From NCBI GenBank assembly GCA_028870355.1, contig JAGWPU010000075.1, forward strand, positions 2,350 to 66,349: a stretch of DNA of 64,000 bases. The letters run 5' to 3'. Positions 1 through 64,000 of this stretch are shown piece after piece. The position numbers were made by a program, and so were the translations under genes. The notes under the pieces were generated by a model, which did no database searches, had not been told where the DNA came from, and saw only the letters and a list, made by a program, of their open reading frames with translations. Each line of letters begins with the position of its first letter. The stretch's first letter is position 1. The stretch comes from Gammaproteobacteria bacterium (GTDB lineage Bacteria > Pseudomonadota > Gammaproteobacteria > Steroidobacterales > Steroidobacteraceae).

Positions 1-1
1 C

Positions 2-333
2 TCGTTGCTGAGCGGCGTCGCATGCTGGCCGTTCGGCGCGCCGCTCGCCACATCCGGCGGCGCCCTCGCGTTGCTCGCCACGTTCGGCGTCGTGAACTTC
101 GCGATCGGCCTGCCGCTGTTCGTGCTCGGTGCGCGCCGGCTGTCGCCGGTCGAGACCGGATTGATCGGCGCGCTCGACGCGCCGCTCGCGCCGCTGTGGG
201 TCTGGCTCGTGGTCCACGAGGCGCCGAGCCGGGCAACCCTGGTCGGCGGTGCGATCGTGTTACCTCGGTCGCCGCGCATCTCGCGGCCTCCGAGCTCGGC
301 GCCGGCGTCGCGCTCGAATCGCGCGCGAGCTGA
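2..333 (+). pseudogene. EamA/DMT-family transporter, C-terminal part (5' end outside window), with an apparent 1-nt frame change near nt 260-262
   Basis: Frame +2 (ORF 5..622) reads membrane helices GLPLFVLGARRLSPVETGLIGALDAPLAPLWVWLVVHEAPSRATLVGGAIVL, typical of the second EamA repeat. After about nt 260 this frame becomes Arg/Pro/Ser-rich. Frame +1 (ORF 22..333) continues TSVAAHLAASELGAGVALESRAS-stop with G/C at almost every third codon position. Confidence 0.45.
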
Positions 334-363
334 TGCCCGATCGTCTCGACCGCGCCGTCGCGG

Positions 364-1644
364 TTACCGCCGGCGTGCGCAGCCGACGCGCCCGCCGCGA
401 AACCAGCAGCGCCGCTCCACGCCGCCCGCGACATCGTGCACGTCGACGTCCCAGCCGCGCGCCGCGCGGCGGAGCACGATGAAGCCGAAGCCGGGAATCG
501 ACACGCCGCGGGTGACCTTGACGCCGGAATCGCCCTGGAATATCGCACCGCCAAGCTCTCTCGGCGTGCGATCGAGGCGGTCGCCGCCGAAGCCCGCGAT
601 CAGTTGCGGCGGGACCCGCTGAGCCCCACCGTAGTTCAGTGCCTCGAAGCTGTGGATGTGCCCGGCGAGCATCAGGCGGATCGGCGCCGGAATGCCCCGG
701 CGACCGATCGCCGCGATCAGCGTCGCGTTGCCGCCGATCGGGATGTCGAGAGGGCCGGCGATCGCGCCCCAGATCGGGCGGTGCATCAGCAGCCAGCTCG
801 GTGCCGGTGCCCGCGCGAGCGCGGCGAACTCGCGTCGGTAAGTGGGCACGAGCGCCGCGTCGCGGCGAACGTCGGGGGCGTTGGCGTCGTCCAGCACGAC
901 CAGGTGCAGGGTGCCGATCGTGATCCGGTACGGCGCGAGGTGCGGCACGCACGCTTCGCCGGGCGCGACCGGATCCGGGCCCAGCAAGCGCAACCAACCG
1001 ACCCCGGCACGCCCACAGGCCTCGTGGTTGCCGCGGACGACGACCCACGGCGCGGCGGCGAGCAACGGGGCGGCCGGCGCGAAGAAATCCGCGCGCCAGG
1101 TCGCCCAGCGATCCCCGTACGGAGAGCCCGCGCAACCCGTGTTGCCGACCGGGCACGCGCTCTCCCGGTAGAGGTAATCGCCGACGTCGATCACGAGGTC
1201 CGGCCGGGCGCGCGCCGCCGCCGCGGCGAGCTGCGGAAACGGCCAGCGGCGCGGATCGGCACAGTCCTGCACGATCGCCCCCTGGATTCGACATCCCGTA
1301 TCGCCGACCACGACGATGCGTCGAACCCGCGCGGCCGGCAAGGGGATCGCGTGCCCGGCGATCGCGATCGCCCGCGCGGCGCGGGGGACGGCGATGCGGC
1401 AGATCGTCGGAAAGTCGGGGTTCGCGGCCGCGCGAACCTGCATCCGATGCTCGACGCCGTCGATCCGCGCGCGCGGACACCCGGGCGCGGCGACGACCGC
1501 CCTCGCCTCGATCGATCCGCCCGGCCCGTACTGGATCCAGGCCGCGTCCACCGCCGGCGCAGGTGCCGCCGCGTGACCCGTCGGTGCGATCCCGCAGCCG
1601 AGCGAGAAGCACAGTCCGAGTGCCGCGAGACCGACGCGCCTCAT
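364..1644 (-). CDS. Exported calcineurin-like metallophosphoesterase (possible lipoprotein)
   Basis: Full ORF, 426 aa. Metallophosphoesterase motifs VVGDTG, GDYLY, RGNHE and GHIH are present. N-terminal signal peptide MRRVGLAALGLCFSLGCG has a lipobox-like LGC. Confidence 0.8.
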   Translation of the reverse strand: MRRVGLAALGLCFSLGCGIAPTGHAAAPAPAVDAAWIQYGPGGSIEARAVVAAPGCPRARIDGVEHRMQVRAAANPDFPTICRIAVPRAARAIAIAGHAIPLPAARVRRIVVVGDTGCRIQGAIVQDCADPRRWPFPQLAAAAARARPDLVIDVGDYLYRESACPVGNTGCAGSPYGDRWATWRADFFAPAAPLLAAAPWVVVRGNHEACGRAGVGWLRLLGPDPVAPGEACVPHLAPYRITIGTLHLVVLDDANAPDVRRDAALVPTYRREFAALARAPAPSWLLMHRPIWGAIAGPLDIPIGGNATLIAAIGRRGIPAPIRLMLAGHIHSFEALNYGGAQRVPPQLIAGFGGDRLDRTPRELGGAIFQGDSGVKVTRGVSIPGFGFIVLRRAARGWDVDVHDVAGGVERRCWFRGGRVGCARRR

Positions 1645-1786
1645 GGCCGTCGCCCCCCGAATCCGATGATCGATCCGAGTCCCGTGAACGTCCGTGCGAT
1701 CGCACCGACTTCGCGCCGAATCGCCGAAGAGTCACTCATGAGCGCTCCGTCCCGTCCGCGCCACCGCCACCGACGGCGATCCTAGC

Positions 1787-3391
1787 TCATCGGCGCTGCG
1801 GTGCGCGCGACCGGCGATCGATCGCCGCGAGCCCCGCCAGCACGACCGCGAGCACCAGATAGGCGCCGCAGTACTGCACGACCTCGAAGCGCTCGCCCGC
1901 GGGCAACGCCCACGGCAGGTAGACGCCGCCGTCCGCGCGCACCGAGTGCATCACCCCGAACGCGCACAGCGTCGCGCCGGCGACCAGGAACGCGACGGCG
2001 GCGCCGGTGCGTCGGTCGATCATCTCGGCGAGGAACGCCCCCCAGATCGTCGCGGTGACGATGAACCCGTTGCCGAGCGCGACGATCGTCTCGAGCGTCG
2101 ACGGCCGCGTCGCGGACGTCGCGGCCAGGAGCGCCGCGAACCGGCGCGGCGACGCGAATTTCGGGTCGCTCAGCTCGATCGTGACCATGCGCGCGATCGA
2201 CGGAAAGAACGCGAATGCGACCGCCGCCGCGTGCCGCGCGGGCACCGCGCGGAACGCCTGGGTGGTGATGTCGATCGCGACGAAGATCAGCACCGGCGCG
2301 AGCGCCGCGAGCGGGACCCAGCGCAGCAGGTCCGCGACCACGCCGAAAGTGCCGCCGATGCCGATCACGAGACCCGCGAGCAAGGTATACGCCGAGCGGG
2401 CGCCCATCTCCTTGTAGGCCGGATGACCGATATAGGGAGTCGTCTGCGCGACGCCGCCGAGGAGTCCCGCCGCGAGCGTCGCGACCGCTTCCGCGAGCAG
2501 AATGCTCCGGACGTCGTAGTCGTCACCGGCCGCCCGCGCGCTCTCCGTGTTGTTGACGCCCCCGATCACCGTGAGCAGCGCGAACGGCACGAGCAGCGGC
2601 AGGTACGCGGTCGCCGCCCCGAACGCGCCGAACATGCCGCGATCGGGCGTCGGCCACTGCGGCGCGAAGTGAGCTGCGATCGGCACGCCGGCCGCGACGC
2701 CGGCTCCGGTCGTCGCCGCGAGCAGGTAGTGCGCGAACGTCCCGGCGAGCACCGCGAACAGCACCGCCGGCAGCCGCGCCGGCACCGAGCCTTTGGCCAC
2801 GAGCGCGTACAGCACCAGCCCGAGCGACAGGAAGCCGACGATCGGCTCGCGCATCAATTCGACGAACGGCAGGAAGCCGATCAGCAGCAGCGCGATCCCG
2901 GCGAGCGATCCGAGGAGTCCGGCACGCGGCACCAGTCGACCGAGGCGCCGGCCGACGAAGGACAGCGGCAGCTTCAGCAGTCCCATGATCACCGTCGAGG
3001 CCATGCCGAGGTCCCAGGTCCGCAGCGCCGCCGCCTGCGGACCGAGCCCACCGGCGCGCCAGTGCGCGAACGCGGGGCCGAGCACCAGCAATCCCATCCC
3101 GATCGTCGACGGCGTGTCGAGTCCGAACGGCATCGCGGTCACGTCGCCACGCCCTTCGCGCCGCGCGAGGCGCACGGCGAGCCAGCAGTACAGCGCGTCG
3201 CCGACGAGCACGCCGAAGGCGGTTCCCGGGATCATGCGCCCGAGCACGATCTCTCCCGGCACGCCGAAGCCCCGGATGAGAACCGCCGCGAACAGCGCCA
3301 GCACCGACAGATTGTCGATCGACAGCGCGATGAAGCCGTTGATGTCGCCTTTGACGAGACGCAGCCCCAGGGTGCGCGGCGCTTGCGGCAT
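1787..3391 (-). CDS. NCS2/AzgA-like permease (xanthine/uracil/vitamin C permease family)
   Basis: Full ORF, 534 aa, polytopic. The GGVNNTESARAAGDDY...TTPYIGHPAYKEMGAR region is typical of AzgA-type NCS2 permeases. SD GGGAGAGG lies 6 nt before the ATG. Confidence 0.8.
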   Translation of the reverse strand: MPQAPRTLGLRLVKGDINGFIALSIDNLSVLALFAAVLIRGFGVPGEIVLGRMIPGTAFGVLVGDALYCWLAVRLARREGRGDVTAMPFGLDTPSTIGMGLLVLGPAFAHWRAGGLGPQAAALRTWDLGMASTVIMGLLKLPLSFVGRRLGRLVPRAGLLGSLAGIALLLIGFLPFVELMREPIVGFLSLGLVLYALVAKGSVPARLPAVLFAVLAGTFAHYLLAATTGAGVAAGVPIAAHFAPQWPTPDRGMFGAFGAATAYLPLLVPFALLTVIGGVNNTESARAAGDDYDVRSILLAEAVATLAAGLLGGVAQTTPYIGHPAYKEMGARSAYTLLAGLVIGIGGTFGVVADLLRWVPLAALAPVLIFVAIDITTQAFRAVPARHAAAVAFAFFPSIARMVTIELSDPKFASPRRFAALLAATSATRPSTLETIVALGNGFIVTATIWGAFLAEMIDRRTGAAVAFLVAGATLCAFGVMHSVRADGGVYLPWALPAGERFEVVQYCGAYLVLAVVLAGLAAIDRRSRAPQRR

Positions 3392-3492
3392 GGTCGACCT
3401 CTCCCTTGCGCGGGCCGGCCGGTCGCCGGCGAATCGCCGCTAGTGAATCGCGTCGACGGCGGAAAGGAAAGACCCGGCGCCCGGCCGCGATC

Positions 3493-4803
3493 TCATCGCG
3501 CCTCGATCCGCATCAGAAGGTCGGACCGCAGGCGATAATTGATCCGCGCCTCGATCCGCGGGGCCTCGTCGCCGATCGGCGTCAGGCGGAACCGCCGGGT
3601 CATCACCGCGAGGTGCGTCGCCATCTCGAAGGTCGCGAGCGCCTCGCCGATGCAATGTCGCGGCCCGACGCCGAACGGGAGATAGACGAACCGGTGGCGC
3701 GCCGCCTCCGCCGCCGCATCGAAGCGCGATGGATCGAAGCGCTCCGGATCCAGCCAATGCGCGGGATGCCGGTGCATGAAGTAGGGGCTGATGAACACGT
3801 CGGTCGCCGAGGGCAGTGCAATCCCGTGCAGAACGTCCGGGGCGACCGTCCGCCGGGTCATCATCCAGCCCGGCGGACACAGTCTCAGGGACTCCTTGAT
3901 CACCTGCTGGCCGAGGACCCATTCTTCGAGGCCCTCGAGACCGAGCGTCGCCAGATCCGGCAATCCCGGGGTCGATGCGGCGAGCTGTTCCTGGATCTCG
4001 GGGTGCCGGCCGAGCAGGTACCAGGTCCAGGTCAGCGCCGACGCGGTCGTCTCGTGTCCCGCGACGACCAGCGTGATCAGTTCGTCGATCAGTTGCCGGT
4101 CGCTCATGCGTTCGCCGGTGTCCTTGTCCTCCGCCTCGAGCGCCATCTCGAAGAAATCGAACCGCTTCTCCGCCGGGTTCGCCCGACGACGGTCGATCAA
4201 TTCCTGCAGGATCGTGCCGAGGGATCGGATCCGGTACGCGAATTTCAGGTCCCGATCCGCCTCCGTGTGCACGATGGAGAACGGGTTCTCGCCGAAGCGC
4301 TCTCGAATCAACGCCAGATCGTCGCCGAAGATCGCACGCAGATTGATGTCGAGGGTCAGCTCGCTCGCCGCCTCGGTCACGTTCAGCGGCTCGCCGCGGC
4401 GCGCGACCGTCGCCCAGCGCAACGCGTATTCCTCGTTGGTCTGCGCGATCGCGCCGCCGAATCCGGACAACACCCGCCGGTGGAACGCGGGCTGCAACAT
4501 CCGGCGCTGCCGTTGCCAGTGATCGCCGCTGCTCGTCATGATGCCCCGGCCCAGCAGGATCGAGATCTGGTCCGTGCCGACTCCCTTGACGTAGTTGCGA
4601 TGATTGGTGAGCAGCACGCGCTTCACCGCCTCCGGGTCGTTCACGACGTAGCTATAGGTGCGGCGACGCGGCGAATACACGCGAAAGAAATCGCCGTAGA
4701 CCGGCAGCCAATCGCGGATCCTGGTGAGGGTTTCCTCGGACGCGCCGAGATCGAACGACTCGGGCGGCTCCGGCACGGGGACTGGGGCGCCAGGGGAGTG
4801 CAT
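3493..4803 (-). CDS. Cytochrome P450 monooxygenase
   Basis: Starts at Met216 of ORF 3493..5448 (436 aa). I-helix AGHETT, ExxR (ESLR), PERFDPSRF and heme-thiolate loop FGVGPRHCIG. The part of the ORF upstream of Met216 is Arg/Gly-rich junk. Confidence 0.9.
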   Translation of the reverse strand: MHSPGAPVPVPEPPESFDLGASEETLTRIRDWLPVYGDFFRVYSPRRRTYSYVVNDPEAVKRVLLTNHRNYVKGVGTDQISILLGRGIMTSSGDHWQRQRRMLQPAFHRRVLSGFGGAIAQTNEEYALRWATVARRGEPLNVTEAASELTLDINLRAIFGDDLALIRERFGENPFSIVHTEADRDLKFAYRIRSLGTILQELIDRRRANPAEKRFDFFEMALEAEDKDTGERMSDRQLIDELITLVVAGHETTASALTWTWYLLGRHPEIQEQLAASTPGLPDLATLGLEGLEEWVLGQQVIKESLRLCPPGWMMTRRTVAPDVLHGIALPSATDVFISPYFMHRHPAHWLDPERFDPSRFDAAAEAARHRFVYLPFGVGPRHCIGEALATFEMATHLAVMTRRFRLTPIGDEAPRIEARINYRLRSDLLMRIEAR

Positions 4804-4835
4804 CGATCGAATTCTGCTCGGCCGCTCCCGCGACC

Positions 4836-4851
4836 GGGATACGTATTTCCC
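4836..4851. promoter_or_regulatory. AT-rich imperfect palindrome GGGATACGTATTTCCC (perfect core ATACGTAT) in the P450/ferredoxin divergent region
   Basis: Read directly. It is the only AT-rich patch in the 126-bp intergenic region 4804..4929. It could be an operator or shared -10 region. No regulator gene is adjacent. Confidence 0.25.
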
Positions 4852-4929
4852 ACGATGGCCGCGCACTGGCCTCACTGCGCGGCTTCGGGCGATCCTGCGA
4901 GCGCACATTCCAAGATCCCGAGGGTTCCG

Positions 4930-5256
4930 ATGGTCAAGGTCACGTTCGTCGACGCGGCAGGCGCATCCCAGACGATCGACGCGCAGCCCGGTGCGACACT
5001 GATGGAGACCGCGATCGAGAACGCCGTCCCGGGCATCGTCGGCTTCTGCGGGGGGATGTGCAGCTGCGCGACCTGCCACTGTTACCTCGATGCCGAGTGG
5101 GATTCGCGGATTCCCGCGCCGGGCGCCGACGAGCTCGACTCGCTGCGCCGCGTGCTCGACCGCCGGCCACGCAGCCGGCTCGCGTGCCAGATCAGGATCG
5201 AACCCGGCCTGGACGGCCTTCGGGTCGAACTGCCCGCGAGACAACGCAACCCGTAG
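4930..5256 (+). CDS. [2Fe-2S] ferredoxin, adrenodoxin/putidaredoxin type
   Basis: Last 108 codons of ORF 3406..5256, starting MVKVTFVDAAG. Cys pattern C-x5-C-x2-C-x36-C (FCGGMCSCATCH ... RLACQ). Divergent from the P450 gene. Confidence 0.85.
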   Translation: MVKVTFVDAAGASQTIDAQPGATLMETAIENAVPGIVGFCGGMCSCATCHCYLDAEWDSRIPAPGADELDSLRRVLDRRPRSRLACQIRIEPGLDGLRVELPARQRNP

Positions 5257-5294
5257 ATCCGCGGCCACGAACGATCCCGGTCCCCGATGCCCCT

Positions 5295-5393
5295 CTACTC
5301 CAGCCCGTGGCCGTTCGGTCCGCGCTCGCGGACCCACAGGGCAAGCGCCGCCGCCAGCGCCGCGACCGCCGTGAGGAAAAAGAACCCGAGCAT
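5295..5393 (-). CDS. Possible 32-aa single-pass membrane peptide (MLGFFFLTAVAALAAALALWVRERGPNGHGLE)
   Basis: My own translation; the ORF is too short for the supplied track. One hydrophobic helix is followed by a charged tail. G/C occupies nearly all third positions. An in-frame stop lies 17 codons upstream with no alternative start. No clear SD. Confidence 0.25.
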   Translation of the reverse strand: MLGFFFLTAVAALAAALALWVRERGPNGHGLE

Positions 5394-5441
5394 CGGCGCA
5401 TAGCCCGCCGGATTCGCCGCCCCGGCGCCGGCACGGAACGC

Positions 5442-5459
5442 ATGTCATGGATCCGTCAT
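5442..5459 (+). promoter_or_regulatory. Pho-box-like direct repeat ATGTCAT-GGAT-CCGTCAT
   Basis: Two 7-bp direct repeats with 11-bp periodicity. They match the enterobacterial PhoB box CTGTCAT-A(A/T)A(T/A)-CTGTCA(C/T) at 12 of 14 repeat positions. The repeat is oriented toward the TBDR gene and ends 164 nt upstream of its start. Phosphonate genes lie downstream. Confidence 0.45.
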
Positions 5460-5622
5460 CGGCGCGTCGTCAAAGCGCCATCGTGGGCTCACCACAATGG
5501 ATGCCTCGCGGTTCGACCGACCCCGTGCGGATTTCGCGCGGCCTGGTACGCACCGCCGCGCACCGGCGACCCCGGGCGCCGGGATGGGAATTCCGTCAAC
5601 TCAGACATCCAGGGAGACACCA

Positions 5623-8328
5623 TTGAACAGCAGAATGAAGCTCGGTCTCGCGATCGCGGCGATCCTCGGCGGCAGCACGGTGAACGCCTTTGCCGCGACC
5701 GATCCGGGCCCGTCCGAGCGCACTGCGGCGGCTTCGGATTCCGTGTCGAGCTCCGCGCTCCAGGAAGTCGTCGTGACCGCGCAACGTCGCGCGCAATCGG
5801 TCCAGGACGTGCCGATCACGATTCAGGCGATCACCGGTGCGCAGCTCAACCAACTCAGCGTGACGACCTTCGACGACGTGCTGAAATATCTGCCGAACGT
5901 GACCTTCGGGTCGAACGGGCCGGGCCAGGGCAGCATCTTCATGCGCGGGATGAGCGCGGGCTTCGCGGGCAACCAGTCGAGCGCGACTTTCGCCTCGTTT
6001 CCGAACGTCGCGACCTACCTCGACGACCAGTCGCTGCAGTTCCCGGCGCGCAATCTCGACGTCTACCTGGTGGACATGCAGCGCATCGAGGTGCTCGAGG
6101 GTCCGCAGGGCACGCTGTTCGGCGGCGGTGCCGAAGCCGGTGCGATTCGCTACATCACGAACAAGCCGGTGCTCGACCGGACCGAGGGCGTGACCGAGGC
6201 GAGTTACGGCGTGACCGCGCACGGCGATCCGAACCACGCGCTGAGCGCGGTGCTGAACGCACCGTTGATCGCGCACAAGCTCGCGGCCCGCGTGGTGATC
6301 TACGACGATAGGCGCGGCGGCTACATCACCAACGTGCCGAGCACCTTCACGCGCAGCAACAACGATACCGGCAACTACTACGGCGGCGTTCGTCCGGGCG
6401 CGACCGGCTTGTGCCCGAACGGCTTGCCGACCCACACTGGCTTCTGCGTGCCGGCGTCGAACCAGATTGCGAACAACTACGCGATCGCGGGGCGCGCGTC
6501 GAATCCGGTCCAGTACGGCGGTGCCCGCGCGGAGCTGCTCTACCAGATCGACGACGACTGGAGCGCGTTGATCACGCAGAGCTACCAGGACATGGAAGCC
6601 GATGGCCTGTCGACGCAATATCCGATCGGCTCGGACGGGCAGACGCTCGGACCCTGGGAGGTCACTGCGTTCGTGCCGGCGGTGAACAAGGACCGCTTCG
6701 AGAACACCGCGTTCACGCTGAACGGCAAGCTCGGCGCGCTGCACGCCGTGTACACCGCCGGCTACCTCGTGCGTCACATCGACCAGACCAACGATTACTC
6801 GAACTACACGCGCAGCGCCTACGGCTTCTACTACACCTGCAGCGGCGGCTCGGGTTTCGGCTCCGGGACCCCGTCCTCGACGGTGCCGACCTGCTATTCC
6901 CCGATCACGTCCTGGCACGACCAGGTGAAGAACACCCACCTGAGCAACGAGTTCCGCCTCAGCACGCCGAGCAACTGGCGGACCCGCGGGATCGTCGGGC
7001 TGTTCTGGGAGGATTTCGAGATCTACGACAACATGAACTTCCTGTACAAGACGATTCCGTCGTGCACGCCGACGAACCTCGCGAACGCGCTCGCGGGCGG
7101 CTTGCCGTGCGTCGGTAACGTCGGCCCGCTGCCGGGCGCGTACGCGTCGGACCCGAGCGTGCGCAACGACAACGTCGCGTTCGGCGAGGACATTCGCCGC
7201 GGCTACAAACAGACCGCGGTGTTCGCGTCGATGGACTACGACATCGTCCCGAAGGTGCTGACGATCACCGGCGGTGCCCGCTACTACCGCTACAGCGAAG
7301 ACGAGGTGGGCTCGAAGTACACGTCCCCGCTCGCCTGCGCCGACGTCGCCAACGGTTGCTATGCGGGCACGACCAGCATCAATGCCGAACACGAGAACGC
7401 GGTCTACACGGGCGTCAAGGGCCGCGCGAACATCACCTGGCACGTGACCCCGGACATCATGGTCTACTACACGTTCTCGCAGGGATTTCGCCCGGGCGGC
7501 TTCAACCGTACCGTCGCGAACAAGGCGAAGGATGCGAATGGCGTGCCGCAATACTCCTCGCCGCTCAGCTACAAGCCCGACTCGCTGACCAACAATGAGA
7601 TCGGCTGGAAGGCCGAGGTATTCGGCCATCACCTCCTGCTGAACGGCTCGTTCTATCGGATGGACTGGAACGACGTGCAGTTCGCGCTATTCGATCCGAC
7701 GATCCTCGGCAACACCACCTTCGTCGTGAACGGCCCGAACTACCGGATCGACGGCTTCGAACTGCAATTCGTCGCGAAACTCCCCGGCGGATTCACGCTG
7801 CAGGGATCGGGCTCCTGGAACAGCGCGAACCAGTCCTCGTCGCCCTGCCTGATCGACAATTACGCGAGCTCGTCCGGGGTGAAGTCGCCGAATTTCGGCC
7901 AATGCATCACCGAGGTCAAAGGGTCCCCGTTCCCGAACCCGTTCGGCGCGCTGAACACCCGTCCCGCGTTCTCGCCGCCGCAGGAGTTCAACCTCCGCGT
8001 GCGCTACGACTGGGACTACGAGGCGTATCGGGGCTTCGTGATGATCGGTGCGAACCACATCGGACACATGACCAACGAGCCGGCGAGCTTCGTGAACGGC
8101 GATACGGTGCAGGTTCCGTACACGACCTGGCTGAAGTACGATCAGCCGGGGTACACGACCTACGACGGCTCGGTCGGCATCGCGAAGGGCGCCTGGACCG
8201 CGCAGGTGTACGGACAGAACCTGTCCAATTCGGACGCGAGTTTGTTCACCTCCTCGTCCCAGTTCATCAAGTCCGAGGTCCCCCTGCGGCCCCGGGTGAT
8301 CGGCGTCAAGATCGGTTACCGCTTCTGA
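5623..8328 (+). CDS. TonB-dependent outer-membrane receptor (pair 1)
   Basis: ORF 5497..8328. SD AGGGAG lies 6 nt before TTG 5623; ATG 5635 is an alternative start. Signal peptide ends STVNAFA. Plug motifs VVVTAQRRAQSVQDVPI, RIEVLEGPQGTLFGGG and IRYITNKP. C-terminal beta-signal KIGYRF-stop. Confidence 0.9.
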   Translation: MNSRMKLGLAIAAILGGSTVNAFAATDPGPSERTAAASDSVSSSALQEVVVTAQRRAQSVQDVPITIQAITGAQLNQLSVTTFDDVLKYLPNVTFGSNGPGQGSIFMRGMSAGFAGNQSSATFASFPNVATYLDDQSLQFPARNLDVYLVDMQRIEVLEGPQGTLFGGGAEAGAIRYITNKPVLDRTEGVTEASYGVTAHGDPNHALSAVLNAPLIAHKLAARVVIYDDRRGGYITNVPSTFTRSNNDTGNYYGGVRPGATGLCPNGLPTHTGFCVPASNQIANNYAIAGRASNPVQYGGARAELLYQIDDDWSALITQSYQDMEADGLSTQYPIGSDGQTLGPWEVTAFVPAVNKDRFENTAFTLNGKLGALHAVYTAGYLVRHIDQTNDYSNYTRSAYGFYYTCSGGSGFGSGTPSSTVPTCYSPITSWHDQVKNTHLSNEFRLSTPSNWRTRGIVGLFWEDFEIYDNMNFLYKTIPSCTPTNLANALAGGLPCVGNVGPLPGAYASDPSVRNDNVAFGEDIRRGYKQTAVFASMDYDIVPKVLTITGGARYYRYSEDEVGSKYTSPLACADVANGCYAGTTSINAEHENAVYTGVKGRANITWHVTPDIMVYYTFSQGFRPGGFNRTVANKAKDANGVPQYSSPLSYKPDSLTNNEIGWKAEVFGHHLLLNGSFYRMDWNDVQFALFDPTILGNTTFVVNGPNYRIDGFELQFVAKLPGGFTLQGSGSWNSANQSSSPCLIDNYASSSGVKSPNFGQCITEVKGSPFPNPFGALNTRPAFSPPQEFNLRVRYDWDYEAYRGFVMIGANHIGHMTNEPASFVNGDTVQVPYTTWLKYDQPGYTTYDGSVGIAKGAWTAQVYGQNLSNSDASLFTSSSQFIKSEVPLRPRVIGVKIGYRF

Positions 8329-8366
8329 ACACCGGTCCCGGCAACCCGATCACTTCGGCTAGAATC

Positions 8367-8392
8367 GGCGGCGGGCCTCCCGGCCCGCCGCC
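8367..8392 (+). terminator. GC-rich stem-loop GGCGGCGGGCC-tccc-GGCCCGCCGCC between TBDR1 and sulfotransferase 1 (possible partial terminator or mRNA-stability element)
   Basis: Perfect 11-bp inverted repeat with a 4-nt loop, read directly. There is no U-tract after it. Confidence 0.35.
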
Positions 8393-8410
8393 TGCCGCTT
8401 GCGGAGTCGC

Positions 8411-10459
8411 ATGATGTCAGCCGCCGCCGAACCCGCCCTGTCGCCCCCGGAGGAACCGCGGGTCGAGCGTGAAGTGCGGCGCATCCGCGACCTCACCCGG
8501 GGTGGCGAGCACGCGCGAGCGCTGCGGGCTGCCGAAGCCCTCGCGGCGACGGTTCCCGAGAATCGCGACGTGCTGTATGCACTCGCATTCAGCCAGCGGC
8601 ACCTGCAGGACACCGCCGCCGCGCTCGCGACGCTCGAGCGGCTCGAACGCGTGCATCCGCACTTCAGTCGCCTGCACGAAGAACGCGGACTGTGCTACGT
8701 GGCGCTGCGGGATGCGCCGCGCGCGATCGCCTCTTTGCTGCAGGCGGTCAACCTGAACCCAGCGCTCCCCAACAGCTGGGCGATGCTCGAGAAGCTCTGG
8801 CGGATCGGCGGCGATCGCGCGAGCGCCGACACGGCGGCGGAACACGTCGCCACCCTGGGTCGCCTCGCGCCGGAGGTGGTGCGCGCGACCTCGCTGTTCG
8901 CCGATCGAGACCTCGGTCCGGCGGAAGCCCTGGTGCGCGCGCGCCTGCGACACCAGGGTGACGACGTCGAGGCGATGCGCCTGCTCGCGCGGATCGGCAT
9001 CGCGCGTCATGTCCTCGACGACGCCGAACTGTTGCTCGAGGCCGTGCTCGACCTCGCGCCCACGTATCGTGCGGCCCGCCACGATCATGCGTTCGTGCTG
9101 GTCGAGCGCCACAAGTACCGCGAGGCACGCGCGCAACTCGAGCGCCTGCTGGCGGAGGACCCACGGCATCGCGGCTACCGCGCGCTGTTCGCGGCCACCT
9201 GCGTCGGGCTCGGCGAGCAGGCTCGCGCGATCGACCTGTACCGCGAACTGCTCGGGGAGACGCCCCAATCGGCCGACCTGCTGCTCTCGCTCGCCCATGT
9301 GCTGAAGACCGTCGGGGATCGCGACGCGGCGGTCGCGGCCTACCGCGCCGCCGCGGCGGCGCGCCCGGAATTTGGCGACGCCTACTGGAGCCTTGCGAAT
9401 CTCAAGACGTATCGATTCGAGGAGGGCGAGGTCGTGCGCATGCGCACGCTCGAGGCCCGGGTCGACCTCGGCGCCGACGATCGGATCCATCTGTGTTTCG
9501 CGCTCGGCAAAGCGCTCGAGGATCGTGCGAACCATGCCGACTCCTGGCGCTACTACGAGCGCGGCAACGCGCTGAAGCGCGCCACGAGCGGATACCGCCC
9601 CGAGGTGATCGAGAGCAATACCCGGGGCCAGATCGCGGTGTGTACGCGCGAATTCTTCACGGCCCGCGCCGGATGGGGTGCGGGCGACCGCTCGCCGATC
9701 TTCATCGTCGGTCTGCCGCGGTCCGGTTCGACCTTGATCGAGCAGATCCTCGCATCGCATTCCGCGGTCGAGGGGACCGAGGAGCTCGCCGACGTCCACC
9801 GGATCGTGCTCGAACTGCAGGGCCGGGAGCCGAACCCCGACGACCCGCGCTACCCCCGCGTGCTCTCCACGATGACCGCGGCCGAGTTCCGCCGACTCGG
9901 CGAGCGCTACCTGACCGACACCCTACCGTACCGTACCGGCCGGCCGCACTTCATCGACAAGATGCCGAACAACTTCCGTCACATCGGCCTGATCCACCTC
10001 ATGCTGCCGAACGCGAAGGTCATCGATGCGCGGCGCGAGCCGATGGCCTGTTGCTTCGGCAATCTCAAGCAGTTGTTCGCGAACGGGCAGGAATTCAGCT
10101 ATTCGATCGACGACATCGCGCGCTACTATCGCACCTACCTGGAACTGATGCGCCACTGGGACGCGGTGCTGCCGGGCAAGGTCCTGCGCGTACTGCACGA
10201 AGAGGTGGTCGAGGATCTCGAGGGCAGTGCGCGGCGCATCCTCGATTTCTGCGAATTGCCGTTCGAGACGGCGTGCCTCGAGTTCTACCGGAGCGGACGC
10301 AGCGTACGGACGCCGAGTGCCGAGCAGGTTCGAAGGCCGATCTACCGCGATGGCTTGAATCAATGGAAGCACTACGAACCGTGGCTCGACGCCCTGCGCG
10401 ATGCGCTCGGAGACGCGCTGACCCGGTATCGCGAACCCGTCGCCGGACATCCCCTGTGA
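8411..10459 (+). CDS. TPR-repeat protein with C-terminal PAPS-type sulfotransferase domain (pair 1)
   Basis: ORF 8399..10459. GGAG lies 4 nt before ATG 8411. The N-terminal ~400 aa are TPR-like helical repeats. The C-terminal domain has GLPRSGSTL (5'-PSB loop), IDKMPNNF, IDARREPMACCF (3'-PB-like RRxP) and VRTPSAEQVRRPIY. No signal peptide. Confidence 0.85.
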   Translation: MMSAAAEPALSPPEEPRVEREVRRIRDLTRGGEHARALRAAEALAATVPENRDVLYALAFSQRHLQDTAAALATLERLERVHPHFSRLHEERGLCYVALRDAPRAIASLLQAVNLNPALPNSWAMLEKLWRIGGDRASADTAAEHVATLGRLAPEVVRATSLFADRDLGPAEALVRARLRHQGDDVEAMRLLARIGIARHVLDDAELLLEAVLDLAPTYRAARHDHAFVLVERHKYREARAQLERLLAEDPRHRGYRALFAATCVGLGEQARAIDLYRELLGETPQSADLLLSLAHVLKTVGDRDAAVAAYRAAAAARPEFGDAYWSLANLKTYRFEEGEVVRMRTLEARVDLGADDRIHLCFALGKALEDRANHADSWRYYERGNALKRATSGYRPEVIESNTRGQIAVCTREFFTARAGWGAGDRSPIFIVGLPRSGSTLIEQILASHSAVEGTEELADVHRIVLELQGREPNPDDPRYPRVLSTMTAAEFRRLGERYLTDTLPYRTGRPHFIDKMPNNFRHIGLIHLMLPNAKVIDARREPMACCFGNLKQLFANGQEFSYSIDDIARYYRTYLELMRHWDAVLPGKVLRVLHEEVVEDLEGSARRILDFCELPFETACLEFYRSGRSVRTPSAEQVRRPIYRDGLNQWKHYEPWLDALRDALGDALTRYREPVAGHPL

Positions 10460-10479
10460 TCGATGAGGAACCCGTATCC

Positions 10480-11283
10480 GTGAATCTCGCACACCATTTC
10501 GACCTCGTGATCTTCGATTGGGCCGGAACGACCGTGGATTTCGGCTGCCGCGCACCGGTCGACGCGCTGCTGGAGGCGTTCCGGCAGCACGGCGTCGCCC
10601 TGACCGAACCCCAGGTCCGCCGCGACATGGGCAAGGCGAAGGCCGACCACGTGCGCGCGCTGCTCGGGGAGCCCGAAGTCGCCGCCGCGTGGACCGCGGC
10701 GAACGGCGCGCCGGCGAGCGCCGCCGACTGCGATGCCCTGGTACGCGAACTCGGCCCACTGATGCGCGAGCGCGCGGGTCGAACGGCGACGCTGATCGAC
10801 GGCATGGTGGAGACGGCCGCGGCGCTGCGCGCGGCGGGGCTGCGGATCGCCTCGTCGACCGGCTACACGCGCGAGATGATGGCGCCGGTGCTCGAACGCG
10901 CCGCGGCGCAAGGGTACGCTCCCGAGCACCTGGTGTGTTCCGGAGAGACGCCGCAGGGACGGCCGAGCCCGCTGATGATCTACAAGGCCTGCGCCGAACT
11001 CGGCGTCTGGCCGCTGAGTCGCGTCGTCAAGGTCGACGATTCCGAGGCGGGCGTCGCCGAAGGCGATGCCGCCGGCTGCCTGAGCGTCGGTGTCGCGGCA
11101 TCCGGGAACGGGGTCGGTCTCGCGGCGCCGGTCCTCGAGGGATTGCCGGCCGTCGAACGACGCGCCCGGATCGACGCGGCGGCCCGCGCGCTCTATGCGG
11201 CCGGTGCCGACATCGTGATCGACACGGTCGCCGACCTGGTGCCGGCGATCGAACGGCATCTTCGCATCGGCCGAGGTCGCTGA
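10480..11283 (+). CDS. phnX: Phosphonoacetaldehyde hydrolase (phosphonatase)
   Basis: 267 aa from GTG 10480, with GAGGA 10 nt upstream. An alternative GTG at 10456 overlaps the sulfotransferase stop as GTGA. HAD motif I is [14 protein letters not shown], followed by SSTGYTR and [12 protein letters not shown]. The overall layout matches PhnX as I recall it. Confidence 0.85.
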
Positions 11284-11285
11284 GC

Positions 11286-12395
11286 ATGTCCGACGCCGTG
11301 CTGCTGACGCCGGGTCCGCTGACGACCGAGGCCGAAGTGAAGGCCGCGATGCAGGTCGACTGGGGCTCCTGGGACGGCGCGTTCAACGACCTGACCGCGT
11401 CCGTCTGCCGGGACCTCGTCGCGATCGTCGGTGCCGAGCGCGATCACGACTGCGTGCCGCTGCAAGGCAGCGGCACCTTCGCGGTCGAGGCGGCACTCGG
11501 AACACTGGTGCCGAGGAGTGGCAAGGTCCTGGTGCCCGACAACGGCGCGTACTGCCAGCGGATCGCGCGCATCCTCGGCTGCCTCGGCCGCGAAGCGCGG
11601 GTGATGCCGTTTGCCGAGGACGCCGCGGTGGACCCCGACCGGATCGACGCCGCGCTCTCGACCGATCCCGCGATCACCCACGTCGCGCTCGTGCACTGCG
11701 AGACCAGCACCGGCATCCTGAATCCGCTCGAGGCCATCGGCGCCGTGGTCGCCGCCCATGGGCGTCGGTTGATCGTCGATGCGATGAGTTCCTTCGGCGC
11801 ACTGCCGATCGACGCCCGCACGCTCGCGTTCGACGCATTGATTGCCGCATCCGGAAAATGTCTCGAGGGCGTTCCGGGGATGGGCTTCGTGATCGCACGT
11901 CGCGACGTGCTCGATGGCAGCACGGGCCAGGCGCATTCGCTCGCACTCGACCTCGCCGATCAGTGGCAGTACCTGCGCAGGACCGGACAGTGGCGGTTCA
12001 CGCCGCCGACACACGTCGTCGCCGCGCTGCGGGTCGCGATCGATCGCTACCGTACGCAGGGTGGGCAGGCGGCGAGGCTCGCCCGCTACGCCGGGAACTG
12101 CGCGGCCCTGCTCGACGGCATGCGCGCACTCGGCTTTGCGCCGTTCCTGCCGCGGCATCTGCAGGCGCCGATCATCGTCACGTTCCATTCGCCGCCGGAT
12201 CCGGCCTACGACTTCGGACAATTCTATCGGCGCGTGCGCGAACGGGGATTCGTCCTGTACCCGGGGAAGCTGACCCGGGTCGAAACCTTCCGGGTCGGCT
12301 GCATCGGCGCAATCGATGCGGCGACGCTGCGCCGCGCGGTGGAGGCCATCGGCGCGACGGTTCGCGAGATGGGCATCCGACGAATCGCGCCATGA
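11286..12395 (+). CDS. phnW: 2-aminoethylphosphonate--pyruvate transaminase
   Basis: 369 aa. N-terminus [14 protein letters not shown] and PLP-lysine region [15 protein letters not shown] are typical of class V aminotransferases of the PhnW type. It starts 2 nt after the phnX stop. Confidence 0.9.
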
Positions 12396-13432
12396 CGGCC
12401 GCGCGGACGATCCGGGCGAGACTCGTGATCGCGCTGCTGCTCTGCGGCCTCGCGGCCGCAGCCGGCAGTCGGGCCGCGGTCGTCACGGTCTACAGTGCCG
12501 ATGGGCTGCGCGACGGCCGGCCGAACTGGTTCGGCACGATGTTCGCGGCATTCGAGCGGCGCACCGGGATCACGGTGCAGTACGTCGAGGCGGGCTCCGG
12601 CGTGATCGTGAACCGCATGCTCGCCGAGCGCGCGGCGCCACAGGCCGACGTGCTGGTCACGATCCCACCGTTCATGCAGGTCGCGGCCGACGCTGGCGCC
12701 CTGCGGCCGCTGATCCTGGCGCCGGCGGACAGTGCCGCGCTCGGCGCTCCCCACGCGCCGGCGCTCTGGTATCCGCTCGCGGACGACTACTCGGCGTGGA
12801 TCTACGACGCAGCGGCGCTACCCGCGCCACCGGCGAGCTTGGCGGCGCTGCTCGCACCGACGTTCCGCAATCGACTTCAATACTCGACGCCTGGACAGGC
12901 CGGCGACGGCACGGCGGTGTTGCTGCAGGCGTTCGAGGCCTTCGGCAGCCAGCGCGCGGGCCTCGCTTACCTGAGACGCTTGCAGGCGAACAACCTCGGG
13001 CCCTCCGCCTCGACCGGCCGCCTCGCTGCGCTCGTCGACAAGGGCGAGATCTGGGTCGCCAATGGCGACGTGCAGATGAGCTACTCCCAGCAGCGTGAAT
13101 ACCCGAACCTGAGGCTGTTCTTTCCCGCGGGCCCGGACGGTCGTCGGCTCGCCGTGCGGCTGCCGTACCAGATCGCGCTCGTCCGCGGCGCGCCGCACGA
13201 ACACGCTGCGCTGCAATTGATCGCGTTCTTGCTGAGCCGGCCGGCGCAGGCGCGGCTCTACGACCTTGCGCGTGCGTTCCCGGCGCGCCACGATGTCCCG
13301 CCGACCACGCCGGCCGCGCACGCGCTCGAGCACGTGATCGACGGCGTCCGAATCTGGCAGCCCGACTGGACCCGTGTCGCGAAACGGCTCGGACACGACG
13401 TCGCGCTCTGGCGCCAAGCGACCGAACGGTGA
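12392..13432 (+). CDS. phnS: 2-aminoethylphosphonate ABC transporter substrate-binding protein
   Basis: 346 aa with a signal peptide. [42 protein letters not shown] and [16 protein letters not shown] closely resemble Salmonella PhnS as recalled. ATGA overlap with phnW. Confidence 0.85.
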
Positions 13433-13436
13433 ACGG

Positions 13437-14570
13437 ATGACTCCGGGACCCCGCCAGCCGTCCGGCCGCGATCGCGTCCCGCCGCAGATCGGCGTGCACG
13501 CGCTCAGCGTCCGATACGGCGACCACCTCGCTCTCGATCGGGTCGACCTCTCCGTCACCGCCGGCGAGGTCGTGGTGCTCCTCGGAGCATCCGGATCCGG
13601 GAAGACGACCTTGCTGCGCGCGATCGCGGGGTTCACCGTACCGACCGTCGGCCGGATCCATCTCGGCTCGACCGACGTGACCGCCGCGCCACCGCACGCC
13701 CGCGGACTCGGTCTGGTCGTGCAGAACTACGCGCTGTTTCCGCACCTTCGCGTCGCCGACAACGTGGCCTTCGGGCTGCACGCCCGCAAGCGTCCGCGCG
13801 CACAGATCGAGCGCACCGTCGCGCGCTTCCTCGAGATGACGGGCATGGCCGCGCACGCGCAGCGCTATCCGCACGAGCTGTCCGGCGGACAGCAACAACG
13901 GGTTGCGATCGCCCGCGCGCTCGCGATCGAGCCGCCGGCCCTGCTGCTCGACGAACCGCTGTCGGCGCTCGACCCGCCGCTGCGCGCCGGCATGCTCGAA
14001 GAGTTGCAGCGACTGCACTCGCAACTGCCGCAAACGGCGATCGTGTACGTGACCCACGATCAAACCGAAGCGATCTCGATCGGCCATCGAATCGTCTTGC
14101 TGAACGGAGGCCGGATCGTCGCCGACGGAACCCCGCGCAATCTGCACGATACGCCGCCGAACCGGTACACGGCCGAGTTCTTCGGACAGGCGAATCTGCT
14201 GCCCGCACGCATCGTCGATCGATCGCTGGAGGCCGACACCGACCCGGTCCGAATCGCCGTGCGGATCGCGGATCGGACGATCTGGGCGCGCCGCAGCGCC
14301 GACGCGCCGGCAAGCGGCGCCGCCTTGCTGTGCTTGCGACCACACGATCTGCAGCTCGAGGTCCCGGTCGAGGGGACGCCCGACGGCAATCATCTGGACG
14401 GCATCGTACGCTCCGCGCAATGGCTCGGCGCATCGCAGCGCGTGGTCGTCGAGGCGGGATCGTCGACGATCCGGGTCGATCGCCCGGCGAGCGAACCCTT
14501 GCCCGCGCCCGGCACACGGGTGAGGGTGAGCTTCCCTGCCGAGCGCGCGGTCGTTCTCGCGGACCGCTGA
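13437..14570 (+). CDS. phnT: 2-aminoethylphosphonate ABC transporter ATP-binding protein
   Basis: Starts at Met22 of ORF 13374..14570. Walker A GASGSGKTT, signature LSGGQQQR, Walker B LLLDEP. The C-terminal regulatory (TOBE-like) domain is present. Confidence 0.85.
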   Translation: MTPGPRQPSGRDRVPPQIGVHALSVRYGDHLALDRVDLSVTAGEVVVLLGASGSGKTTLLRAIAGFTVPTVGRIHLGSTDVTAAPPHARGLGLVVQNYALFPHLRVADNVAFGLHARKRPRAQIERTVARFLEMTGMAAHAQRYPHELSGGQQQRVAIARALAIEPPALLLDEPLSALDPPLRAGMLEELQRLHSQLPQTAIVYVTHDQTEAISIGHRIVLLNGGRIVADGTPRNLHDTPPNRYTAEFFGQANLLPARIVDRSLEADTDPVRIAVRIADRTIWARRSADAPASGAALLCLRPHDLQLEVPVEGTPDGNHLDGIVRSAQWLGASQRVVVEAGSSTIRVDRPASEPLPAPGTRVRVSFPAERAVVLADR

Positions 14571-15409
14571 TGGAGCTCGCTCGCAGGCCCTGGCGGCCGC
14601 TGGTGGTCTCGGTGCCGTTCGTGGTGCTCGGGATCATTTTTCTCTATCCGTTCGCATTGCTGACCGTCGAGGCATTCGCCAGGCCCGATGGCGGCTACGG
14701 GCTCGGCACCTTCGCTGCGATCCTCGCCGGTCACGCCTTTCACGGCGCCTTGTTCGCGACGCTTCGGATCGCGTTGACGGCGACGGCGGCATGCCTCGGC
14801 CTCGGATCGGCGCTCGCCTTGCTGATCCGGTTCGCCGCATTCCCCGGTGCACGTGCGCTCGGGCGTCTGGTCGACGTCTATCTCGCGTTTCCGTCCTTTC
14901 TGGTCGCGCTCTCGCTGACGTTCCTCTATGGCAATTCGGGCGTCGTCCACACGCTGTGGACGTCTGCGCTCGGCGGATCGGCCGCGGCCGCATCGCGCAG
15001 CTTCCTGTACGGCTTCTGGGGCGTGGTGCTCGCGGAGGTCACCTATTACACGCCATTCGTGATGCGACCGGTGCTCGCGGCCCTCGATGTGATCGACCGC
15101 TCGCAGCTCGAGGTCGCGAGCAGCCTCGGCGAGCGTCCCTGGGGCGTGCTGCGCCGGGTCGTGATCCCGGAACTCGTGCCTGCGCTCATCGCCGGCGGGA
15201 GCTTGTGCCTGCTGCTCACGATGAACGAATTCGGGATCATCCTGGTGATGGGCGTGAAGGACGTGATCACGCTGCCGATGATGATCTACGGCAAGGCGAT
15301 CGACGAGTTCGATTATCCGGCCGCGAGCGCCGTCGCGATCTGCAACGTCGCGCTGTCGCTCGGTCTGTACTTCACCTACCGCCAGGCGCTCGAGCGCGTT
15401 CCGCGATGA
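14570..15409 (+). CDS. phnU: 2-aminoethylphosphonate ABC transporter permease
   Basis: Starts at Met81 of ORF 14330..15409 (MELARRPWRPL). Polytopic, with the EAA-type loop SSLGERPWGVLRRVVIPEL. Its start overlaps the phnT stop (TGATG). Confidence 0.8.
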   Translation: MELARRPWRPLVVSVPFVVLGIIFLYPFALLTVEAFARPDGGYGLGTFAAILAGHAFHGALFATLRIALTATAACLGLGSALALLIRFAAFPGARALGRLVDVYLAFPSFLVALSLTFLYGNSGVVHTLWTSALGGSAAAASRSFLYGFWGVVLAEVTYYTPFVMRPVLAALDVIDRSQLEVASSLGERPWGVLRRVVIPELVPALIAGGSLCLLLTMNEFGIILVMGVKDVITLPMMIYGKAIDEFDYPAASAVAICNVALSLGLYFTYRQALERVPR

Positions 15410-16233
15410 GTGAACTGATCCACTCGCGACCGGCGCGGCGACTCCTCGCGGGGATCGGCCTGATCGTGACCGCGATCGTGTTCGGCCTGCCGCTGATGAC
15501 GTTGCTCCTCGCGAGCATCGCGGGGGAATGGACTCGGGCGCTGCCCACGACCCTGACCGTCGCACACCTGCGCGCCGCGCTCGGCGGCACGCCGCGCGCG
15601 GCGCTGTGGCACAGCCTCGCGACGGGGATCGGCGCGACGATCGGCGCGCTCGTGCTCGGGGTCTGGGGAGCCCTCGTGTCGCGTCGCGCGCCGGCACCGG
15701 TCCGTCGCGGGATCGACGCGCTGTTTCTGATGCCGGTCGCGATCCCGTCGGTCTCGATCGGCCTCGCGTTGCTCGTCGCGTTCAGCCGTCCGCCATTGCT
15801 GTTGAACGGGACGGTCGCGCTCGTCGGGATCACTCACGTCGTACTGGTCACCGCCTATGCGTATGCCAGCGCGCAAGCGGGCATCGCCCGGCTACCCGCG
15901 GCCGTCGAGGACATGGCCGGCAGCCTCGGCGCCACGCCCTCGCGGGTGCTCGTGCGCGTGACCCTGCCGCTGTTGCTGCCGCAGTTGCGCGCCGCGGCCG
16001 CGCTGGGCTTCGCGCTGTCGATGGGCGAACTCGGTGCGACGATCATGGTCTATCCGCCCGGCTGGGCCACCGCACCGGTCGAGATCTTCTCGCTGACCGA
16101 CCGGGGCGCACTGTTCACGGGTGCCGCGGTGAGCGTCTGGCTGCTCGCCGGTACGTTCGGCGCCCTGTGGCTGTTCGATCGACGCCGATCGAGCCGCCGC
16201 GCTGGGTCCGCGCGCGACTTCTCGGGGACTTGA
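15406..16233 (+). CDS. phnV: 2-aminoethylphosphonate ABC transporter permease
   Basis: 275 aa from MSELIHSRPA in ORF 14791..16233. EAA-type loop AGSLGATPSRVLVRVTLPLL. ATGA overlap with phnU. Confidence 0.8.
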   Translation: MSELIHSRPARRLLAGIGLIVTAIVFGLPLMTLLLASIAGEWTRALPTTLTVAHLRAALGGTPRAALWHSLATGIGATIGALVLGVWGALVSRRAPAPVRRGIDALFLMPVAIPSVSIGLALLVAFSRPPLLLNGTVALVGITHVVLVTAYAYASAQAGIARLPAAVEDMAGSLGATPSRVLVRVTLPLLLPQLRAAAALGFALSMGELGATIMVYPPGWATAPVEIFSLTDRGALFTGAAVSVWLLAGTFGALWLFDRRRSSRRAGSARDFSGT

Positions 16234-16245
16234 CGGGTCGCTCGC

Positions 16246-17198
<953 letters not shown>

Positions 17199-17202
<4 letters not shown>

Positions 17203-17474
17203 CGGCGCAGGTACTGGTGCACGATCTCGATCAGGTCCTCGGCCGCCTCGGCCCGACCCGCGCCGCGACTCTCGTCGGCCATATGCTCGCGGATGTGATC
17301 CTCGATCACCTCGGCGATGAAGCCGTCGAGCGCGCCGCGGCACGCGGTCGCCTGCTGCAGCACGTTCGCGCACTCCTCGTCCGCTTCGACCGCACGCTGG
17401 ATTCCCTCGAGCTGGCCGCGCAAACGCTTCAGCCGGTTGAGCAACTTGGTCTTTTCGCTCGCCACGTGCCCCAT
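17199..17474 (-). CDS. CsoR/RcnR/FrmR-family (DUF156) metal-sensing repressor with RcnR-type H-C-H-H fingerprint
   Basis: 91 aa from MGHVASEKTKLLNRLKRLRGQLEGIQRAV. The fingerprint residues are His3, Cys35, His60 and His64, which is the Ni/Co-sensor RcnR/DmeR pattern. Confidence 0.85.
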
Positions 17475-17489
17475 CGCGTACCGCCTTGT

Positions 17490-17511
17490 ATACCCTACCA
17501 CCCTAGGGTAT
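17490..17511. promoter_or_regulatory. Candidate RcnR/CsoR-type operator ATACCCTA-CCACCC-TAGGGTAT
   Basis: Perfect 8-bp inverted repeat flanking a C-rich hexamer. It lies 16 nt from the repressor ATG and 42 nt from the porin ATG. It fills the 17-nt spacers of candidate promoters on both strands: plus strand TTGTAT 17486-91 / TATGTT 17509-14, and minus strand GTAACA 17516-11 / TATACA 17493-88. Confidence 0.6.
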
Positions 17512-17552
17512 GTTACCGCGCTTTGTCGCACGGCGATACTCCGGAGACCGAG

Positions 17553-18947
17553 ATGACGCGCATCGCGACACCGCCAGGCGGCCGCGCGGACCGCGCTGCA
17601 CGGAGGGCGGCCCTGACCTTGGGCCTGCTCCTTCCGGTCGCGCTCGCCGCGGCGGATCCCGCCGCTCCCTCCGGTCCGAGCGGCATGCCGCCGCCGGCGT
17701 CCGGCGAGGCCGCACCCGGCTTCGCGCTGCACGGCCAATCGACGTTCGTCGAGCAGGCGACCGACTCGTTCCGGGCGCCCTACGCCGGACCCAACAGCCT
17801 GTCGCCGCACATCGGCCGCGAGACGTTCGACGCCTCGCTGTTCGCGGGATGGCGTCCGTGGCACGGCGCGGAACTGTGGGTCGAACCCGAGATCGACCAG
17901 GGATTCGGGCTCGACGGCACCGTCGGTGCCGCGGGCTTCCCGAGCGGCGAAGCGTACAAGGTCGGCCAGCGCCACCCCTACCTACGATGGCAGCGGGCGT
18001 TCTTCCGCGACACGATCGCGCTCGGTGGCCCGGCGTTCGACGTGCGCGCGGACGCAACCCAGCTACCGGAGCGCACGACCGCGAACCGCCTGGTCTTCAC
18101 GGTCGGCAAGTTCTCGGTCACCGACCTCTTCGACGACAACGCGTACGCGCACGACCCGCGCATGGACTTCCTGAACTGGTCGCTGATCGATGCGAGCACC
18201 TTCGATTACGCGGCGGACGCCTGGGGGTATACGGTCGGTGCGGCGGTCGAGTGGTACCAGGGCTCGTGGACGCTGCGGGGCGGCGTGTTCGACCTGTCGA
18301 CCGTTCCGAACAGCGCCCACCTGGACCCCGGGATGCACGAGTTCCAGATGATCGGCGAGATCGATCGGCGCGAGCACTGGTTCGGACGCACGGGCCGGGT
18401 GTCGCTGACGGCGTTCCAGAGCCGTGCGCGGATGGGCTTGCTCGACGCGGCGGTCCAGCTCGCCCAATCGACCGGCGCGCCGGTCGACATCGCGGCGGTT
18501 CGACACTATCGTGGCCGGTTCGGCGCCAGCCTCGCGATCGAGCAATCGGTCGCGAACGGCGTCGGTGTGTTCGCGCGCATCGGCAAGGCCGCGGGCAACG
18601 TCGAGACCTACGAGTTCACCGATGCGGATCGCACCGTCTCCGCGGGCGTGTCGATCGACGGGACGCACTGGCACCGCGGCGGCGACACGATCGGCGCGGG
18701 GTTCGCGGTCAACGGGATTTCCGCCGCGCGCGAGCGGTTCCTCGCCGCGGGAGGCCTCGGCCTGCTCGTCGGCGACGGGCGCCTGCCGCATCCGGCCACG
18801 GAGCGGATCGTGGAGACCTATTACTCGGCGGCGCTCGGAAGCCACACCCACGCCGCAATCGACTATCAGCGCATCGTGAATCCGGGTTACAACCGCGACC
18901 GGGGACCGGTCTCGGTGTTCGCGCTACGCCTGCACGTCGCGTTCTGA
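17553..18947 (+). CDS. Carbohydrate-selective porin, OprB family
   Basis: Starts at Met153 of ORF 17097..18947. GGAG lies 6 nt upstream. It has a signal peptide. The FDDNAYAHDPRMDFLNWSLIDASTFDYAADAWGYTVGAAVEWYQGSWTLRGGVF block is typical of OprB-family porins. It ends LRLHVAF-stop. Confidence 0.8.
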   Translation: MTRIATPPGGRADRAARRAALTLGLLLPVALAAADPAAPSGPSGMPPPASGEAAPGFALHGQSTFVEQATDSFRAPYAGPNSLSPHIGRETFDASLFAGWRPWHGAELWVEPEIDQGFGLDGTVGAAGFPSGEAYKVGQRHPYLRWQRAFFRDTIALGGPAFDVRADATQLPERTTANRLVFTVGKFSVTDLFDDNAYAHDPRMDFLNWSLIDASTFDYAADAWGYTVGAAVEWYQGSWTLRGGVFDLSTVPNSAHLDPGMHEFQMIGEIDRREHWFGRTGRVSLTAFQSRARMGLLDAAVQLAQSTGAPVDIAAVRHYRGRFGASLAIEQSVANGVGVFARIGKAAGNVETYEFTDADRTVSAGVSIDGTHWHRGGDTIGAGFAVNGISAARERFLAAGGLGLLVGDGRLPHPATERIVETYYSAALGSHTHAAIDYQRIVNPGYNRDRGPVSVFALRLHVAF

Positions 18948-18962
18948 ACGCTCATCGCGGGG

Positions 18963-20414
18963 TCACGCGGTCGATTCGGCCACCGCGGCTTCTTCGCGAA
19001 TTCGCCGCCACGCGGCCGCGACGTGCCGCTCCTCGGTGCGCGTCTGACCGACGCACAGCCGCAGGGTCAGCTTCCCGTCGAGCTTGGTGTGGGTGAGGTA
19101 GAGATCGCCGCTCGCATTCAACGCGTCGAGGAGTCGTTGGTTCGCGGCGTCGCCGCTGCGCAAGCGGAAGCACACGAGATTCAGGGGCGCCGGCGCCGCG
19201 AGCTCGAAACGCTCGTCCTCGCGGACCCAGGCGACGACGCGCTGCGCGAGGCGCACGTGTTCGCGCACATGGTGCTGCAAACCCTCGATCCCGTAGTGAC
19301 GAATCACGAACCACAGCTTGAGCGCGCGGAAGCGCCGGCCGAGCGGTACCTGCCAGTCCCGATAGTCGATCACCGCACCCGACTCGGTCGCCTTGTTGCG
19401 CAGATATTCCGGCAGGACCGACAGCGTCTCGATCAGGTGCTTGCGATCCGCGACGTAGAAACAGTCGCAGTCGAAATTCGTGAACATCCACTTGTGCGGG
19501 TTGAAGCAATAGCTGTCGGCGAGCTCGACGCCGTCGTGCAGGTACCGGAACTCCGGGCACAACGCGGCGGTGCCGCACATCGCCGCGTCGACGTGCAGCC
19601 AAAGACCGCGCTCGCGGCAGATCCGCCCGATCTCCCGGACCGGATCGATCGCGGTCGAGGACGTCGTGCCGACCGTCGCGCAGACGAAGCTCGGCACCAG
19701 CCCGGCCGCCTCGTCCGCGGCGATGCGCTGCGCGAGCGCGTCGGCGCGCATCGCGAATCGCTCGTCGACCTCGATCGATCGCAAGTGCTCCGCGCCGATT
19801 CCGACGATCTTCGCCGCCTTTTCGACCGACGAGTGCGTCTGCGTCGAACAATAGGCGACGAGCCGGCCGTCGACACCGCGTCGATTGCTCGCGAAACGCG
19901 TTGCGCGCTCGCGCGCCGCGAGCAACGCGCACAGGGTCGCGCTCGACGCCGAATCCTGGATCACGCCGCCGCCGGCACTCGCCGACGAAAAGCGCTCCGG
20001 CAGCCCGAGCATCGGCACGAGCCAGTCGAGCACCTGCGTTTCGAGCTCGGTGCAGGCGGGGCTCGTCGACCAGAGCATCCCCTGAACACCGAGCCCCGCC
20101 GCGAGCAGTTCCCCGAGGATCGCCGGACCGGACGAGTTCGCCGGAAAGTACGCGAAGAAGTTCGGCGACTGCCAGTGGGTGATTCCCGGCAGGATCAGCC
20201 GCTCGACGTCCGCGAGCACGGCATCGAAGGACTCGCCCTGAATCGGCGCGTTCTTCGGCAGCTGCGCGCGCAGCTCGCCGGGTTTGGCGCGCGACAGCAC
20301 CGGCAGGCGCTCGACGCGCTCCAGATAATCGGCGATCCAGTCGACGACCGCGTACCCCTGACGCCGAAAGTCGTCCGGGGACAGGTGATAGGACTTCTCG
20401 TCGGACATGGTCAC
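18963..20414 (-). CDS. Aromatic-L-amino-acid decarboxylase family (group II PLP-dependent decarboxylase)
   Basis: Full ORF, 483 aa (Met3 is an alternative start). HWQSPNFFAYFPANSS, TQTHSSVEKAA, HVDAAMCGTAA and the PLP-lysine motif CFNPHKW. Confidence 0.9.
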   Translation of the reverse strand: MTMSDEKSYHLSPDDFRRQGYAVVDWIADYLERVERLPVLSRAKPGELRAQLPKNAPIQGESFDAVLADVERLILPGITHWQSPNFFAYFPANSSGPAILGELLAAGLGVQGMLWSTSPACTELETQVLDWLVPMLGLPERFSSASAGGGVIQDSASSATLCALLAARERATRFASNRRGVDGRLVAYCSTQTHSSVEKAAKIVGIGAEHLRSIEVDERFAMRADALAQRIAADEAAGLVPSFVCATVGTTSSTAIDPVREIGRICRERGLWLHVDAAMCGTAALCPEFRYLHDGVELADSYCFNPHKWMFTNFDCDCFYVADRKHLIETLSVLPEYLRNKATESGAVIDYRDWQVPLGRRFRALKLWFVIRHYGIEGLQHHVREHVRLAQRVVAWVREDERFELAAPAPLNLVCFRLRSGDAANQRLLDALNASGDLYLTHTKLDGKLTLRLCVGQTRTEERHVAAAWRRIREEAAVAESTA

Positions 20415-20456
20415 GCCGTCCGTGATTCGTTGCGCGGCCGATGCGCCGCGGGCGAG

Positions 20457-20720
20457 TTATTGCAGCCCGCAGAACCCGCCGCCGCAGCCGCCGGAACCGC
20501 AGGCCGGCGCACCACATCCGACGTCGGTCGGCGCGGCGCTTGCGGAGCCGATGTAGCCCGCGGAGATCAATTTCTCGACCGGCGTCCGCGGATCCGTCTT
20601 GCCGGGCGCAATACCGGCCCGTTCGCACAGCTCGCCCCAGGTCTTCATGCGCTCGTCCATCTTGTGGCGCACTTCGACCACGCGACCGTTGCTCGCACAC
20701 TGGTATTCGTAGGTAGGCAT
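20457..20720 (-). CDS. FmdB-like small protein with degenerate zinc ribbon and C-terminal C-x4-C-x4-C-x4-C tail
   Basis: Starts at Met39 of ORF 20457..20834 (87 aa). It has the family-typical MPTYEYQC N-terminus, but only one Cys from each expected CxxC pair remains. The tail reads CGAPACGSGGCGGGFCGLQ. Confidence 0.6.
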   Translation of the reverse strand: MPTYEYQCASNGRVVEVRHKMDERMKTWGELCERAGIAPGKTDPRTPVEKLISAGYIGSASAAPTDVGCGAPACGSGGCGGGFCGLQ

Positions 20721-20871
20721 CGTCCGAACGTCCTCGACATCCCGAACCGTGATCGTCCCGCAGGCCGCGCGGGATCCGGCCGAAGTATAACCCGAGCCGC
20801 TCGCGCGGCGGATGTGGTAAGGTCCCCGAAGCAACGCGCGCCCACGTTCCGCGCGCGGGAAGAGTCATCCG

Positions 20872-21765
20872 ATGCAGCCGCGAGATCGCGAGGTCCGTTG
20901 CCTGCGACGCGACGCGGACCGACCGCGTGCGGCGGGCGGTGGGCGCGTGCCGCAACTGGCGGTCGCGGTCGACGACCCGCGGCGCCTGCGGGCGGCGGTC
21001 GCCGCCGCGCAGGCTCGTCGTGAGTCCTTCGACACCGCCCCCGCGACCCATTGGTACTTCGGCAGCGAGTTCTGCGAGCACTTGTTCCCGTCGCGCACCG
21101 CCCTGCAACGGGCCGTCGCGGCAGCCGACCGCGACGGATTGACCCTGGTGCTGATGACGCCGGTCGCGAACGACGCGCTGGTCGAGCGGATCGAGGCGAG
21201 CGCGAGCGCGCTGCCACGATCTGCGGAAATCGTCGTGAACGACTGGGGCGTCGCCCACCGGCTGCGCACCGCCGATCCGGATCGGACCCTGGTCGCCGGC
21301 CGCCAGCTCGCGAAGACGATCAAGGATCCGCGCCTGCCCTCGCCCGCATGGCTCGCGCCCTTTTCAGGCGGCTATGCGAACGGCGCGTTTCATCGCCTGC
21401 TGCAGCGGTTGCGCATCGAGCGGCTCGAGCTCGACGTGCCGCCGTTCGCGACCGCGTCCGCGTTCGACGTCGACGGCTTCGCGGTGTCGGTCTGGGCGCC
21501 GTACGGCTACGCCGCGAAAGGCCGCATCTGCAAGATCGGCTCGTCGAGCCGGGCGCGCGCGACGAAGTTCTCGCCAGGTGGCCGTTGCCGCCGCGAGTGT
21601 CGCCGGGTGAGCGAGATCGACGCCGACCCGCCCGCATCGGGCGCGACGGCGGTCGCGCAGATCGGCAATACGCTGCTCTACCGGCACGGGGACACCGAAA
21701 CGGCCGCGGTGCGCGCCGGTGTCGACGCCGGCCGGATCGACCGGCTCGTCGTCACCGAGGACTGA
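20872..21765 (+). CDS. U32-family (UbiV-like) protein of unknown function
   Basis: ORF of 297 aa; GTG 20947 is a possible alternative start. It is colinear with the UbiV encoded at 48053..48958: YFGSEFCEHLFPS vs YLGEVVCSKRES, EIVVNDWGVAHRL vs LLVEANDVACLDVL, and the Cys pattern C-x18-C-x3-C vs C-x12-C-x3-C. Confidence 0.6.
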   Translation: MQPRDREVRCLRRDADRPRAAGGGRVPQLAVAVDDPRRLRAAVAAAQARRESFDTAPATHWYFGSEFCEHLFPSRTALQRAVAAADRDGLTLVLMTPVANDALVERIEASASALPRSAEIVVNDWGVAHRLRTADPDRTLVAGRQLAKTIKDPRLPSPAWLAPFSGGYANGAFHRLLQRLRIERLELDVPPFATASAFDVDGFAVSVWAPYGYAAKGRICKIGSSSRARATKFSPGGRCRRECRRVSEIDADPPASGATAVAQIGNTLLYRHGDTETAAVRAGVDAGRIDRLVVTED

Positions 21766-21769
21766 CCGC

Positions 21770-22780
21770 TTGAAAGTGACCGCGCCGATCAGCCGCCTGG
21801 AGGAGATCGAGCGTCTCGCCGCCGCCGGCGTCGACGAGATCTATTGCGGCGTGGTTCCGGACGAGTGGATCGCGCGGTTCAACAGCGGCGCGGTCAATCG
21901 GCGGCTCTTCGGCAATCTACGCGGCCTCGACGCGCTGCGCGAGGCGATCGATCTCGCCCATCGACACGACCGGTCGTTGTTCCTCGTGCTGAACGCCCCG
22001 CACTACGGCGCCGCACACCAGCGCGCGCTGCTCGATCTCGCGCGACGTTTCCGCGATGACGGCGGCGACGCCGTGATCGTCGCGGATGCCGGCTTGGTCG
22101 CGGAGCTGCACGAACGAGTGCCGGATTTGCGGGTGCATCTCAGCTCGGTCGCCGGCTGCCGCAATTCCGCAGCCGTCGAATTCTACCGGGAACTCGGCGT
22201 GCACCGGGTGATCCTGCCGCGCGACATCACGCTCGGGGAGATCGCGGCGATCTGCGCGAACGCGCATGGCGTCGAGATCGAAGCGTTCGTGCTGAACGAC
22301 GGTTGCGTGTTCGAGGAAGGGCTGTGTCACTCGATTCACCTGCCGACCAGTCTCGGCGGCCCGATTTGCCTCGATCGACGTGCGCAGCGATACGTCGGCA
22401 GGCACGACCGGGAGATCCCGGCGCGCCTGCGGGCCGAACTCGACGCCAACGACGCCGACTACCGCGACTGGCTCTGGTACCGCTTCGGCTGCGGCTTCGC
22501 GACGACCCCGGACGGTCACCCGTACGGCCCCTGCGGGCTTTGCGCCGTACCCGAGCTGGCCGCCGCGGGGCTCGCGTCGGTGAAGATCGCGGGCCGCGAG
22601 CGCTCGACGGCCCAGAAGGTCGCGAGCGTTCGCATGGTGCGCGCGGTCGTCGACCGCACACTGCGCCGGGAGGACCGCGAGGCCGTGCGGCGTCACGCGG
22701 TCTCGATCCGCGGCGTCGAAGACCGGTGCCGCGCCGGCTACATGTGCTACTACCCGGAAGTGCGCGCGGGCGTCGTCTGA
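21770..22780 (+). CDS. Peptidase U32-family (UbiU-like) protein of unknown function
   Basis: Starts at TTG 21770 (GAGGA 8 nt upstream; GTG 21776 is an alternative) in ORF 21719..22780. VDEIYCGVV, DAVIVADAGL, GVHRVILPRDITL, NDGCVFEEGLCHS (same C-x6-C as UbiU SEGRCFLSSYLCG), YGPCGLCAV and SVKIAGRERS. Confidence 0.8.
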   Translation: MKVTAPISRLEEIERLAAAGVDEIYCGVVPDEWIARFNSGAVNRRLFGNLRGLDALREAIDLAHRHDRSLFLVLNAPHYGAAHQRALLDLARRFRDDGGDAVIVADAGLVAELHERVPDLRVHLSSVAGCRNSAAVEFYRELGVHRVILPRDITLGEIAAICANAHGVEIEAFVLNDGCVFEEGLCHSIHLPTSLGGPICLDRRAQRYVGRHDREIPARLRAELDANDADYRDWLWYRFGCGFATTPDGHPYGPCGLCAVPELAAAGLASVKIAGRERSTAQKVASVRMVRAVVDRTLRREDREAVRRHAVSIRGVEDRCRAGYMCYYPEVRAGVV

Positions 22781-22801
22781 CCTCGATCCGCCATCTGGCG
22801 C

Positions 22802-22807
22802 TATAAT
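22802..22807 (+). promoter_or_regulatory. Perfect TATAAT -10 hexamer upstream of the BI-1/YccA gene
   Basis: Read directly in the 65-bp intergenic region, 39 nt before ATG 22846. The SD GAGGAG lies between it and the ATG. There is no good -35 (CTGACC with a 19-nt spacer). Confidence 0.3.
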
Positions 22808-22845
22808 GGGGGGCAATCGACGGATACACCCCCGAGGAGATTTCG

Positions 22846-23607
22846 ATGGCTGATCGCTTCCTGCGCTCCGGCAATCCGGGTCTGAATGACAAGACGTTCG
22901 CGAACGCCCCGATCACGGGCGCGGCCGAACGGATGACCTTGTCCGGAACGATCAACAAGTCGTTCCTGTTGTTGATCGCATTGATGCTGTCCGCCCTGTG
23001 GCCCTGGTCCCAATATCTCTCCGGCGGCGACGTCGCGGTGATCGGACCAGCGCTCACGATCGGCGCGATCGGCGGCCTGGTCCTCGCGTTGATCATCAGC
23101 TTCAAGCCGAACGCGGCCCCGGTTCTCGCGTTGCCGTATGCGGTGCTCGAAGGCCTCGCGATCGGCAGCATGTCGGCGCTGCTCGAGAGCCGCTACCCGG
23201 GCATCGCGATCCAGGCCGTGGGACTCACCTTCGGCGTGTTCGCGACGATGCTGGTCGCGTACCGCACCGGCCTGATCCGGGCGACCGAACGGTTTCGCGC
23301 GATCGTGATCGCGGCGACCGGCGGCATCGCACTCGTCTACCTGGTCACGATGGTGCTCGGACTGTTCCACGTCCAGACCCCGGTCTTCAGCATCACCGAT
23401 TCCTCGCCGCTCAGCATCGGCGTGTCGCTGGTGATCGTCGGCGTCGCGGCGCTGAATCTGATCCTGGACTTCGACATCATCGAGACCGGCGTCGCGCGCG
23501 GCGCGCCACGCTACATGGAGTGGTACTGCGGATTCGGCTTGCTGGTCACGCTGGTCTGGCTGTACATGGAGATCCTGCGTCTGCTTGCGAAGATGCGCCG
23601 CGACTGA
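22846..23607 (+). CDS. Bax inhibitor-1/YccA family membrane protein
   Basis: Full ORF, 253 aa, about seven hydrophobic segments. The C-terminal DFDIIETG...YMEWYCGFGLLVTLVWLYMEILRLL is typical of the family. SD GAGGAG. Confidence 0.8.
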   Translation: MADRFLRSGNPGLNDKTFANAPITGAAERMTLSGTINKSFLLLIALMLSALWPWSQYLSGGDVAVIGPALTIGAIGGLVLALIISFKPNAAPVLALPYAVLEGLAIGSMSALLESRYPGIAIQAVGLTFGVFATMLVAYRTGLIRATERFRAIVIAATGGIALVYLVTMVLGLFHVQTPVFSITDSSPLSIGVSLVIVGVAALNLILDFDIIETGVARGAPRYMEWYCGFGLLVTLVWLYMEILRLLAKMRRD

Positions 23608-23617
23608 GTCGGCCGTA

Positions 23618-25009
23618 TCAATTCGGCGGCGCCCCGGTGCTCGCGACCGCGGGCGTCGCCGTCTCCGTCGGTTCCTTCAGCCCAAGAGCCTCTGCATACA
23701 CCGATCGGTGGCGCAGCACGCTGCCGACGACCGAAGCGAGCACGCAGGCCGGCATCGCGACCATCACGACGTTGTAGTTCCCCGTCATTTCGAACACCAG
23801 GATCGCGGACATTGCCGGCGCATGGGTGGTGGCCGCGAGAAGACTCCCCATCCCGACGAGCGCCCACAAGGTCTGTGAGTGACTCGCCGCGGGCACCAGC
23901 CATCCGTGCGCGACGATCAAGCCCATCGCGCCGCCGAGCGTGAGCGTCGGCGTGAGCACCCCACCCGGGATCCCCGCGGCGCTCGCCGCGGTGACGGCGA
24001 TCAGGCGCGTCGCGAGCACCGCCGCGACGCCCGACAGCGTCCACGGATCGACGAGGAAGGACTGCACCACGCTGTAGCCGTTGCCCCAGACCTCGGGACG
24101 CAGCAGCGACAGCAGCCCGATCAGGATCCCGGCGAGGCCCATGCGCAGCGGTAGCGAGCTCATGCGCGCCTGATAGGCCCGGCGCGACGCGTCGAGTAGC
24201 CACAGGAACGCCGGACCGATCACGCCCGCGAGCACGCCGAGCAGACAGCCGTCCAGCAGGTCGACGAAGCTCGCCGCTGGCACGCGGTGTGCTGCATAGA
24301 GCGGGCCGATCACGAACAGGCTCTGGGTGGTCAGTTCGCCGATGACCGCCGCGACGAGCACCGCGGCGATCTCGCGCAGTTCCAGCCCACCGAGGATGAT
24401 CTCGGCGACGAACAGCGTGCCGGCGATCGGCGCGTGGTAGGCCCCCGCGAAGCCGGCTGCCGCACCGCAGGCGACGACCAGGCGCTGATGCTCCATGCTC
24501 GCGCGGCCGGCACGCCCGATCAACGAGGAGATCAGGGCCGCGAACTGGATCATCGTCCCTTCACGACCGATCGTGATACCGCCGCTGACCGCGAGCAAGG
24601 ACGACCCGGTGCGGACCAGGTTCGGCACCAGCGGCAGCCGCCCGTCGCCGACCCGGACCGCCTCCATGTACTCAGGCCCGCGAGGCCGCTTGATCCAACG
24701 ATGTGCGGCCCACATCACGGAGCCGCCCGCGAGGGCCGCGAGCGCCGGGATCAGCACGCGCTCCCACGGCGGCAAGGCCGCCGCCGCGGCGACGAGATGC
24801 GCCTCGTGGGTGTAAAGACTCATCAACGCCCGCATCGCCGCCCGGAAGCCCTCGACCGCGACCGCACTGACGAAGCCGACGAGCGCGCCAAGCAGCAACA
24901 ACGGGACCATCGGGTCGAGTCCCGTGCGCAAGCGGGTCGAGAACGCGGCCAGTCGCGCGCGGCTCGGCGCACCGGGACGCAGATGCCGCAGCAGGACGGG
25001 CGGGCGCAT
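23618..25009 (-). CDS. ClC-family chloride channel/antiporter homologue (non-canonical selectivity motifs)
   Basis: Full ORF, 463 aa. GREGT replaces GREGP. GAAAGFAGAYHAPIAGTLFVAEI and IPGGVLTPTL are present. No GSGIP motif is recognisable. Confidence 0.8.
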   Translation of the reverse strand: MRPPVLLRHLRPGAPSRARLAAFSTRLRTGLDPMVPLLLLGALVGFVSAVAVEGFRAAMRALMSLYTHEAHLVAAAAALPPWERVLIPALAALAGGSVMWAAHRWIKRPRGPEYMEAVRVGDGRLPLVPNLVRTGSSLLAVSGGITIGREGTMIQFAALISSLIGRAGRASMEHQRLVVACGAAAGFAGAYHAPIAGTLFVAEIILGGLELREIAAVLVAAVIGELTTQSLFVIGPLYAAHRVPAASFVDLLDGCLLGVLAGVIGPAFLWLLDASRRAYQARMSSLPLRMGLAGILIGLLSLLRPEVWGNGYSVVQSFLVDPWTLSGVAAVLATRLIAVTAASAAGIPGGVLTPTLTLGGAMGLIVAHGWLVPAASHSQTLWALVGMGSLLAATTHAPAMSAILVFEMTGNYNVVMVAMPACVLASVVGSVLRHRSVYAEALGLKEPTETATPAVASTGAPPN

Positions 25010-25037
25010 GCGGCTGCGATCCGTCGCGTTCGCGAAA

Positions 25038-27464
25038 CTATCGATCGAGCCTGCGTGCCGCGCCCGCGCGCGGCGACCGCCCGAGGCGCTCTTCGACCTC
25101 GAGCACGCGCCGCGTCGTCGCGAGCACGCTGTCGGCGTTCAGGCTCATCGAGTCGATCCCGATCTCGACGAGGAATTCCGCGATCTCCGGATAATCGGAC
25201 GGCGCCTGCCCGCAGAGTCCCGAGTGGATTCCGTTGCGCCGGCATCCCTCGACCGCGAGGCGAATCATCCGCTTGACACCCTCGTCCCGCTCGTCATAGT
25301 CGAAGGCGACGATCTCGCTGTCACGGTCGACGCCGAGCGTGAGCTGCGCGAGATCGTTGGACCCGATCGAGAAGCCGTCGAAACGCTTCGCGAATTCGTC
25401 GATCGACAGTACGTTGTTCGGGATCTCGCACATCGCGTAGACCTCCAGCCCGTTCTTGCCACGCTCGAGACCGAACTCGGCCATTTTCGCGAGCACGTCG
25501 TCGGCCTCGCGGACCCGGCGCACGAACGGCAGCATCACGACGACGTTGTCGAACCCCATCTCCTCGCGAACCCGCTGCATCGCGCGGCACTCGAGCCGGA
25601 ACCCGTCGACGTACGCGGGATGCGCATAGCGCGACGCCCCTCGAAACCCGAGCATCGGATTGGATTCGACCGGCTCGAAATCGGTGCCGCCGATCAGCTT
25701 CGCGTATTCGTTCGATTTGAAGTCCGACATGCGGACGATCACCGGCTTCGGCCAGAACGCCGCCGCGATCGTGCCGATCCCCTCCGCGAGCCGCTGGACG
25801 AAGTAGTCCGCGCCATTCGCGGCAGTCGCGATCATCGCACCGATCCGCGCGCGGACGTCGGGGTCGCGAACACGGTCGGGATGCAGCAGCGCGAGCGGAT
25901 GGGCCTTGATGGATTCGGCGATCACGAACTCCATTCGCGCGAGCCCGACCCCGTCGTTCGGGAGGAACGAGGCCTTGAACGCGAGCTCCGGATTGCCGAG
26001 GTTGATCATGATCGCAGTCGCCGGCCGCGGAAGATCTGCGACCTCCAGGTGCTCCACCGCGAACGGAATGGTGCCCCGATAGATCCGGCCGGTATCGCCC
26101 TCGGCGCAGGACACGGTGACCTCGTCGCCAGTCGCGAGCTTCGCGGTCGCGTCACCGGCGCCGACGACCGCCGGCAGGCCGAGCTCGCGGGCAATGATCG
26201 CCGCGTGGCAGGTCCGACCGCCGCGGTTCGTGACGATCGCGGCGGCGGTCTTCATCACCGGCTCCCAGTCCGGGGTCGTGACGTCGGCGACGAGCACGTC
26301 GCCGGACCGGAACTGGCCGAGTTCGGCGAGATCCCGTACGACCCGGGCCCGACCGGCGGCGATGCGCTCCCCGACCGCCTTCCCGGTGACGATCGCCTCG
26401 CCGGCGCCGGTCAGCGCATAACGGTCGAAGGTCGTCGTGCGACGCTGCGAAGCCACCGTCTCGGGTCGCGCCTGGACGATGTAGAGCGCGCCGTCGACGC
26501 CGTCCTTGGCCCACTCGATGTCCATCGGCCGGCCGTAGTGATCCTCGATCTGGATCGCGAATCCGGCGAGTTCCAGCGCTTCGGCGTCGGCGATGCAATA
26601 GTGCCCGCGGTCGGCCTTCGGCGTCGGCACGTTGCGTGTGGTGCGCGCCGCCTCGCCCTCGACGTAGATCATCTTCACCGCTTTGTCACCGAGCGAGCGG
26701 CGCAGCACCGCACGCTTGCCCCGACGGTAGGTCGGCTTGTGCACGTAGAACTCGTCCGGGTCGACCGCCCCCTGGACGACGTTCTCGCCGAGCCCGTACG
26801 AGCCGGTGATGAAGACGACGTCGCGGAACCCGGACTCGGTGTCGAGCGTGAACATCACGCCGGCCGCGGCGAGGTCCGAGCGGACCATCTTCATCACGCC
26901 GATCGACAGCGCGACCTTGAAGTGATCGAATCCCTGATCGAGCCGATAGTGGATCGCCCGGTCGGTGAACAAGCTCGCGAAGTCGCGACGGCAGGCGTCG
27001 AGGAGTGCCGCATCGCCGCGGACGTTGAGATAGGTCTCCTGCTGGCCGGCGAAGCTCGCTGTCGGCAGGTCCTCCGCGGTCGCGGAACTGCGGACCGCGA
27101 GGCTCAGTTCCTCGCCGTACTGATCCCGCAGGATCCCGTACGCGCGCAGGATCTCGGCGGCGAGATCCTCGGGGAGTCCGGCGCCGTAGACGATTTCGCG
27201 CGCCCGGCGGCCGCGCGTTGCGAGATCCGCGACGTTGCCCGGATCGAGGCCCGCGAGCGCCGCGCGCAGCGCCTCCCCCGCGCCGCCCCGCGCGAGCACG
27301 GCTCGATAAGCGTCGGCGGTGATCGCGAAGCCGTTCGGCACCCGCAGACCCCGGGCGGTGAGATGCCGGTACATCTCGCCGAGCGAAGCGTTCTTGCCGC
27401 CGACGCTGGCGACGTCGTCACGACCGATCTGATCGAAGAAGCGGACGAACCGAAAGCTGTCCAT
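25038..27464 (-). CDS. ppsA: Phosphoenolpyruvate synthase (pyruvate, water dikinase)
   Basis: Full ORF, 808 aa. N-terminus VASVGGKNASLGEM, phospho-His region NRGGRTCHAAIIARELGLPAVVG, and C-terminal FSIGSNDLAQLTLG. SD GGGAGG. Confidence 0.95.
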   Translation of the reverse strand: MDSFRFVRFFDQIGRDDVASVGGKNASLGEMYRHLTARGLRVPNGFAITADAYRAVLARGGAGEALRAALAGLDPGNVADLATRGRRAREIVYGAGLPEDLAAEILRAYGILRDQYGEELSLAVRSSATAEDLPTASFAGQQETYLNVRGDAALLDACRRDFASLFTDRAIHYRLDQGFDHFKVALSIGVMKMVRSDLAAAGVMFTLDTESGFRDVVFITGSYGLGENVVQGAVDPDEFYVHKPTYRRGKRAVLRRSLGDKAVKMIYVEGEAARTTRNVPTPKADRGHYCIADAEALELAGFAIQIEDHYGRPMDIEWAKDGVDGALYIVQARPETVASQRRTTTFDRYALTGAGEAIVTGKAVGERIAAGRARVVRDLAELGQFRSGDVLVADVTTPDWEPVMKTAAAIVTNRGGRTCHAAIIARELGLPAVVGAGDATAKLATGDEVTVSCAEGDTGRIYRGTIPFAVEHLEVADLPRPATAIMINLGNPELAFKASFLPNDGVGLARMEFVIAESIKAHPLALLHPDRVRDPDVRARIGAMIATAANGADYFVQRLAEGIGTIAAAFWPKPVIVRMSDFKSNEYAKLIGGTDFEPVESNPMLGFRGASRYAHPAYVDGFRLECRAMQRVREEMGFDNVVVMLPFVRRVREADDVLAKMAEFGLERGKNGLEVYAMCEIPNNVLSIDEFAKRFDGFSIGSNDLAQLTLGVDRDSEIVAFDYDERDEGVKRMIRLAVEGCRRNGIHSGLCGQAPSDYPEIAEFLVEIGIDSMSLNADSVLATTRRVLEVEERLGRSPRAGAARRLDR

Positions 27465-27660
27465 CGAATGCGCCTCCCGTCGGAGCGCGCCCGGTCGAGC
27501 ACGGCCGCGCGGTCCTGCGATTCTCGTCCGGCCGGAGGCGCACCGCAGCCGTGGATTCTACGTAAAACGCTCGAGGATCCGACCTGCTATGCTCGATCGA
27601 CGCGGCGAAGCGCGGCGCGGCGCGATCGCCAAGAGCGCAGCAACGGAGGATTTCCGGGAC

Positions 27661-29046
27661 ATGAAATTATCCTTTCATGGTGCGGATCGTGCCGTCACGG
27701 GATCCTGCCACTTGGTGGAAGCCGCGGGACAGCGCGTGCTGATCGACTGCGGGATGTACCAGGGCAATCGGGAGCTCGACGAGGAGAATGCCGAGGCGTT
27801 CGGCTTCGACCCCGCGAGCATCGACTACGTGCTCCTCACCCATGCGCATCTCGATCACTGCGGTCGCCTGCCGCTGCTCGTGAAGCGCGGCTTTCACGGC
27901 GAGATCGTGACGACTGCGGCGACGCGCGAACTGACGCGGATCGTGCTGCTCGACGCCGCCCACCTGCAGGAGGAGGATGCCGCACGCCGCGCCCGACGTC
28001 ACGCACGCCGTGGCGAGACACCCGCGCCCGAGCCCCTGTACGGCGTGCTCGACGCGCTGAATTCGACCGAGCGGTTCGGACGCACCGCCTCTTATGGGCG
28101 AAAGCTCGCGCTCGCGCCGGGGATCGACGTCACCTTTTTCGATGCGGGCCACATCCTCGGATCGGCAAGCCTGTTCCTGGAGGTCGCCGAGCACGGCGAA
28201 CGACGCCGCATCGTGTTCTCCGGCGACCTCGGCAACGCCGGGCGCCCGCTGTTGCGCGATCCGGTCGCCCCGCCACGTTCCGACGTCGTCGTGATGGAGA
28301 CGACCTACGGCGATCGGCTGCACAAGCCGATCGGACCCTCGGTCGAGGAACTCTACGGGGCGATCGACGCGACGTTTCGCCGTGGTGGCAACGTGATAAT
28401 TCCGACGTTCGCGCTCGAGCGGGCGCAGGAAATCCTCTATTACCTGCGCGAAGGGGTTGAGCGAGGCCGCCTCGGCAGCAGCATGCAGGTGTTCCTCGAC
28501 TCCCCGATGGCGATCTCCGCGACCGAGATCTTCCGGCGGCACCCCGAATGCTTCGACGCGGAGGCGGCTGCGCGATTCCGCGCGGGCCAGGATCCTTTCG
28601 GTTTGCCGGGTCTGCACTTCAGCCGTGAAACCGCCGAATCGATGCAACTCAACCGCGTCGTCGGCGGCGCGGTCATCCTCGCCGGATCGGGCATGGCGAC
28701 CGGCGGGCGGGTGCGCCACCATTTGCGTCACAACCTCTGGCGGGAACAGTGCGGGGTCGTATTCGTCGGCTTCGCCGCGAAGGGCACGCTCGCACGCCGG
28801 ATCATCGACGGCGCGAAGTCGGTGAGCCTGTTCGGCGAGGACGTCCCGGTGCGCGCGAGCATCCACACGATCAACGGGTTCTCCGCGCATGCCGACCGCG
28901 ACGAGCTGCTCGCGTGGCACCGCCAGATCCAGCCGGAGGTGACGTTCCTGGTTCATGGGGAAGAAGACGTGATGAGCCGGTTCGCGACGAATTTGACGCA
29001 CGGCCGCATCGTCCAGCCGTCCCTCGGTCAGAGCGACGAACTCTGA
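27661..29046 (+). CDS. MBL-fold metallo-hydrolase with beta-CASP/RNA-specificity domains
   Basis: Starts at Met25 of ORF 27589..29046 (MKLSFHGADRAVTGSCHLV). HxHxDH motif THAHLDHCG. The C-terminal INGFSAHADRDEL is typical of beta-CASP nucleases. Confidence 0.85.
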   Translation: MKLSFHGADRAVTGSCHLVEAAGQRVLIDCGMYQGNRELDEENAEAFGFDPASIDYVLLTHAHLDHCGRLPLLVKRGFHGEIVTTAATRELTRIVLLDAAHLQEEDAARRARRHARRGETPAPEPLYGVLDALNSTERFGRTASYGRKLALAPGIDVTFFDAGHILGSASLFLEVAEHGERRRIVFSGDLGNAGRPLLRDPVAPPRSDVVVMETTYGDRLHKPIGPSVEELYGAIDATFRRGGNVIIPTFALERAQEILYYLREGVERGRLGSSMQVFLDSPMAISATEIFRRHPECFDAEAAARFRAGQDPFGLPGLHFSRETAESMQLNRVVGGAVILAGSGMATGGRVRHHLRHNLWREQCGVVFVGFAAKGTLARRIIDGAKSVSLFGEDVPVRASIHTINGFSAHADRDELLAWHRQIQPEVTFLVHGEEDVMSRFATNLTHGRIVQPSLGQSDEL

Positions 29047-29157
29047 CTTCCCGTCGCACGCGAGTGAACCAATGCCGGTGATGCGGCTCTAATCGTTCCG
29101 GTGGCCCGGGCAGTCGACCCGGACCGAGGCCAACCCACACCGAGCGAGGTGTTGGCG

Positions 29158-29781
29158 ATGGACGAACACGTCGATCGGGGGCGCCGCCGATTGCTGATCG
29201 CGGCCACGGCGGGTACTGGAGCGCTCGGTGTCGCGTTCGCGGCGGTCCCGTTCATCCTCTCCTGGAACCCGAGTGCTCGAGCACGCGCGCTCGGGGCACC
29301 GGTCGAGATCGATCCCTCGAAGATCGAGCCGGGCAGCATGGTGCGCGTCGCCTGGCGCGGCCAGCCGATCTACGTCGTGAACCGGACGCCGGAAGTGCTT
29401 CGCCAGATCGGCGATCACAACGCACTGCTGGTCGATCCGAACTCGAACGACTCGCAGCAACCCGCCTATATCAAGGCGACCGGGGCGGTGCGCGCGCGAA
29501 TTCCGAAGTACTGGGTCGGACTCGGCGTCTGCACGCACCTCGGCTGCGCGCCGCTCGGCGCGTTCGAGCCCGGCCGGAGCGAACAATTGCCGGGCGTCGA
29601 ACTCGGCGCCGGTTGGCCGGGCGGGTTCTATTGCCCCTGCCACGGCTCCAAGTACGACATCTCCGGCCGCGTGTTCAAGGACATGCCAGCCCCGCGCAAC
29701 CTGACGATACCGCCCTACGCGTATGCGAAGAATGGCCATATCGTGATCGGCGTGAATCAGGTCTCCGACGACGCCGGCTAG
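29158..29781 (+). CDS. petA: Ubiquinol-cytochrome c reductase Rieske iron-sulfur subunit homologue (no petB/petC follows)
   Basis: Starts at Met20 of ORF 29101..29781. Tat-type RGRRRLLIA signal anchor. Rieske boxes CTHLGC and CPCHGS. APRNLTIPPY tail. Confidence 0.85.
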   Translation: MDEHVDRGRRRLLIAATAGTGALGVAFAAVPFILSWNPSARARALGAPVEIDPSKIEPGSMVRVAWRGQPIYVVNRTPEVLRQIGDHNALLVDPNSNDSQQPAYIKATGAVRARIPKYWVGLGVCTHLGCAPLGAFEPGRSEQLPGVELGAGWPGGFYCPCHGSKYDISGRVFKDMPAPRNLTIPPYAYAKNGHIVIGVNQVSDDAG

Positions 29782-29814
29782 CGCGTGCCACGCGCGGCCG
29801 GGGCACGCGGGTGT

Positions 29815-32307
29815 TCAGCGCGTCAGATCGCGCTTCAGGATCTCGACGAATCGCCGATGCCGCGGCGCGCGTCGATCGAGGTGTCGGAACACGGCGCGCT
29901 TCGCGGCATCGGTCACGACCGCCCAGACGACGGAATAGCCCCAGATCAGCGCGATATCGGTCCAGGAAATGGGGGCCAGCAAGCCGAATCCCCAGGCGCA
30001 CACCAGGGTCGCCGCGACCTTCGTGATCACCGCGGACCAGACCATGATCGGTGCCGGGTACGGCTTGCGCCACGCGGCGTCCCGGGAGCGCGACACGAAC
30101 AGCACCAGGTGCCCCGCGACCGCCATCTTCAGGAAGATGAAGGTCTGTACCTGCGCGATCGGCAGGTGCAAACCCTGCAGTGCGACGTACAGCATCAGGA
30201 AACTTCCCGCAGTACCCGTCAATCCCATGACCGTGGCGACCGAGAGTACGCGGCGCATGTCCCAGCGCACGGGTGCCGGATCGACGGCCGTGCGATCGTA
30301 CGCGATCGTCATGATCGGCACGTCGTTGAAGAACGCGAGCAGGATGATCATCACCGCGGTGATGGGGTACAGGTTGTAGACCAGCATCGCGAGCACCACG
30401 AACACCATGATCCGGATCGTCTCGGTGATGCGGTAGATCGCGTAGCTGTTCATTCGCTCGAAGATCCGACGCGCCTCCTCGACCGCCCGGACGACCGTCG
30501 ACAGCCCCGGCGCCGTCAGCACGAGCGCCGACGCCGCGCGCGCGGCGTCGGTCGCGCCGGAGACGGCGACACCGACGTCGGCCTGCTTCAGCGCAGGCGC
30601 GTCATTGACGCCGTCGCCGGTCATCGCGACCCGGTGATTCGCCACCTGCAGCGCCTTCACGATGCCGTACTTGTGCTCGGGGAAGACTTCGGCGAATCCG
30701 TCCGCGCTCTCGACACGCGCGGCGAGACCTTCGGCAGGCTCGGCACCGTCCGGCCGGAACACGTCGCCGGCCGCGAGGATTCGGCGACCGATGCCGAGCT
30801 CGCCGGCAATCTCCCGCGCGATCGCCACGTTGTCGCCGGTGATCATCTTCACCGCGATGCCGTGGCGTTTCGCTTCGGCGATCGTCTCGGCCGAATCGGC
30901 GCGCGGCGGATCGAATAGCGAGATCATCCCGTCGAGCTGCCACGCCCGGTCGCCGGCGCGGCTCGCGACGCCGAGCGTGCGGAAGCCCTTCGCGGCCTGC
31001 GTGTCGATCCAGGCCTGCGCTCGCGTCCGCGTCGCGGGATCGATCGCCGCTTGCGCGAAGATCACTTGCGGCGCGCCCTTGGTCACGGTGAGCGTCTCGC
31101 CGCCCACGCGCTGCCAGCGACCCTCGCTGCGCTTGCTCACCGGATCGAAGGGCACGAAGTGATGCAGCGAAAACTCCGACGTCGGTACCCAACCCCCGGT
31201 TGCCGCATGGATCGCCGCATCGATCGGATCGCCGACGTCCGCCCGGCTCGCGAGCGCCGCGTGCCGGACCAGCGCTTCCGCGCCGTCGACGCCGAGTACC
31301 AGCGGTTCGCCGAGCGCGAGCGTGTTCTGCGTCAGCGTCCCGGTCTTGTCGGTGCAGAGCACGTCGACCGCTGCCAGTTCTTCGATCGACTCGAGACGCG
31401 AGACGATCGCCTTCTCCTTCGACAGCTCGAGCGCACCGAGCGCCATCGTGACCGACAATACCGCGGGCATCGCGACCGGGATCGACGCGACCGTGAGGAT
31501 CAGCGCGAATTGGACGAGTTCGAGCCAGGGCAGACCACGCGTCAGCTCGATCAGGATCAGGACGGCGACGAGGCCGACGCTCATGTAGATCAGGTAGTCG
31601 CCGATTGCCAGCACGGCCTTCTGGAAATGCGATGTTGCGCCGGCGCCTTGCACCAGCTTCGCGGTGCGCCCGAAATAGGTGTGCGTTCCGGTCGCGTAGA
31701 CGACGCCGCTCATCTCGCCCTGCCGGACGATCGAGCCGGAATAGACGACCTCACCGTCCTTGCGATCGACCGGCAAGGACTCCCCGGTCAGCGCCGACTG
31801 ATCGACGCTGAGGTAATCGCCGTCCACGAGCTTGAGGTCGGCCGGAACGATGTCGCCGAGCCGGATGCGGACGAGATCGCCCGGTACGAGCTCGGCCGCA
31901 TTCACCTCCCGCCAATCGCCGTCGCGGCGCACCCGCGCCTTCAGCGCGAGCTGCTTCTTGAGCGCATCGAGCGCGCTCGACGCCTTGTACTCCTGCCAGA
32001 ACCCGACGCCGGCGTTGAACAGGAGCAGCGCGACGATGATCGCGCAATCGGACCAGTGCCGCACCACCGCGGAAAGGACGGCGGCGGCCTCGATCATCCA
32101 CGGGATCGGGCCCCAGAAATACCCGAACAGGCGCTTCCAGAGGCTGCGCTTCGCCTCGGGCAGCGCGTTCGGGCCGTACCGACCGCTGCGGCGCACGGAC
32201 TCGGCTGAGCTGAGGCCGTCCGCACGGCTGTCGAGGCGCTTCAGCAGCTCCTCGACCGACGCGGCTTTCGCCACGGCGGCATCGATGGTTTCCTCGGACG
32301 CAAGCAT
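29815..32307 (-). CDS. P-type ATPase resembling plasma-membrane H+-ATPases (P3A type)
   Basis: Full ORF, 830 aa. N-terminus GLSSAESVRRSGRYGPNALPEAKRSLWKRLFGYFWGPIPWMIEAAA resembles plant/fungal PMA proteins. Also TGES, CTDKTGTLT, MITGDNVAIA and MTGDGVNDAPALKQADVGVAV. Confidence 0.85.
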   Translation of the reverse strand: MLASEETIDAAVAKAASVEELLKRLDSRADGLSSAESVRRSGRYGPNALPEAKRSLWKRLFGYFWGPIPWMIEAAAVLSAVVRHWSDCAIIVALLLFNAGVGFWQEYKASSALDALKKQLALKARVRRDGDWREVNAAELVPGDLVRIRLGDIVPADLKLVDGDYLSVDQSALTGESLPVDRKDGEVVYSGSIVRQGEMSGVVYATGTHTYFGRTAKLVQGAGATSHFQKAVLAIGDYLIYMSVGLVAVLILIELTRGLPWLELVQFALILTVASIPVAMPAVLSVTMALGALELSKEKAIVSRLESIEELAAVDVLCTDKTGTLTQNTLALGEPLVLGVDGAEALVRHAALASRADVGDPIDAAIHAATGGWVPTSEFSLHHFVPFDPVSKRSEGRWQRVGGETLTVTKGAPQVIFAQAAIDPATRTRAQAWIDTQAAKGFRTLGVASRAGDRAWQLDGMISLFDPPRADSAETIAEAKRHGIAVKMITGDNVAIAREIAGELGIGRRILAAGDVFRPDGAEPAEGLAARVESADGFAEVFPEHKYGIVKALQVANHRVAMTGDGVNDAPALKQADVGVAVSGATDAARAASALVLTAPGLSTVVRAVEEARRIFERMNSYAIYRITETIRIMVFVVLAMLVYNLYPITAVMIILLAFFNDVPIMTIAYDRTAVDPAPVRWDMRRVLSVATVMGLTGTAGSFLMLYVALQGLHLPIAQVQTFIFLKMAVAGHLVLFVSRSRDAAWRKPYPAPIMVWSAVITKVAATLVCAWGFGLLAPISWTDIALIWGYSVVWAVVTDAAKRAVFRHLDRRAPRHRRFVEILKRDLTR

Positions 32308-32371
32308 CGTATTCTCACGTCAAGCATACGCCTGTAATTCCCGCGCGACGTGCGCGGCCAGCCGCTCTTCG

Positions 32372-35300
32372 CTACAGGAACCGACGCCCGCGCACGATGT
32401 CCGTGCGCAACTGCCGCTCCCCGGAGCGCGCCTGCGACTGCAAATGCTCGAACACCGCGAATTCCGCTGCCGTCGGGCGTTCGTAGCTCAGATCGACGTC
32501 GGCCGCGAGATACGCCAGATGGCTGCGAAGCTTCGTCTCGTGGAGCAAGCTGCCTTCGCTCGACTGGATCTGCAGCGCGACCAGCGCGTGGATGTCCTTC
32601 GCGAGCGCGGTCAGAGCCTCCCGGGCTCCGGGGGCGTGCGCGTGGCCGCCGGTCGTGAGCGCGGCGAGGCGATCGCGGATCGCGATCGCCTCGTTGAGCG
32701 TGCGGTCGAGCGAGTCGAGGGTCGAGTGGATCCTGGAGGCGAGCTCGAACCGTGCTTGCAGCGCGCCGGGGGTCGGCTGCAGCCGTGGGTCGAGTTGCAC
32801 CTCGAAAGTCGCGCTCGATTCGTGCCCACCGTAGTCGAGCACGACCGTGTACCGACCGGGCACCACCGTCGGTCCCGCGACGGTGTCGTCGAGGCCACCG
32901 GCGGCAATCGGCGCCTGGAATCCCTTGACCTCCGTCGCATCCGGGTATCGCAGATCCCATCGCAGACGGTTCATGCCCGGCTCGGCAGCGGTGAGTCTCG
33001 CTTCCGCCGCGCGTTTCGCCTGGCTGGGCGTCCAGTTGTCGCGCACCGTCGCCGGCAGGGGCGTGGCGTGCGCCTTCCAGTGCAATCGGAACCGCCGCAC
33101 CGTCCGGCCGTTCGCATCGAGGATGCGCAACTCGACCGGGGTCTTGCCGTCGTAGGTCGGCGGCAACGCGTAGTCGATCGTCGCACCGAACACGGGGTTC
33201 TCGCCGGCGTCGTGGACGTACTTCGCATAGGGACTGCGGCCGTACGCATGGGTGAGCCACGCGGTCGCCGGCGCATAGACGACCGCCTCGGTCGACGTCG
33301 CGGCCGACGCCGGCGTGCGCGTCAATTGTTCGAGGAGACTCAGGTCATCGAGCACCCAGAACGACCGACCATGGGTCGCGGCGACCAGCGCCTGCTGGCG
33401 CGGATCGATCGCGAGATCGCGCACCTGGACCTTCGGGAGGTTCATCGACAGCGGTCGCCACTGCTCACCGCCGTCGAAGCTCGCGAACACGGCGTTCTTG
33501 GTTCCGACGAACATCAGTCGGGGCTCGTTCGGATCCGCCCGAACGACGAACACGTAGTCGTTCGCGGGCAAACCGCGCGTGCGCAAGGTCCAGTGGGCTC
33601 CGTAATCGGTCGTCTCGAAGACGTAGGGATGGAAGTCGTCCCACTGGTATCGCGACGCGGTCAACCATGCCGTGCCCTTCGCGACGGGACTCGGTTCGAT
33701 CGACGTGATCTCCGCCCACTGCGGCAGCGCGGGCGGCGTGACGAGCCGCCAGTGGGCACCGCCGTCGGTGGTCACGTGCACGAGCCCGTCGGCCGACCCG
33801 GCCCAAATCACGTTCGCGTCGAGCGCGGACGGCGCGAGCGCCGAAACGTCCGGAAAGATCTCTGCGCCGGACTGATCGAGGTCGACGGGGCCACCGCTCG
33901 GACGCTCCGTCGCCGGATCGTTGCGGGTCAGGTCCGGGCTGATCACTTTCCAGGTCTCCCCGCCGTCGAGGCTCTCGAGCACGCGCTGGGAGGCGATCAG
34001 CAACGCCTTCGGATTCGCCGGACTGAAGAGAATGGGATGGGTCCAGCCGAAGCGATATTTCAGCTCTCGCGAGGCAGCGCCTTCCTGGTACTCCGGCCAC
34101 GGGCTGACTTCGCGATACTCGCCCGTCCGCGCGTCGTGCCGCAGCAGGATGCTGAAATAGCCGCTTCCGTAGGTGATCCGTGGGTCGCCCGGCTGGGGCG
34201 CGACGAAGGTCGCTTCGCCATAGGCCGCACGATGCCAGTCGCCAAGCGGGATCAGCCCCGAGGGGGTCGCGCTCGGGCCCTCGAAGGAGCCCTCGTCCTG
34301 CTGCGCGCCGTAGATGTGGAACGGGAACCGATCGTCGAGCGCCACGTGATAGAACTGGCCCGTCGGTTGATTGTGTTCCCCGCTCCATGTCCGACCGCCA
34401 TTGGTCGACACGGTCGCACCGCCATCGTTGCCCTCGAGCAGGATCCGTGGACGCCGTGGATCGATCCACACGATGTGATTGTCGCCGTGAGGCGTGTGCA
34501 GTTTCGCGAAGTGCTTGCCGCCGTCGTGGGACACCCAGAGCGCGTCGACCTCGGGCACGTACACGGTGTCGGCGTCGACCGGATCGACGAACACGCTCAT
34601 GTAATAGAACGCCCGCTGGCGCAGGCTCCAGTTCGAATTGACTCGGACCCAGGTCGCTCCCGCATCGTTCGACCGGAACACGCCACCGCTCTTCGCCTGA
34701 ACGATCGCGTAGACGATCCGTGGATCGCTCGCGGCGATACTGACGCCGATGCGTCCCAGAACCCCCGTCGGGAAGCCGGGATTGCGCGCGATGTCGGCCC
34801 AGTGCGCGCCGCCGTCCGTCGTCTTGTAGAGGCCGCTCCCCGGGCCGCCGTCCTGCAGTGTCCACGGCTTGCGCACCGCCTGCCACATCGCGGCGTACAA
34901 CGTCGACGGATGCGTCGGGTCCATCACCAGATCGATCGCACCGGTCTTCGCGTCGACGTAGAGGCTATTCGACCAGGTCTTGCCGCCATCCGTCGACTTG
35001 AACACGCCGCGTGCCGGGTTGGATGCGAACACGTGGCCCATCGACGCGGCGTAGACCACGTTCGCATCGTGGGGATCGACGACCAAGGCGCTGATCGTGT
35101 GCGTATCCGCGAGACCGCAGGGCCGCCAGGTCTTGCCGGCGTCGTCGGACCGGAAGACACCGTCGCCGGTGATCACGTCGCCTCGGATGTCGCTCTCCCC
35201 CGTGCCGACGTAGATCGTGTGCGCGTCGGACGGTGCGACCGCGATCGCGCCGATGCTGTTGCTCGAGCCGGGCAAGGACCCGTCGGTGAGGTTCTTCCAG

Positions 35301-35602
35301 GTGACGCCCGCGTCGTCGCTGCGCCAGACGCCACCATCGACCGCGCCCATGTAGAAGACGTCCGGGTGTCCTCCGACGCCCGACACCCCGGCGACCGCGA
35401 CGACGCGACCGCCGATGGTCGGTCCGACGCTGCGCCACCTCATCGCGGACCACGGCGCCGCTGCCGGGCGCGGCGCGGCGCTCGCCGACACCACGATCGC
35501 GGCGGCGGCCAGCGCGAGCGCGAGTCCCCCCACGATTCGTCGGCTCCCCGATCCCATCCCCGAATGCCCGTTCTGGATCATCGCGAGTCCCCCTGAGATC
35601 AT
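32372..35602 (-). CDS. Secreted BNR/Asp-box beta-propeller protein (sortilin/VPS10-like)
   Basis: Full ORF, 1076 aa (Met8 at 35581 is an alternative start). It has a signal peptide. About eleven Asp-box motifs (SxDxGxTW) are present, for example SDDAGVTW, STDGGKTW, TTDGGAHW and SLDGGETW. The last ~300 aa lack Asp boxes. Confidence 0.8.
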   Translation of the reverse strand: MISGGLAMIQNGHSGMGSGSRRIVGGLALALAAAAIVVSASAAPRPAAAPWSAMRWRSVGPTIGGRVVAVAGVSGVGGHPDVFYMGAVDGGVWRSDDAGVTWKNLTDGSLPGSSNSIGAIAVAPSDAHTIYVGTGESDIRGDVITGDGVFRSDDAGKTWRPCGLADTHTISALVVDPHDANVVYAASMGHVFASNPARGVFKSTDGGKTWSNSLYVDAKTGAIDLVMDPTHPSTLYAAMWQAVRKPWTLQDGGPGSGLYKTTDGGAHWADIARNPGFPTGVLGRIGVSIAASDPRIVYAIVQAKSGGVFRSNDAGATWVRVNSNWSLRQRAFYYMSVFVDPVDADTVYVPEVDALWVSHDGGKHFAKLHTPHGDNHIVWIDPRRPRILLEGNDGGATVSTNGGRTWSGEHNQPTGQFYHVALDDRFPFHIYGAQQDEGSFEGPSATPSGLIPLGDWHRAAYGEATFVAPQPGDPRITYGSGYFSILLRHDARTGEYREVSPWPEYQEGAASRELKYRFGWTHPILFSPANPKALLIASQRVLESLDGGETWKVISPDLTRNDPATERPSGGPVDLDQSGAEIFPDVSALAPSALDANVIWAGSADGLVHVTTDGGAHWRLVTPPALPQWAEITSIEPSPVAKGTAWLTASRYQWDDFHPYVFETTDYGAHWTLRTRGLPANDYVFVVRADPNEPRLMFVGTKNAVFASFDGGEQWRPLSMNLPKVQVRDLAIDPRQQALVAATHGRSFWVLDDLSLLEQLTRTPASAATSTEAVVYAPATAWLTHAYGRSPYAKYVHDAGENPVFGATIDYALPPTYDGKTPVELRILDANGRTVRRFRLHWKAHATPLPATVRDNWTPSQAKRAAEARLTAAEPGMNRLRWDLRYPDATEVKGFQAPIAAGGLDDTVAGPTVVPGRYTVVLDYGGHESSATFEVQLDPRLQPTPGALQARFELASRIHSTLDSLDRTLNEAIAIRDRLAALTTGGHAHAPGAREALTALAKDIHALVALQIQSSEGSLLHETKLRSHLAYLAADVDLSYERPTAAEFAVFEHLQSQARSGERQLRTDIVRGRRFL

Positions 35603-35632
35603 GGCGCGTTACTTACAGTACCGGACCGCGCG

Positions 35633-36628
35633 TCAGCCTGCACACCGCGCACGATTCACCGCATCGATCGCGAGCGCGAGCGGAACCAGCGCCTCGAGCC
35701 ACGGCAACTCGAGCCCATGGCGCCGTGCGAGACGCACCGCGTGCCCGAGCGTCTCCTCGAGCTCGAGCGGCCGCCGCGCGTCGAGATCCTGCAGGCTGGA
35801 CACGCGGTGCTGCGGCGCCCGCACCGCGAGATCCGCCGCCCAGCGGCGGATCGCTCCGACCGCCTCATCGTTGGAGGCCGCGCAGATCGTCGCGACCGGC
35901 AGTGTGGACTGATCGGTCAGGGCGACGCCCTCGGCGGCGGCGAGGGCACCGACCTCGCGCACGATCGCCGCGACCAGGCGAACGGAGTGCGGCTCGGCGA
36001 GGAACGTGGCAGTCGGCGCGCGGGTCGTGATCGACAGCAGCATCAATCCCGCCCAGGAGGCGAATTTCGCCCACTCGAGCGACACGATGTTCGCAACCGC
36101 CGCCGCGCGGAGGCCGGCGTCCTCGAGCGCCGCCGCAACGCGCGGCGCCCGGTCGCCGGCCGCACCGCCGAGTTCGCCGATCGCGATCAACTCGTTGCGC
36201 GTGAACAGCACGTCGCCGCCGCTCGAGCGCTCGCCACTGGTGTTCGCGATCGCGCCGAGCACGCGGTCGCGGCCGAACGCGTCCGCGAGCAATCGATCCT
36301 TGTCGATGCCGTTCTGGATCGACAGCGCGACCCCGATCGGCAGGCCGCGCAGCGGCCGCAAGACCGCCGGCGTATCGATCGCCTTGGTCGCGACGATCAG
36401 CACGTCGGCGCCCGCGCAGCGAGCGGCATCCGAAAAGACCGCGACGGGCTGATCGAAGCGCTCGAGTCCGCGAATCCGCAACCCCTGAGCGGCGATCTCG
36501 GCCGCGCGACGCGGCGACGCGAGCATCGCGACTCGACGGCCGCGACGCGCGAGATGGGCACCGAGGATCGTCCCCAGCGCACCCGCGCCGAGGATCGCGA
36601 ATTCGAAGCGGGACTCGGGCGTGGTCAC
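35633..36628 (-). CDS. 2-dehydropantoate 2-reductase family (PanE/ApbA) oxidoreductase
   Basis: Full ORF, 331 aa. Rossmann motif ILGAGALGTILGAHLARRG, and length and layout typical of ketopantoate reductase family proteins. Confidence 0.75.
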   Translation of the reverse strand: MTTPESRFEFAILGAGALGTILGAHLARRGRRVAMLASPRRAAEIAAQGLRIRGLERFDQPVAVFSDAARCAGADVLIVATKAIDTPAVLRPLRGLPIGVALSIQNGIDKDRLLADAFGRDRVLGAIANTSGERSSGGDVLFTRNELIAIGELGGAAGDRAPRVAAALEDAGLRAAAVANIVSLEWAKFASWAGLMLLSITTRAPTATFLAEPHSVRLVAAIVREVGALAAAEGVALTDQSTLPVATICAASNDEAVGAIRRWAADLAVRAPQHRVSSLQDLDARRPLELEETLGHAVRLARRHGLELPWLEALVPLALAIDAVNRARCAG

Positions 36629-36668
36629 GCTGGCCGCTCCCGGTCACTGCCGTTCGCGCCGAGTCGGG

Positions 36669-36702
36669 ATCCCCGGCGGGCTGCGATGTGCCCGCCGGGG
36701 AT
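36669..36702 (-). terminator. Stem-loop ATCCCCGGCGGGC-(8 nt)-GCCCGCCGGGGAT just after the TBDR2 stop
   Basis: Perfect 13-bp inverted repeat with an 8-nt loop. It begins 8 nt downstream of the TBDR2 stop codon on the minus strand. No U-tract. Confidence 0.4.
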
Positions 36703-36710
36703 GAAACGCC

Positions 36711-39338
36711 TCAGAACTTCTGACCGAACTTGAGCTCGTAGGTCCGCGGCTGCATCGGCATGATGTACGGCTGGTTGCAGGTCACCGGCGTACAGGCCGC
36801 GAACGTCCCGAGCTGCGCATGCGTGTCGAACGCATTCGAGATCGTGAAGTCCACGTGCAGATTGTCGCGGGTGAATCCGGCCGAGAGGTTCACGATGCTG
36901 TACGGCGGCAGCTCGCTCAGGTGCTGCTGGCCGTTCGGCCCCGGCGTATAGAACACCGGATACAGCAACGGCACCGACGCATCCTGATAGAGGTAGGCCG
37001 CCTGGCCGTAGCCGTTCCACTTCCCGAACGGGAAGTTGTAGCGCGCGACCAGGTTCGCCTTCACCCGCGGAACGACCGGCAGGCGGTCTCCGGCCGACGC
37101 GAGCGGTCCGGTCGTCACCGTGCCGTCCGCGTACGGGCCGTTCACTTGGTTCGGACAACTGGTCTCGAGCTGGGTCTGGCTTCCCGGAACCAGGGTGCCG
37201 CAGAAATTCTGCGTGAGCTTCGCGTCGAGGAACGTCGCGCTGGTGCTGAAGAACCAGCCGTGCCCGGCGAGCCACTCGGCGTCGGTCTCGATGCCCTTGA
37301 TCTGCGCGGAGGCCGCGTTCTGCACGACGGTCACGCTGTTCGGCCCGAGGAACGAGAACTGGAAGTTGTTCCAATCCTCGAGGTAGGCCGCCCCGTTCCA
37401 CCGCAAGGTGTTGCCCAGCCACTGGGTCTTCCAGCCGAACTCGTAGTTCGTCAGCGTATCGGGCTGATACGGCGGGTAGATCGCGTGGATCGCCGCATCG
37501 TAGACGCGGTTCGCGCCACCGGGACGATAGCCGGTCGAATACGTGAAGTAGACCAGGTGGTTCGTGTCGAACTTGTAGGTCAGCGTCGCCCGCCAGGTAT
37601 GACCGCTCCCCGACGTGCCCGCGTTGAGGTCCGTGCACGGGGCGAAATGGAACGGCGCATAGCTCGTGCTCGGCGTACCGCCGACCGGCCCGCAGGCCAG
37701 CATGCCCGAATGGTATCCGGTATTCGCCTGATAGGCGGCCGAATAGCCGTAAAAGCCTTGCAACGAATTGTCGTACCGGTAGAACCGCACACCGTCGGTC
37801 GTCGACCAGTGCTTGGTGATGTCCCAGGTCGCCTGGCCGAAGATCGCCTGGTCGCGGTCGACCCGCTCCTCGTCGGTCAACCAGATCGTGTTGTTCTGCA
37901 GCCCCGGCATCGACAGGCTCTGCGCGAGACCCTGCGTGTTGTACGCGTACGGATTGCCGTTCAGGCCCGGCACCACGTAGTCCTGCCAGATCTCGTGCAC
38001 CTGCCGCTCCGCGAACACGCCGACCGTGCCGTGAACCGGCAGGTCTTGCGGCGTCGAGACCCGCAACTCGTTGCTCCACTTGGTGAAATGGCCGCGATTG
38101 ATCGTGAATTCCTGCGGCATGACCGGCTGGTTGGCGTTGTTGACCCAGTAGTGACCCGACCCATAGTACTTGTCGTAGAAATACGAGTAGTCGGAGTAAT
38201 CGGCGATCGAGTGCTGGTTGCGCGCGAACCACCCCCCCGCATAGGTGATGTCGAAATCATGCACCTTGCCCTCGATCGTCAAGGTGCTCAACGAGAACGA
38301 ATCCTGGGTGTTCTCCGGACCGAAATGCGTGACCTTGAGGTACCCCACCGCGGGGTCGTAGCTGAAGAAGCCGTTCGCGCCCATCGTCTGGCCCATCACC
38401 ATCGGGGTCACGGTCCAGTCGTCGCCGATCTTGAAGCGCATCGTCGCCCGGCCGCCCTTGGTGCCGACCGTGTTGTAGTCGCTGTTGACGGACGATTGAT
38501 TGCTCAGGGTCTGCCCGGTCGCTCCGGTCCAGGTCCGGAAACTACGCTGACCGTTCACGATGCCGGCGTTGACGTTCGTGCCGGCGACATTGCTGATGAA
38601 GCCGGGGTCGTGTTCGTCCCAGCCGACCAGGCGCACGGCCGCGGTATCCGACAACGGCAGGTTCACGTAGCCTTCCGCCTCCCAGCCGACACCGCCGTGG
38701 TAGATCGAGGTGACGCCGACGTCGTAGGACCCGGAGAACTTCGAGGGATCCGGTTTGTTGGTGATGATGCGGATCGTGCCGGCCTCGGAACTCGATCCGT
38801 ACAGGGTCCCCTGCGGGCCCTCCAGCACCTCGATGCGGGCGATGTCGTACATATGCAGATCGACGGTGCCGTCGATCGTCGTGACCGGCATCTCATCGAG
38901 GTAGGTCGCGACGCTCGGCTGCGAGGCCGAGTGGTTGCCGTCCTGGCCGCTGACCACGCCACGCATGTACACGTGCGTCGCGCCGATGCCGTTGCCGCCC
39001 TGGCCGATGCTCTTCACCTCGGTCACGCCCGGCAGGTACGCGACGTAGTCGTCGAGGTTCACGATGTTGAGCTGCTGCAACCTCTTCGTGCCGATCGCCT
39101 CCATGCTGATCGGAATGCTCTGCATGTTCTCGGCGACCTTGGTCGCGGTCACGATCACCGCACGCAGCGTATCGGTCGTATCGCTCGCTGCGGCCTGTGC
39201 GTGAACGGCAACCGGCGCCGCCCCGGCGAGGATCGCGGAGATCGCGGTCGCGAGCGGCAACACCCGTCCGCCGCGGACGCGGGGTGCTCCGTCACGACGC
39301 CATCCGCCCAACGGTCCTGGTTCTCTTCGGTTTCTCAC
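36711..39338 (-). CDS. TonB-dependent outer-membrane receptor (pair 2)
   Basis: Full ORF, 875 aa. Signal peptide ends PVAVHAQAA. VIVTATKVAENMQSIPIS, RIEVLEGPQGTLYGSS and IRIITNKP. Ends KFGQKF-stop. The ATG overlaps the sulfotransferase stop (ATGA). Confidence 0.9.
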   Translation of the reverse strand: MRNRREPGPLGGWRRDGAPRVRGGRVLPLATAISAILAGAAPVAVHAQAAASDTTDTLRAVIVTATKVAENMQSIPISMEAIGTKRLQQLNIVNLDDYVAYLPGVTEVKSIGQGGNGIGATHVYMRGVVSGQDGNHSASQPSVATYLDEMPVTTIDGTVDLHMYDIARIEVLEGPQGTLYGSSSEAGTIRIITNKPDPSKFSGSYDVGVTSIYHGGVGWEAEGYVNLPLSDTAAVRLVGWDEHDPGFISNVAGTNVNAGIVNGQRSFRTWTGATGQTLSNQSSVNSDYNTVGTKGGRATMRFKIGDDWTVTPMVMGQTMGANGFFSYDPAVGYLKVTHFGPENTQDSFSLSTLTIEGKVHDFDITYAGGWFARNQHSIADYSDYSYFYDKYYGSGHYWVNNANQPVMPQEFTINRGHFTKWSNELRVSTPQDLPVHGTVGVFAERQVHEIWQDYVVPGLNGNPYAYNTQGLAQSLSMPGLQNNTIWLTDEERVDRDQAIFGQATWDITKHWSTTDGVRFYRYDNSLQGFYGYSAAYQANTGYHSGMLACGPVGGTPSTSYAPFHFAPCTDLNAGTSGSGHTWRATLTYKFDTNHLVYFTYSTGYRPGGANRVYDAAIHAIYPPYQPDTLTNYEFGWKTQWLGNTLRWNGAAYLEDWNNFQFSFLGPNSVTVVQNAASAQIKGIETDAEWLAGHGWFFSTSATFLDAKLTQNFCGTLVPGSQTQLETSCPNQVNGPYADGTVTTGPLASAGDRLPVVPRVKANLVARYNFPFGKWNGYGQAAYLYQDASVPLLYPVFYTPGPNGQQHLSELPPYSIVNLSAGFTRDNLHVDFTISNAFDTHAQLGTFAACTPVTCNQPYIMPMQPRTYELKFGQKF

Positions 39339-41401
39339 TGTTCTCTCCCCTGGTCGTCAGTTGCAAATGGGTAGGTCGGATTCGCGGCGACTGCCTCGCC
39401 CAGCGCGGCGCGCAAGGGCTCGAGCCCGAATTCGTAGCGGCGCCAGCGATCGACGCCGTCGCGATTGATCGGCCGGCGCACCTGCTCGGAGCTCGCGGTG
39501 CGCACCGGACGAGCGTTCTCGTGGAAGCGCAGGCAGGCTGCCTCGAACGGCAGGCCGCAAAATTCGAGGAGGCGGCGCACTTCGCGCTCGGTGTCCGAGA
39601 TCATGCGCTCGTAGATCACCCGGTGCACGCGCCCCGGCAACACGGCGTCGACGTGCGCCATCCACTCGACGTAGTCCCGGTAGTAGCGGCCGATGTCCTC
39701 GAGCGAGTACGCGAAGCTCTGGCCGCGCGCGAAGTGCTGCGTGAAGATCGACGTGCCGCAGTCGAGCGGATGGCGGCGCGCGTCGATGATCTTCGCGTTC
39801 GGCAACGTGAGCTGGATCAGGCCGACGTAGAACCAGTTGTTCGGCATCTTGTCGACGAAGAACGGGGCGTTGGTGCGCCGCTGCACCCGGACCGATGCCA
39901 GATACCGCTCGCCGAGTTCGCGCGCCTGCGCCTCCGTCAGGCGCTCGAGCGCCTGCGCGAACCCCCCCGTCTCCGCATCCGCTGACGACGCCGTCACGAG
40001 TTCGTTCGCGAGCCGCGGCAGATCGGGCAGTTCCATCGTGCCCTCGACCAGCGAGTGGCTCGAGAGGATCTGCTCGACCAGGGTCGAACCCGACCGTGGC
40101 AATCCGACGATGAAGATCGGATCGGCTGCGGGGGCGCCCCAGCCCCGGCGGACCTCGAAGAACGCGCGGGTCTGCACCGCGATCGAGCGCGCGACGAAGC
40201 GGGACGTGTCGTCGGCGAAGTAGGGATGCAGCTTCTTGCGCTGCGCGTTGCCCGCCACGAAGTGCGCGAACGCCTCGGTGAAATCGCCGGCGTCCTCGAG
40301 CGCCTTGCCGAGCGCGAATTCGACGTGCAAGCGATCCTCGTCGGCGAGATCCGCGCGGTCGAGCGCCGCACGCATCGCGGCGATGTCCGCAGCGGCGAAC
40401 CGGAAGGTCTTCAGGTTCGCGAGACTCCAATAGGCCTCGCCGAACGTCGGCGCGAGTGCGATCGCGCGGCGATACGCCCTGACGCCCTCCTCGAAACGAC
40501 CCGTGGTCCTGAGCGCGTGGCCGTAGCTCGCCCAGATCTTCGGCTGCCGCGGGAACTCGGCGAGTACGCCGCCGTAGATCGCGATCGTCCGCTCGAAGTC
40601 CCCGAGATTCGCGAAAGTCGCCGCCTGCAGGTTGCGGTAGGACGGATTGCGGGGGTCACGTTCGAGGAGACGCTCGATCTCGGGCAAGGCGTCCGCACCG
40701 CGTCCTTGCCGATTCAGCAAGACCGCCCGTTGGTACCGGGCCGCGTCGAAGCTCGGCGCGAGTTCGAGACAGCGCACGAGCAGGGACTCCGCGTCGGCGA
40801 AGCGGCGCAGTCGTGCGGCGACCTCCGCGAGCATGCGCAGCGCCGCGACATCGGTCGGCTGTGCGCCGAGGTGCTCCCGAAGGACCGCGTCCGCGCGCGG
40901 CAGGTCGTTTGCGATCAGCGCATCGGCGGCCGCGCGCAGACGCGGATCGCGCGTCGCCGCTTTCACCGCCCGAACGCGGGCCTCGTCGGCCTCGGCCGCG
41001 TCGCCGCGCAGATCGTGTTGATCGGCGAGCAGCCGCCACGCATCCGGCGAATCCGGCGCGATCCCGAGCGCGTGCCGCAGACTCGCGATCGCCTCGTCCA
41101 CGTGGCCAGCCGCCGACCGCGCGGCCGCGAGTTCGAGGTGCACGCGTGCCGCGGCCGGTTGCTCCTTCGCGAGCGGTTCGAGGATCGCGAGGGCCGCCTC
41201 GGTGCGTCCCGCACGCCGGTGCGCGGCCCCCTGGATCACCCGTGCCTGAGGATGCCCGGGATACGCGCGAATCACTTCGTCGGCCTGACGCAGCGCGAGG
41301 TCCGGATCACGGTCGAGCAGCCGCACCGCGTGCGTCAGGGCGACGTCCGCGGTCGCGACCGGCGTGCCGCCGGCCTGATTCAGATCCGATTGCGCTGCCA
41401 C
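39335..41401 (-). CDS. TPR-repeat protein with C-terminal PAPS-type sulfotransferase domain (pair 2)
   Basis: Full ORF, 688 aa, GTG start. Same architecture as 8411..10459: GLPRSGSTLVEQILSSHS, VDKMPNNW, IDARRHPLDCGTS and VRTASSEQVRRPIN. Confidence 0.85.
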   Translation of the reverse strand: MAAQSDLNQAGGTPVATADVALTHAVRLLDRDPDLALRQADEVIRAYPGHPQARVIQGAAHRRAGRTEAALAILEPLAKEQPAAARVHLELAAARSAAGHVDEAIASLRHALGIAPDSPDAWRLLADQHDLRGDAAEADEARVRAVKAATRDPRLRAAADALIANDLPRADAVLREHLGAQPTDVAALRMLAEVAARLRRFADAESLLVRCLELAPSFDAARYQRAVLLNRQGRGADALPEIERLLERDPRNPSYRNLQAATFANLGDFERTIAIYGGVLAEFPRQPKIWASYGHALRTTGRFEEGVRAYRRAIALAPTFGEAYWSLANLKTFRFAAADIAAMRAALDRADLADEDRLHVEFALGKALEDAGDFTEAFAHFVAGNAQRKKLHPYFADDTSRFVARSIAVQTRAFFEVRRGWGAPAADPIFIVGLPRSGSTLVEQILSSHSLVEGTMELPDLPRLANELVTASSADAETGGFAQALERLTEAQARELGERYLASVRVQRRTNAPFFVDKMPNNWFYVGLIQLTLPNAKIIDARRHPLDCGTSIFTQHFARGQSFAYSLEDIGRYYRDYVEWMAHVDAVLPGRVHRVIYERMISDTEREVRRLLEFCGLPFEAACLRFHENARPVRTASSEQVRRPINRDGVDRWRRYEFGLEPLRAALGEAVAANPTYPFATDDQGREQ

Positions 41402-41476
41402 GAGAACGGTGTTCTTCGAATGTTCCAGCCGATGACCTTCCCCCGGAAGGCTCCCATCTGAGCCGTTATCGCGATA

Positions 41477-41484
41477 CTTGTCAA
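41477..41484 (-). promoter_or_regulatory. TTGACAAG (perfect -35 hexamer) about 78 nt upstream of sulfotransferase 2
   Basis: Read on the minus strand. A weak -10 (TCAGAT) follows after 17 nt. The same octamer occurs at 62578..62585. Confidence 0.2.
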
Positions 41485-41586
41485 CGCCGGCGTTGCGCTA
41501 CGCCAACGTGGGACATACCGTTCGAAGCAATGAACCCATCTCCTGCGTTGCTCATGCGAGACAGTCGCCTCCGGGCGACCGCCCCC

Positions 41587-43221
41587 TCAGGCGCGGCGTA
41601 GATAGCGATCGAGCACATTCGCGGTCACCCGGGCGGCCATCGGATCGCCGCGCCGCAGGGCGGCGACCCATTCACAACTGCCCGCATGGAACACCTCGCC
41701 CGCACCGCGCGCGAAGTGCACGATCATCCCGGCGCCGCGCTTCACCCGGGCGATCCCCGCTTCGCCAGGATCGCCATAACGCAGTGCTGCGACGTATTGC
41801 GCCTCTTCGTCGCCGATGAACCGGTCGTCGACCGCCGCCCCGGGCACCGGTTCTTCGCGCAGCGAGGACAGGCCGAGCGCGAGGATCGACAAGCCCTCCG
41901 GTGCGCCGCCCTGGGGCAACGCCTCCGGCAACCCGTCCCGGATCACGTACGGCAGTCCGTCGACTTCGTACCCGAACGCGTGCCCCTCGGCGCCGAGCAG
42001 ATCGCCGTACGCGAGGCCCGTGCCGGCGAACGCCCAGTGCTCCGGCCGATAGATCGGGAATCCGCGCACACCGCGCGCCGCACACGCGCCCCAACCGGCG
42101 TACAGGCCGTCGATCGCATTCAATCCGAACGTCGCCGCCCCGGGTCGGCCGGTCTCCGGCGCCTCCCAGGAGCCCGTCGTTCGGCGGGGGTCGCCCGATC
42201 GGTGGACCGGATCCTCCGCGCGCGCACGGTACTTGTAGCAGACCTGTTGCCGGCCACCGCGATCGAGGCGGGTCTGCCACATGAAGTTGCCGGCGAACCG
42301 CGCGATCCGCCCGCCGCCGTCGACGTAGGCGTCGATCGCATCGCGCATCTCCCAGCTCCAGTACTCGTCGTGACCGACCATCACGATGCAGTCGTAACCG
42401 GCGAGGACCTGCGGCTCGAACTGCAGCTCGTGCTGGCTGACGAGATCGACCGGGTATCCCGCACGCTCCGCCCAACGCAGGAAGTGCGAGTCGTAGCTCG
42501 CCCATCCCGCCGAGGCATACTTGTTCGAGTGACCGGTCGCGTAGGCCCATTCGAGGTGCGGATAGCGCGGTGCGGCACCGGGCGGGACCGCAAACTCGAC
42601 CGGGACCCGCGGCGCATCCGCGGGCAGCACGACGAAGCCGCGGCACCAGGGGCGCTCGATGCTGACGACCGGCGAGTACTGATTGCGCTGCGGACCGGTG
42701 AGGCCGCGGTAGTGGCTCGAGCCGCCCCAGGTGTTGTACGCGGTCCAGGTCCCGGTCGCGGCGATCTGCAGCACCCGACCCGGCCGGCGGCCGGGTCGCG
42801 GCTTCACGATGAAGAGATGGTGAGCGCGCAGCGTCTCGCCGCCGCGTCCCTCGGCGCTCAAGGTCACCCGGTACGCGCCCGAAGGCCAATCGGCGCCGAC
42901 CGGGAACTCGAACGCCGTCGCCCAGCCACACCCCTCGATGGAGCACTGCGCCGGCGTCGACTGCCAGCGCAGCCCGGACACCGTACGCTTCAGCACCACC
43001 ACGCAGTCGGCGCCGTCGCGAGCGATCTCGATCTCGGCGCGCGCGGCCGTCGAACTGATCTGCAAGCGCACGATCGAACCCGGCGCGTAGGCGAACGCAT
43101 CGCTGTAGCACCACAGCTCGCCGCGCTCGCCGTCCATTCCCGGGTACTCGTAGCGGTGCGCGAACACCGCCTCGCGCCGTTGCGCGACGCTCAATCCGAA
43201 ATCAGGGTAATCCACGCTCAT
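41587..43221 (-). CDS. N,N-dimethylformamidase large-subunit-like protein (family of uncertain function)
   Basis: Full ORF, 544 aa. Recognised from the block CIVMVGHDEYWSWEMRDAIDAYVDGGGRIARFAGNFMWQTR, which I associate with DmfA2-like proteins. The call is from memory only. Confidence 0.55.
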   Translation of the reverse strand: MSVDYPDFGLSVAQRREAVFAHRYEYPGMDGERGELWCYSDAFAYAPGSIVRLQISSTAARAEIEIARDGADCVVVLKRTVSGLRWQSTPAQCSIEGCGWATAFEFPVGADWPSGAYRVTLSAEGRGGETLRAHHLFIVKPRPGRRPGRVLQIAATGTWTAYNTWGGSSHYRGLTGPQRNQYSPVVSIERPWCRGFVVLPADAPRVPVEFAVPPGAAPRYPHLEWAYATGHSNKYASAGWASYDSHFLRWAERAGYPVDLVSQHELQFEPQVLAGYDCIVMVGHDEYWSWEMRDAIDAYVDGGGRIARFAGNFMWQTRLDRGGRQQVCYKYRARAEDPVHRSGDPRRTTGSWEAPETGRPGAATFGLNAIDGLYAGWGACAARGVRGFPIYRPEHWAFAGTGLAYGDLLGAEGHAFGYEVDGLPYVIRDGLPEALPQGGAPEGLSILALGLSSLREEPVPGAAVDDRFIGDEEAQYVAALRYGDPGEAGIARVKRGAGMIVHFARGAGEVFHAGSCEWVAALRRGDPMAARVTANVLDRYLRRA

Positions 43222-43339
43222 GCGCGCTCCCGCTCCCGCACGGGCACCGCCGGGCGACGGTTGCCAATGAAGTGCATTTGTGTTCTCGTGGGGGCACTTC
43301 GCGCTCGTCGCGCCCCCGTTGGACGATCATCGCACGATC

Positions 43340-44740
43340 ATGCAAGCGCAACCAGGCACGCGGGCAGGCGGCATCGAACGACACACGATCTTCCCGATTC
43401 CGCTCGACCAGCGGCACGGCAAGGCGCGTCAGCTGTTCTCGCTGTGGTTCGGCGCGAACCTGAACGTGCTCACGGTCGTTACCGGCGCGCTCGCGACGAC
43501 CGTGTTCCGCCAATCGTTCCTGTCGGGCACCCTCGCGATCGTGCTCGGCAACTTGATCGGCACGGTGTTCATGGCGCTGCACGCGGCGCAGGGCCCGCGG
43601 CTCGGGGTGCCGCAGATGGTGCAGAGCCGCGGTCAATTCGGCGCACGGGGCGCGGCATTCGTCGTCGCGCTGGTGATCTTCATGTACGTCGGCTACGCGG
43701 CGACCGCGCTGGTGACCGGCGGACAGTCCCTGCACGCGATCCTGCCGTCGGTCAGCGTGCGCAGCGGCCTGATCGCGATCGGCGCGCTGAGTCTCGCGGC
43801 CGCGATCTACGGACACGACCTGATCCACGCGGGCACTCGCGTGATCGCCTACGTGTCCGGCGCGGCGGTCGCGCTGTGCTACGCCGGCCTCGCGCTCGCG
43901 CACCGGCTGCCGGCGTCCTATCTGAGCGGCGGCTCGTTCTCGATCGTCGGCTTCGTCGGGATGCTGTCGATCGCGGCCTTCTGGCAGCTCTCGTACGCGC
44001 CGTACGTGTCCGACTACTCGCGTTACCTGCCGCCCGACACCGGCCCCCGGCAGGCGTTCTGGGCGTGTTACTGGGGCACCACGCTCGGCGCGGTGCTCCC
44101 GATGGTCTTCGGCGCGTTGATCGGACCGGCGGTCGCCGGTGGCGACGTCGTCGCCGCGATCTCCGCGCTGACCGGGCGCGCGAGCACGCCGATCGTGCTG
44201 TTGTTCGCGCCGGGTGTCGCGGTCGCCGGCGCGATCTGCATCTACGGCGGGACGCTCGCGGTGATCACGCTCGCGCAGACCTTTGCGCCCGGATGGCGGG
44301 CGGATGCGCGCGCGCGGGCCCCGATCGCGACGGCCATCTTCGTCGCGGCGGTCGCGCTCGGCACCGTCGGCGCGACCCATTTCCTGCCGCTGTACAGCCG
44401 CTTCAATGAACTGCTCCTGTATCTGATGGTGCCGTGGACCGCGGTGAATCTCGTCGATTACTGCGGGGTGCAGTTCGGCGACTACGACGTGGCGTCGTTC
44501 TTCGCGGCCGACGGGGGCGTCTACGGGCGCTACAACGTCGCGGCGATCGTCTGCTACGCGATCGGCATCCTGGTGCAGATCCCGTTCATCGCCGCCGATT
44601 TCTACGTCGGTCCCGCGGCGCACGCGCTCGGCGGGATCGACCTGTCCTGGTTCGTGGGTCTCGCGGTCGTCGCGGGCGCGTACTATCTCAGCGCGCCACG
44701 CCACGCAGTCCGGCTCGCGGGCGCGCGCGATCCGGGCTGA
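43340..44740 (+). CDS. NCS1-family (purine-cytosine/CodB-like) permease
   Basis: Starts at Met21 of ORF 43280..44740. IERHTIFPIPLDQRHGKARQLFSLWFGANLN and GPRLGVPQMVQSRGQFG are typical of cytosine/purine permeases. About 12 TM segments. Confidence 0.8.
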   Translation: MQAQPGTRAGGIERHTIFPIPLDQRHGKARQLFSLWFGANLNVLTVVTGALATTVFRQSFLSGTLAIVLGNLIGTVFMALHAAQGPRLGVPQMVQSRGQFGARGAAFVVALVIFMYVGYAATALVTGGQSLHAILPSVSVRSGLIAIGALSLAAAIYGHDLIHAGTRVIAYVSGAAVALCYAGLALAHRLPASYLSGGSFSIVGFVGMLSIAAFWQLSYAPYVSDYSRYLPPDTGPRQAFWACYWGTTLGAVLPMVFGALIGPAVAGGDVVAAISALTGRASTPIVLLFAPGVAVAGAICIYGGTLAVITLAQTFAPGWRADARARAPIATAIFVAAVALGTVGATHFLPLYSRFNELLLYLMVPWTAVNLVDYCGVQFGDYDVASFFAADGGVYGRYNVAAIVCYAIGILVQIPFIAADFYVGPAAHALGGIDLSWFVGLAVVAGAYYLSAPRHAVRLAGARDPG

Positions 44741-44830
44741 CGAGCCCTTCGCAGACTGGGTCTGCGCCCCGGTTCGCCGCCGCGTATACTCCAGGCGGGG
44801 AGCGACCCGGACAAACTCTCGAGGCATCGG

Positions 44831-45718
44831 ATGGGCTTCGCACGACTCGCGCTGTTCGCAGTGCTCGGCATCGTCGATCTGGCGTTCGTCGTGGCTTGGG
44901 CACGAGCCGTCAAACGCACGAACCGGACGAGCGAGCGGCCCGACGCCGGCGATCTGGCGACCGGCCTGCTGACCGATTTCCTCGATGCGCTCGGCATCGG
45001 CTCGTTCGCACCGACCACCGCGATCTTCAAGTTCCGCGGCAAGCCGGCCGACGAATTGATCCCTGGCACGCTCAACATCGGCCACAACGTCGCCGCGTTC
45101 ACCGAGACCGTGCTGTTCGTGACTGCGATCGCGGTCGATCCGGGCTTGCTCACCGCGATGATCGCGAGCGCGGTCGCGGGCGCCTGGATCGGCGCGGGCA
45201 TCGTGAGCCACCTGCCCCGCCGCGCGATCCAGGTGTGGATGGGAACGGCATTGCTGATCGCCGCGGCGTTCTTCGCGATGAGCAACCTGTCGCTGTTTCC
45301 GGCGGGCGGCACCGCGATGGCGCTGCACGGCTGGCGATTCGAGGTCGCGGTCGGCGCCAATTTCATTTATGGCGCGTTGATGAGCGTCGGCATCGGGCTC
45401 TACGCCCCGTGCATGATCACGCTCGCGCTGCTCGGCCTGAACCCGCTCGGCGCGTTCCCGATCATGATGGGAGCCTGCGGGCTCGTGCAGCCGGTCGCCA
45501 GTTTCCGGTTCTTTCAGACGGGACGCTTCTCCCACGGCACGTCGCTCGGGATCGCGCTCGGCGGGTTCTTCGGCGTGCTCGTCGCGGTCTACGTCGTCCG
45601 CAGCCTGCCGTTGCATGCGCTGCGCTGGTTGGTCGCACTCGTCGTGACCTACGCGGCGATCGCGATGCTGCGCTCGGCGCGCGCGAGTCGAGCGGTGCCT
45701 GCGGCCGCGACCCGGTGA
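44831..45718 (+). CDS. TauE/SafE (TSUP) family anion exporter
   Basis: Full ORF, 295 aa, polytopic, with an internally repeated 4-TM organisation and Gly-rich helices typical of the family. Confidence 0.7.
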   Translation: MGFARLALFAVLGIVDLAFVVAWARAVKRTNRTSERPDAGDLATGLLTDFLDALGIGSFAPTTAIFKFRGKPADELIPGTLNIGHNVAAFTETVLFVTAIAVDPGLLTAMIASAVAGAWIGAGIVSHLPRRAIQVWMGTALLIAAAFFAMSNLSLFPAGGTAMALHGWRFEVAVGANFIYGALMSVGIGLYAPCMITLALLGLNPLGAFPIMMGACGLVQPVASFRFFQTGRFSHGTSLGIALGGFFGVLVAVYVVRSLPLHALRWLVALVVTYAAIAMLRSARASRAVPAAATR

Positions 45719-45748
45719 GCACGCGCGGCCGGCGAGCGCGCGCGGTCC

Positions 45749-46303
45749 TCATTTGAGGTAATAGCCGACCACCCGCCAGGCGCCGGCCGAATCCTCCATC
45801 AGCGTGAGCGTCTCGCTCGCCGTGCGACGGTGCACGAACCGACTGGCGTAGTAGACGACCACGTAGTGCCCGTAGGGCGCACCGGGCAGATACGTCGTCT
45901 CGTACGCCGATTCCAGCGTGCGCGCGACCAGCGCGCCGGTGAGCAGGCGCACCCGGGCGATCGAGGTGAGCCACTTCGCCTCGGCGACCGTCGCATGCAG
46001 GTAGCTTCCCGTGGCATTCCACGCCGGCACCCACTGGGCCGTATCGATCAGCGGGAGCCACGCGGACGCCACCGCTTCCGCGGCCTTGATCGGCGCCGTC
46101 ACCTTCGCCGCCGCGACCGAGTGCGTCGCCACCGGGGACTTCGCCGTGGCGGGAGGATTCGCCGTACCGGTGGGTTTCGCCACGACCGGTGTCGCGGCGA
46201 GCGCCGTCGTGCCGACGCTCGCGAGCACGAGCACCCCGAGCCTTCCACCGATCCCGCGCCACCGCGGCGCCGCGCACGCCGCCGCCTCACCCCGTGTTCG
46301 CAT
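45749..46303 (-). CDS. DUF4019-like exported protein
   Basis: Last 184 codons of ORF 45749..47194. GGAGG lies upstream of ATG 46303. It has a signal peptide. The C-terminal pattern YLPGAPYGHYVVVYY...SETLTLMEDSAGAWRVVGYYLK matches my recollection of DUF4019. Confidence 0.6.
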   Translation of the reverse strand: MRTRGEAAACAAPRWRGIGGRLGVLVLASVGTTALAATPVVAKPTGTANPPATAKSPVATHSVAAAKVTAPIKAAEAVASAWLPLIDTAQWVPAWNATGSYLHATVAEAKWLTSIARVRLLTGALVARTLESAYETTYLPGAPYGHYVVVYYASRFVHRRTASETLTLMEDSAGAWRVVGYYLK

Positions 46304-46323
46304 CGCCCACCTCCTGCCCCTCG

Positions 46324-47964
46324 TCAAGCCCGCATGCCAGGAACCAGCCAGGGCCAAGGCGACCCTTCGGTCGTCCGGTCGATCGGCACCTCGATCAGCG
46401 CCGGCCCATCCGCGGCGAAACACCGTTCGAGCGTGGATCGCAAGGCCTCGGGCGTCGGCGCCCGATAGCCCGGAATGCCGAAGCTCTCGGCGAGGCGGAC
46501 GAAATCGGGGTTGGCAAGTGGCGAGCCGATCACCCGGCCGCCGAAGCCCTGTTCCTGATCCCGTTGGACGTTCCCGAAGCTGCCGTTGTTGAAGACCACC
46601 GCGACCACGCCGATCCGGTACTGCGCGGCGGTCGCGAGCTCCTGCACGCCGAACAGGAATCCGCCGTCGCCGGAAATCGACAGCACCGGGCGGTCGGGAT
46701 GCGCGACCTTCACCCCGAGCGCGGTCGAATAGCCGAAGCCGAGCGTGCCTTGATGCCCGCTCGACACGAACGTCCTCGGCTCGTAGACCGGGAAGCCGAA
46801 CAGCGAGGCGAACCCGCTCTGACAGATCTCGTCGACGAAGAACCCGTTCCGCGGCAGCACCGCGCGCATCGCGTCGAGAAATCGCAGATGCGGCCCGAGC
46901 GTCGCGACCTCCTCGCGCACGCGCGCCTTCAAGGCCGCGAACTCCTCGTGGCGGGACGGTCGCGCCGCGCCGATCCGCCGCAGGCGCTCGACGAGATCGC
47001 GCGTCGCGCGACGGGCGTCGCCGACGATCCCGACCGTCGGTCGCAGCTTCGGCAATTGGGCGGGATCGATCTCGATCAGCACCAGCGGGACGCTGCGCGG
47101 CGTCGCGTGCCACCGGAACCACACGAGCTCGAGTCGCGTGCCGATTCCGATCAGCACGTCGGTCTCGGGCCAGCGCCGATAGCCGGCGACGCAATGGAAT
47201 CCGAGCGGATGATCGTCGGCGACGATACCGCGGCCACCCCGCAGGCTCACGACCGGCGCCTGCAGCCGCTCGGCGAGATCCAGGACTTCCGCGCCGGCGT
47301 GCTGCGCGCCGCTACCGACCATGATCATCGGGTGGCGCGCACCCGCGATCAGCTCGGCCGCCGCCGCGAGGGCCTCCGGATCGGCCTCGTTCGGCGCTTC
47401 GACCGCCGCCGGCCGCGGCGGACCGACCGGTGCCGACGCGGTGAACACGTCCCAGGGCATCTCGAGGGCGACGGGCCGCGGCCGACCGCTGCGCATCTGG
47501 TGGAACGCCTCGGCAACGAGTGCAGGGGCCTGGCTCGGATGCTCGACGCGGGCCGCCCACTTCGTCAGGCTGCGCAAGGTCGCCAGTTGATCCGGGAGTT
47601 CGTGCAGGTGGCCCTTGCCGCTGCCGAGGTGGGCCGAGGGAACCTGGCCGGTCAGGCACAGGACCGGTGCGCTCGCGCCATACGCGGTGCAGATCGCCGC
47701 GCCGGTGTTGAGGACCCCCGGGCCCGGGACCACGGTGAACACGCCCGGCCGGCCGGTCGTGCGCGCGTAGCCGTAAGCCATGTACCCGGTCGCCTGTTCG
47801 TGGCGCGGACCGATCGTGCGAATCGCGCCGTTCGTCCGGTACAACGCGTCGAACAGCCCGTACGTCTGCACCCCGGGAATGCCGAACACCGTATCGACTT
47901 CGTGCGCCCGCAGGGACTCGACCAGCGCGTCGCCGCCGGTGATTCGCCGGGTGATCGAGTTCAT
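46324..47964 (-). CDS. Thiamine-diphosphate-dependent enzyme (acetolactate synthase-like family)
   Basis: Full ORF, 546 aa. N-terminal GGDALVESLRAHEVDTVFGIPG. ThDP motif GDGGFLFGVQELATAAQYRIGVVAVVFNNGSFGNV. Confidence 0.85.
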   Translation of the reverse strand: MNSITRRITGGDALVESLRAHEVDTVFGIPGVQTYGLFDALYRTNGAIRTIGPRHEQATGYMAYGYARTTGRPGVFTVVPGPGVLNTGAAICTAYGASAPVLCLTGQVPSAHLGSGKGHLHELPDQLATLRSLTKWAARVEHPSQAPALVAEAFHQMRSGRPRPVALEMPWDVFTASAPVGPPRPAAVEAPNEADPEALAAAAELIAGARHPMIMVGSGAQHAGAEVLDLAERLQAPVVSLRGGRGIVADDHPLGFHCVAGYRRWPETDVLIGIGTRLELVWFRWHATPRSVPLVLIEIDPAQLPKLRPTVGIVGDARRATRDLVERLRRIGAARPSRHEEFAALKARVREEVATLGPHLRFLDAMRAVLPRNGFFVDEICQSGFASLFGFPVYEPRTFVSSGHQGTLGFGYSTALGVKVAHPDRPVLSISGDGGFLFGVQELATAAQYRIGVVAVVFNNGSFGNVQRDQEQGFGGRVIGSPLANPDFVRLAESFGIPGYRAPTPEALRSTLERCFAADGPALIEVPIDRTTEGSPWPWLVPGMRA

Positions 47965-48021
47965 CGCCGCGTCCTTCGCTCCGCACGCCGCTGCCGGCGA
48001 TCGTGCGGAGGATCATACCGC

Positions 48022-48040
48022 GATCCTTCGACGAAGGATC
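48022..48040 (-). terminator. Hairpin GATCCTTCG-a-CGAAGGATC downstream of ubiV
   Basis: Perfect 9-bp inverted repeat, 13 nt after the ubiV stop. No U-tract. Confidence 0.3.
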
Positions 48041-48052
48041 GGGGCGGCGAGG

Positions 48053-48958
48053 TCAACTCCAGGTCATGCCCGCGTGGCCGCGGACGAAGCCGTTGATCAG
48101 CGGCCGCCCGGCGAGCATCGCGCGCAGTTCGGCGGCGACCGCGGCCGGCTCGCGCTGGCGATCCAGGAGTTCGCGGTAGCGCGTGGCGACGCGCACCATG
48201 TCGAGATCGTGCGGCGAGAGTCGGAAATAGCCGACGCCGGATTCGCGCAGGCGCTCGATCTCGTCGAGGAGGACCCCGTACCCGTACGACAGGGTCTGCG
48301 TTCCGTTGATCGTGAGCACGTCCTCGCCGGCCATGCTGGTCGCGGTCAGACCGTCCGCATCGAGACCGCAGACGAGCTGGCAATGGTCCTTCGACAGGTT
48401 GTGCGATCGCGCGTGATAGCAGCGCATCGCGACCGACAGCGGCTGGCGCCCGAACGCCTGGACCTCGATCGCGGTCGCGCCCGCACCCGCTGCGATCGTG
48501 CGGATCGAGGCCTCGGGCAGTTCCACCGGCAACGCGATGCGGATCGCGCCCTGCGAGGCGAGGACGTCGCGCGTGCGCTCGTTGATCACGTTGATGTACG
48601 GCCCGACCACGTGCGGGGCGCCGGCGAGCACGTCGAGGCAGGCGACGTCGTTCGCCTCGACGAGGAGCCCGTGCTCGGCGCTCTCGCGCAAGCGGCGGAC
48701 CTCGCGCGGCGTGGTCACGAGCGCGAGCGTCGAATGCACGACCGTCTTGCCCGCCGCCTGCAGGCGACGCACCGCCTCGTCGAGATACGGGTCGAACGCG
48801 CTTTCGCGCTTCGAGCACACGACCTCGCCGAGATACACGGTGTCGACCGGCGCTTCATCGGCGATGCGAAGATAGAAGTCCCGACGCTTCGCCGCGGGCC
48901 AATGGAACAACAAGGGCCCGAGCGTCAGCCGGGCCGGCGCGATCGCGCTCATTTCCAT
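48053..48958 (-). CDS. ubiV: U32-family ubiquinone biosynthesis protein UbiV
   Basis: Full ORF, 301 aa. Met3 at 48952 would give an ATGA overlap with ubiU. LGPLLFHWP, YLGEVVCSKRES, HSTLALV, AMRCYHARS...DHCQLVCG and INGTQTLSYGY are colinear with E. coli YhbV as recalled. Confidence 0.85.
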   Translation of the reverse strand: MEMSAIAPARLTLGPLLFHWPAAKRRDFYLRIADEAPVDTVYLGEVVCSKRESAFDPYLDEAVRRLQAAGKTVVHSTLALVTTPREVRRLRESAEHGLLVEANDVACLDVLAGAPHVVGPYINVINERTRDVLASQGAIRIALPVELPEASIRTIAAGAGATAIEVQAFGRQPLSVAMRCYHARSHNLSKDHCQLVCGLDADGLTATSMAGEDVLTINGTQTLSYGYGVLLDEIERLRESGVGYFRLSPHDLDMVRVATRYRELLDRQREPAAVAAELRAMLAGRPLINGFVRGHAGMTWS

Positions 48959-49947
48959 CCCTTCCGGTACGCGCCGAAGGTCTCCCGCCCACCCTCAGCC
49001 TCCTGGCGCAGCGTCGACAGCAGCGGCTCGACCGCGTGGCCACGGGCGAGCGCATCGAGCGCCTGACGAAAGGTGCCGACCACCTGCGTCACGTACGCGC
49101 GGCTGCGCTGACGCCCCTCGATCTTCAGGGCGGTGACACCCGCGGCGCGCAACTCCGGCAGGATCGCGAGCGCGTTCAGTGCGACCGGCTCCTCGAACAG
49201 GTACGAGGCGCGTCCGTGCGTGAGGTAGCGACCCTTGCAGGGCGTCGGGTACGCGGCGGGCTCGCCCGGCGCGAACGCGTTCAGCGTGACCGGTCCGAGC
49301 TTCGACAGCACCCGGCCGTCGCTCTCGACGTAGCTCACGTGGTTCGCGGGCGCACAGGCGCCCTCGCTGGTCGGCGACACGCCGCACAGATAGGACGACA
49401 GGAAGCAGCGCCCCTCGGACATCGGACCCACGCTGCCGAATGCGAACACTTCCGTCTCGATCCCGGTCTCCTCGACGAGGGCGCTCACCTCGTCGATCGA
49501 CAGCACGCGCGGCAGCACGACGCGCTTGACGCCGAAGTGGTCGCGGTAATAGCGAATCGACGGCGCGTTCGCGGCCGACGCCTGCACGGACAGGTGGCGG
49601 CGCAGCTGCGGATGGGTGCGCGTCGCATAGTCGAGCAGGCCGATGTCGGCCAGGATCACCGCGTCGGCGCCGGCGTCGGCGGCTCGATCGACCGCGAGGC
49701 ACCAGGGGCCCGTGTCGCCGGCGGGCGGGAAGGTATTGATCGCGACGAGCACCTTGCAGCCGCGGCCGTGCGCATACGCGATCCCTTCGGCGAGTTCCTC
49801 CGGATCGAAGTTGAGCCCCGGATAGTTGCGCGCATTGGTGCGATCGCGAAAGCCGCAGTAGACGCTGTCCGCGCCCGCATCGACCGCGGCCCGCAGCGCC
49901 GCCGGCGTGCCCGCTGGACACACGAGTTCGAGGGTTCCCGCGCTCAT
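48949..49947 (-). CDS. ubiU: U32-family ubiquinone biosynthesis protein UbiU
   Basis: Full ORF, 332 aa. Close colinearity with E. coli YhbU as recalled: LELVCPAG, TNARNYPGLNF, HLSVQASA, VVLPRVLSI, EVFAFGS, SEGRCFLSSYLCG, YPTPCKGRY, LKIEGRQRS and GAYRKGWK. Confidence 0.9.
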   Translation of the reverse strand: MSAGTLELVCPAGTPAALRAAVDAGADSVYCGFRDRTNARNYPGLNFDPEELAEGIAYAHGRGCKVLVAINTFPPAGDTGPWCLAVDRAADAGADAVILADIGLLDYATRTHPQLRRHLSVQASAANAPSIRYYRDHFGVKRVVLPRVLSIDEVSALVEETGIETEVFAFGSVGPMSEGRCFLSSYLCGVSPTSEGACAPANHVSYVESDGRVLSKLGPVTLNAFAPGEPAAYPTPCKGRYLTHGRASYLFEEPVALNALAILPELRAAGVTALKIEGRQRSRAYVTQVVGTFRQALDALARGHAVEPLLSTLRQEAEGGRETFGAYRKGWK

Positions 49948-50714
49948 GCCGACTTCTCGTCGCGACGCTTCTGCCGTGCCTCGAACTGCGCGAGGCGCGC
50001 GGTCAGGGCAGCGATCTCGGACCGATGCCGGTCGATCTCGGCGCGGAACATCGCGCTCGCGTCCTGCTCCCGCGGATGCAGTACCCGGTGCGCGGCCGAG
50101 ACGCGCTCGAGGAGCGCTTCGACCCAGCCGTTGAGCCGCCGGGCGATCGCCCGCGACGCGGGTGCGAACCGTCCGAGCACGCGCGCGAGCTCGTCGGCGA
50201 GCAGGAGCGGTTCCCGATCGAGCACGTTGCGCAGGCCGACGACCACGGCGGTGTTGCCGGAGACGATCAGGTCGCGGCGGAAGAACAGGGAATCGCTGTC
50301 GATCCGTCCCTCGAGCAGGTCCACGAGCACGCGGGTACTCGCACGGATCGTCGCATCCGCGCCGTGCGCCTCGCGCGCGATCACGCCGAGCCGCGCCGGC
50401 TCGCGCCCGAACGCGAGCGCGAAGCCGTACGGCAGGTCGTTCGGGATCACGTGCACGACCGCCGGGTCGAGCGCGAGGAGATTGCGGGGCAAGCGGGGAT
50501 GCGCTCGCTCGACACTGCGCAGCACGGCCACGGCGACCGCGTGCGCGACCGAACGCGGCAGCCAGATCGCACCGAACTGCAGCAGCGCGAGCGGTGTGCC
50601 GTCGGCCTCGATCGCCGTCGGCGGCGCGCCCGCCAGGACCGGCAGCGCGTGACCGAGGTCCTCGAGATCTTGGTGAGTCTGCATAGATCCGACGCAGTAT
50701 GCCGGGTCGGACAA
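49944..50714 (-). CDS. ubiT: SCP2-domain ubiquinone biosynthesis accessory protein UbiT, with C-terminal extension
   Basis: ORF of 256 aa (Met11 at 50684 is an alternative start). SCP2-type core DLLEGRIDSDSLFFRRDLIVSGNTAVVVGLRNVLD. ATGA overlap with ubiU. The extra C-terminal ~65 aa are rich in charged and heptad-like residues. Confidence 0.75.
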   Translation of the reverse strand: MSDPAYCVGSMQTHQDLEDLGHALPVLAGAPPTAIEADGTPLALLQFGAIWLPRSVAHAVAVAVLRSVERAHPRLPRNLLALDPAVVHVIPNDLPYGFALAFGREPARLGVIAREAHGADATIRASTRVLVDLLEGRIDSDSLFFRRDLIVSGNTAVVVGLRNVLDREPLLLADELARVLGRFAPASRAIARRLNGWVEALLERVSAAHRVLHPREQDASAMFRAEIDRHRSEIAALTARLAQFEARQKRRDEKSA

Positions 50715-50827
50715 TCCCGAAACTGACGGCGCGCAGATTACGACGGCGCCGGCCGACTTATCGTTGGCGGTTGGCGTTCGCTGCCCTCGACCGGTTAGGA
50801 TCGGGTCCTCTCACCCGGAGGACGCCG

Positions 50828-52414
50828 ATGCGTGCTCATCGTACCGTAGTGATGTCGCTCGCCGTCGGCCTCGCGAGCGCAGCCGCGTGGGCCGCCCCGG
50901 CGAGCGCGCCGAACCCGCCGGCGACGGCGGCCGCGAAACCGGCGCCGGCGCCGGTGCCGAAGCCCCGCACCGTCGTCACCCATCACGTCGCCGAGATCGG
51001 CGGCCAGCGGATCGCGTACACGGCGACCGCGGGCACACTGCTGCTCTACGACGCGAAGCACCACGCGACCGCGAGCGTGTTCTACGTCGCGTACACGCGG
51101 GACGGCGGCGACCCGACCCGCCGGCCGATCACGTTCGCCTACAACGGCGGACCCGGCTTCGCCTCGGCACTCGTCGACGTCGGCGGGTTCGGGCCACGAC
51201 GGATCGATTGGCCCGCACCCGGTGATGCGGCCGCGATGCAGCCGCCGTATCGACTCGTCGACAATCCCGACAGCCTGCTCGGCCGCACGGACCTCGTGTT
51301 CATCGATGCGATCGGCACCGGCTACAGCCGGCTCGTCGGCAAGGGAACGCCGAAGCTGTTCTACGGGATCGACGGCGACGCGCAGGCGTTCGCGCAGTTC
51401 ATCGAGCGCTATGCGACCGAGAACCGCCGCTGGAACTCGCCGAAGTTCCTGCTCGGCGAAAGCTACGGCACGACGCGCTCCGCGGTGCTCGCCGAGGACC
51501 TCGTACGGCGGGGGGTCTACGTGAACGGCGTGATCCTGTGCTCCACGGTGCTGGATTTCGCGACGATCAACTTCACCGCCGGGAACGACCTGCCGTTCGC
51601 GCTGTATCTGCCGTCGTACGCGGCGGTCGCCTGGTACCACCACCGGTTGCCGGCCGGGGAGACCCTCACGCAAGCGGTGGACGCCGCGCGCGCGTACGCG
51701 GGCACGGATTACCTGCAGGCGCTGTTCGCGGGCTCGACGCTCCCGGCCGCGGATCGGGCCCGGGTCGCGAGCCGTCTCGCGACGCTCACGGGCGTGCCGG
51801 CGACGCTGTGGGAACGGGCGAACCTGCGGATCACGCTGCCGGTGTTCATGCGGCGCCTGCTCGGCCCGAACGGCCCGATGACCGGCCGATTCGACGCGCG
51901 CTTCACCTCGCCGGAACTGCAGCCGCTGTCGCCGACCCCGGGCGCGAGCGCCGCCGGCGCGTCGACGACCGCGATCTGGGGGGCGCTGACCGCGAGCTTC
52001 GACGCGTACCTGCGCGACGACCTGGGCTACCACAGCGACCGCCCCTACGTGCAGTCGAGCAACACGGTGTTCAAGGCGTGGAACTGGACCTATCGATCGC
52101 CGCTCAACGCGCTCGGCAGCGGCGTCGGCAACCTGAAGTCGCGCAACGTCTCGCCGGCGCTCGCCCGCGCGATGGCCAACGACCCGGGAATGCAGGTCCT
52201 GTTCAACAACGGCTACTTCGACATGGCGACGCCGTTCTTCGCGACCGACTACACGATCGAGCACCTCGGCCTCGGCCCCGGCGCGCTCGCCCGGATCCAC
52301 GAGGCGTATTACCCGGTCGGTCACATGCTGTACGTGAACCCGTCCGTCGAGCCCGCGCTCGCGCACACGATCGACGAGTTCATCGCGCAGGCCGCCCCGC
52401 GCGCAGCGCGCTGA
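50828..52414 (+). CDS. Secreted serine carboxypeptidase (peptidase S10 family)
   Basis: Starts at Met44 of ORF 50699..52414. GGAGG lies 6 nt upstream. It has a signal peptide. FAYNGGPGFAS and the nucleophile motif LLGESYGT. Confidence 0.75.
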   Translation: MRAHRTVVMSLAVGLASAAAWAAPASAPNPPATAAAKPAPAPVPKPRTVVTHHVAEIGGQRIAYTATAGTLLLYDAKHHATASVFYVAYTRDGGDPTRRPITFAYNGGPGFASALVDVGGFGPRRIDWPAPGDAAAMQPPYRLVDNPDSLLGRTDLVFIDAIGTGYSRLVGKGTPKLFYGIDGDAQAFAQFIERYATENRRWNSPKFLLGESYGTTRSAVLAEDLVRRGVYVNGVILCSTVLDFATINFTAGNDLPFALYLPSYAAVAWYHHRLPAGETLTQAVDAARAYAGTDYLQALFAGSTLPAADRARVASRLATLTGVPATLWERANLRITLPVFMRRLLGPNGPMTGRFDARFTSPELQPLSPTPGASAAGASTTAIWGALTASFDAYLRDDLGYHSDRPYVQSSNTVFKAWNWTYRSPLNALGSGVGNLKSRNVSPALARAMANDPGMQVLFNNGYFDMATPFFATDYTIEHLGLGPGALARIHEAYYPVGHMLYVNPSVEPALAHTIDEFIAQAAPRAAR

Positions 52415-52423
52415 CCGCGCGAC

Positions 52424-52449
52424 CCGGCGGCGGCGCGCGGCGCCGCCGG
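52424..52449. terminator. Stem-loop CCGGCGGCG-(8 nt)-CGCCGCCGG between convergent genes
   Basis: 9-bp perfect inverted repeat in the 45-bp gap between the S10 peptidase stop and the DUF3422 stop. It could act in both directions. Confidence 0.35.
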
Positions 52450-52459
52450 CACCCGGCGT

Positions 52460-53743
52460 TCATTCCTCCTTGTGCGCGATCGCGCGCCGGATCCGGTGGA
52501 TGCCGACCGCCGCGAGTCCGGCGACGATCGGAATGCTGAGGCCCATCACGAGTTCAGGTGGCACGCGGTAGCCCAGCGCGTCGAAGCCGCTGACCGCGTG
52601 GCCGATCAGGCCGACGACGTAGTACGTGATCGCGGCGACCGACAGCCCTTCGACCGTCTGCTGCAGCCGCAATTGCGCCCTGCTGCGTCGATCCATCGAT
52701 TCGAGCAGCGCCTGGTTCTGCCGCTCGCGGGTGATGCTCACGTGGGTCGCAAGCAACTGGTTCGCACGCCCGACTCGCCGCGACAGCGCCTCCTGGCGGG
52801 AAGCCGCGGTGCGACAGGTGTTCATCGCCGGCGCGAGGCGCCGCTCGGTGAATTCACCGAAGGTCTGCAGCCCCGGTATCCGGCGTTCCCGCAGCTCGCC
52901 GATCCGGCGTTGCACGATCTCGTAGTACGCCGCCGCCGCGGAGAACCGGTATTCGGCGTCCGCGGTCCGGCTGTGGATCTGCGCTTCGAGCCAGGTCAAG
53001 CGATCGAGCAGCGCCGCTTCGTCCTCGTGCCCGGCGCTCTCGAGCACCGCGGTCACCTGCGAGAGCTCCCGGTCGCAGTCGGTGAAGAACGGGCTCAAGT
53101 CCCGCGCGACCGGCAAGGCGAGCAGCGCCATCATCCGATACGTATCGATCTCGAGCACGCGCTGCACGATCCGGCCGGCTTGCCGCGGCGAGGTGCGGCG
53201 ATCGAGCACCAGGAACCGGCTGAAGCCGTCGCTGCGGATCCGGAAATCGGTCAGTGCGATCGCCGCGTCGTCGCCGACGCCCGAGCCGATGAGCGCGTTG
53301 CCCTCGAACCACCGGGCGGCGACCGCATCGTAGTCCGCGGTGTCGGGCGCGTCCGCGATCAAGGCGCCGTGCGCCGCGACGATCACGCGGCCAGGCAACG
53401 CACGCACGAAATCCGGGGGAACGGCCTCGAGCGCGGGTGGCTCGAACGGCTCCGGTCCGGCCACCGGGGCGACGAACGTGTAGCGCGCGAACTCCCCGTG
53501 GCGCTCGAAGCGCAACGTGAAGGCGCCGAGGTCGGCGGCGAAATGGGTCGCCCGCGCGCTCGGCGCGATGGCACCGTGACGTGCGGCCAGCTCGCGGACG
53601 AGGCGCCATTCCTCGTCGCGATGACTCGGCGGCGCCAACAGCGCGAGATAGCTGATGCGAGCCGGCGCTCGCAGCGCGCCGGCCGGCCGAGCGTGGACCT
53701 CGTCGTTGAGTTCGCGTCGCTGCGGATGGCTCTCGGAAATCAT
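52460..53743 (-). CDS. DUF3422-like membrane-anchored protein
   Basis: Starts at Met90 of ORF 52460..54010 (427 aa). N-terminus HPQRRELNDEVHARP, a long helical middle part, and two C-terminal TM segments. The family assignment is from memory. Confidence 0.6.
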   Translation of the reverse strand: MISESHPQRRELNDEVHARPAGALRAPARISYLALLAPPSHRDEEWRLVRELAARHGAIAPSARATHFAADLGAFTLRFERHGEFARYTFVAPVAGPEPFEPPALEAVPPDFVRALPGRVIVAAHGALIADAPDTADYDAVAARWFEGNALIGSGVGDDAAIALTDFRIRSDGFSRFLVLDRRTSPRQAGRIVQRVLEIDTYRMMALLALPVARDLSPFFTDCDRELSQVTAVLESAGHEDEAALLDRLTWLEAQIHSRTADAEYRFSAAAAYYEIVQRRIGELRERRIPGLQTFGEFTERRLAPAMNTCRTAASRQEALSRRVGRANQLLATHVSITRERQNQALLESMDRRSRAQLRLQQTVEGLSVAAITYYVVGLIGHAVSGFDALGYRVPPELVMGLSIPIVAGLAAVGIHRIRRAIAHKEE

Positions 53744-53861
53744 CGTGGGTCCGCTTCGGGCGATGCGTGATGATAGACCGAAAACACGCCCGTTCGGGAC
53801 CGATGGTGTATCCTTCGATCGGTCCGCGGCACTGCCTTGCCGGCCACCTCGGGAGCCTGCC

Positions 53862-54686
53862 ATGCCCTCGTTCCATCGCACCCTCGGCGCCGTGCTGCTC
53901 GGCGCATCCTTCGTCGGTCCCGTGCTCGCGGCCCCGTCAACCGGCGCGCCGACCACCGACGCGCGGCTGCACCGGGCCGTCGACGGATCCTGGCGCTCCG
54001 CGGCGAACAAGGCGCGGGACCGGTACCGTCACCCGGTCGCGACGCTCGAGTTCTTCGGCATCGAACCCGGCATGACCGTGGTCGAACTCGCGCCCGGCGC
54101 GGGCTGGTACACGGAGATCCTCGCGCCGTTCCTCCACGATCACGGGCACCTGATCGAAGCCGGCGCGAGCCCGCGATTCCAGAAGCGGCTCGCATCCGAT
54201 CCGGCGGTATTCGGTCACATCGCGAAGCTCCTGCCGTTCTCGCCGCCGACGCAGGTCGCGCTCGGGCCGAACGACTCCGCGGACATGGTGCTCACGTTCC
54301 GCAATGCCCACGACTGGCTCAACCGCAGCCCGGCGGCGCTCGCCGCCGTGTTCCGTTCGGCGTTCGAGGTGCTGAAGCCGGGTGGCGTGTTCGGCGTCGT
54401 CGAGCACCGGGCGAGGCCGTTCGAGAACGCGGTGCACAGCTCCCAGGCCCTGCACCGGATCCCCGAGGACTATTTGATCGAGCTCGGCCTGAAGACCGGG
54501 TTCCGGCTCGCCGGCGTCTCCGAGATCAACGCGAACCCGAAGGATCCCGAGGACATCAACGTGCATCGGCTGCCACCCGACCTCGCGGGCCCGCGAAGCG
54601 AGCACGCGAAGATGCGGGCGATCGGCGAGTCGGACCGCATGACCCTGCGGTTCGTGAAACCGACGCCGCGCACCGCCTGCCACTAG
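53862..54686 (+). CDS. Class I SAM-dependent methyltransferase-fold protein with N-terminal signal peptide
   Basis: Starts at Met70 of ORF 53655..54686. GGGAG lies 6 nt upstream. Signal-like MPSFHRTLGAVLLGASFVGPVLAAPS. Motif I VVELAPGAGWYTEIL, then LKPGGVFGVVEH. Confidence 0.7.
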   Translation: MPSFHRTLGAVLLGASFVGPVLAAPSTGAPTTDARLHRAVDGSWRSAANKARDRYRHPVATLEFFGIEPGMTVVELAPGAGWYTEILAPFLHDHGHLIEAGASPRFQKRLASDPAVFGHIAKLLPFSPPTQVALGPNDSADMVLTFRNAHDWLNRSPAALAAVFRSAFEVLKPGGVFGVVEHRARPFENAVHSSQALHRIPEDYLIELGLKTGFRLAGVSEINANPKDPEDINVHRLPPDLAGPRSEHAKMRAIGESDRMTLRFVKPTPRTACH

Positions 54687-54780
54687 AGCCCATGGCGTCG
54701 GCGCGACCCGACGTGCTCGTCGTCGGGCTCGGCCCGGCGGACGCAGGCGCCGCAGCGGGCGCGATCCCGTGAGGAGCCCG

Positions 54781-55404
54781 ATGTTCCAGGTATTGCTCAG
54801 ATTTTTCGTGGTGTTCCTGGTCGTCGTCGAACCGGTGTCGCTGATTCCGGTCTTCGTCGCGTTGACCGCCCACGCGACCGAGCGACAGCGGCGACAGATG
54901 GCGCGGCGCGCGGTCCTGGTCGCCGCGATCATCCTGACGCTGTTCTCGGTCGCGGGCGCCCCACTGCTGCGTCTGATGCACATCAGCATCGATTCGTTCC
55001 GGATCTTCGGCGGCCTGCTGCTCTTCCTGATGGCGCTCGAGATGGTCTTCGCCCGACCCTCGGGGACGCGCACCTCGCAGCCGGAGGAAGTCGAGAGCCT
55101 GCGCCGGCAGGACATCTCGGTGTTCCCGCTCGCATTCCCGTTCATCGCGGGCCCGGGAGCGCTCGCGACGATCCTGCTCGCGTTCGGCGAGGGCACCGAC
55201 CGGCTCGCGATGTTCGTCGGATTGATCGCCTGCATGTTCCTCGTGCTGCTGATCACGCTCGTCGCGATGTACGTCGCGAGCCCGATCATGCGCGTATTGG
55301 GAGTGACCGGGGCGAACGTGATCAACCGGCTGACCGGCGTATTGCTCGGAGCGCTCGCGGTGCAGTTCGTGATCGACGGCTTGCGGGGGAGCTTCGGCTC
55401 ATGA
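54781..55404 (+). CDS. MarC-family (UPF0056) integral membrane protein
   Basis: Starts at Met5 of ORF 54769..55404. GAGGAG lies 4 nt upstream. EPVSLIPVFVALT and FPLAFPFIAGPGA are typical of MarC. Confidence 0.85.
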   Translation: MFQVLLRFFVVFLVVVEPVSLIPVFVALTAHATERQRRQMARRAVLVAAIILTLFSVAGAPLLRLMHISIDSFRIFGGLLLFLMALEMVFARPSGTRTSQPEEVESLRRQDISVFPLAFPFIAGPGALATILLAFGEGTDRLAMFVGLIACMFLVLLITLVAMYVASPIMRVLGVTGANVINRLTGVLLGALAVQFVIDGLRGSFGS

Positions 55405-56012
55405 CCGACGAGGCATCGACGGGAACGATTCCGCCAGCCACGCCGGAGCGCCGGGCGCGCGCGGTCACCCCGGCGACGCTGTTCCTCGCATTCTCGCAGA
55501 TGGCGCTGTCCGGCTTCGGCGGAGTGATGCCGTTCGCGTACCGCGCGATCGTCGAGCGGCGGCGCTGGTACACGCCGGCGGAGTTCGCGGAGATGCTCGC
55601 CTTCGGCCAGGTGCTGCCGGGGCCGAGCATCTGCAACGTCGCGGTGATGATCGGCTGGAAACGGTGCGGGCTCGGCGGCGCGCTCGCAGCGCTCGCCGGG
55701 ATGCTGCTCGGGCCCTCGGTCGCCGTGGTGCTGCTCGGCGCGCTGTACGAGCACTTCGAGAGCGTCCCGCGCGTCGAGCACGCACTCGGCGGGATGTCCG
55801 CCGTCGCGGCCGGCTTGATCATCGCGACCGCGATCAACATGGGCATCGGCTTGTTCCGCGACCGGACGGCGCCGAAGGCATTCCCCCGGATGCAGGCGAC
55901 GCTCCTCGCGCTCGCATTCGTCGCCGTCGGGATCGCCCACTGGCCGATGCTGGGGGTGATCGGCGCCCTCGGCCCGCTCGCGATCCTGCTGGCGTGGTGG
56001 CGCCGCGCATGA
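55401..56012 (+). CDS. Chromate ion transporter (CHR) family, short-chain half 1
   Basis: Full ORF, 203 aa. LSGFGGVMPFAYRAIVERRRWYTPAEFAEMLAFGQVLPGPS is typical of CHR. ATGA overlap with the MarC gene. Confidence 0.85.
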   Translation: MTDEASTGTIPPATPERRARAVTPATLFLAFSQMALSGFGGVMPFAYRAIVERRRWYTPAEFAEMLAFGQVLPGPSICNVAVMIGWKRCGLGGALAALAGMLLGPSVAVVLLGALYEHFESVPRVEHALGGMSAVAAGLIIATAINMGIGLFRDRTAPKAFPRMQATLLALAFVAVGIAHWPMLGVIGALGPLAILLAWWRRA

Positions 56013-56557
56013 TCGGGGGGGCGGATCGCCACGGGTCACCACTCTGGCCACTCGTCGTCCAGCTCGCGATGCTGTCGATGACGGCGATCGGCGGCGGCAT
56101 CGTGATGCTCGCACCCGACGTGCATCGCATCGTCGTCGAGGCGCATCCCTGGATCAGCGATCAGCAATTCGCGGCCGCCTATGCGATCGCACAGGCGGCA
56201 CCCGGCCCGAACATGCTGTACGTGACCCTGATCGGCTGGCAGATCGCCGGGTTCGCCGGCGCAGCGCTCGCGACGCTCGCGGTCGTCGTGCCGCCGGTCG
56301 TGCTGATGCTGATCCTGCTGAGGATCGGTCATCGGCGCTCGCCCGGCACGCTCGGCCGCACGATACGCGCGGGAGTCGCGCCACTGTCGGTCGGGATGCT
56401 GCTCGCCGCCGGATGGATTCTGGCGCGCGCGAGCGACACGGATTGGCGCAGCGGCCTCGTCACGGCGGCGACCGCGTTGATCATGCTCCGCACGCGCATC
56501 AACCCGATCTGGCTGATCGGCGCGGGCGCGCTGCTCGGCGTCGCAGGATTCGCCTGA
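56009..56557 (+). CDS. Chromate ion transporter (CHR) family, short-chain half 2
   Basis: 182 aa from MIGGADRHGS in ORF 55664..56557. TAIGGGIVMLAPDVHRIVVEAHPWISDQQFAAAYAIAQAAPGPN. ATGA overlap with half 1. Confidence 0.85.
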   Translation: MIGGADRHGSPLWPLVVQLAMLSMTAIGGGIVMLAPDVHRIVVEAHPWISDQQFAAAYAIAQAAPGPNMLYVTLIGWQIAGFAGAALATLAVVVPPVVLMLILLRIGHRRSPGTLGRTIRAGVAPLSVGMLLAAGWILARASDTDWRSGLVTAATALIMLRTRINPIWLIGAGALLGVAGFA

Positions 56558-56568
56558 CGGAGCGATCG

Positions 56569-57927
56569 ATGACGGAATCCTCTTCCACGACCCTGGGGCA
56601 CGCCGCGGCCGAACTCGCCAGCGGCCGGACGACGAGCCGCGCGCTGGTCGAGGAGTGCCTCGCGCGCATCGACGATCCCCGCGGCGAGGGAGCGCGAACG
56701 TTCCTGCGCGTCGACGCCGCCGCAGCCCGGACAGCCGCGGACCACGTCGACGCGGCACGACGCCGCGGCACCGCGTTGCCCCGGTACGCCGGGATCCCGA
56801 TTTCCGTCAAGGATCTGTTCGACGTCGCGGGCGAGACCACGACCGCCGGCTCCATCGTGCTGAAGGACGCAGCGCCGGCCACCCGCGACGCCACCGTGGT
56901 CGCACGGCTGCGCGCGGCCGGATTCCTGCTGATCGGGCGCACCAACATGACCGAGTTCGCGTACTCCGGACTCGGCGTGAACCCGCATTACGGGACGCCA
57001 CGCAACCCCTGGGACCGACCGTCGCATCGAATCCCCGGCGGCTCTTCCTCGGGCGCGGCCGTCTCGGTCGCCGATCGAATGGCGTTCGCCGGCATCGGTA
57101 CCGATACCGGCGGCTCGTGTCGGATCCCCGCAGCGTTCTGCGGGCTGGTCGGCTTCAAGCCGACGGCGCATCGAATCCCGCGGGACGGCGTCTATCCGCT
57201 GTCCGTCACGCTCGACTCGGTTGGTCCGATCACGACGACGGTCGCGTGTTGCGCGGCGATCGATGCAGTCCTCGCCGGCGAGCCCGACGAGCCGCTCGTG
57301 GCCCCGCCGATCGATCGGCTGCGCTTCGCGGTGCCCGAGGCCCACGTGCTCGCGGACCTGAGCGCTCCCGTCGCCGCGGCGTTCGAACGAGCGCTGCAGC
57401 GTACGTCCGCGCGGGGAGCACGGATCGAGCGGATCCGCATTCCGATGATCGACGAGATCCCCGATCTGAACCGCGCCGGCGGATTTTCCGCACCGGAAGC
57501 CTTCGCCGAGCACCGGCGGCGCCTCGCCGTCGATGCCGCGCGATACGATCCCCGGGTACTCACGCGGATCCTGCGCGGTCGGGACATGAGCGCCGCCGAC
57601 TATCTCGAGCTGCACCGCCGCCGGCACGAATTGATCGCGAACTTGCGCCCGGTTCTCGCGCCCTACGATGCACTGCTGATGCCGACCGTTCCGATCGTCG
57701 CACCGCCGCTCGACGCGCTCGCCGCCGACGAGGACTACGCGCGCATCAACGCGCAGGCGCTGCGCAACACGAGCATCGTGAATTTCATCGACGGCTGCGC
57801 GATCTCCCTGCCCTGCCACGACCCCGGAGAGCCTCCGGTCGGCCTCAGCCTGTTCGCGAGCGGCAACACGGACCGTCGCGTGCTCGCCGCCGCCGCGAGC
57901 CTCGAGGCCGAACGAACCTCGCGCTGA
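56569..57927 (+). CDS. Amidase-signature family amidase
   Basis: Starts at Met53 of ORF 56413..57927. GGAG lies 6 nt upstream. GIPISVKDLF, GGSSSGAAVSVA and GTDTGGSCRIPA. Confidence 0.9.
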   Translation: MTESSSTTLGHAAAELASGRTTSRALVEECLARIDDPRGEGARTFLRVDAAAARTAADHVDAARRRGTALPRYAGIPISVKDLFDVAGETTTAGSIVLKDAAPATRDATVVARLRAAGFLLIGRTNMTEFAYSGLGVNPHYGTPRNPWDRPSHRIPGGSSSGAAVSVADRMAFAGIGTDTGGSCRIPAAFCGLVGFKPTAHRIPRDGVYPLSVTLDSVGPITTTVACCAAIDAVLAGEPDEPLVAPPIDRLRFAVPEAHVLADLSAPVAAAFERALQRTSARGARIERIRIPMIDEIPDLNRAGGFSAPEAFAEHRRRLAVDAARYDPRVLTRILRGRDMSAADYLELHRRRHELIANLRPVLAPYDALLMPTVPIVAPPLDALAADEDYARINAQALRNTSIVNFIDGCAISLPCHDPGEPPVGLSLFASGNTDRRVLAAAASLEAERTSR

Positions 57928-57945
57928 GGCTCCTGCGGTGGCGGC

Positions 57946-59979
57946 TCAGGACGCCGGATCGTATCGCTCGACCCAGTCGATCATCCGCGTGGCCATGTCC
58001 TTCAGGAAGCTCGGCCGAGTGAACACGTGGTGCTGGTCCGGGTAGACGACGAGGCGTGCCGGCACGCCGAGGGTCCGCAGCGACTCGTACATCTGCTCGC
58101 CGCCGATGATCGGCACGTTGAAGTCCTTGGTCCCGCCCATGAACAAGGTCGGCGTGTGGATCCGGTTCGCGTGGAAGAACGGATAGGACACCTTGAGCCA
58201 GAGCGCCGTGTTCTGCCATGGCGCGCCGAGCTCATTGAGGTACTGCAGCACGTACTCGTCGCTGCCGAAGGTGGCGATCTGATCGGCGCTGCCGGCGCCG
58301 CAGATCGCGACCTTGAATCGCGGATCGCGCGCGATCGTGGCATCGGTCAGGATGCCGCCGTAGCTCCAGCCACCGATCGCTAGTCGCTTCGGGTCGGCGA
58401 TCCCGCGCCGCTCGAGCGCATCGACGCCGGCGAGCAGGTCCTTGACCTCCTTGTCGCCCCAATCGGCGAAGATCGACTTCGCGAACGCGATTCCGCGTCC
58501 GCTGCCGCCGCGATAATTGACGCGCAGCACGACGTAGCCGCGCGCCGCGAACATCTGCGGCTCGAACTGGTAGCCGTCGAGCACGAACGAGTGTTCGTCC
58601 TGTCCGTTCGGGCCCCCGTGGATCCACAGCAGCAGCGGATACCGCCGCCCCGGGACGTACCCCGGCGGCTCGACCATCAGGCCGTGAATGTCGTGCTGGC
58701 CGCTCTTGAACGCGACGTCCTCGACCGCCCCGAGACGCAGCCCGGCGAGGAACGCGGCGTTCTGCCGGCTGAGCGGACGCAACCGCCCCCGATCGAGGGC
58801 GTAGACTTCGGTGAGCGTGTGATCATCCGTGTAGAGCACCGCGGTGTGGCCCGCGGTCTCGACCAAGGAGGTCACGACGTAGGGGCCGGGCGGCGCCAAT
58901 CGACGGATTCTGCCGTTCGCGAGATCGATCATCGCCGGGTATTCGGTCCGATCGTCCTCGACCGTGATCTCGACGCCCTGGCCATCGGGCGTGAACGCAT
59001 ACGACATCACCGCCCGATCGAGGCCCGGCGCGAGCGCACGGGCCGGGCCGCCGGCGACCGGCACCGAGTACAGGTGATCCTGCATGTACGCGTAATACTT
59101 GAGCGCAAGTCCCTGCGTGAACGCGATCCGCGAGCCGTCCGGGCTCCACGCGAGATGCTGCTGGTTCGGCGCGTAGGGTCGGATCAACTCGTGGGGCCGT
59201 GCCCCGGGATGGGCGCCGATGAGTTCGATCGCCTCGCGTCCGTCACGATCCGCGCCGTGTTCGCGCGTACGCACGAATGCGATCCTTCGTCCGTCCGGCG
59301 ACCACACCGGGTCGGTGTCGTTCACGTGCGCGCCCTGGGTCAACGGCACGAGGCGCCGATCCGCGAGGTCGACGAGGTACAGGTGCCAGGTACGGCCTTC
59401 GCCGAGGTAGCCGAGATCGTCGTCCTTGAAGTGCAGCGCATCGATCACGGCGGGCTTGCCCTCGCCGAGCGGATCGACGGGCTCCATCGACAGCACCAGC
59501 TGCTTGCCGTCGGGCGACCACGCGTAGTCGCCGATCTCCTGATCGACCTGGGTCAGCGCGATCGCATTGCCCCCGCGGCGATCGAGCAGCATGACCTGGG
59601 CCGTCTTGGCCCCGGGCGGCTGCGCGAGGTACGCGAGATAGCGTCCGTCGGGACTCCAGCGCGGCGCCGAGGTCTCGGCGCCCGGCGCGGTCAGCGCCAG
59701 CCGCTCGTGACCGTCCCAGCTCACCATCCAGATCGAACTGAGCGCCTGGTCGCTCGCGCGGTCGTTCGCGGTCACCACGTAGGCGACCCAGTGACCGTGC
59801 GGCGACACGCGCGGATCGCTGACCGCGACCGCCCGGTAGAAATCGTCCGGCGAGAGCGTACGCCGCGTCGCCGCCGGTGCCGCCGGTGCCGCCGGTGCCG
59901 CGGCTCCCGCGGCGTGGGCGGCAAGCACGAGCGCACCGAGCGACAGCGACCCCCACAGGCTCTTCGATCGCGACGTCAT
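57946..59979 (-). CDS. Secreted S9-family serine peptidase (beta-propeller plus alpha/beta-hydrolase domain)
   Basis: Starts at Met13 of ORF 57946..60015. It has a signal peptide. The N-terminal propeller has WSPDG repeats. Nucleophile motif IGGWSYGG. It starts 13 nt after the TBDR3 stop. Confidence 0.85.
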   Translation of the reverse strand: MTSRSKSLWGSLSLGALVLAAHAAGAAAPAAPAAPAATRRTLSPDDFYRAVAVSDPRVSPHGHWVAYVVTANDRASDQALSSIWMVSWDGHERLALTAPGAETSAPRWSPDGRYLAYLAQPPGAKTAQVMLLDRRGGNAIALTQVDQEIGDYAWSPDGKQLVLSMEPVDPLGEGKPAVIDALHFKDDDLGYLGEGRTWHLYLVDLADRRLVPLTQGAHVNDTDPVWSPDGRRIAFVRTREHGADRDGREAIELIGAHPGARPHELIRPYAPNQQHLAWSPDGSRIAFTQGLALKYYAYMQDHLYSVPVAGGPARALAPGLDRAVMSYAFTPDGQGVEITVEDDRTEYPAMIDLANGRIRRLAPPGPYVVTSLVETAGHTAVLYTDDHTLTEVYALDRGRLRPLSRQNAAFLAGLRLGAVEDVAFKSGQHDIHGLMVEPPGYVPGRRYPLLLWIHGGPNGQDEHSFVLDGYQFEPQMFAARGYVVLRVNYRGGSGRGIAFAKSIFADWGDKEVKDLLAGVDALERRGIADPKRLAIGGWSYGGILTDATIARDPRFKVAICGAGSADQIATFGSDEYVLQYLNELGAPWQNTALWLKVSYPFFHANRIHTPTLFMGGTKDFNVPIIGGEQMYESLRTLGVPARLVVYPDQHHVFTRPSFLKDMATRMIDWVERYDPAS

Positions 59980-59992
59980 GCGCACCCCGCGA

Positions 59993-62506
59993 TCACTCGC
60001 CACCGGGAGCACCACCCCAGCGGTAGCTCACGCGCAGTCCGAACACGCGGGGCTCGTTGCGAGTCTGACGCAGGTCGAAATTCCCCTCGTTCGTGTAGAT
60101 CACCGCGTTCTTGTTGGTGAGATTCGTGATGTAGAACTCGGTCAGCCAATGCGAGTGCGTCTGCTGCAGGCCGATGCGCAGGTTCATGATCGAGTAGCCC
60201 GGCTGCAGTACGCGCGGCAGCCCGTTGCTGCCCGAAGTCTGCAGGTCGTTCCACATGTCGCCCTTGTGCGAGAGGTCGTACTGCACGTACCAGTGCAGCG
60301 GCCCGCCACCCGGGAGCGGCCGTTCGTAACGCGCATTCGCGCTGTAGCTGAAGTACGGATCGTACGGCAGGCGCTCGCCGGGCGTGACAGCGAAGCTCGC
60401 GTTCTGGAAGTTGTTGGTCTGCATCCGCGCGTCGTTGTAGCTCGCCGACGCGCCGAGGCTCAGGAACCGCGTGACGTTGTAATTGACGTTCGTCTCCATG
60501 CCGTAGACGCGCGCGTTGCCGACGTTCGCATTGAAGCTGCTGGACGGGCACAGCGAGGGGTCGAACACGCTCGTCTGGAGCTGCTTCCACGGCATGTAAT
60601 AGACCGCGCCGTTCCACAGCAAGTGATTCTCGAGCCAGGTCGTCTTCCAGCCGAGCTCGTAGTTCGTCAGCGTGTCCGGGACGTACCGCGGCGGCACGCC
60701 CGCCTTGTAACAGGCCGTCGGTATGCCGCCGTTGACGCCGCCGTCGCGGAATCCCTGCGCCGCATCCGCGTAGACCATCGCACTCTTCGTCAGCTGATAG
60801 CTGATCCCGACCTTGCTGTCCCACTTGCTTCCGGTCCCGCCCCCGTACGCGCTCGGCGACTGCGGCGCGTACCAGAAGCCGCCATAGGTCGACGTGAAGA
60901 AATGCGAGTGGAAATGCACGGTCCCCGCCTCGACGCGCAGCTTCGGCGTGATTTCGAAGCTCACGTCGAGGTACTCGGTCGTCTGCAGATAATCGGTCCG
61001 GGTGTCGTAGCTGTACCAGTCGTCGGGCTTCGGCGGCACCGCGCCCTGGTTGTAGTAATACGCGGTGATCGCCTGCCACGCCTGGCCCGAGGTCTGCAGG
61101 CCCGGCATGTGATAGTAATTCGAGACCATGTTCTTGGTCTTCTCCCAGTACGCGCCGACCATCCAGTGGAAGCGCCCGCCGGGTTTCGATTGCAGCCGCA
61201 ACTCGTCCGACCACCGATAGGTGTTGTCGCGATAATCGTAGTACTGGATCGGCGGGTTGCAGCCACTGAAGCCGTTCGCACCACCGCTGTTGATCGGGTC
61301 GGTCAGGCAGGTGTACGCCTGCTGGGTCGAGGCGTTGAAGTACGCGTCCGGCGGGTTTGCGTACTGGTTCAAGTACTGCATGTACTCGGAGTACTCGTTC
61401 ACCCAGCGGTCGTTCTGTGCCCAGTAGGTGCTCGCGAACACGAGATCCCCGATCCCGACGTCGCCGTCGAGATGGAAATCCGCCATCTTCGCGTAGTACT
61501 GCTTGAATTCCGGACCGAAGCGCACGACCGTGTTCGGCGGCAGCGGGCGCGCCGGCCCGTCGACGAGTGCGCCCAGGTAGTTCACCGCGCTGCCGATCGT
61601 CGGATCCTCGTCCCAGGCGCCATGCGTGAGTTGTCGCTGATACCCGTAGGTCAGCGTCGCCTTCCAGCCGTCCGCGATCTTCTGGCCGAACGCGATCCGC
61701 CCGCCGGTCACCCGCTCGACGTTGTAGTTCTTGCCCGCCCAGGCCGCGTTGTTCGACACCGAGCCGTTCACCCAGGTCCGGGTCGTCAGTTGATTGGTGA
61801 TGAAGCCGCCGTGGTAGACGCTGAACGCGGACAGCCGGATCGCCGACCACCCGTCGACGATCGGCAGGTTCACGAATCCCTCGACCGTGCCGTTGTGGGT
61901 CCCGCCGTCGATCTTCCCGCCGTCGAGGTCGATGCCGGCGCCGAAGGCGTTCGGGTTCGGCTTGTTCGTGATGAAACGGATCGCGCCCGCCATCGCGCCG
62001 GCGCCGAACGTCGTGCCTTGCGGTCCGTTCAGCACCTCGATCCGCTGGATGTCGTACAGATGCAGATCGGGCGTCGTTCCGTAGTAGTTCATCGACATGT
62101 CGTCGACGAGATATCCGGTCGTCGCCTCGTTCGCATAGTTCGGGTTGCTGCCGTCCGAGACGCCGCGCATCACGAAGGTCTGCGTACCGGGGCCCGCGCT
62201 CACGAACGAGATCGACGGCGTGCGGCTCGCGTAGTCCTCGAACTGCGCGATCGCGAGATTCTTCAGATCCTTGCCGGTGAACACGTCGATGCTGATCGGC
62301 ACCTTCTGCAGATTCTCGGCGCGTTTTTGCGCGGTCACGACGATTTCCTGCAGCGTCGAACTCCCATCCGCCAGCGAGGCCGCGTGCACCGCGGTCGCCG
62401 GGATCGCTGCGCCACCGGACAACGCGGCGGCGATCGCGAGTGCGAGCTTCGGATAGGACCGGACCGTCGTCGCGGATCGAATTTCGCGCGTTCGCATCGT
62501 TTTCAT
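59993..62506 (-). CDS. TonB-dependent outer-membrane receptor (pair 3)
   Basis: ORF 59993..62557. The start is taken at Met18 (MKTMRTREIR); Met21 at 62497 and Met1 at 62557 are alternatives. EIVVTAQKRAENLQKVPIS, RIEVLNGPQGTTFGAG and IRFITNKP. The C-terminus is RVSYRW followed by the seven extra residues GGAPGGE. Confidence 0.85.
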   Translation of the reverse strand: MKTMRTREIRSATTVRSYPKLALAIAAALSGGAAIPATAVHAASLADGSSTLQEIVVTAQKRAENLQKVPISIDVFTGKDLKNLAIAQFEDYASRTPSISFVSAGPGTQTFVMRGVSDGSNPNYANEATTGYLVDDMSMNYYGTTPDLHLYDIQRIEVLNGPQGTTFGAGAMAGAIRFITNKPNPNAFGAGIDLDGGKIDGGTHNGTVEGFVNLPIVDGWSAIRLSAFSVYHGGFITNQLTTRTWVNGSVSNNAAWAGKNYNVERVTGGRIAFGQKIADGWKATLTYGYQRQLTHGAWDEDPTIGSAVNYLGALVDGPARPLPPNTVVRFGPEFKQYYAKMADFHLDGDVGIGDLVFASTYWAQNDRWVNEYSEYMQYLNQYANPPDAYFNASTQQAYTCLTDPINSGGANGFSGCNPPIQYYDYRDNTYRWSDELRLQSKPGGRFHWMVGAYWEKTKNMVSNYYHMPGLQTSGQAWQAITAYYYNQGAVPPKPDDWYSYDTRTDYLQTTEYLDVSFEITPKLRVEAGTVHFHSHFFTSTYGGFWYAPQSPSAYGGGTGSKWDSKVGISYQLTKSAMVYADAAQGFRDGGVNGGIPTACYKAGVPPRYVPDTLTNYELGWKTTWLENHLLWNGAVYYMPWKQLQTSVFDPSLCPSSSFNANVGNARVYGMETNVNYNVTRFLSLGASASYNDARMQTNNFQNASFAVTPGERLPYDPYFSYSANARYERPLPGGGPLHWYVQYDLSHKGDMWNDLQTSGSNGLPRVLQPGYSIMNLRIGLQQTHSHWLTEFYITNLTNKNAVIYTNEGNFDLRQTRNEPRVFGLRVSYRWGGAPGGE

Positions 62507-62577
62507 CCCCTGCTCGTTGTTCGCCCGGCGACTCGCACCGGTCGCTGATCGGGCCATGCTCCTACCCTTCGCGGCGG

Positions 62578-62585
62578 CTTGTCAA
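62578..62585 (-). promoter_or_regulatory. TTGACAAG (perfect -35 hexamer) about 74 nt upstream of TBDR3
   Basis: Read on the minus strand in the sulfotransferase 3 / TBDR3 gap. No convincing -10 was found. The same octamer occurs at 41477..41484. Confidence 0.2.
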
Positions 62586-62672
62586 TGTCGGGCGGTATCG
62601 GTGTGCGCCTGCCGGCCTTGTGCGCTAATCGCACACTCGCTCGTCGACACGCGCGCGGCGAACGCCGCCGGA

Positions 62673-64000
62673 TCATTCCTCGCGATCGAAGCGCTCGAGG
62701 CCATCGCCGAGTGCGCGTCGCAGCGGGTCGAGCGCAAACTCGAAGTGCTTCCAGTACCCGACGCCGGAGGCGTACAAGGGCTGCCGAACCTGCTCGGCGC
62801 TCGCCGTGCGCACCGCACGCTTCGTCTCGTGGAACTCGAGACACGCGGGCTCGAACTCGAGACCGCAGTGCGCGAGCAGTCGACGGATCTGTCGCTCCGG
62901 GTCCCGCACCAGATGCTCGTAGCGCAGATGCAGGACCTTCCCCGGCAGCACCGCGTCCCAGTGGTCCATCAATTCGAGGTAGCAACGGTAATACCGCCCG
63001 AGATCCTCGAGGTCGTAACTGAAGCTCTGCCCTTCGGCGAAGTGCTGCTTGAAGGTGCTGAAGCACGCGTCCATCGGATGCCGGCGCACGTCGATGATCG
63101 TTGCCTGCGGCAGCATGCAGTGGATGAGCCCCGCGTGGCTGAAGTTGTTCGGCATCTTGTCGATGAACCGCGGCCGGCCGCTGCGCAACGGCCGCGTCTC
63201 CTCGACGTAGCGCCGGCCGAGTTCCGCGAAACGCTCGCGCGGGACCGAACGCAGGACCTCGGGGTAGGCGTCGTGCGCGGCGTCGGCGTGGTCGAACTCG
63301 CGCACGATCGCGAGCACGTTCGGCAGCTCGAACGTCCCTTCGACGGCCGAATGACTCGCGAGGATCTGCTCGACGAGCGTCGAGCCGGAACGCGGCAGGC
63401 CGACGACGAAGATCGGCGCCGGGTCCTCGTACCCCGCGCCGGCGCGCTCGGCAAGGAACGCGGCATCGAAGCACTCGCGTACCCGGCGCGTCTTCCCCTC
63501 GAACACCCGGATGTCGTACGCGATCGTCTGGCGCCGCCGGCGATTGCCGGCGGCATAGTGCTCGAACGCGCTCGGGTAGTCCCGCCGGTGCTCGAACGCC
63601 CGTCCGAGCGCGAACCGCAGGTGCGCCTGATCGACGTCGTCGCCATCGTCCCGGATCAGCGCCTGCATCGACGCGATCTCGGCATCGCTGAACACGTAGG
63701 TCTTGAGGTCCGCGAGCGCCCAGTACACCTCGCCCATCGCCGGCGCCCGCGCGAGGCATTCGCGGTACGCCGCCTCGCACGCCTGCCGATTCCCCAGGGT
63801 CTTGTGCAGGTGCCCGATCGACAGCCGCAGGCGCACCTCGCCGGGATTCAGGCGTGCCGCCTCCTCGAACGCGGCGAGCGCCTCGGGCTGGCGCATCATC
63901 CGCGTGTACACGTTGCCGAGCTGCACCCAGTTCTTCGGATTCTCCGGTTCGATCAACAGCAGGCGCCGGAGCGAGCGTTCGGCGTCGCCCAGGCGTCCGA
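62673..64000 (-). CDS. TPR-repeat protein with C-terminal PAPS-type sulfotransferase domain (pair 3), N-terminus outside window
   Basis: The ORF track starts at TTG 63956, but the frame stays open to nt 64000 and still reads TPR-like sequence (GRLGDAERSLRRLLL-IEPENPKNW). GLPRSGSTLVEQILASHS, IDKMPNNF, IDVRRHPMDACFS and VRTASAEQVRQPLY. Confidence 0.85.
   Translation of the reverse strand, partial: GRLGDAERSLRRLLLIEPENPKNWVQLGNVYTRMMRQPEALAAFEEAARLNPGEVRLRLSIGHLHKTLGNRQACEAAYRECLARAPAMGEVYWALADLKTYVFSDAEIASMQALIRDDGDDVDQAHLRFALGRAFEHRRDYPSAFEHYAAGNRRRRQTIAYDIRVFEGKTRRVRECFDAAFLAERAGAGYEDPAPIFVVGLPRSGSTLVEQILASHSAVEGTFELPNVLAIVREFDHADAAHDAYPEVLRSVPRERFAELGRRYVEETRPLRSGRPRFIDKMPNNFSHAGLIHCMLPQATIIDVRRHPMDACFSTFKQHFAEGQSFSYDLEDLGRYYRCYLELMDHWDAVLPGKVLHLRYEHLVRDPERQIRRLLAHCGLEFEPACLEFHETKRAVRTASAEQVRQPLYASGVGYWKHFEFALDPLRRALGDGLERFDREE

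Follow-up and report, generated by a model that had tools for sequence, protein, structure and literature searches.

The 64-kb window analysed here, a stretch of 64,000 nucleotides of Steroidobacteraceae DNA, probably carries a locus that is activated by phosphate starvation and serves both the uptake and the catabolism of 2-aminoethylphosphonate (AEP)-type compounds. A PhoB-type response regulator would bind up to four 7-bp repeats with 11-bp spacing (5442-5481), and this heptamer array, standing in for the -35 element, would activate a promoter with CACAAT (5493-5498) as its probable -10. The transcript would encode the TonB-dependent receptor TBDR1. A hairpin at 8367-8392, a former terminator without a U-tract, would probably attenuate transcription rather than stop it, so that read-through would also express the sulfotransferase ST1 and phnX-phnW-phnSTUV. 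TBDR1 could then serve as an energised, high-affinity route through the outer membrane for AEP or a closely related aminophosphonate, PhnS-TUV would import the compound across the inner membrane, PhnW would convert it to phosphonoacetaldehyde and PhnX would release the phosphate. Import by PhnSTUV and the reactions of PhnW and PhnX are established for these families.

A large share of organic phosphorus exists as phosphonates, whose inner-membrane importers and catabolic enzymes have been studied thoroughly. Their crossing of the outer membrane has been assumed to be diffusion through porins (PMC10574752), and in the literature we found no description of a TonB receptor for AEP or of any energised outer-membrane route for phosphonates. 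A receptor orthogroup that has a conserved Pho box and lies beside several AEP pathways is a concrete candidate for such an energised, high-affinity step. The locus also brings to light a very large family of proteins that combine tetratricopeptide (TPR) repeats with a tyrosine-sulfotransferase-like domain.

The preliminary description had read eight plus-strand genes, TBDR1, ST1, phnX, phnW and phnSTUV, with no gap larger than 82 nt, and profile searches bear out this reading. TBDR1 (5623/5635-8328) has both the plug (Pfam Plug, PF07715, 2.2e-16) and the barrel (TonB_dep_Rec_b-barrel, PF00593, 1.1e-23) of a TonB-dependent receptor. Its TTG at 5623 aligns with the ATG or GTG starts of orthologs and is preceded by the ribosome-binding site AGGGAG (5611-5616); an alternative ATG lies at 5635, and the gene calls in public assemblies give 897 or 901 amino acids. 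Sequence matches in the PDB (FyuA, Cir and PhuR) are confined to the plug region, and none of the NCBIfam models for TonB receptors comes near its cutoff with TBDR1, which is therefore assigned to no substrate-defined subfamily. Downstream of ST1 (8411/8414-10459), the equivalog models identify phnX as phosphonoacetaldehyde hydrolase (10480-11283; TIGR01422, 311 bits, cutoff 220), phnW as 2-aminoethylphosphonate--pyruvate transaminase (11286-12395; NF010006, 575 bits, cutoff 296), phnS as periplasmic AEP-binding protein (12392-13432; NF011620, 379 bits, cutoff 310) and phnU as ABC permease (14570-15409; NF011624, 336 bits, cutoff 247). The ABC ATPase phnT (13437-14570; best NCBIfam model TIGR03258 PhnT, 363 bits) and the second ABC permease phnV (15406-16233; best NCBIfam model TIGR03255 PhnV, 219 bits) are assigned by best match, below the cutoffs of 499 and 359, respectively. 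The largest gap, 82 nt, separates TBDR1 from ST1; 20 nt lie between ST1 and phnX, the other gaps are 2 nt and 4 nt, and the overlaps range from 1 to 4 nt. The string ends with phnV, which is followed on the ORF map by a convergent czcD-like gene.

The same PhnSTUV importer, PhnW and PhnX are found in the phnR-phnSTUV-phnWX clusters of Salmonella and Enterobacter, where the phosphonatase pathway is Pho-regulated (PMC3266647). In contrast to those clusters, the window has the order phnX-phnW-phnSTUV, a PhnR-type regulator gene is seen neither within the string nor directly beside it in the window, and the phn genes come after the receptor and the sulfotransferase, behind what appears to be the promoter of the receptor.

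The site proposed in the preliminary description, ATGTCAT-GGAT-CCGTCAT at 5442-5459 on the plus strand, is confirmed by reading and by a motif scan. It agrees at 12 of 14 positions with CTGTCAT-N4-CTGTCAY, a consensus derived from other proteobacteria, and it is the only match with up to three mismatches in the whole window. Both of its heptamers exist, but they are only the first two of four near-CTGTCAT direct repeats arrayed in 11-bp phase (starts at 5442, 5453, 5464 and 5475; span 5442-5481). The first two heptamers score 6/7 each against CTGTCAT, and the two that follow in phase, GCGTCGT and GCGCCAT, which make up a second, degenerate Pho box (5464-5481, plus strand) recognised from the ortholog alignment, score 4/7 each; the array score of 20 is unique in the window. 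The spacers GGAT, CGGC and CAAA depart from the A/T richness expected of a Pho box, a weak point that had already been recognised for GGAT. Taken alone, the window's 12/14 site is weak, lies within chance expectation and is not statistically significant: a shuffled window is expected to contain 0.33 matches with up to two mismatches, 28% of the shuffles have at least one, and a simulated window is expected to contain 0.175 phased arrays of four heptamers with an equal score. The GGATCC palindrome within the site was also considered as an inverted-repeat operator, for example of the LysR type, and rejected, because orthologs keep the direct repeats but not the palindrome.

It is the comparative data, namely positional enrichment and conservation across orthologous loci, that make the motif convincing. 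The comparison set, roughly 0.6 Mb of related sequence, consisted of about 40 orthologous Steroidobacteraceae loci, referred to below by L numbers. Across this set, 21 of the 23 sites that match at 12 or more of the 14 positions lie within 450 bp upstream of a TBDR1 ortholog. The first 455 kb contributed 13 of 15 such sites in these upstream regions, which make up 2.4% of the sequence, and eight further loci contributed 8 of 8. All except one of the sites upstream of TBDR1 orthologs are on the strand of the receptor, and in L037, where the receptor is present in two tandem copies, each copy has its own box. The repeat is kept at orthologous loci, often nearer to the canonical consensus than in the window and with the A/T-rich spacer that the window lacks (L006, L010, L012, L015, L038 and L039). 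Agreement with the consensus is better in more distant orthologs than in the window, and the best sites are 14/14, identical to canonical CTGTCAT-N4-CTGTCAT with A/T spacers. The heptamers of L006 that align with window positions 5464-5481 form a perfect CTGTCATCAAACTGTCAT; the site is TTGTCATAAATCTGTCAT in L010/L038 and CTGTCATAATTCTGTTAT in L039. Elsewhere upstream of the receptor conservation is poor, and the columns of the ortholog alignment average 36% identity there. Both the position and the conservation of the site are far beyond chance.

The candidate -10 CACAAT (5493-5498, plus strand), read from the sequence 11 nt past the last heptamer, is conserved in L001, L005, L032 and L034; other clades align TAAAAC or TAGAAC about 5 nt upstream of this position. 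It is a better candidate than TCAAAG (5470-5475), favoured in the preliminary description, which turns out to lie inside the heptamer array. The predicted transcription start would give a leader of about 118 nt. The structure of the leader region (5505-5625) is not unusual (z = -0.97), a sigma-70 consensus scan of 5000-17000 returned no promoter, and an Rfam search of 5200-16400 with E values up to 1 returned no riboswitch or known RNA.

The preliminary description had also named 5257-5622 as the largest intergenic region. A crude GC3-based gene call agrees in so far as 5257-5583 is the only gap longer than 250 nt in the window, but part of this gap is a gene remnant. Positions 5299-5435, on the minus strand, correspond to the last ~40 codons of an MFS gene, being 86% identical to L005 4539-4675 (blastn) and matching MFS residues 393-425 (tblastn). 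The rest of this pseudogene and the neighbouring gene for an FAD-dependent oxidoreductase (PF12831) have been deleted in the lineage of the window; both genes are intact in L001, L002, L004, L005, L006, L009 and L010, and the same deleted arrangement is present in the independent assemblies L028, which extends the window's own contig, and L030. The junction, at which about 2.6 kb were lost, lies within a G+C-rich stretch directly upstream of the Pho boxes (5417-5441, unstranded). This stretch resembles both ancestral flanks, and window positions 5417-5435 align with both L005 4657-4675 and L005 7258-7274.

Binding of PhoB at 5442-5481 and induction by phosphate starvation would account for the conserved array, but two other explanations have to be considered. 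That the motif is a functionless chance match might be argued from the shuffled windows, in which equally good matches are common; the strong positional enrichment of the site and its conservation across loci whose non-coding flanks are otherwise unalignable make this highly improbable. The phased repeats could also be bound by a regulator of the OmpR family other than PhoB, responding to a signal other than phosphate, as other members of that family likewise bind direct repeats spaced by roughly a helical turn. Neither the window nor any fetched locus, nor the contig extension L028, yielded pst or pho genes; a tblastn search of all fetched loci with approximate E. coli PhoB, PstS and PhoU queries returned one OmpR-family gene only (38% identical), and no box lies upstream of psiE (L039) or of a few others that were inspected. 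PhoB is named as the candidate binder because the sites resemble the consensus from other proteobacteria. On the other hand, the best sites reproduce the canonical Pho box exactly, with A/T spacers, and the genes downstream release phosphate from a phosphonate, so that control by a different regulator is improbable.

Between TBDR1 and ST1, an A-tract (TAGAATC) and a very stable stem-loop with 11 G+C pairs (8360-8392, the stem-loop at 8367-8392, plus strand; fold z-score -3.17) are followed by TGCCGCTTGCGG, which does not provide the U-tract of a Rho-independent terminator. A terminator scan did not call the hairpin, and terminator-like sites in 5000-17000 are at background level. The homologous hairpins of L004, L006, L007, L011, L016, L025 and other loci have T-runs, and the orthologs outside the phnXW clade have the features of a Rho-independent terminator. 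Decay of the T-run is seen in the window, L001, L005 and L034, and L003 and L009 have no hairpin; the loci with a decayed T-run or a missing hairpin are exactly those followed by phnXW-STUV. The sequence comparison identifies the hairpin as an ancestral terminator, with the T-run decayed or the hairpin lost in the phnXW-linked clade. It had earlier been named as a possible end of the transcript, and it proves to be the homolog of a canonical terminator that has lost its T-run in the window. The TAGAAT before the hairpin was considered as a -10 for ST1 and set aside; a promoter role is possible, but its pairing with the T-run of orthologs makes it more likely to be the A-tract of the ancestral terminator.

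The TBDR-ST pair adjoins several types of AEP gene set. It is next to phnXW-STUV in the window and in L001, L003, L005, L009, L032 and L034, next to genes of a TIGR03364 oxidoreductase, PhnR, PhnA, PhnY or PhnW (pbfD-like/phnW-A-Y) in L010, L011, L026, L038 and L040, and next to this oxidoreductase and PhnX (pbfD-like/phnX) in L017, L035 and L037. In L035/L036 it adjoins a TauD-family and HD-domain pair, probably PhnY*/PhnZ. About half of the informative loci have AEP genes within 10 kb, drawn from several unrelated gene sets, and considering that such a pathway is expected about once per genome, this linkage should be far above chance. The linkage to such varied AEP gene sets is hard to explain otherwise, which suggests that the receptor works together with aminophosphonate use. 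The Pho box, for its part, follows the TBDR orthogroup rather than the phn genes: L006, L012, L015, L022 and L039 have the box and the TBDR-ST pair with no phosphonate genes within 10 kb, and the AEP-linked loci L017, L026 and L040 have no clear box.

Two further explanations accept the box and dispute what it serves. According to one, it drives the receptor only (ancestrally also the divergent FAD-oxidoreductase and MFS genes), transcription stops at 8367-8392, and ST1 and the phn genes have a separate promoter that was not recognised. The tracking of receptor rather than phn genes by the box fits this, as does the hairpin, which in most orthologs is a canonical terminator with A-tract and T-run and whose very stable stem in the window might still terminate and so counts against read-through. 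The decay of the T-run in the clade of the window and the missing hairpins of L003 and L009 oppose it, and the consensus scan saw no promoter-like site in the 82 nt between TBDR1 and ST1 or in the 20 nt between ST1 and phnX; we consider this explanation unlikely. Possible, if still on the unlikely side, is that TBDR1-ST1 serves a different substrate, either an organophosphate ester such as phosphoethanolamine or taurine-like sulfonates, while AEP enters through porins and the adjacency of the genes reflects a shared nutrient-scavenging island and not a common substrate. The small size of AEP would let it through porins, a point against the proposed role of TBDR1. Pairs in L004, L006, L007 and L012 adjoin genes for a glutamine-synthetase-like ligase and for aldehyde and alcohol dehydrogenases, those in L017, L020, L024, L026 and L040 adjoin sulfoacetaldehyde acetyltransferase (Xsc), and a review assumes porins such as PhoE for phosphonates (PMC10574752). 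Against this stands the presence of AEP genes near about half of the informative receptors, in several unrelated sets. Co-transcription of receptor and phn genes, and AEP or a close aminophosphonate as the substrate, are the reading that we prefer, and the route proposed earlier, with TBDR1 as a Pho-regulated outer-membrane entry for phosphonates, gains support of a comparative kind only: conservation of the box, linkage to AEP genes and decay of the terminator. Each refuting condition that was open to a check by computation was decided in its favour.

Related outer-membrane systems differ from this predicted route in mechanism or in context. The PhoB-regulated TonB-dependent receptors of Caulobacter crescentus are thought to import alternative phosphorus sources (PMC11208175) and are outer-membrane proteins of the same class as TBDR1, for which control by PhoB is a prediction. 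They are connected there neither with phosphonate catabolism nor with a sulfotransferase partner (PMC11208175), whereas the context in the window points to a specific substrate class. Porins of the PhoE type resemble TBDR1, with its predicted regulation, as Pho-regulated outer-membrane entries for phosphorus compounds (PMC10574752), but PhoE is a passive diffusion channel and TBDR1 a plug-and-barrel transporter energised by TonB. The AEP transporters AepXVW, AepP and AepSTU, encoded near phnWX or phnWAY and partly Pho-regulated (Murphy et al. 2021, PMC8316502), are all inner-membrane systems, and the term 'outer membrane' is absent from that paper.

ST1 (plus strand) combines an N-terminal TPR array with a C-terminal sulfotransferase domain resembling tyrosylprotein sulfotransferases (TPST). 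Pfam assigns Sulfotransfer_3 (PF13469, 5.5e-49, 168 bits) and TPR families, and its sequence matches in the PDB are protein-tyrosine sulfotransferases over the entire catalytic domain and the TPRs of O-GlcNAc transferase. About 240 residues align with human TPST1/2, with the PRSG(S/T)TL loop that binds the 5'-phosphosulfate of PAPS and the catalytic Glu, Lys, Arg and Ser kept; the segments PRSGSTL, G-x-EE, DKMP, ARRE and PSAEQV of ST1 align with the corresponding TPST1/2 segments. These features give ST1 the appearance of an active protein-tyrosine sulfotransferase whose TPR array would act as the substrate-binding arm. Unlike TPST1/2, it has a long, O-GlcNAc transferase-like TPR array and neither a signal peptide nor a membrane anchor, and its gene always lies beside one for a TonB-dependent receptor; because no signal peptide is seen, the protein is predicted to be cytoplasmic. 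A bacterial protein-tyrosine sulfotransferase is known in RaxST.

In the orthologous loci the receptor and the sulfotransferase form a conserved pair, in which ST1 invariably partners this receptor. The window contains three TBDR-ST pairs, and since the two others stand beside unrelated neighbours, the pairing is not specific to phosphonates. A homolog search for the TPR and tyrosine-sulfotransferase-like family returned at least 8000 matches, and in the genomes compared these proteins are systematically encoded beside TonB-dependent receptors, a pairing that we did not find described in the literature. The acidic tyrosine motifs of TBDR1 (such as EDFEIYDN and YDWDYEAY) were discarded as evidence; similar motifs occur in paralogs, so they are not specific. 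It is conceivable, though quite unlikely, that the receptor and its TPST-like partner form a new two-gene module for outer-membrane uptake, in which cytoplasmic tyrosine sulfation of the receptor precursor, or of an exported partner, would be needed to capture small zwitterionic 2-aminoethyl compounds (AEP and, elsewhere, perhaps taurine or phosphoethanolamine), and that the Pho-controlled core is a platform that has repeatedly recruited different aminophosphonate pathways. The core so defined would comprise the FAD-oxidoreductase and MFS genes on one strand and the TBDR and ST genes on the other.

Protein-family searches bore out the proposed plus-strand gene string TBDR1-ST1-phnX-phnW-phnSTUV. 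It opens with TBDR1, a TonB-dependent receptor gene with plug and barrel domains (5623 or 5635 to 8328), and continues with ST1, which encodes about 682 amino acids with an N-terminal TPR array and a C-terminal Sulfotransfer_3 domain (8411/8414-10459). The genes for breakdown of 2-aminoethylphosphonate (AEP) are phnX (10480-11283; TIGR01422) and phnW (11286-12395; NF010006), both above cutoff, and those for the inner-membrane importer are phnS (12392-13432), phnT (13437-14570), phnU (14570-15409) and phnV (15406-16233). The phnS and phnU matches exceed their family cutoffs; PhnT and PhnV are the best matches of their genes and lie below the TIGR cutoffs. ST1 and phnX are 20 nt apart; at the later junctions the genes are separated by 2 nt or 4 nt or overlap by 1 to 4 nt, up to a convergent czcD-like gene that bounds the string at its 3' end. 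Upstream lie a divergent cytochrome P450 gene (3493-4830, minus strand) and a 2Fe-2S ferredoxin gene (4930-5256, plus strand). Among the orthologous loci from public genomes (L001-L040), this pair (3493-5256) is shared with L001 and missing at the equivalent place in L005, L032 and L034, showing that the receptor's upstream region varies. The G+C content of the window is 69%; every relative found in public genomes is a metagenome assembly, assigned to Steroidobacteraceae or to unclassified Gammaproteobacteria, and contig k141_401922 of ENA ERZ27236853 represents the same or a near-identical genome.

The repeat ATGTCAT-GGAT-CCGTCAT reads at 5442-5459 exactly as had been claimed, and is the sole site in the window with three or fewer mismatches to the Pho-box consensus CTGTCAT-N4-CTGTCAY. 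It makes up the first half of a four-heptamer, plus-strand array in 11-bp phase (ATGTCAT at 5442, CCGTCAT at 5453, GCGTCGT at 5464 and GCGCCAT at 5475). A match with at most two mismatches arises in 28% of dinucleotide-preserving shuffles of the window, and the summed array score, unique in the window, is equalled in about 16% of windows simulated under a first-order Markov model. Judged on the window alone, the motif is not beyond chance.

The decisive argument for a motif beyond chance comes from the comparison of genomes. When one genome per species was scanned, giving 27 loci (455 kb, both strands) that encode TBDR1 relatives, 15 sites matched at least 12 of the 14 consensus positions; 13 of them sit within 450 bp upstream of a receptor gene, in regions making up 2.4% of the sequence, and all but one of these are on the receptor's strand. 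Eight further loci, found via ST1 orthologs, added eight such sites, every one upstream of a receptor ortholog. Absence of the repeat from orthologous loci had been named in the preliminary description as grounds for refutation; the repeat was found upstream of receptor orthologs instead. Mean column identity of the non-coding DNA around the sites is 36%, and since this DNA is barely alignable, the sites are not merely inherited sequence. L037 has two tandem copies of the receptor gene, and a Pho-box-like site accompanies each of them (3902-3930 and 7018-7035). Distant orthologs come nearer to the canonical consensus than the window does, with A/T-rich spacers, as in L006 (CTGTCATCAAACTGTCAT), L010 and L038 (TTGTCATAAATCTGTCAT), L012 (CTGTCATTTTTCTGTAAC) and L039 (CTGTCATAATTCTGTTAT); the GGATCC palindrome of the window's site is unconserved in the alignment. 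The motif is mostly missing upstream of orthologs of about 55% identity or less, and the scan found no such site upstream of a second sulfotransferase-receptor pair in L035. The window's own two other pairs likewise lack a Pho box, given that there is no second match within the window. Taken together, a PhoB-type regulator quite probably binds at the window's array.

The surroundings of the array have been reshaped by a deletion. In L001, L002, L004, L005, L006, L009 and L010, an FAD-dependent oxidoreductase gene (PF12831) and an MFS transporter gene diverge from the receptor, and the Pho boxes lie within the control region shared by the divergent genes. Of these two genes the window retains only the final ~40 MFS codons (5299-5435). 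The deletion spans about 2.6 kb, its junction (5417-5441) is a G+C-rich stretch like both flanks that ends a few bases 5' of the first heptamer, and the same arrangement is present in independent assemblies. What had been called the largest intergenic region, in which the site lies, is in part the scar of this deletion. In L039 (about 2650-2760), a near-consensus TATAAT stands beside the Pho boxes on the strand of the divergent oxidoreductase gene; where genomes retain the oxidoreductase and MFS genes, the divergent promoter may thus be under the influence of the boxes too.

Candidate promoter elements of TBDR1 can be proposed from the alignment. CACAAT (5493-5498), 11 nt downstream of the fourth heptamer, is kept in the window's nearest relatives; about 5 nt upstream of this position in the alignment, other clades show TAAAAC or TAGAAC. 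TCAAAG, previously suggested as the -10 element, falls within the heptamer array. The leader implied by the candidate -10 is about 118 nt long; folding detected no significant structure in it and Rfam gave no match. Public gene calls start at TTG 5623 or ATG 5635; translation probably begins at TTG 5623, which is preceded by AGGGAG and lines up with the start codons of orthologs, ATG or GTG.

The stem-loop at 8367-8392 bears on whether the receptor's promoter also serves the phn genes; it folds significantly better than shuffled sequences (z = -3.17). Its homologues in most orthologs are classical intrinsic terminators, in which an A-tract (TAGAATCC) and a G+C stem precede a run of 5 to 8 T. 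The window, L001, L005 and L034 have G+C-rich sequence in place of the T-run, and in L003 and L009 the spacer between receptor and sulfotransferase genes is only 35 to 39 nt, without a comparable G+C stem-loop. These are all six of the compared loci with phnXW-STUV 3' of the sulfotransferase, and the pattern, seen in few and phylogenetically non-independent loci, fits relaxed termination after the downstream genes came to rely on the receptor's promoter. Partial termination, leaving the receptor in excess of the downstream products, is likely, and the evidence leans towards the phn genes being read from that promoter. A conserved A-rich element, TAGAAT(C), directly precedes the hairpin in the window (8360-8392), L004, L006, L007, L010, L011, L016, L025, L035, L037 and L038. 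It is read as the A-tract of an ancestral terminator; other possible roles are as the -10 element of a sulfotransferase promoter, or as a site for RNase E or Hfq in an RNA derived from the 3' UTR.

A survey of neighbours within 10 kb addressed the substrate. The receptor gene is followed by the sulfotransferase gene in nearly every locus of sufficient extent. Directly 3' of the latter, phnX-phnW-phnSTUV is found in the window, L001, L003 (with long-read frameshifts), L005, L009, L032 and L034. A different set, in L010, L011, L026, L038 and L040, comprises a TIGR03364-family FAD oxidoreductase, a GntR 'phosphonate utilization' regulator, PhnA (phosphonoacetate hydrolase), PhnY (phosphonoacetaldehyde dehydrogenase), a Na/Pi-cotransporter-like protein and PhnW. 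L017, L035/36 and L037 carry an oxidoreductase with PhnX, resembling the pbfD-phnX clusters of PMC10590968. L035/36 also has a TauD-family and HD-domain pair that, at Pfam level only, is like the oxidative PhnY*/PhnZ route; there, 12818-19705, convergent with the receptor-sulfotransferase pair, holds genes for a PhnX-like hydrolase, a DAO-family oxidoreductase, an enolase-superfamily protein, two MFS transporters, the HD-domain protein and the TauD-family dioxygenase. AEP genes thus occur in roughly half of the informative loci, in unrelated sets and orientations. This recurrence is the strongest support for the function originally proposed, and it is reasonably likely that the receptor functions with AEP use. 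A DUF5690 membrane protein, which may be another aminophosphonate permease, adjoins the pbfD-like, phnA, phnY and phnW genes in L026 and L040; in L021 its gene is upstream of the receptor ortholog, and the contig ends before phn genes could appear.

Two other gene sets recur beside the pair. In L004, L006 and L007 the genes directly 3' of the sulfotransferase encode a glutamine-synthetase-like ligase, an aldehyde dehydrogenase and an iron alcohol dehydrogenase; in L012 this set is found upstream, on the other strand. It resembles a pathway for gamma-glutamylating a small amine. Among more distant relatives, sulfoacetaldehyde acetyltransferase (Xsc) is beside the receptor-sulfotransferase pair in L017, L020, L024, L026 and L040; an amino-acid permease accompanies it in L017, L020 and L024, and acetate kinase in L040, where phnA/phnY/phnW are present as well. 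The substrates of the enzymes in all these sets are small 2-aminoethyl compounds or products of them, which suggests, speculatively, that the receptor family serves AEP-like zwitterions.

Phosphonatase pathway expression is Pho-regulated in Salmonella and Enterobacter, whereas in pseudomonads it is substrate-induced under LysR control (PMC3266647). In reviews, passage of phosphonates through the outer membrane is assumed to use porins such as PhoE (PMC10574752), and the study that defined AepXVW, AepP and AepSTU did not treat the outer membrane (PMC8316502). Caulobacter has PhoB-regulated TonB-dependent receptors with unassigned substrates (PMC11208175). The locus described here is of the same type as Pho-controlled, TonB-receptor-led nutrient loci and differs from them in its recurrent association with aminophosphonate catabolism and its constant sulfotransferase partner. 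Comparative genomics supports the Pho-regulated outer-membrane phosphonate route put forward in the preliminary description, and the whole model of a Pho-controlled, receptor-led locus for AEP uptake and breakdown appears somewhat favoured.

The catalytic domain of ST1 can be aligned over its whole length with human protein-tyrosine sulfotransferases and the related entry 8w5z (E = 3e-10), and it keeps the loop that binds PAPS, PRSGSTL, as well as acidic, lysine, arginine and serine residues at aligned positions; the TPR region of ST1 is closest to the substrate-binding TPRs of O-GlcNAc transferase, and no evident signal peptide was seen. On these features, ST1 may sulfate proteins or peptides in the cytoplasm. 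At least 8000 matches to ST1 were listed, and the literature search found nothing on the pairing of a TPR-sulfotransferase with a TonB-dependent receptor. Two further pairs lie on the minus strand of the window, each with the sulfotransferase upstream of the receptor: 39335-41497 with 36711-39356, adjoining a DMFA2_C-domain protein (41587-43326), and 62673 to beyond 63998 with 59993-62581, adjoining a prolyl-oligopeptidase-family protein (57946-60027). Their other neighbours differ. The three sulfotransferases share 44 to 52% identity, their receptors only 28 to 30%.

Follow-up and report, generated by a model that had tools for sequence, protein, structure and literature searches.

A conserved and co-evolving gene pair of a TonB-dependent receptor and a TPR-sulfotransferase in soil bacteria

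The 64,000-nucleotide stretch of gammaproteobacterial DNA analysed here (the window) contains three genes for TonB-dependent receptors (TBDR) and three for proteins that join TPR repeats to a Sulfotransfer_3 domain (ST), every TBDR gene being the same-strand neighbour of an ST gene. A first-pass annotation had proposed these three pairs, and all six genes were confirmed at their places. A profile search of the window found just these three TBDRs and three STs; since all of them are paired, the arrangement is not a matter of chance. Pfam assigns Plug and TonB_dep_Rec_b-barrel domains to each receptor, and Sulfotransfer_3 (E 1e-47 to 1e-50) with TPR repeats to ST1, ST2 and ST3, which bears out the shared architecture initially described. 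The motifs reported for the enzymes (GLPRSGSTL, DKMPNN, RRxPxD..S and VRTxSxEQVRxPI) and for the receptors (RIEVLxGPQGT, ITNKP and GWK) are also present. As first suggested, the STs have no signal peptide: a hydrophobic leader is absent from the visible N-termini (ST1 and ST2) and from ST homologues elsewhere.

Pair 1 lies on the plus strand, with TBDR1 (5497..8328, the longest open reading frame) ahead of ST1 (8411..10459, 682 aa), a predicted cytoplasmic PAPS sulfotransferase resembling tyrosylprotein sulfotransferases (TPST). The likely signal peptide of TBDR1, MKLGLAIAAILGGSTVNAFA, begins at 5635, and the start annotated earlier was 5623. TBDR1 carries the TonB-box-like sequence LQEVVVTAQ, and its orthologues at surveyed loci L001, L023 and L002 are 69-77% identical to it, with an ST next after each. 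The hairpin noted in the 82-nt gap of this pair is a perfect 11-bp G+C stem with a UCCC loop and no U-run (8367..8392, plus strand; folding z = -2.7), just past the TBDR1 stop. At other loci 23 of 34 TBDR-to-ST gaps fold with z < -2 (median -2.73), and the gap within pairs is typically short (median ~60 nt).

Pairs 2 and 3 lie on the minus strand in the order ST, TBDR. TBDR2 (36711..39338) is immediately downstream of ST2 (39335..41401, 688 aa), an order that recurs in the orthologous pairs L002 and L160. The start/stop overlap described at this junction does not read ATGA but GTGA (39335..39338, minus strand), where the stop of ST2 would share bases with a candidate GTG start of TBDR2 that has a Shine-Dalgarno-like GGGGAGAG upstream; the overlap itself is uncertain, since in a public annotation of identical sequence TBDR2 begins 72 nt past the ST2 stop (850 aa). 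In pair 3, the end of the window cuts ST3 (62673..>64000), so that only its C-terminal 441 aa are visible. Downstream lies TBDR3 (59993..62557, likely start ATG 62506), whose C-terminus, ...YRWGGAPGGE, runs 7 residues beyond the usual terminal aromatic.

The three copies are old, diverged paralogues, as had been supposed: pairs 1 and 2 are each closer to orthologous pairs elsewhere than to each other. ST1, ST2 and ST3 share 44-48% identity overall, with 33-37% in TPR plus linker and 54-59% in the catalytic domains, a measured value within the half to two-thirds estimated by eye. The receptors are 32-33% identical. A DNA comparison of the copies within the window found no long repeats linking them, only similarity of 72-80% confined to conserved coding motifs, and the scanned window ORFs gave no match to transposase or integrase domains, in agreement with the original reading that no mobile element connects the pairs.

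Alignment and structural model both suggest a competent ST enzyme. Aligned to TPST1/2, it retains all residues that bind PAPS or take part in catalysis in human tyrosylprotein sulfotransferase, namely the 5'-PSB loop, the catalytic Glu, Lys, the 3'-PB Arg...Ser and Ser, and the pocket also appears intact in a confident AlphaFold model of ST2 (AF2 pLDDT 87, pTM 0.81). The model predicts a TPR superhelix like that of OGT/SPINDLY, enzymes that hold protein substrates by their TPRs, followed by a TPST-like domain (Foldseek: OGT/SPY TPR and TPST2). Protein-tyrosine sulfotransferases are the best match of the catalytic domain among solved structures; the match is weak (E about 1e-6, 18% identity in the PDB), and almost as good a match is the ST of CurM, whose substrate is a polyketide intermediate bound to an acyl carrier protein. 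Pro takes the place of TPST2 Arg101, the residue that recognises an acidic neighbour of the target tyrosine.

The pairing is conserved well outside the source genome. A TBDR of the same subfamily lies within 700 bp of 48 of the 66 evaluable ST homologues from other genomes and of 69 of 95 overall, on the same strand in 66 of the 69 adjacent pairs; reciprocally, an ST lies within 1 kb of 28 of the 48 metagenomic TBDR homologues that could be evaluated. The TBDR subfamily makes up 43.5% of ST-adjacent genes versus 1.1% of the remaining genes of those loci (odds ratio 68, p = 3e-39), although these loci come mostly from one family, Steroidobacteraceae, and the counts are not phylogenetically independent. 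Pairs remain adjacent at identities as low as 28% (TBDR) and 37% (ST), and despite changed gene order and complete neighbour turnover. Immediate adjacency kept through paralogue expansion is typical of physically interacting proteins such as SusC/SusD-type pairs, a principle reportedly set out by Dandekar and colleagues in 1998.

ST and TBDR also diverge together. Their distances correlate tightly (r = 0.82, reached by 0 of 2000 Mantel permutations), so the pairs have duplicated and diverged as units, which is the co-duplication that the first-pass annotation had wished to see examined, and in 33 of 58 pairs the nearest relative of the ST carries the nearest relative of the TBDR. TBDR divergence tracks the TPR domain (partial r 0.60) and not the catalytic domain (partial r 0.08); this may reflect only similar evolutionary rates of TPR domain and receptor. 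Across ST homologues mean identity is 68% in the catalytic domain and 49% in the TPR part, and the enzyme looks like a fixed chemistry joined to a recognition arm that varies. The same synteny is found both with and without the ST, which marks the ST as a dispensable accessory. TBDRs 75-87% identical to paired ones occur without an ST in such synteny; any sulfation of the receptor thus cannot be essential to it.

Taken by itself, this dispensability, like the narrow phylogenetic range of the loci, would suit an adjacency left behind by past segmental duplication, or one of use for co-regulation only. We consider such an absence of direct coupling highly improbable, given the strength of the enrichment and the persistence of the pairing at low identity despite reordering and new neighbours. 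Many soil bacteria carry the TBDR-ST unit, whose two genes are conserved together and co-evolve. Each pair is very probably a co-transcribed unit of a one-subfamily TBDR and a cytoplasmic PAPS-dependent O-sulfotransferase, its TPST-like domain placed behind about ten TPR repeats, which is inherited, duplicated and diverging whole, moves between unrelated neighbourhoods and uses the enzyme as an optional accessory of the receptor.

At the surveyed loci the TBDR is the sole conserved partner of the ST, and no inner-membrane transporter or biosynthetic gene is common to them. Surrounding genes vary even between orthologous pairs, which extends the earlier remark that each pair has different cargo. 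The cargo first called phosphonate catabolism does comprise phosphonate genes, more exactly genes for 2-aminoethylphosphonate transamination and uptake (PhnW, PhnS, PhnT-like and PhnV). Beside the ST, in the window as at L002, L006 and L009 and at Caulobacter loci, lie either PhnX and a TIGR03364 oxidoreductase or PhnW/PhnS. Many loci have betA (807 bits, above cut-off), betB and a GbdR-like regulator around the pair, in catabolic islands laid out as gbdR-like > TBDR > [ST] > <betA <betB; other catabolic neighbours are sugar-acid dehydratase and dehydrogenase genes, a HAL-like lyase and, in the window, a P450. STs that lack a neighbouring TBDR recurrently lie beside a gene for a different exported protein, phosphocholine-specific phospholipase C (PLC; TIGR03396, 747 bits), which adjoins the ST in 12 loci.

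Such islands speak for the main rival to a protein acceptor, in which a compound imported by the TBDR reaches the cytoplasm and the partner ST O-sulfates it or an oxygenated derivative; each pair could then be tuned to one ligand, which sulfation could trap, detoxify, store or activate. An operon of a transporter and an enzyme is by default read in this way, co-divergence is consistent with matched specificities, and the dispensable ST with a metabolic branch that is itself optional. Enzymes for small molecules can have different substrates even at the level of similarity seen among the STs, as human SULT1A isoforms do. However, no inner-membrane transporter accompanies the pair, some 400 aa of conserved TPR have no obvious role for a small acceptor, and conservation is highest in the catalytic domain though the contexts imply chemically unrelated cargo. 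To our knowledge, characterised bacterial PAPS sulfotransferases are biosynthetic, not catabolic. We regard cargo sulfation as less likely than not, and as only slightly less probable than a protein acceptor.

The PLC, bet and Phn neighbours would also suit an ST acting on a common small alcohol that arises as polar-lipid headgroups turn over, such as choline (giving choline-O-sulfate) or a hydroxy-aminophosphonate; the TBDR would be part of the same regulon for scavenging phosphorus or choline. For many pairs, among them window pairs 2 and 3, the context lacks such genes, the themes may stem from only a few orthologous groups, and the TPR domain, one-to-one pairing and TBDR co-divergence are left unexplained; this link is improbable. 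Similarly doubtful is a scheme in which the ST sulfates a secreted peptide or siderophore-like compound that the cognate TBDR re-imports, as in MbnS/MbnT. Sulfotransferase and TonB-dependent transporter genes do occur together in some methanobactin operons (PMC3621798), and siderophore-like products were proposed for other TonB-receptor-linked clusters of modifying enzymes (PMC2938197). Against it, the conserved neighbours of the pairs include no precursor peptide, NRPS/PKS, MbnB/C-like gene or exporter, the short gaps leave little room for a peptide gene, and the window yielded no riboswitch or other known RNA.

The evidence leans towards the third hypothesis of the first-pass annotation, that the TPR domain targets the receptor precursor or another protein. 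We tentatively suggest, at less than even confidence, that the ST modifies a polypeptide which its TPR arm holds, in the simplest case the not yet exported precursor of the partner receptor. The OGT-like superhelix would bind an extended polypeptide and feed it to the sulfotransferase domain, and a hydroxyl side chain of the TBDR precursor would be sulfated in the cytoplasm before Sec export, this being the sole compartment that both gene products would ever share. The stem-loop after the receptor gene may hold the enzyme at a lower, catalytic level. What we infer in this mechanism is that the acceptor is a protein, that this protein is the receptor and that it is modified ahead of export. In its favour count conserved adjacency with the TBDR as sole partner, co-divergence that follows the TPR domain, the TPST-like and OGT/SPINDLY-like folds, the exported PLC where the TBDR is missing, and a hydroxylase-sulfotransferase fusion that accompanies extra Asp/Asn beta-hydroxylase-family genes at Caulobacter loci. 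Precedent comes from Aah-AIDA-I, TibC-TibA and HMW1C-HMW1, where a cytoplasmic enzyme is encoded beside the outer-membrane protein that it modifies before export.

Several observations count against a receptor acceptor: the closely related unpaired TBDRs, the Arg101-to-Pro change, the weak TPST match and the closeness of CurM ST. No TBDR residue was found that separates paired from unpaired receptors; receptors without an ST keep all the conserved tyrosines, those of the DYxNY and YY motifs among them, to the same degree, and Tyr/Phe differences were rejected as a pairing signature, being clade effects. One dedicated enzyme per receptor is an expensive arrangement, and we know of no sulfated bacterial outer-membrane protein. 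In line with the earlier statement that the pairing has no established function, a full-text literature search found none published for the fused family or for its pairing with a TBDR.

Among known systems, human TPST1/2 are the closest solved-structure relatives of the catalytic domain (Foldseek match TPST2, 3ap3), sharing the GxPRSG(S/T)TL form of the 5'-PSB loop and the use of PAPS in a compartment where it is available; they are Golgi membrane proteins without TPRs, whereas the STs are predicted to be cytoplasmic. RaxST of Xanthomonas oryzae is a bacterial tyrosylprotein sulfotransferase that goes with the peptide RaxX and a type I secretion system rather than with a TBDR. O-GlcNAc transferase and SPINDLY, the top structural matches of the ST TPR, likewise place a long N-terminal superhelix before a transferase, and the lumen of the ST superhelix is a putative substrate-binding site; their catalytic domain is GT41 and their donor a nucleotide sugar, in place of sulfotransferase and PAPS. 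The three glycosylation systems named above resemble the pair, by analogy only, in dedicating an adjacent cytoplasmic enzyme to each exported protein, but they do not sulfate, and their substrates are autotransporters or two-partner-secretion adhesins rather than TBDRs. MbnS and MbnT are also encoded in one operon (PMC3621798), yet MbnS, of family PF00685, has no TPR, the operon centres on the MbnA precursor and MbnB/C, absent beside the window pairs, and the methanobactin TBDR imports a finished sulfated product. Iyer et al. (2010) described cytoplasmic modifying enzymes repeatedly placed beside TonB-type receptors in alpha- and gamma-proteobacteria, in clusters of tryptophan halogenase, SapC, JmjC/2OG dioxygenases and sometimes sulfotransferases (PMC2938197). 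The window ORFs scanned hold no halogenase, SapC or JmjC domains, and the TPR-sulfotransferase/TBDR pair is absent from that paper, whose proposal was biosynthesis of a siderophore-like compound. A resemblance lies in the Caulobacter loci that join TBDR, beta-hydroxylases and sulfotransferases, a combination of enzymes that Iyer et al. predicted to hydroxylate and then sulfate proteins (PMC2938197).

TonB-dependent receptors (TBDRs) are the chief route by which soil and aquatic Proteobacteria take up nutrients with high affinity. Among bacterial chemistries, sulfation is rare and has been little explored. In the window, which has a G+C content of about 69% and looks like ordinary chromosome, the first-pass annotation had described three TBDRs, each adjoining on the same strand one enzyme (ST) composed of tetratricopeptide repeats (TPR) followed by a sulfotransferase domain, and this arrangement holds in full. 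In pair 1, TBDR1 (5497-8328, forward strand) precedes ST1 (8411-10459, forward). The order is reversed in the other two pairs, both on the reverse strand, with ST2 (39335-41401) ahead of TBDR2 (36711-39338) and ST3 (62673 to beyond 64000, cut by the window end) ahead of TBDR3 (59993-62557). The ATGA overlap reported at the junction of pair 2 reads GTGA in the actual sequence, and the use of GTG as a start there is uncertain. A profile search of the window found no TBDR or ST besides these six genes.

All three receptors match the Pfam families Plug and TonB_dep_Rec_b-barrel, and hydrophobic leaders and TonB-box-like (L/I)xx(V/I)(V/I)VTA segments are visible in each translation. From sequence they are identified as TonB-dependent receptors, with Plug, barrel, predicted signal peptide and a TonB-box-like N-terminal strand. 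No NCBIfam equivalog reaches its cut-off for the receptors, whose scores fall far below every siderophore, haem and B12 cut-off, nor for the STs, and an Rfam search upstream of the window receptors returned no riboswitch or other RNA family that would name a ligand. The AlphaFold model of TBDR1, built from an alignment of the three window receptors only, has a pLDDT of 30. Outer-membrane barrels normally finish with an aromatic residue; TBDR1 and TBDR2 end in F, and TBDR3 ends in ...SYRWGGAPGGE (59993-60020, reverse strand), seven residues past the usual final aromatic.

The three STs carry Sulfotransfer_3 (PF13469) matches with E values of 1e-47 to 1e-50, and the residues expected of a sulfotransferase are in place. 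The motif GLPRSGSTL, invariant in the three STs and 50 homologues, aligns with GVPRSGTTL of human TPST1, the 5'-phosphosulfate-binding loop GxPRSG(S/T)TL. Equally invariant in the 50 homologues are RRxPxxxxxS, which aligns with the 3'-phosphate-binding Arg and Ser of TPST (R183/S191), the Glu of EGTxEL, which aligns with the catalytic E99/E100, the Lys of DKMPNN (K158) and the Ser of S(S/A)EQV (S285). Human TPST1 and TPST2 are the best solved relatives of the catalytic domain (E about 1e-6), with CurM ST close behind. In the AlphaFold2 model of ST2 (50-sequence alignment; pLDDT 87, pTM 0.81), residues 16-328 form about ten TPRs, built of 19 paired helices; a helical linker follows, and after it the alpha/beta domain. 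In Foldseek its C-terminal part matches TPST2 (3ap3_B) with a TM score of 0.63 on the target, and the TPR domains of OGT and SPINDLY are the top Foldseek and PDB matches of its TPR part. Judged by catalytic residues and modelled fold, the ST is a predicted PAPS-dependent sulfotransferase of the Sulfotransfer_3/TPST-like class. The position of TPST2 Arg101, which reads the acidic residue beside the target Tyr, is a nearly invariant Pro in the STs, so the enzyme is not classed as a TPST, though it may still work like one. Unlike the receptors, the STs have visible N-termini that are not hydrophobic and should therefore be cytoplasmic; the cytoplasm is the site of PAPS synthesis.

The ST belongs to a very large family. 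More than 7,900 close database relatives were found, the best ones from Steroidobacteraceae metagenome-assembled genomes and the closest labelled by NCBI as 'tetratricopeptide repeat-containing sulfotransferase family protein'. A HMMER search over 1.84 billion cluster representatives gave 13,197 family clusters (50% identity) at E < 1e-30; this is an upper bound, because the TPR repeats alone may account for some of the matches. Its long members include single polypeptides with a tandem (TPR-ST)x2 (the database protein P0122 and others), extra TPRs and one glycosyltransferase fusion; none of them joins the ST with a TBDR or a substrate-like domain.

The pairing is conserved well outside the source genome, as two complementary surveys establish. 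In the ST-centred survey (79 loci on one-genome-per-species contigs, retrieved with the ST alignment), a TBDR of the same subfamily lies within 700 bp of the ST in 69 of 95 full-length homologues; 66 of these 69 pairs are on the same strand, with the TBDR upstream in 56 and downstream in 10. When only homologues outside the source genome whose flanks extend 2.5 kb or more in both directions are counted, 48/66 have an adjacent TBDR. Of the genes that adjoin an ST, 43.5% encode this receptor, as against 1.1% of the genes elsewhere in these loci (odds ratio 68, p = 3e-39). In the TBDR-centred survey (80 metagenome loci retrieved with the TBDR alignment), 28 of the 48 receptors that could be evaluated have an adjoining ST, which in every case shares their strand and in 27 lies downstream. 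Carriers of the ST turned up in Dyella, Caulobacter, Brevundimonas and Novosphingobium, among others. The counts are not phylogenetically independent, since most loci come from one bacterial family; the surveyed subset of the ST family is tied gene-for-gene to one receptor subfamily.

The two genes have also evolved together. The distances among STs and those among TBDRs, compared over 58 full-length pairs, have a correlation of r = 0.82, a value reached in 0/2000 Mantel permutations, and the nearest relative of the ST carries the nearest relative of the TBDR in 33 of the 58. Within the window the STs are 44-48% identical overall (catalytic domain 54-59%, TPR and linker 33-37%) and the receptors 32-33%. 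In the comparison of full-length pairs, pairs 1 and 2 are only 41% (ST) and 29% (TBDR) identical, and pair 1 has orthologous pairs in three surveyed loci (L001, L002 and L023; ST 67-69%, TBDR 69-77% identity) and pair 2 in one (L002), its lineage retaining the ST-first gene order. As orthologous pairs elsewhere are closer than pair 1 is to pair 2, the copies are old duplicates of the whole unit, in agreement with their earlier description as diverged paralogues. A mobile-element origin, of which the first-pass annotation had likewise seen no sign, is rejected: there are no long repeats and no transposase or integrase domain in the scanned window ORFs, and DNA likeness among the copies (72-80%) is restricted to conserved coding motifs. 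Functional coupling of the ST and TBDR genes is well supported, and it is very improbable that the two stand side by side with no direct coupling.

The estimated TBDR-to-ST gap in the surveyed loci has a median of about 60 nt, and typical gaps leave no room for a peptide gene. A stable stem-loop occupies 23/34 such gaps of other loci (folding z < -2; median z = -2.7), and the gap of pair 1 holds an 11-bp G+C stem (8367-8392). In most pairs these stem-loops are G+C-rich, have no U-run and lie just 3' of the receptor stop codon; a possible role is to dampen read-through from the receptor gene into the ST, or to shield the 3' end of the receptor mRNA. A second, more diverged TPR-ST often follows the first directly (as in loci L005, 9967-12156, and L079, 10003-12108; also L018, L020 and L046).

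Beyond the pair itself, no companion gene is constant across the surveyed loci. The differing cargo noted earlier for each window pair was borne out: the P450, PanE-like, DMFA2_C and S9 peptidase genes are without counterparts in all of the surveyed loci, even where the pair itself is orthologous. The DMFA2_C protein (N,N-dimethylformamidase beta-like; 41587-43221, reverse strand) is encoded just upstream of ST2. A 534-aa ORF (1787-3391, reverse) has a strong coding signal, matches nothing in Pfam, NCBIfam or the PDB and, like the DMFA2_C gene, is not conserved beside related pairs. A pair of U32 peptidase-family genes with an SCP2-domain gene behind them (48053-50714, reverse) has the arrangement of UbiV/UbiU/UbiT, which serve oxygen-independent ubiquinone synthesis; a further U32 gene lies at 21719-22780. 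The phosphonate genes reported after ST1 are present and can be named more exactly: PhnW, a PhnS binding protein, a PhnT-like ATPase and a PhnV permease (10518-16233, forward), a set for 2-aminoethylphosphonate handling. PhnW (2-aminoethylphosphonate-pyruvate transaminase) scores 573 bits against a cut-off of 296, and PhnX was not seen in the window. Elsewhere (L002, L006, L009 and the Caulobacter loci) the genes that flank the ST include PhnX and a TIGR03364 FAD oxidoreductase. In Caulobacter (L075, 3664-13568; also L063 and L076) a cluster that begins with a different TBDR continues with Sulfotransfer_2, an Asp/Asn beta-hydroxylase, the TPR-ST, a beta-hydroxylase-Sulfotransfer_3 fusion, the TIGR03364 oxidoreductase and PhnX; such a fusion implies that a single substrate is first hydroxylated and then sulfated.

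Besides the 2-aminoethylphosphonate genes, two further themes recur near the ST, a phospholipase C and choline oxidation, the latter with betA (807 bits, above cut-off) and betB. The order GbdR-like AraC/DJ-1 regulator, TBDR and, where present, ST, facing convergent betA and betB, is frequent (L004, L016, L019, L021, L033, L061 and others). The same synteny occurs with the ST (L119, L125, L142, L156) and without it (L143, L153, L114, L137), which suggests that one receptor lineage belongs to choline catabolism. Unpaired receptors share 75-87% identity with paired ones; given this and the synteny with and without the ST, the enzyme is a dispensable accessory of the receptor. Comparison of paired with unpaired receptors found no TBDR residue, in particular no Tyr versus Phe, specific to ST-paired receptors; apparent paired-specific Y/F columns vanish once unpaired receptors are set against their nearest paired relatives. 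In 12 loci without the window's TBDR subfamily beside the ST, the ST adjoins a phosphocholine-specific phospholipase C (TIGR03396, 747 bits), which in most cases is transcribed divergently, on contigs labelled as several phyla (L026, L027, L034, L039, L043, L047, L069, L073; in Caulobacter/Brevundimonas L063, L070, L075, L076). A headgroup or phosphate-starvation role, for example choline-O-sulfate formation, touches on these neighbours and seems improbable to us. A second alternative, that the ST sulfates cargo imported by the receptor, is how a transporter-enzyme operon would ordinarily be read; it agrees with the catabolic surroundings but leaves the TPR domain unexplained, as well as the missing inner-membrane transporter: neither such a transporter nor a biosynthetic gene is common to the surveyed loci. 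We regard cargo sulfation as possible but doubtful.

In the mechanism that we tentatively propose, the TPR arm would hold a polypeptide acceptor, most simply the precursor of the partner receptor, which would be sulfated ahead of export. This reading is favoured because the pair is the only conserved unit and its adjacency outlasts paralogue expansion, change of gene order and full turnover of neighbours; such persistent immediate adjacency is typical of physically interacting proteins. Moreover, an enzyme of the cytoplasm can share a compartment with an outer-membrane protein only while the latter has yet to be exported. The divergence of the receptors goes with that of the TPR domain (partial r 0.60) but hardly with that of the catalytic domain, which is well conserved (partial r 0.08); this too argues for the reading, although a rate artefact may lie behind the partial correlation. 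Precedents for an adjacent enzyme that modifies an exported protein exist in Aah-AIDA-I, TibC-TibA and HMW1C-HMW1, and by analogy the ST and its receptor may follow the same logic. Further reasons are the ST architecture, which copies that of OGT/SPINDLY, the alternative partner in other phyla, phospholipase C, which is also exported, and the earlier prediction that beta-hydroxylase and sulfotransferase combinations modify proteins (PMC2938197). Against this reading stand the dispensability of the ST, the absence of any receptor residue that correlates with ST presence and the weakness of the TPST similarity.

If the receptor is the acceptor, it would be the first sulfated bacterial outer-membrane protein, and bacteria would offer a parallel to the rule in eukaryotes by which exported proteins are marked by sulfation. 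A broader and doubtful extension is that a dedicated, TPR-guided, TPST-like enzyme encoded next to each of them O-sulfates TBDRs, and in other phyla a secreted phospholipase C, while these proteins are still in the cytoplasm awaiting export; protein sulfation would then be a widespread post-translational modification of bacterial surface proteins. If instead the cargo is the acceptor, the pairs would bring to light a sulfation step in nutrient or xenobiotic processing that is absent from current metabolic models. Whichever the acceptor, the pairs offer a clean, testable two-gene system.

A full-text literature search found no paper on the TPR-sulfotransferase family or its TonB-dependent-receptor link, in line with the first-pass annotation, which knew of no established function coupling such an enzyme to TonB-dependent uptake. 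The nearest earlier descriptions concern different systems. TonB-receptor-linked clusters described by Iyer et al. 2010 (PMC2938197) carry tryptophan halogenase, SapC and JmjC/2OG dioxygenase, none of which occurs in the scanned window ORFs; Asp/Asn beta-hydroxylase-family genes appear only in Caulobacter among the surveyed loci. Methanobactin operons with MbnS/MbnT have been surveyed (PMC3621798), and a comparable make-and-recapture role for the ST and TBDR is unlikely in our estimate; MbnA, MbnB and MbnC, the core of those operons, are absent from the window and the surveyed loci. With OGT/SPINDLY the ST has in common a long N-terminal TPR superhelix, but theirs is joined to a GT41 glycosyltransferase domain and that of the ST to a C-terminal Sulfotransfer_3 domain. 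TBDR and ST both come from known superfamilies, and the module that they form is a receptor-linked accessory enzyme.

Follow-up and report, generated by a model that had tools for sequence, protein, structure and literature searches.

What might a second pair of genes related to the U32 family be doing in a stretch of DNA that already encodes the canonical enzymes for O2-independent ubiquinone hydroxylation? The 64-kb window analyzed here (64,000 nucleotides in all) carries ubiT-ubiU-ubiV on its reverse strand (48053..50714), with ubiT at 49944..50714, ubiU at 48949..49947 and ubiV at 48053..48958. As originally predicted, these are the canonical genes, with all three products scoring above their NCBIfam equivalog cutoffs (61.1 bits against 46.9 for UbiT, 488.5 against 440 for UbiU and 332.9 against 275 for UbiV). 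Because the window holds this complete set, the second pair is an additional system. Gene A (20872..21765, forward strand; GC3 of 0.88) encodes a UbiV-like partner of 297 amino acids, and gene B (21770..22780, forward strand) encodes a UbiU-like U32 protein of 336 amino acids that is identical to a protein in an NCBI record. The coordinates and the 4-nt gap between the stop codon of A and gene B were as first reported; B starts with a TTG codon, and a GAGGA motif 11-15 nt upstream provides its ribosome-binding site.

The original prediction described two strongly diverged U32 proteins that are not redundant copies of UbiU and UbiV. For protein B, both parts of this description held. It matched the U32 family in Pfam (PF01136, 9e-41, 140 bits), yet reached only 108 bits against the NCBIfam UbiU equivalog model, whose cutoff is 440, and was 29% identical to the UbiU of the window. 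In the U32 phylogeny that had been proposed as a check, the B family was monophyletic in 60 of 60 bootstraps and lay apart from UbiU, TrhP and RlhA. Seven cysteines of protein B are invariant in the family; C179-X6-C186-X13-C200 aligned with C169, C176 and C193 of Escherichia coli UbiU in a multiple alignment, while C255, C258, C320 and C326, likewise invariant, are absent from UbiU. The earlier pairing of CVFEEGLC in protein B with CFLSSYLC in the window UbiU needs correction, in that CVFEEGLC corresponds to C169/C176 of E. coli UbiU and CFLSSYLC is shifted by one cysteine.

Protein A was more elusive, since it matched no model in Pfam or NCBIfam, the UbiV model included, and every one of the 127 clusters of its homologues is annotated as hypothetical. 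Its kinship to U32 proteins emerged from profile-profile comparison, which aligned it with UbiV at 83.6% probability (hhalign, E 8.2e-6), superimposing the first cysteine and the CX3C motif, and with B/UbiU at 83.2% probability. The AF2 model (pLDDT 82, pTM 0.83) consisted of alternating beta and alpha elements, and its matches in the PDB were generic TIM barrels only. These comparisons give moderate support to protein A being a remote UbiV/U32 relative. The C-X18-C-X3-C pattern noted at the outset is genuine and forms part of a motif, C68-Xn-C220-X18-C239-X3-C243, whose four cysteines are invariant in all 78 family members compared. Thus, both proteins keep cysteine patterns of the Fe-S type across their families, with no loss of ligands seen.

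Gene A was followed by gene B in all 83 loci wherever the contig continued. Where at least 7 kb of upstream sequence was available (58 loci), 42 loci carried qhp genes, which specify quinohemoprotein amine dehydrogenase (QHNDH), and 40 carried at least three of them, typically in the order qhpA-D-C-B-F-E-A-B. Aromatoleum evansii and one Rhodocyclaceae contig display the complete arrangement, qhpA-qhpD-qhpC-qhpB-qhpF-qhpE-A-B, in which qhpE and A have 1-4 nt in common and A is followed by B within 1-2 nt. Another 8 loci contained a module of a kinase, a 452-aa protein and an aldehyde dehydrogenase that elsewhere accompanies qhp, and the surroundings of about 8 of the 58 were heterogeneous and unrelated to qhp. 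The normal genomic home of this distinct and unnamed family is therefore the qhp operon, a link for which we found no description in the searchable literature.

Within these operons, the pair usually stands in place of the O2-requiring flavoprotein QhpG. A qhpG gene flanked the pair, within ~10 kb, in only 8 of the 42 qhp-linked loci, whereas among 26 plasmids bearing qhpC, 22 encoded a QhpG homolog and none a B-family protein (Fisher p = 1.4e-7, uncorrected for phylogeny). The identity of the QhpG homolog was checked against PDB 7CTQ, a "peptidyl tryptophan dihydroxylase" (1.8e-153). The QhpC proteins of pair-linked operons retain Cys7, Cys27, Cys37, Cys41 and Trp43, so the need for the hydroxylation step persists. 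The replacement is not absolute: in Sedimenticola, qhpG sits beside A-B in one operon, an arrangement comparable to the coexistence of UbiI/H/F with UbiU/V, and one qhp cluster has neither qhpG nor qhpE nor the pair in its vicinity, indicating that accessory genes can lie elsewhere. Herminiimonas, Glaciimonas and Janthinobacterium, which host operons with the pair only, are not known as anaerobes.

Since the conserved partners are qhp genes, the aromatic substrate of the pair would be a peptide-bound tryptophan in QhpC, the gamma subunit, rather than a free amino acid or amine. We lean, by a modest degree, toward A and B forming a two-subunit UbiV-like/UbiU-like Fe-S U32 enzyme that serves as an O2-independent peptidyl-tryptophan hydroxylase in the biogenesis of cysteine tryptophylquinone. 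In the UbiU-UbiV heterodimer, each subunit ligates one [4Fe-4S] cluster, through the motifs CX6CX16CX38C and CXnCX12CX3C, and the complex performs several ring hydroxylations in the absence of O2 (PMC6747719); prephenate is the oxygen donor in this pathway, and all U32 members of known role have been tied to O2-independent hydroxylation (PMC10990095). The invariant cysteine motifs of A and B match the UbiU and UbiV types, so hydroxylase chemistry would fit. By analogy, an A-B heterodimer in the cytoplasm may act on the QhpC precursor, probably while QhpD, the radical-SAM enzyme that makes the crosslink, keeps it bound, and would hydroxylate the indole ring of Trp43 without O2. In canonical operons, this step belongs to QhpG, which puts in two oxygen atoms that both derive from O2 (PMC7876137). 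The oxygen introduced by A-B would instead come from prephenate, with the [4Fe-4S] clusters taking electrons away, in analogy to UbiU-UbiV, TrhP and RlhA. The modified QhpC would then be exported by QhpF, trimmed by QhpE and matured to cysteine tryptophylquinone.

Operon linkage places the pair firmly in the qhp system without singling out a step, so we considered whether the pair might serve QHNDH maturation other than as a hydroxylase, namely in electron transfer to QhpD, the Cys37-Trp43 crosslink, quinone oxidation, or as a peptidase or chaperone of QhpC. The three to four invariant cysteines of protein B beyond the UbiU-type motif (CxxC and Cx5C) might provide an additional redox or metal site, and U32 proteins were formerly annotated as collagenase-type peptidases. 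However, canonical operons with QhpD, QhpE and QhpF function without the pair, it is specifically QhpG that is present in these operons and missing from most pair-linked ones, and the leader peptidase QhpE still adjoins A. Given also what U32 members of known role do (PMC10990095), we regard such an alternative step as unlikely, although it is the strongest competitor of the tryptophan hydroxylase.

Whether the tryptophan hydroxylase reading extends to the window itself is less direct. No qhp genes were found in the 64-kb window, within 10 kb to its left, or over ~6 kb rightward in contigs encoding identical proteins, and a search for QhpD homologs yielded no copy attributable to the metagenome-assembled genome of the window. 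The QhpC target of this copy is thus only presumed. Nevertheless, the window pair is nested within a qhp-linked betaproteobacterial clade, and A and B keep 34 of 37 and 84 of 87, respectively, of the positions that reach 95% conservation or more in qhp-linked members, so judging from its sequence the copy looks functional. Detached from the qhp genes, the pair would presumably work in trans, on a QhpC whose gene lies in another part of the genome.

The immediate neighbors of the window copy were taken as context only. On the reverse strand lie an aromatic L-amino-acid decarboxylase of the tyrosine/DOPA type (18963..20414; Pyridoxal_deC, 1e-125) and a small Cys/Gly-rich FmdB-like protein of 87 amino acids (20457..20720). 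The PLP-dependent decarboxylase is closest to PDB sequences 6EEI, 9DUI and 1JS3 (1e-154 to 1e-148), the nearest solved structures being plant tyrosine decarboxylase (1e-154) and DOPA decarboxylase (1e-148). The FmdB-like protein fell below threshold for Zn_ribbon_8/TIGR02605 (24.5 bits, cutoff 34.4, over its first 24 residues), and both of its zinc-ribbon CxxC knuckles are degenerate. Its open reading frame, starting MPTYEYQC, bounds the 151-bp divergent region next to A that had been described earlier (20721..20871); this region is ~85% conserved among close relatives of the window, and searches of it for an FNR-type box, a consensus sigma-70 promoter and Rfam elements were negative.

In this lineage, the pair could have left the qhp operon and, in concert with the decarboxylase and perhaps also the FmdB-like protein, might hydroxylate an aromatic amino acid or amine in free form. 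In favor of this, the decarboxylase truly belongs to the tyrosine/DOPA type, it shares the conserved divergent region with the pair throughout the window clade, and qhp genes are not visible in ~80 kb. Against this, the neighborhood survey found the decarboxylase and FmdB-like gene beside the pair only in close relatives of the window (A 72-78% identical). Because these relatives are colinear over ~20 kb (OprB-decarboxylase-FmdB-A-B-BaxI-...), the common gene order is inherited synteny and offers no independent support. The conserved positions of A and B are of the qhp type and give no sign of an altered active site, and a link to the decarboxylase could equally run through its amine products, which would be QHNDH-type substrates. 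We consider this scenario improbable, more so than an alternative step in QHNDH maturation. Of the hydroxylase hypothesis first put forward, O2-independent action on another aromatic substrate is still the favored reading, while the functional link to the decarboxylase and FmdB-like gene was not borne out.

That the pair is a redundant or backup UbiU/UbiV for anaerobic ubiquinone biosynthesis is very improbable: the two-gene, two-Fe-S-protein design and the 29% identity of B to UbiU would suit it, but A and B fail the UbiV and UbiU models that the canonical genes pass, B forms its own clade, it is qhp operons, not ubi genes, with which the family is linked, and of the 83 loci just one has a UbiT homolog close to the pair, as part of an adjoining canonical ubiTUV cluster.

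The presumed tryptophan hydroxylase can be compared with three known systems. Like A-B, UbiU-UbiV (YhbU-YhbV) is encoded by two adjacent, translationally coupled genes and combines one typical U32 protein containing a CX6C...C motif with a shorter second partner whose first cysteine precedes a C-Xn-C-X3-C group by a long distance. The presumed chemistry is shared too, namely repeated O2-free hydroxylation of one aromatic ring. In contrast, the V-like gene precedes the U-like gene in A-B and there is no UbiT/SCP2 partner, as the original prediction stated. B shares just 25-29% identity with UbiU and has extra invariant cysteines, whereas A escapes Pfam and NCBIfam and has X18 where UbiV has X12. 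The qhp operon as genomic partner further implies a protein substrate instead of a prenylated phenol. TrhP (YegQ) and RlhA (YdcP), which are needed for the O2-independent hydroxylation of tRNA U34 and 23S rRNA C2501, resemble A-B in their U32 domain, conserved four-cysteine motif and target residue inside a macromolecule, but each is a single chain with the U32 domain at its C terminus and acts on RNA, and B, 22-23% identical to them, branches apart.

QhpG shares with A-B the operon and the position in its logic, being encoded with QhpC, QhpD, QhpE and QhpF, as well as the proposed reaction, cytoplasmic dihydroxylation of Trp43 in crosslinked QhpC. The two are nonetheless unrelated in fold and cofactor, an FAD-dependent flavoprotein that needs O2 as opposed to an Fe-S TIM-barrel pair predicted to be O2-independent, such that their relationship would be one of functional analogy and not homology.

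The two genes in question, A (20872..21765, UbiV-like) and B (21770..22780, UbiU-like), are located on the forward strand in high-GC3 reading frames that encode proteins of 297 and 336 amino acids, respectively, within a window whose G+C content is ~69%. A gap of 4 nt separates them, and B starts at a TTG codon with a GAGGA motif lying inside the 3' end of A; tight coupling of the two genes, with a 4-nt gap or overlaps, was seen across loci. Proteins identical to A and B are present at NCBI in a metagenome-assembled 'Gammaproteobacteria bacterium' (locus tag KGL36_06430). The original prediction that this pair exists in addition to canonical ubiT-ubiU-ubiV genes was borne out, coordinates included, with the canonical genes (48053..50714, reverse strand) all scoring above their NCBIfam equivalog cutoffs. 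No FNR/ANR-type box, no consensus promoter or terminator above chance, and no Rfam element was detected in or around the 151-bp spacer upstream of A.

Both proteins had been described as U32 family members. This assignment held for B, which matched Peptidase U32 (PF01136) at 140.1 bits against a cutoff of 22.4, but not directly for A, which matched no Pfam or NCBIfam model; NCBIfam (June 2026) contains no specific model for either protein. B is 29% identical to the UbiU of the window and scored 108.3 bits on the UbiU equivalog model, compared to a cutoff of 440 and a score of 488.5 for the canonical UbiU. In a neighbor-joining tree of UbiU, TrhP, RlhA, and the B family, the B family and UbiU were each monophyletic in 60/60 bootstraps, which places the B family outside UbiU, TrhP, and RlhA and argues against simple redundancy with UbiU/UbiV, as had been anticipated. 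We conclude that B is a UbiU-like U32 protein in a separate clade.

Three cysteines of B, C179, C186, and C200, aligned with the E. coli UbiU ligands C169, C176, and C193 and were cysteine in 78/78 members. The C-X6-C motif previously pointed out in B is thus present, although its register relative to the UbiU of the window had been off by one cysteine. Since the position matching the fourth UbiU ligand, C232, is cysteine in only 64 of the 78 members (it is asparagine in Aromatoleum), the fourth cluster ligand of B is probably C255 or C258. These two residues belong, along with C320 and C326, to the seven invariant cysteines of the family and form a CxxC motif (PCGLC), while C320 and C326 form a C-terminal Cx5C motif (C..G.MCYYPE); neither motif occurs in UbiU, and the two could provide a second site for a metal or an Fe-S cluster.

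The ~127 homologous clusters of A all lack a Pfam domain, and A is called 'hypothetical' wherever a source names it, an annotation without a family model that can be corrected immediately. C68, C220, C239, and C243 of A were invariant in 78/78 sequences, with the pattern C-Xn-C-X18-C-X3-C, such that the conservation of cysteine ligands expected among homologues was observed for both proteins. When the A family was compared with a 47-sequence UbiV alignment by profile-profile comparison, a match was obtained at 83.6% probability (E 8.2e-6) in which the first cysteine and the CX3C of A aligned with those of UbiV. A also matched B/UbiU at 83.2% (E 8.8e-6); for scale, UbiV matched B/UbiU at 97.8%. 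A is tied to UbiV and B by profile-profile comparison only, because direct HMM profile-to-sequence searches of the A family against UbiV or B were marginal (best E 0.008-0.05 at Z = 1000). The AlphaFold (AF2) model of A (pLDDT 82, pTM 0.83) consisted of alternating beta and alpha elements, and Foldseek retrieved only generic TIM barrels from the PDB (chitinases and xylanases, TM about 0.4). Since the profiles of A and of B/UbiU had no PDB sequence match, there was no U32 catalytic-domain structure for comparison. From its sequence profile and cysteine pattern, we conclude that A is a UbiV-like partner that has diverged strongly. Both A and B display the four-cysteine arrangement of Fe-S type U32 proteins and are predicted to bind clusters.

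To place the pair in its genomic context, one genome per species was scanned, which gave 301 loci with a relative of A; the best 80 of these 301 were fetched and analyzed together with earlier loci as a set of 83. The possibility that A-B is simply another UbiU/UbiV was rejected on model cutoffs, clade placement, and partner: A did not match the UbiV equivalog model (cutoff 275 bits, versus 332.9 bits for the canonical UbiV of the window), no UbiT is encoded beside A-B in the window, and among the 83 loci a UbiT homolog was found near the pair in L033 only, as part of a neighboring canonical ubiTUV cluster. In this alphaproteobacterial MAG, the canonical ubiT-ubiU-ubiV genes (70-2518, reverse strand) are divergent from and adjoin A-B (2691-4602, forward strand).

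B followed A wherever the contig continued in the 83 loci (the best 80 of 301 plus earlier loci). Within this set, qhp genes, which encode quinohemoprotein amine dehydrogenase (QHNDH) and its maturation proteins, were found in 42 of the 58 loci with at least 7 kb upstream, and at least three qhp genes were found in 40 of the 58. In Aromatoleum evansii and a Rhodocyclaceae contig, the pair ends an operon with the order qhpA-qhpD-qhpC-qhpB-qhpF-qhpE-A-B, in which qhpE and A overlap by 1-4 nt. The products of this operon include the dihaem alpha subunit (qhpA), a radical SAM protein (qhpD), the gamma subunit (qhpC), an ABC exporter (qhpF), and an S8 peptidase (qhpE). Among the hosts are many Aromatoleum and Thauera species as well as Herminiimonas, Glaciimonas, Janthinobacterium, Sedimenticola, Motiliproteus, and Halopseudomonas. 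Eight further loci carried a module that occurs alongside qhp genes elsewhere and encodes an aldehyde dehydrogenase, a sensor kinase of ~2100 aa, and a 452-aa protein with no match in Pfam. The remaining, non-qhp contexts were heterogeneous, with no recurring partner in other lineages; the neighbors encountered were an SDR, a polyamine-type ABC transporter, a PAS kinase, topoisomerase IV, DUF5703, Aminotran_5, MAPEG, and a CoA-transferase. A role of some kind for A-B in QHNDH maturation is a claim that we hold more firmly than the specific activity proposed below.

Several other features of these loci were observed. The ~2100-aa sensor contains Ser/Thr kinase, AAA, GAF, HisKA, and receiver domains; it and the 452-aa protein are encoded at L087:457-6828 and L087:7025-8383, respectively, and also in L032, L038, L065, L067, and others. 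Their hosts are Rhodocyclaceae, Motiliproteus, and Halopseudomonas, where they occur with aldehyde dehydrogenase, A-B, and qhp genes, and both proteins may be further parts of an amine-utilization system. A dodecin gene follows the pair in two Rhodocyclaceae contigs, ~145 bp past B (L003:10032-10265 and L004:3938-4171), and a near-identical dodecin is encoded downstream of the pair at L011:12086-12316. Homologs of the QhpD encoded at L008:1604-3031 fell into two clearly distinct groups, with 76 clusters being at least 59% identical and the next at ~50%. The high-identity group takes in QhpDs on what look like pair-bearing contigs, which suggests a QhpD subclade co-evolving with A-B.

In canonical qhp operons, dihydroxylation of Trp43 in the crosslinked precursor of the gamma subunit is carried out by QhpG, an O2-dependent flavoprotein that takes both oxygen atoms from O2 (PMC7876137). 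Using a QhpG reference taken from two annotated plasmids and confirmed against PDB 7CTQ (1.8e-153), we found a QhpG homolog in the ~10-kb flanks of 8 of the 42 pair-linked loci. In a control set of 26 plasmids carrying qhpC, mostly from Paracoccus and Leisingera, a QhpG homolog was present in 22/26 and a B-family protein in 0/26; the plasmid collection as a whole had no member of the B family. The contrast between 8/42 and 22/26 gave a Fisher p value of 1.4e-7, which applies to ~10-kb flanks and ignores shared ancestry. Similarly, one alphaproteobacterial chromosomal locus had QhpG and lacked the pair. The distributions of A-B and qhpG are therefore complementary. QhpC in pair-linked operons keeps all of the crosslinking cysteines and Trp43, indicating a continued need for the hydroxylation step.

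QhpG and A-B occur together in some operons. In Sedimenticola, QhpG is encoded directly between qhpE and A, and in the Thauera-type operon it is encoded upstream of qhpA; the loci concerned are L050, with QhpG at 8560-9723 and A-B at 9866-11735, and L038, L041, L043, L045, and L066 (at their 5' ends). Such operons would hold O2-dependent and O2-independent routes together. A qhpA-D-C-B-F cluster on a 490-kb contig (L100:8411-14583) had no qhpE, qhpG, or U32 pair within 10 kb, so maturation genes can be unlinked from the structural genes.

Taken together, the operon linkage, motif conservation, and inverse relation to qhpG that we observed best support a model in which A-B would act as a cytoplasmic Fe-S heterodimer that hydroxylates the indole of Trp43 in QhpC without O2. 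The oxygen donor would be organic, such as prephenate, and the pair would replace or complement QhpG. We favor, with moderate confidence overall, the view that A-B is an O2-independent hydroxylase of QhpC Trp43. The wider proposition, that the A-B family would be the first route to a protein-derived quinone cofactor that works without O2 and that a U32 heterodimer would hydroxylate a tryptophan within the protein QhpC using an organic oxygen donor, e.g. prephenate, strikes us as evenly balanced when its parts are taken jointly.

The original prediction of an O2-independent hydroxylase for another aromatic substrate had tentatively linked the pair to neighboring genes, of which there are two. 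One of these (18963..20414, reverse strand) encodes a tyrosine/DOPA-type PLP decarboxylase that matched PF00282 at 419.8 bits over profile positions 1-375 and whose closest PDB sequences are 6EEI (1.4e-154) and 1JS3 (5e-148). These matches place its product among the group II PLP aromatic L-amino-acid decarboxylases, with a putative substrate specificity. The other (20457..20720, reverse strand) is an 87-aa, Cys/Gly-rich ORF divergent from A, with 151 bp between the two. It scored below both cutoffs for FmdB-type proteins (TIGR02605/PF09723; 23.7 and 24.5 bits versus 31.3 and 34.4), with residues 1-24 alone matching, and both of its CxxC knuckles are degenerate, having one cysteine each (QCASNG and ELCERAG); membership in the FmdB zinc ribbon family was consequently rejected.

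Recurrence of the OprB-decarboxylase-FmdB-A-B-BaxI gene order was confined to relatives with 72-78% identity in A and colinearity over about 20 kb. Since the colinearity is limited to close relatives, it reflects inherited synteny and gives no independent sign of a functional link, and we rejected the neighborhood of the decarboxylase and FmdB-like gene as functional evidence. The hydroxylase idea itself stands, while its connection to these two genes is not supported.

In the A+B tree, the clade containing the window's copy of the pair is nested among qhp-linked betaproteobacterial members. Of the positions conserved at 95% or more in qhp-linked members, this copy retains 34 of 37 in A and 84 of 87 in B, and by this measure the enzyme appears intact and unaltered. 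A tblastn search of the window found no qhp genes, and there were none in the 10 kb beyond its left end or in the ~6 kb beyond its right end on contigs with identical proteins. Thus, while the family is encoded within qhp operons (42/58 well-flanked loci), the window copy is not over the about 80 kb examined. The search for QhpD homologs identified no copy from this organism, with the one 'Gammaproteobacteria' match coming from another assembly. We are accordingly less confident that the window copy acts on a QhpC in this genome than that the family does so elsewhere. Alternatively, A-B in the window lineage could have been redirected to a free aromatic substrate associated with the adjacent decarboxylase, but this explanation found no independent support and we consider it unlikely. 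The decarboxylase could still be connected to the pair indirectly, as its amine products would be typical QHNDH substrates.

Other genes around the pair were also noted. A CLC-type chloride channel gene (23618-25009, reverse strand) lies between BaxI-like and PEP synthase-like genes in the window. L088 and L089, which share the gene order otherwise, lack it there; it thus represents a lineage-specific insertion or loss. A cation-efflux (CDF-type) protein (16246-17373, reverse strand) carries an (Asp-His)5(Gly-His)3 run near its N-terminus, and in L088 and L089 a metal-sensing CsoR/RcnR-type repressor gene (Trns_repr_metal) adjoins the efflux gene. The window also contains three paralogous gene pairs (5497-10459, forward strand; 36711-41401 and 59993-63956, reverse strand), each encoding a TonB-dependent receptor and a ~680-aa protein with TPR repeats and a sulfotransferase domain, a pairing that recurs in the flanking contigs L091 and L095. 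L095 and L088 are both part of GCA_021780395.1, in which one kind of contig encodes proteins identical to those of the window and the other an A that is 77% identical; this bin may be mixed or hold two related strains.

QHNDH is reportedly used in anaerobic amine degradation by Aromatoleum (Schmitt et al. 2019, cited in PMC11231019). A concrete, testable explanation of how the QHNDH cofactor cysteine tryptophylquinone (CTQ) could be made without O2 is provided by the U32 pair embedded in qhp operons. If this explanation is correct, denitrifiers and anaerobes could build CTQ and oxidize amines without any O2, and U32 hydroxylases would extend from lipids and RNA to protein substrates. The analysis is valuable chiefly for connecting the family to anaerobic CTQ biogenesis, a connection from which a specific prediction follows that is easy to test; the analysis also provides a possible function for an uncharacterized U32 group, and a protein substrate would broaden prephenate-type hydroxylation chemistry. 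The tryptophylquinone-forming enzymes in a 2025 review are QhpG, LodB/GoxB, and MauG only (PMC11951088), and the routes described for them all depend on O2 or H2O2 (PMC11951088; PMC7876137). Full-text literature searches returned no paper linking QHNDH, tryptophylquinone, or QhpG with U32, collagenase, or PrtC, and a U32-type O2-independent hydroxylase with a protein substrate, which we regard as probable here, is without description in the searchable literature.

Twelve U32 subfamilies have been distinguished, most of them uncharacterized, and O2-independent hydroxylation of RNA bases has been linked to TrhP and RlhA (PMC10990095); no mapping of A-B onto the published subfamily names was obtained. 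The closest parallel to the pair is UbiU-UbiV, a heterodimer in which each subunit has one [4Fe-4S] cluster and which is needed for three O2-independent hydroxylations of a single aromatic ring (PMC6747719), with prephenate as oxygen donor (PMC10990095). A-B is predicted to share this design, with A being UbiV-like and B UbiU-like. The experimentally defined UbiV motif is C-Xn-C-X12-C-X3-C, the Fe-S type of U32 proteins otherwise having CX6CX15-16C...C (PMC6747719), and A differs from UbiV in having X18 in place of X12. Relative to QhpG, A-B would be a functional analog by operon position rather than a homolog, and the operons that hold both QhpG and A-B parallel the coexistence of UbiI/H/F with UbiU/V.
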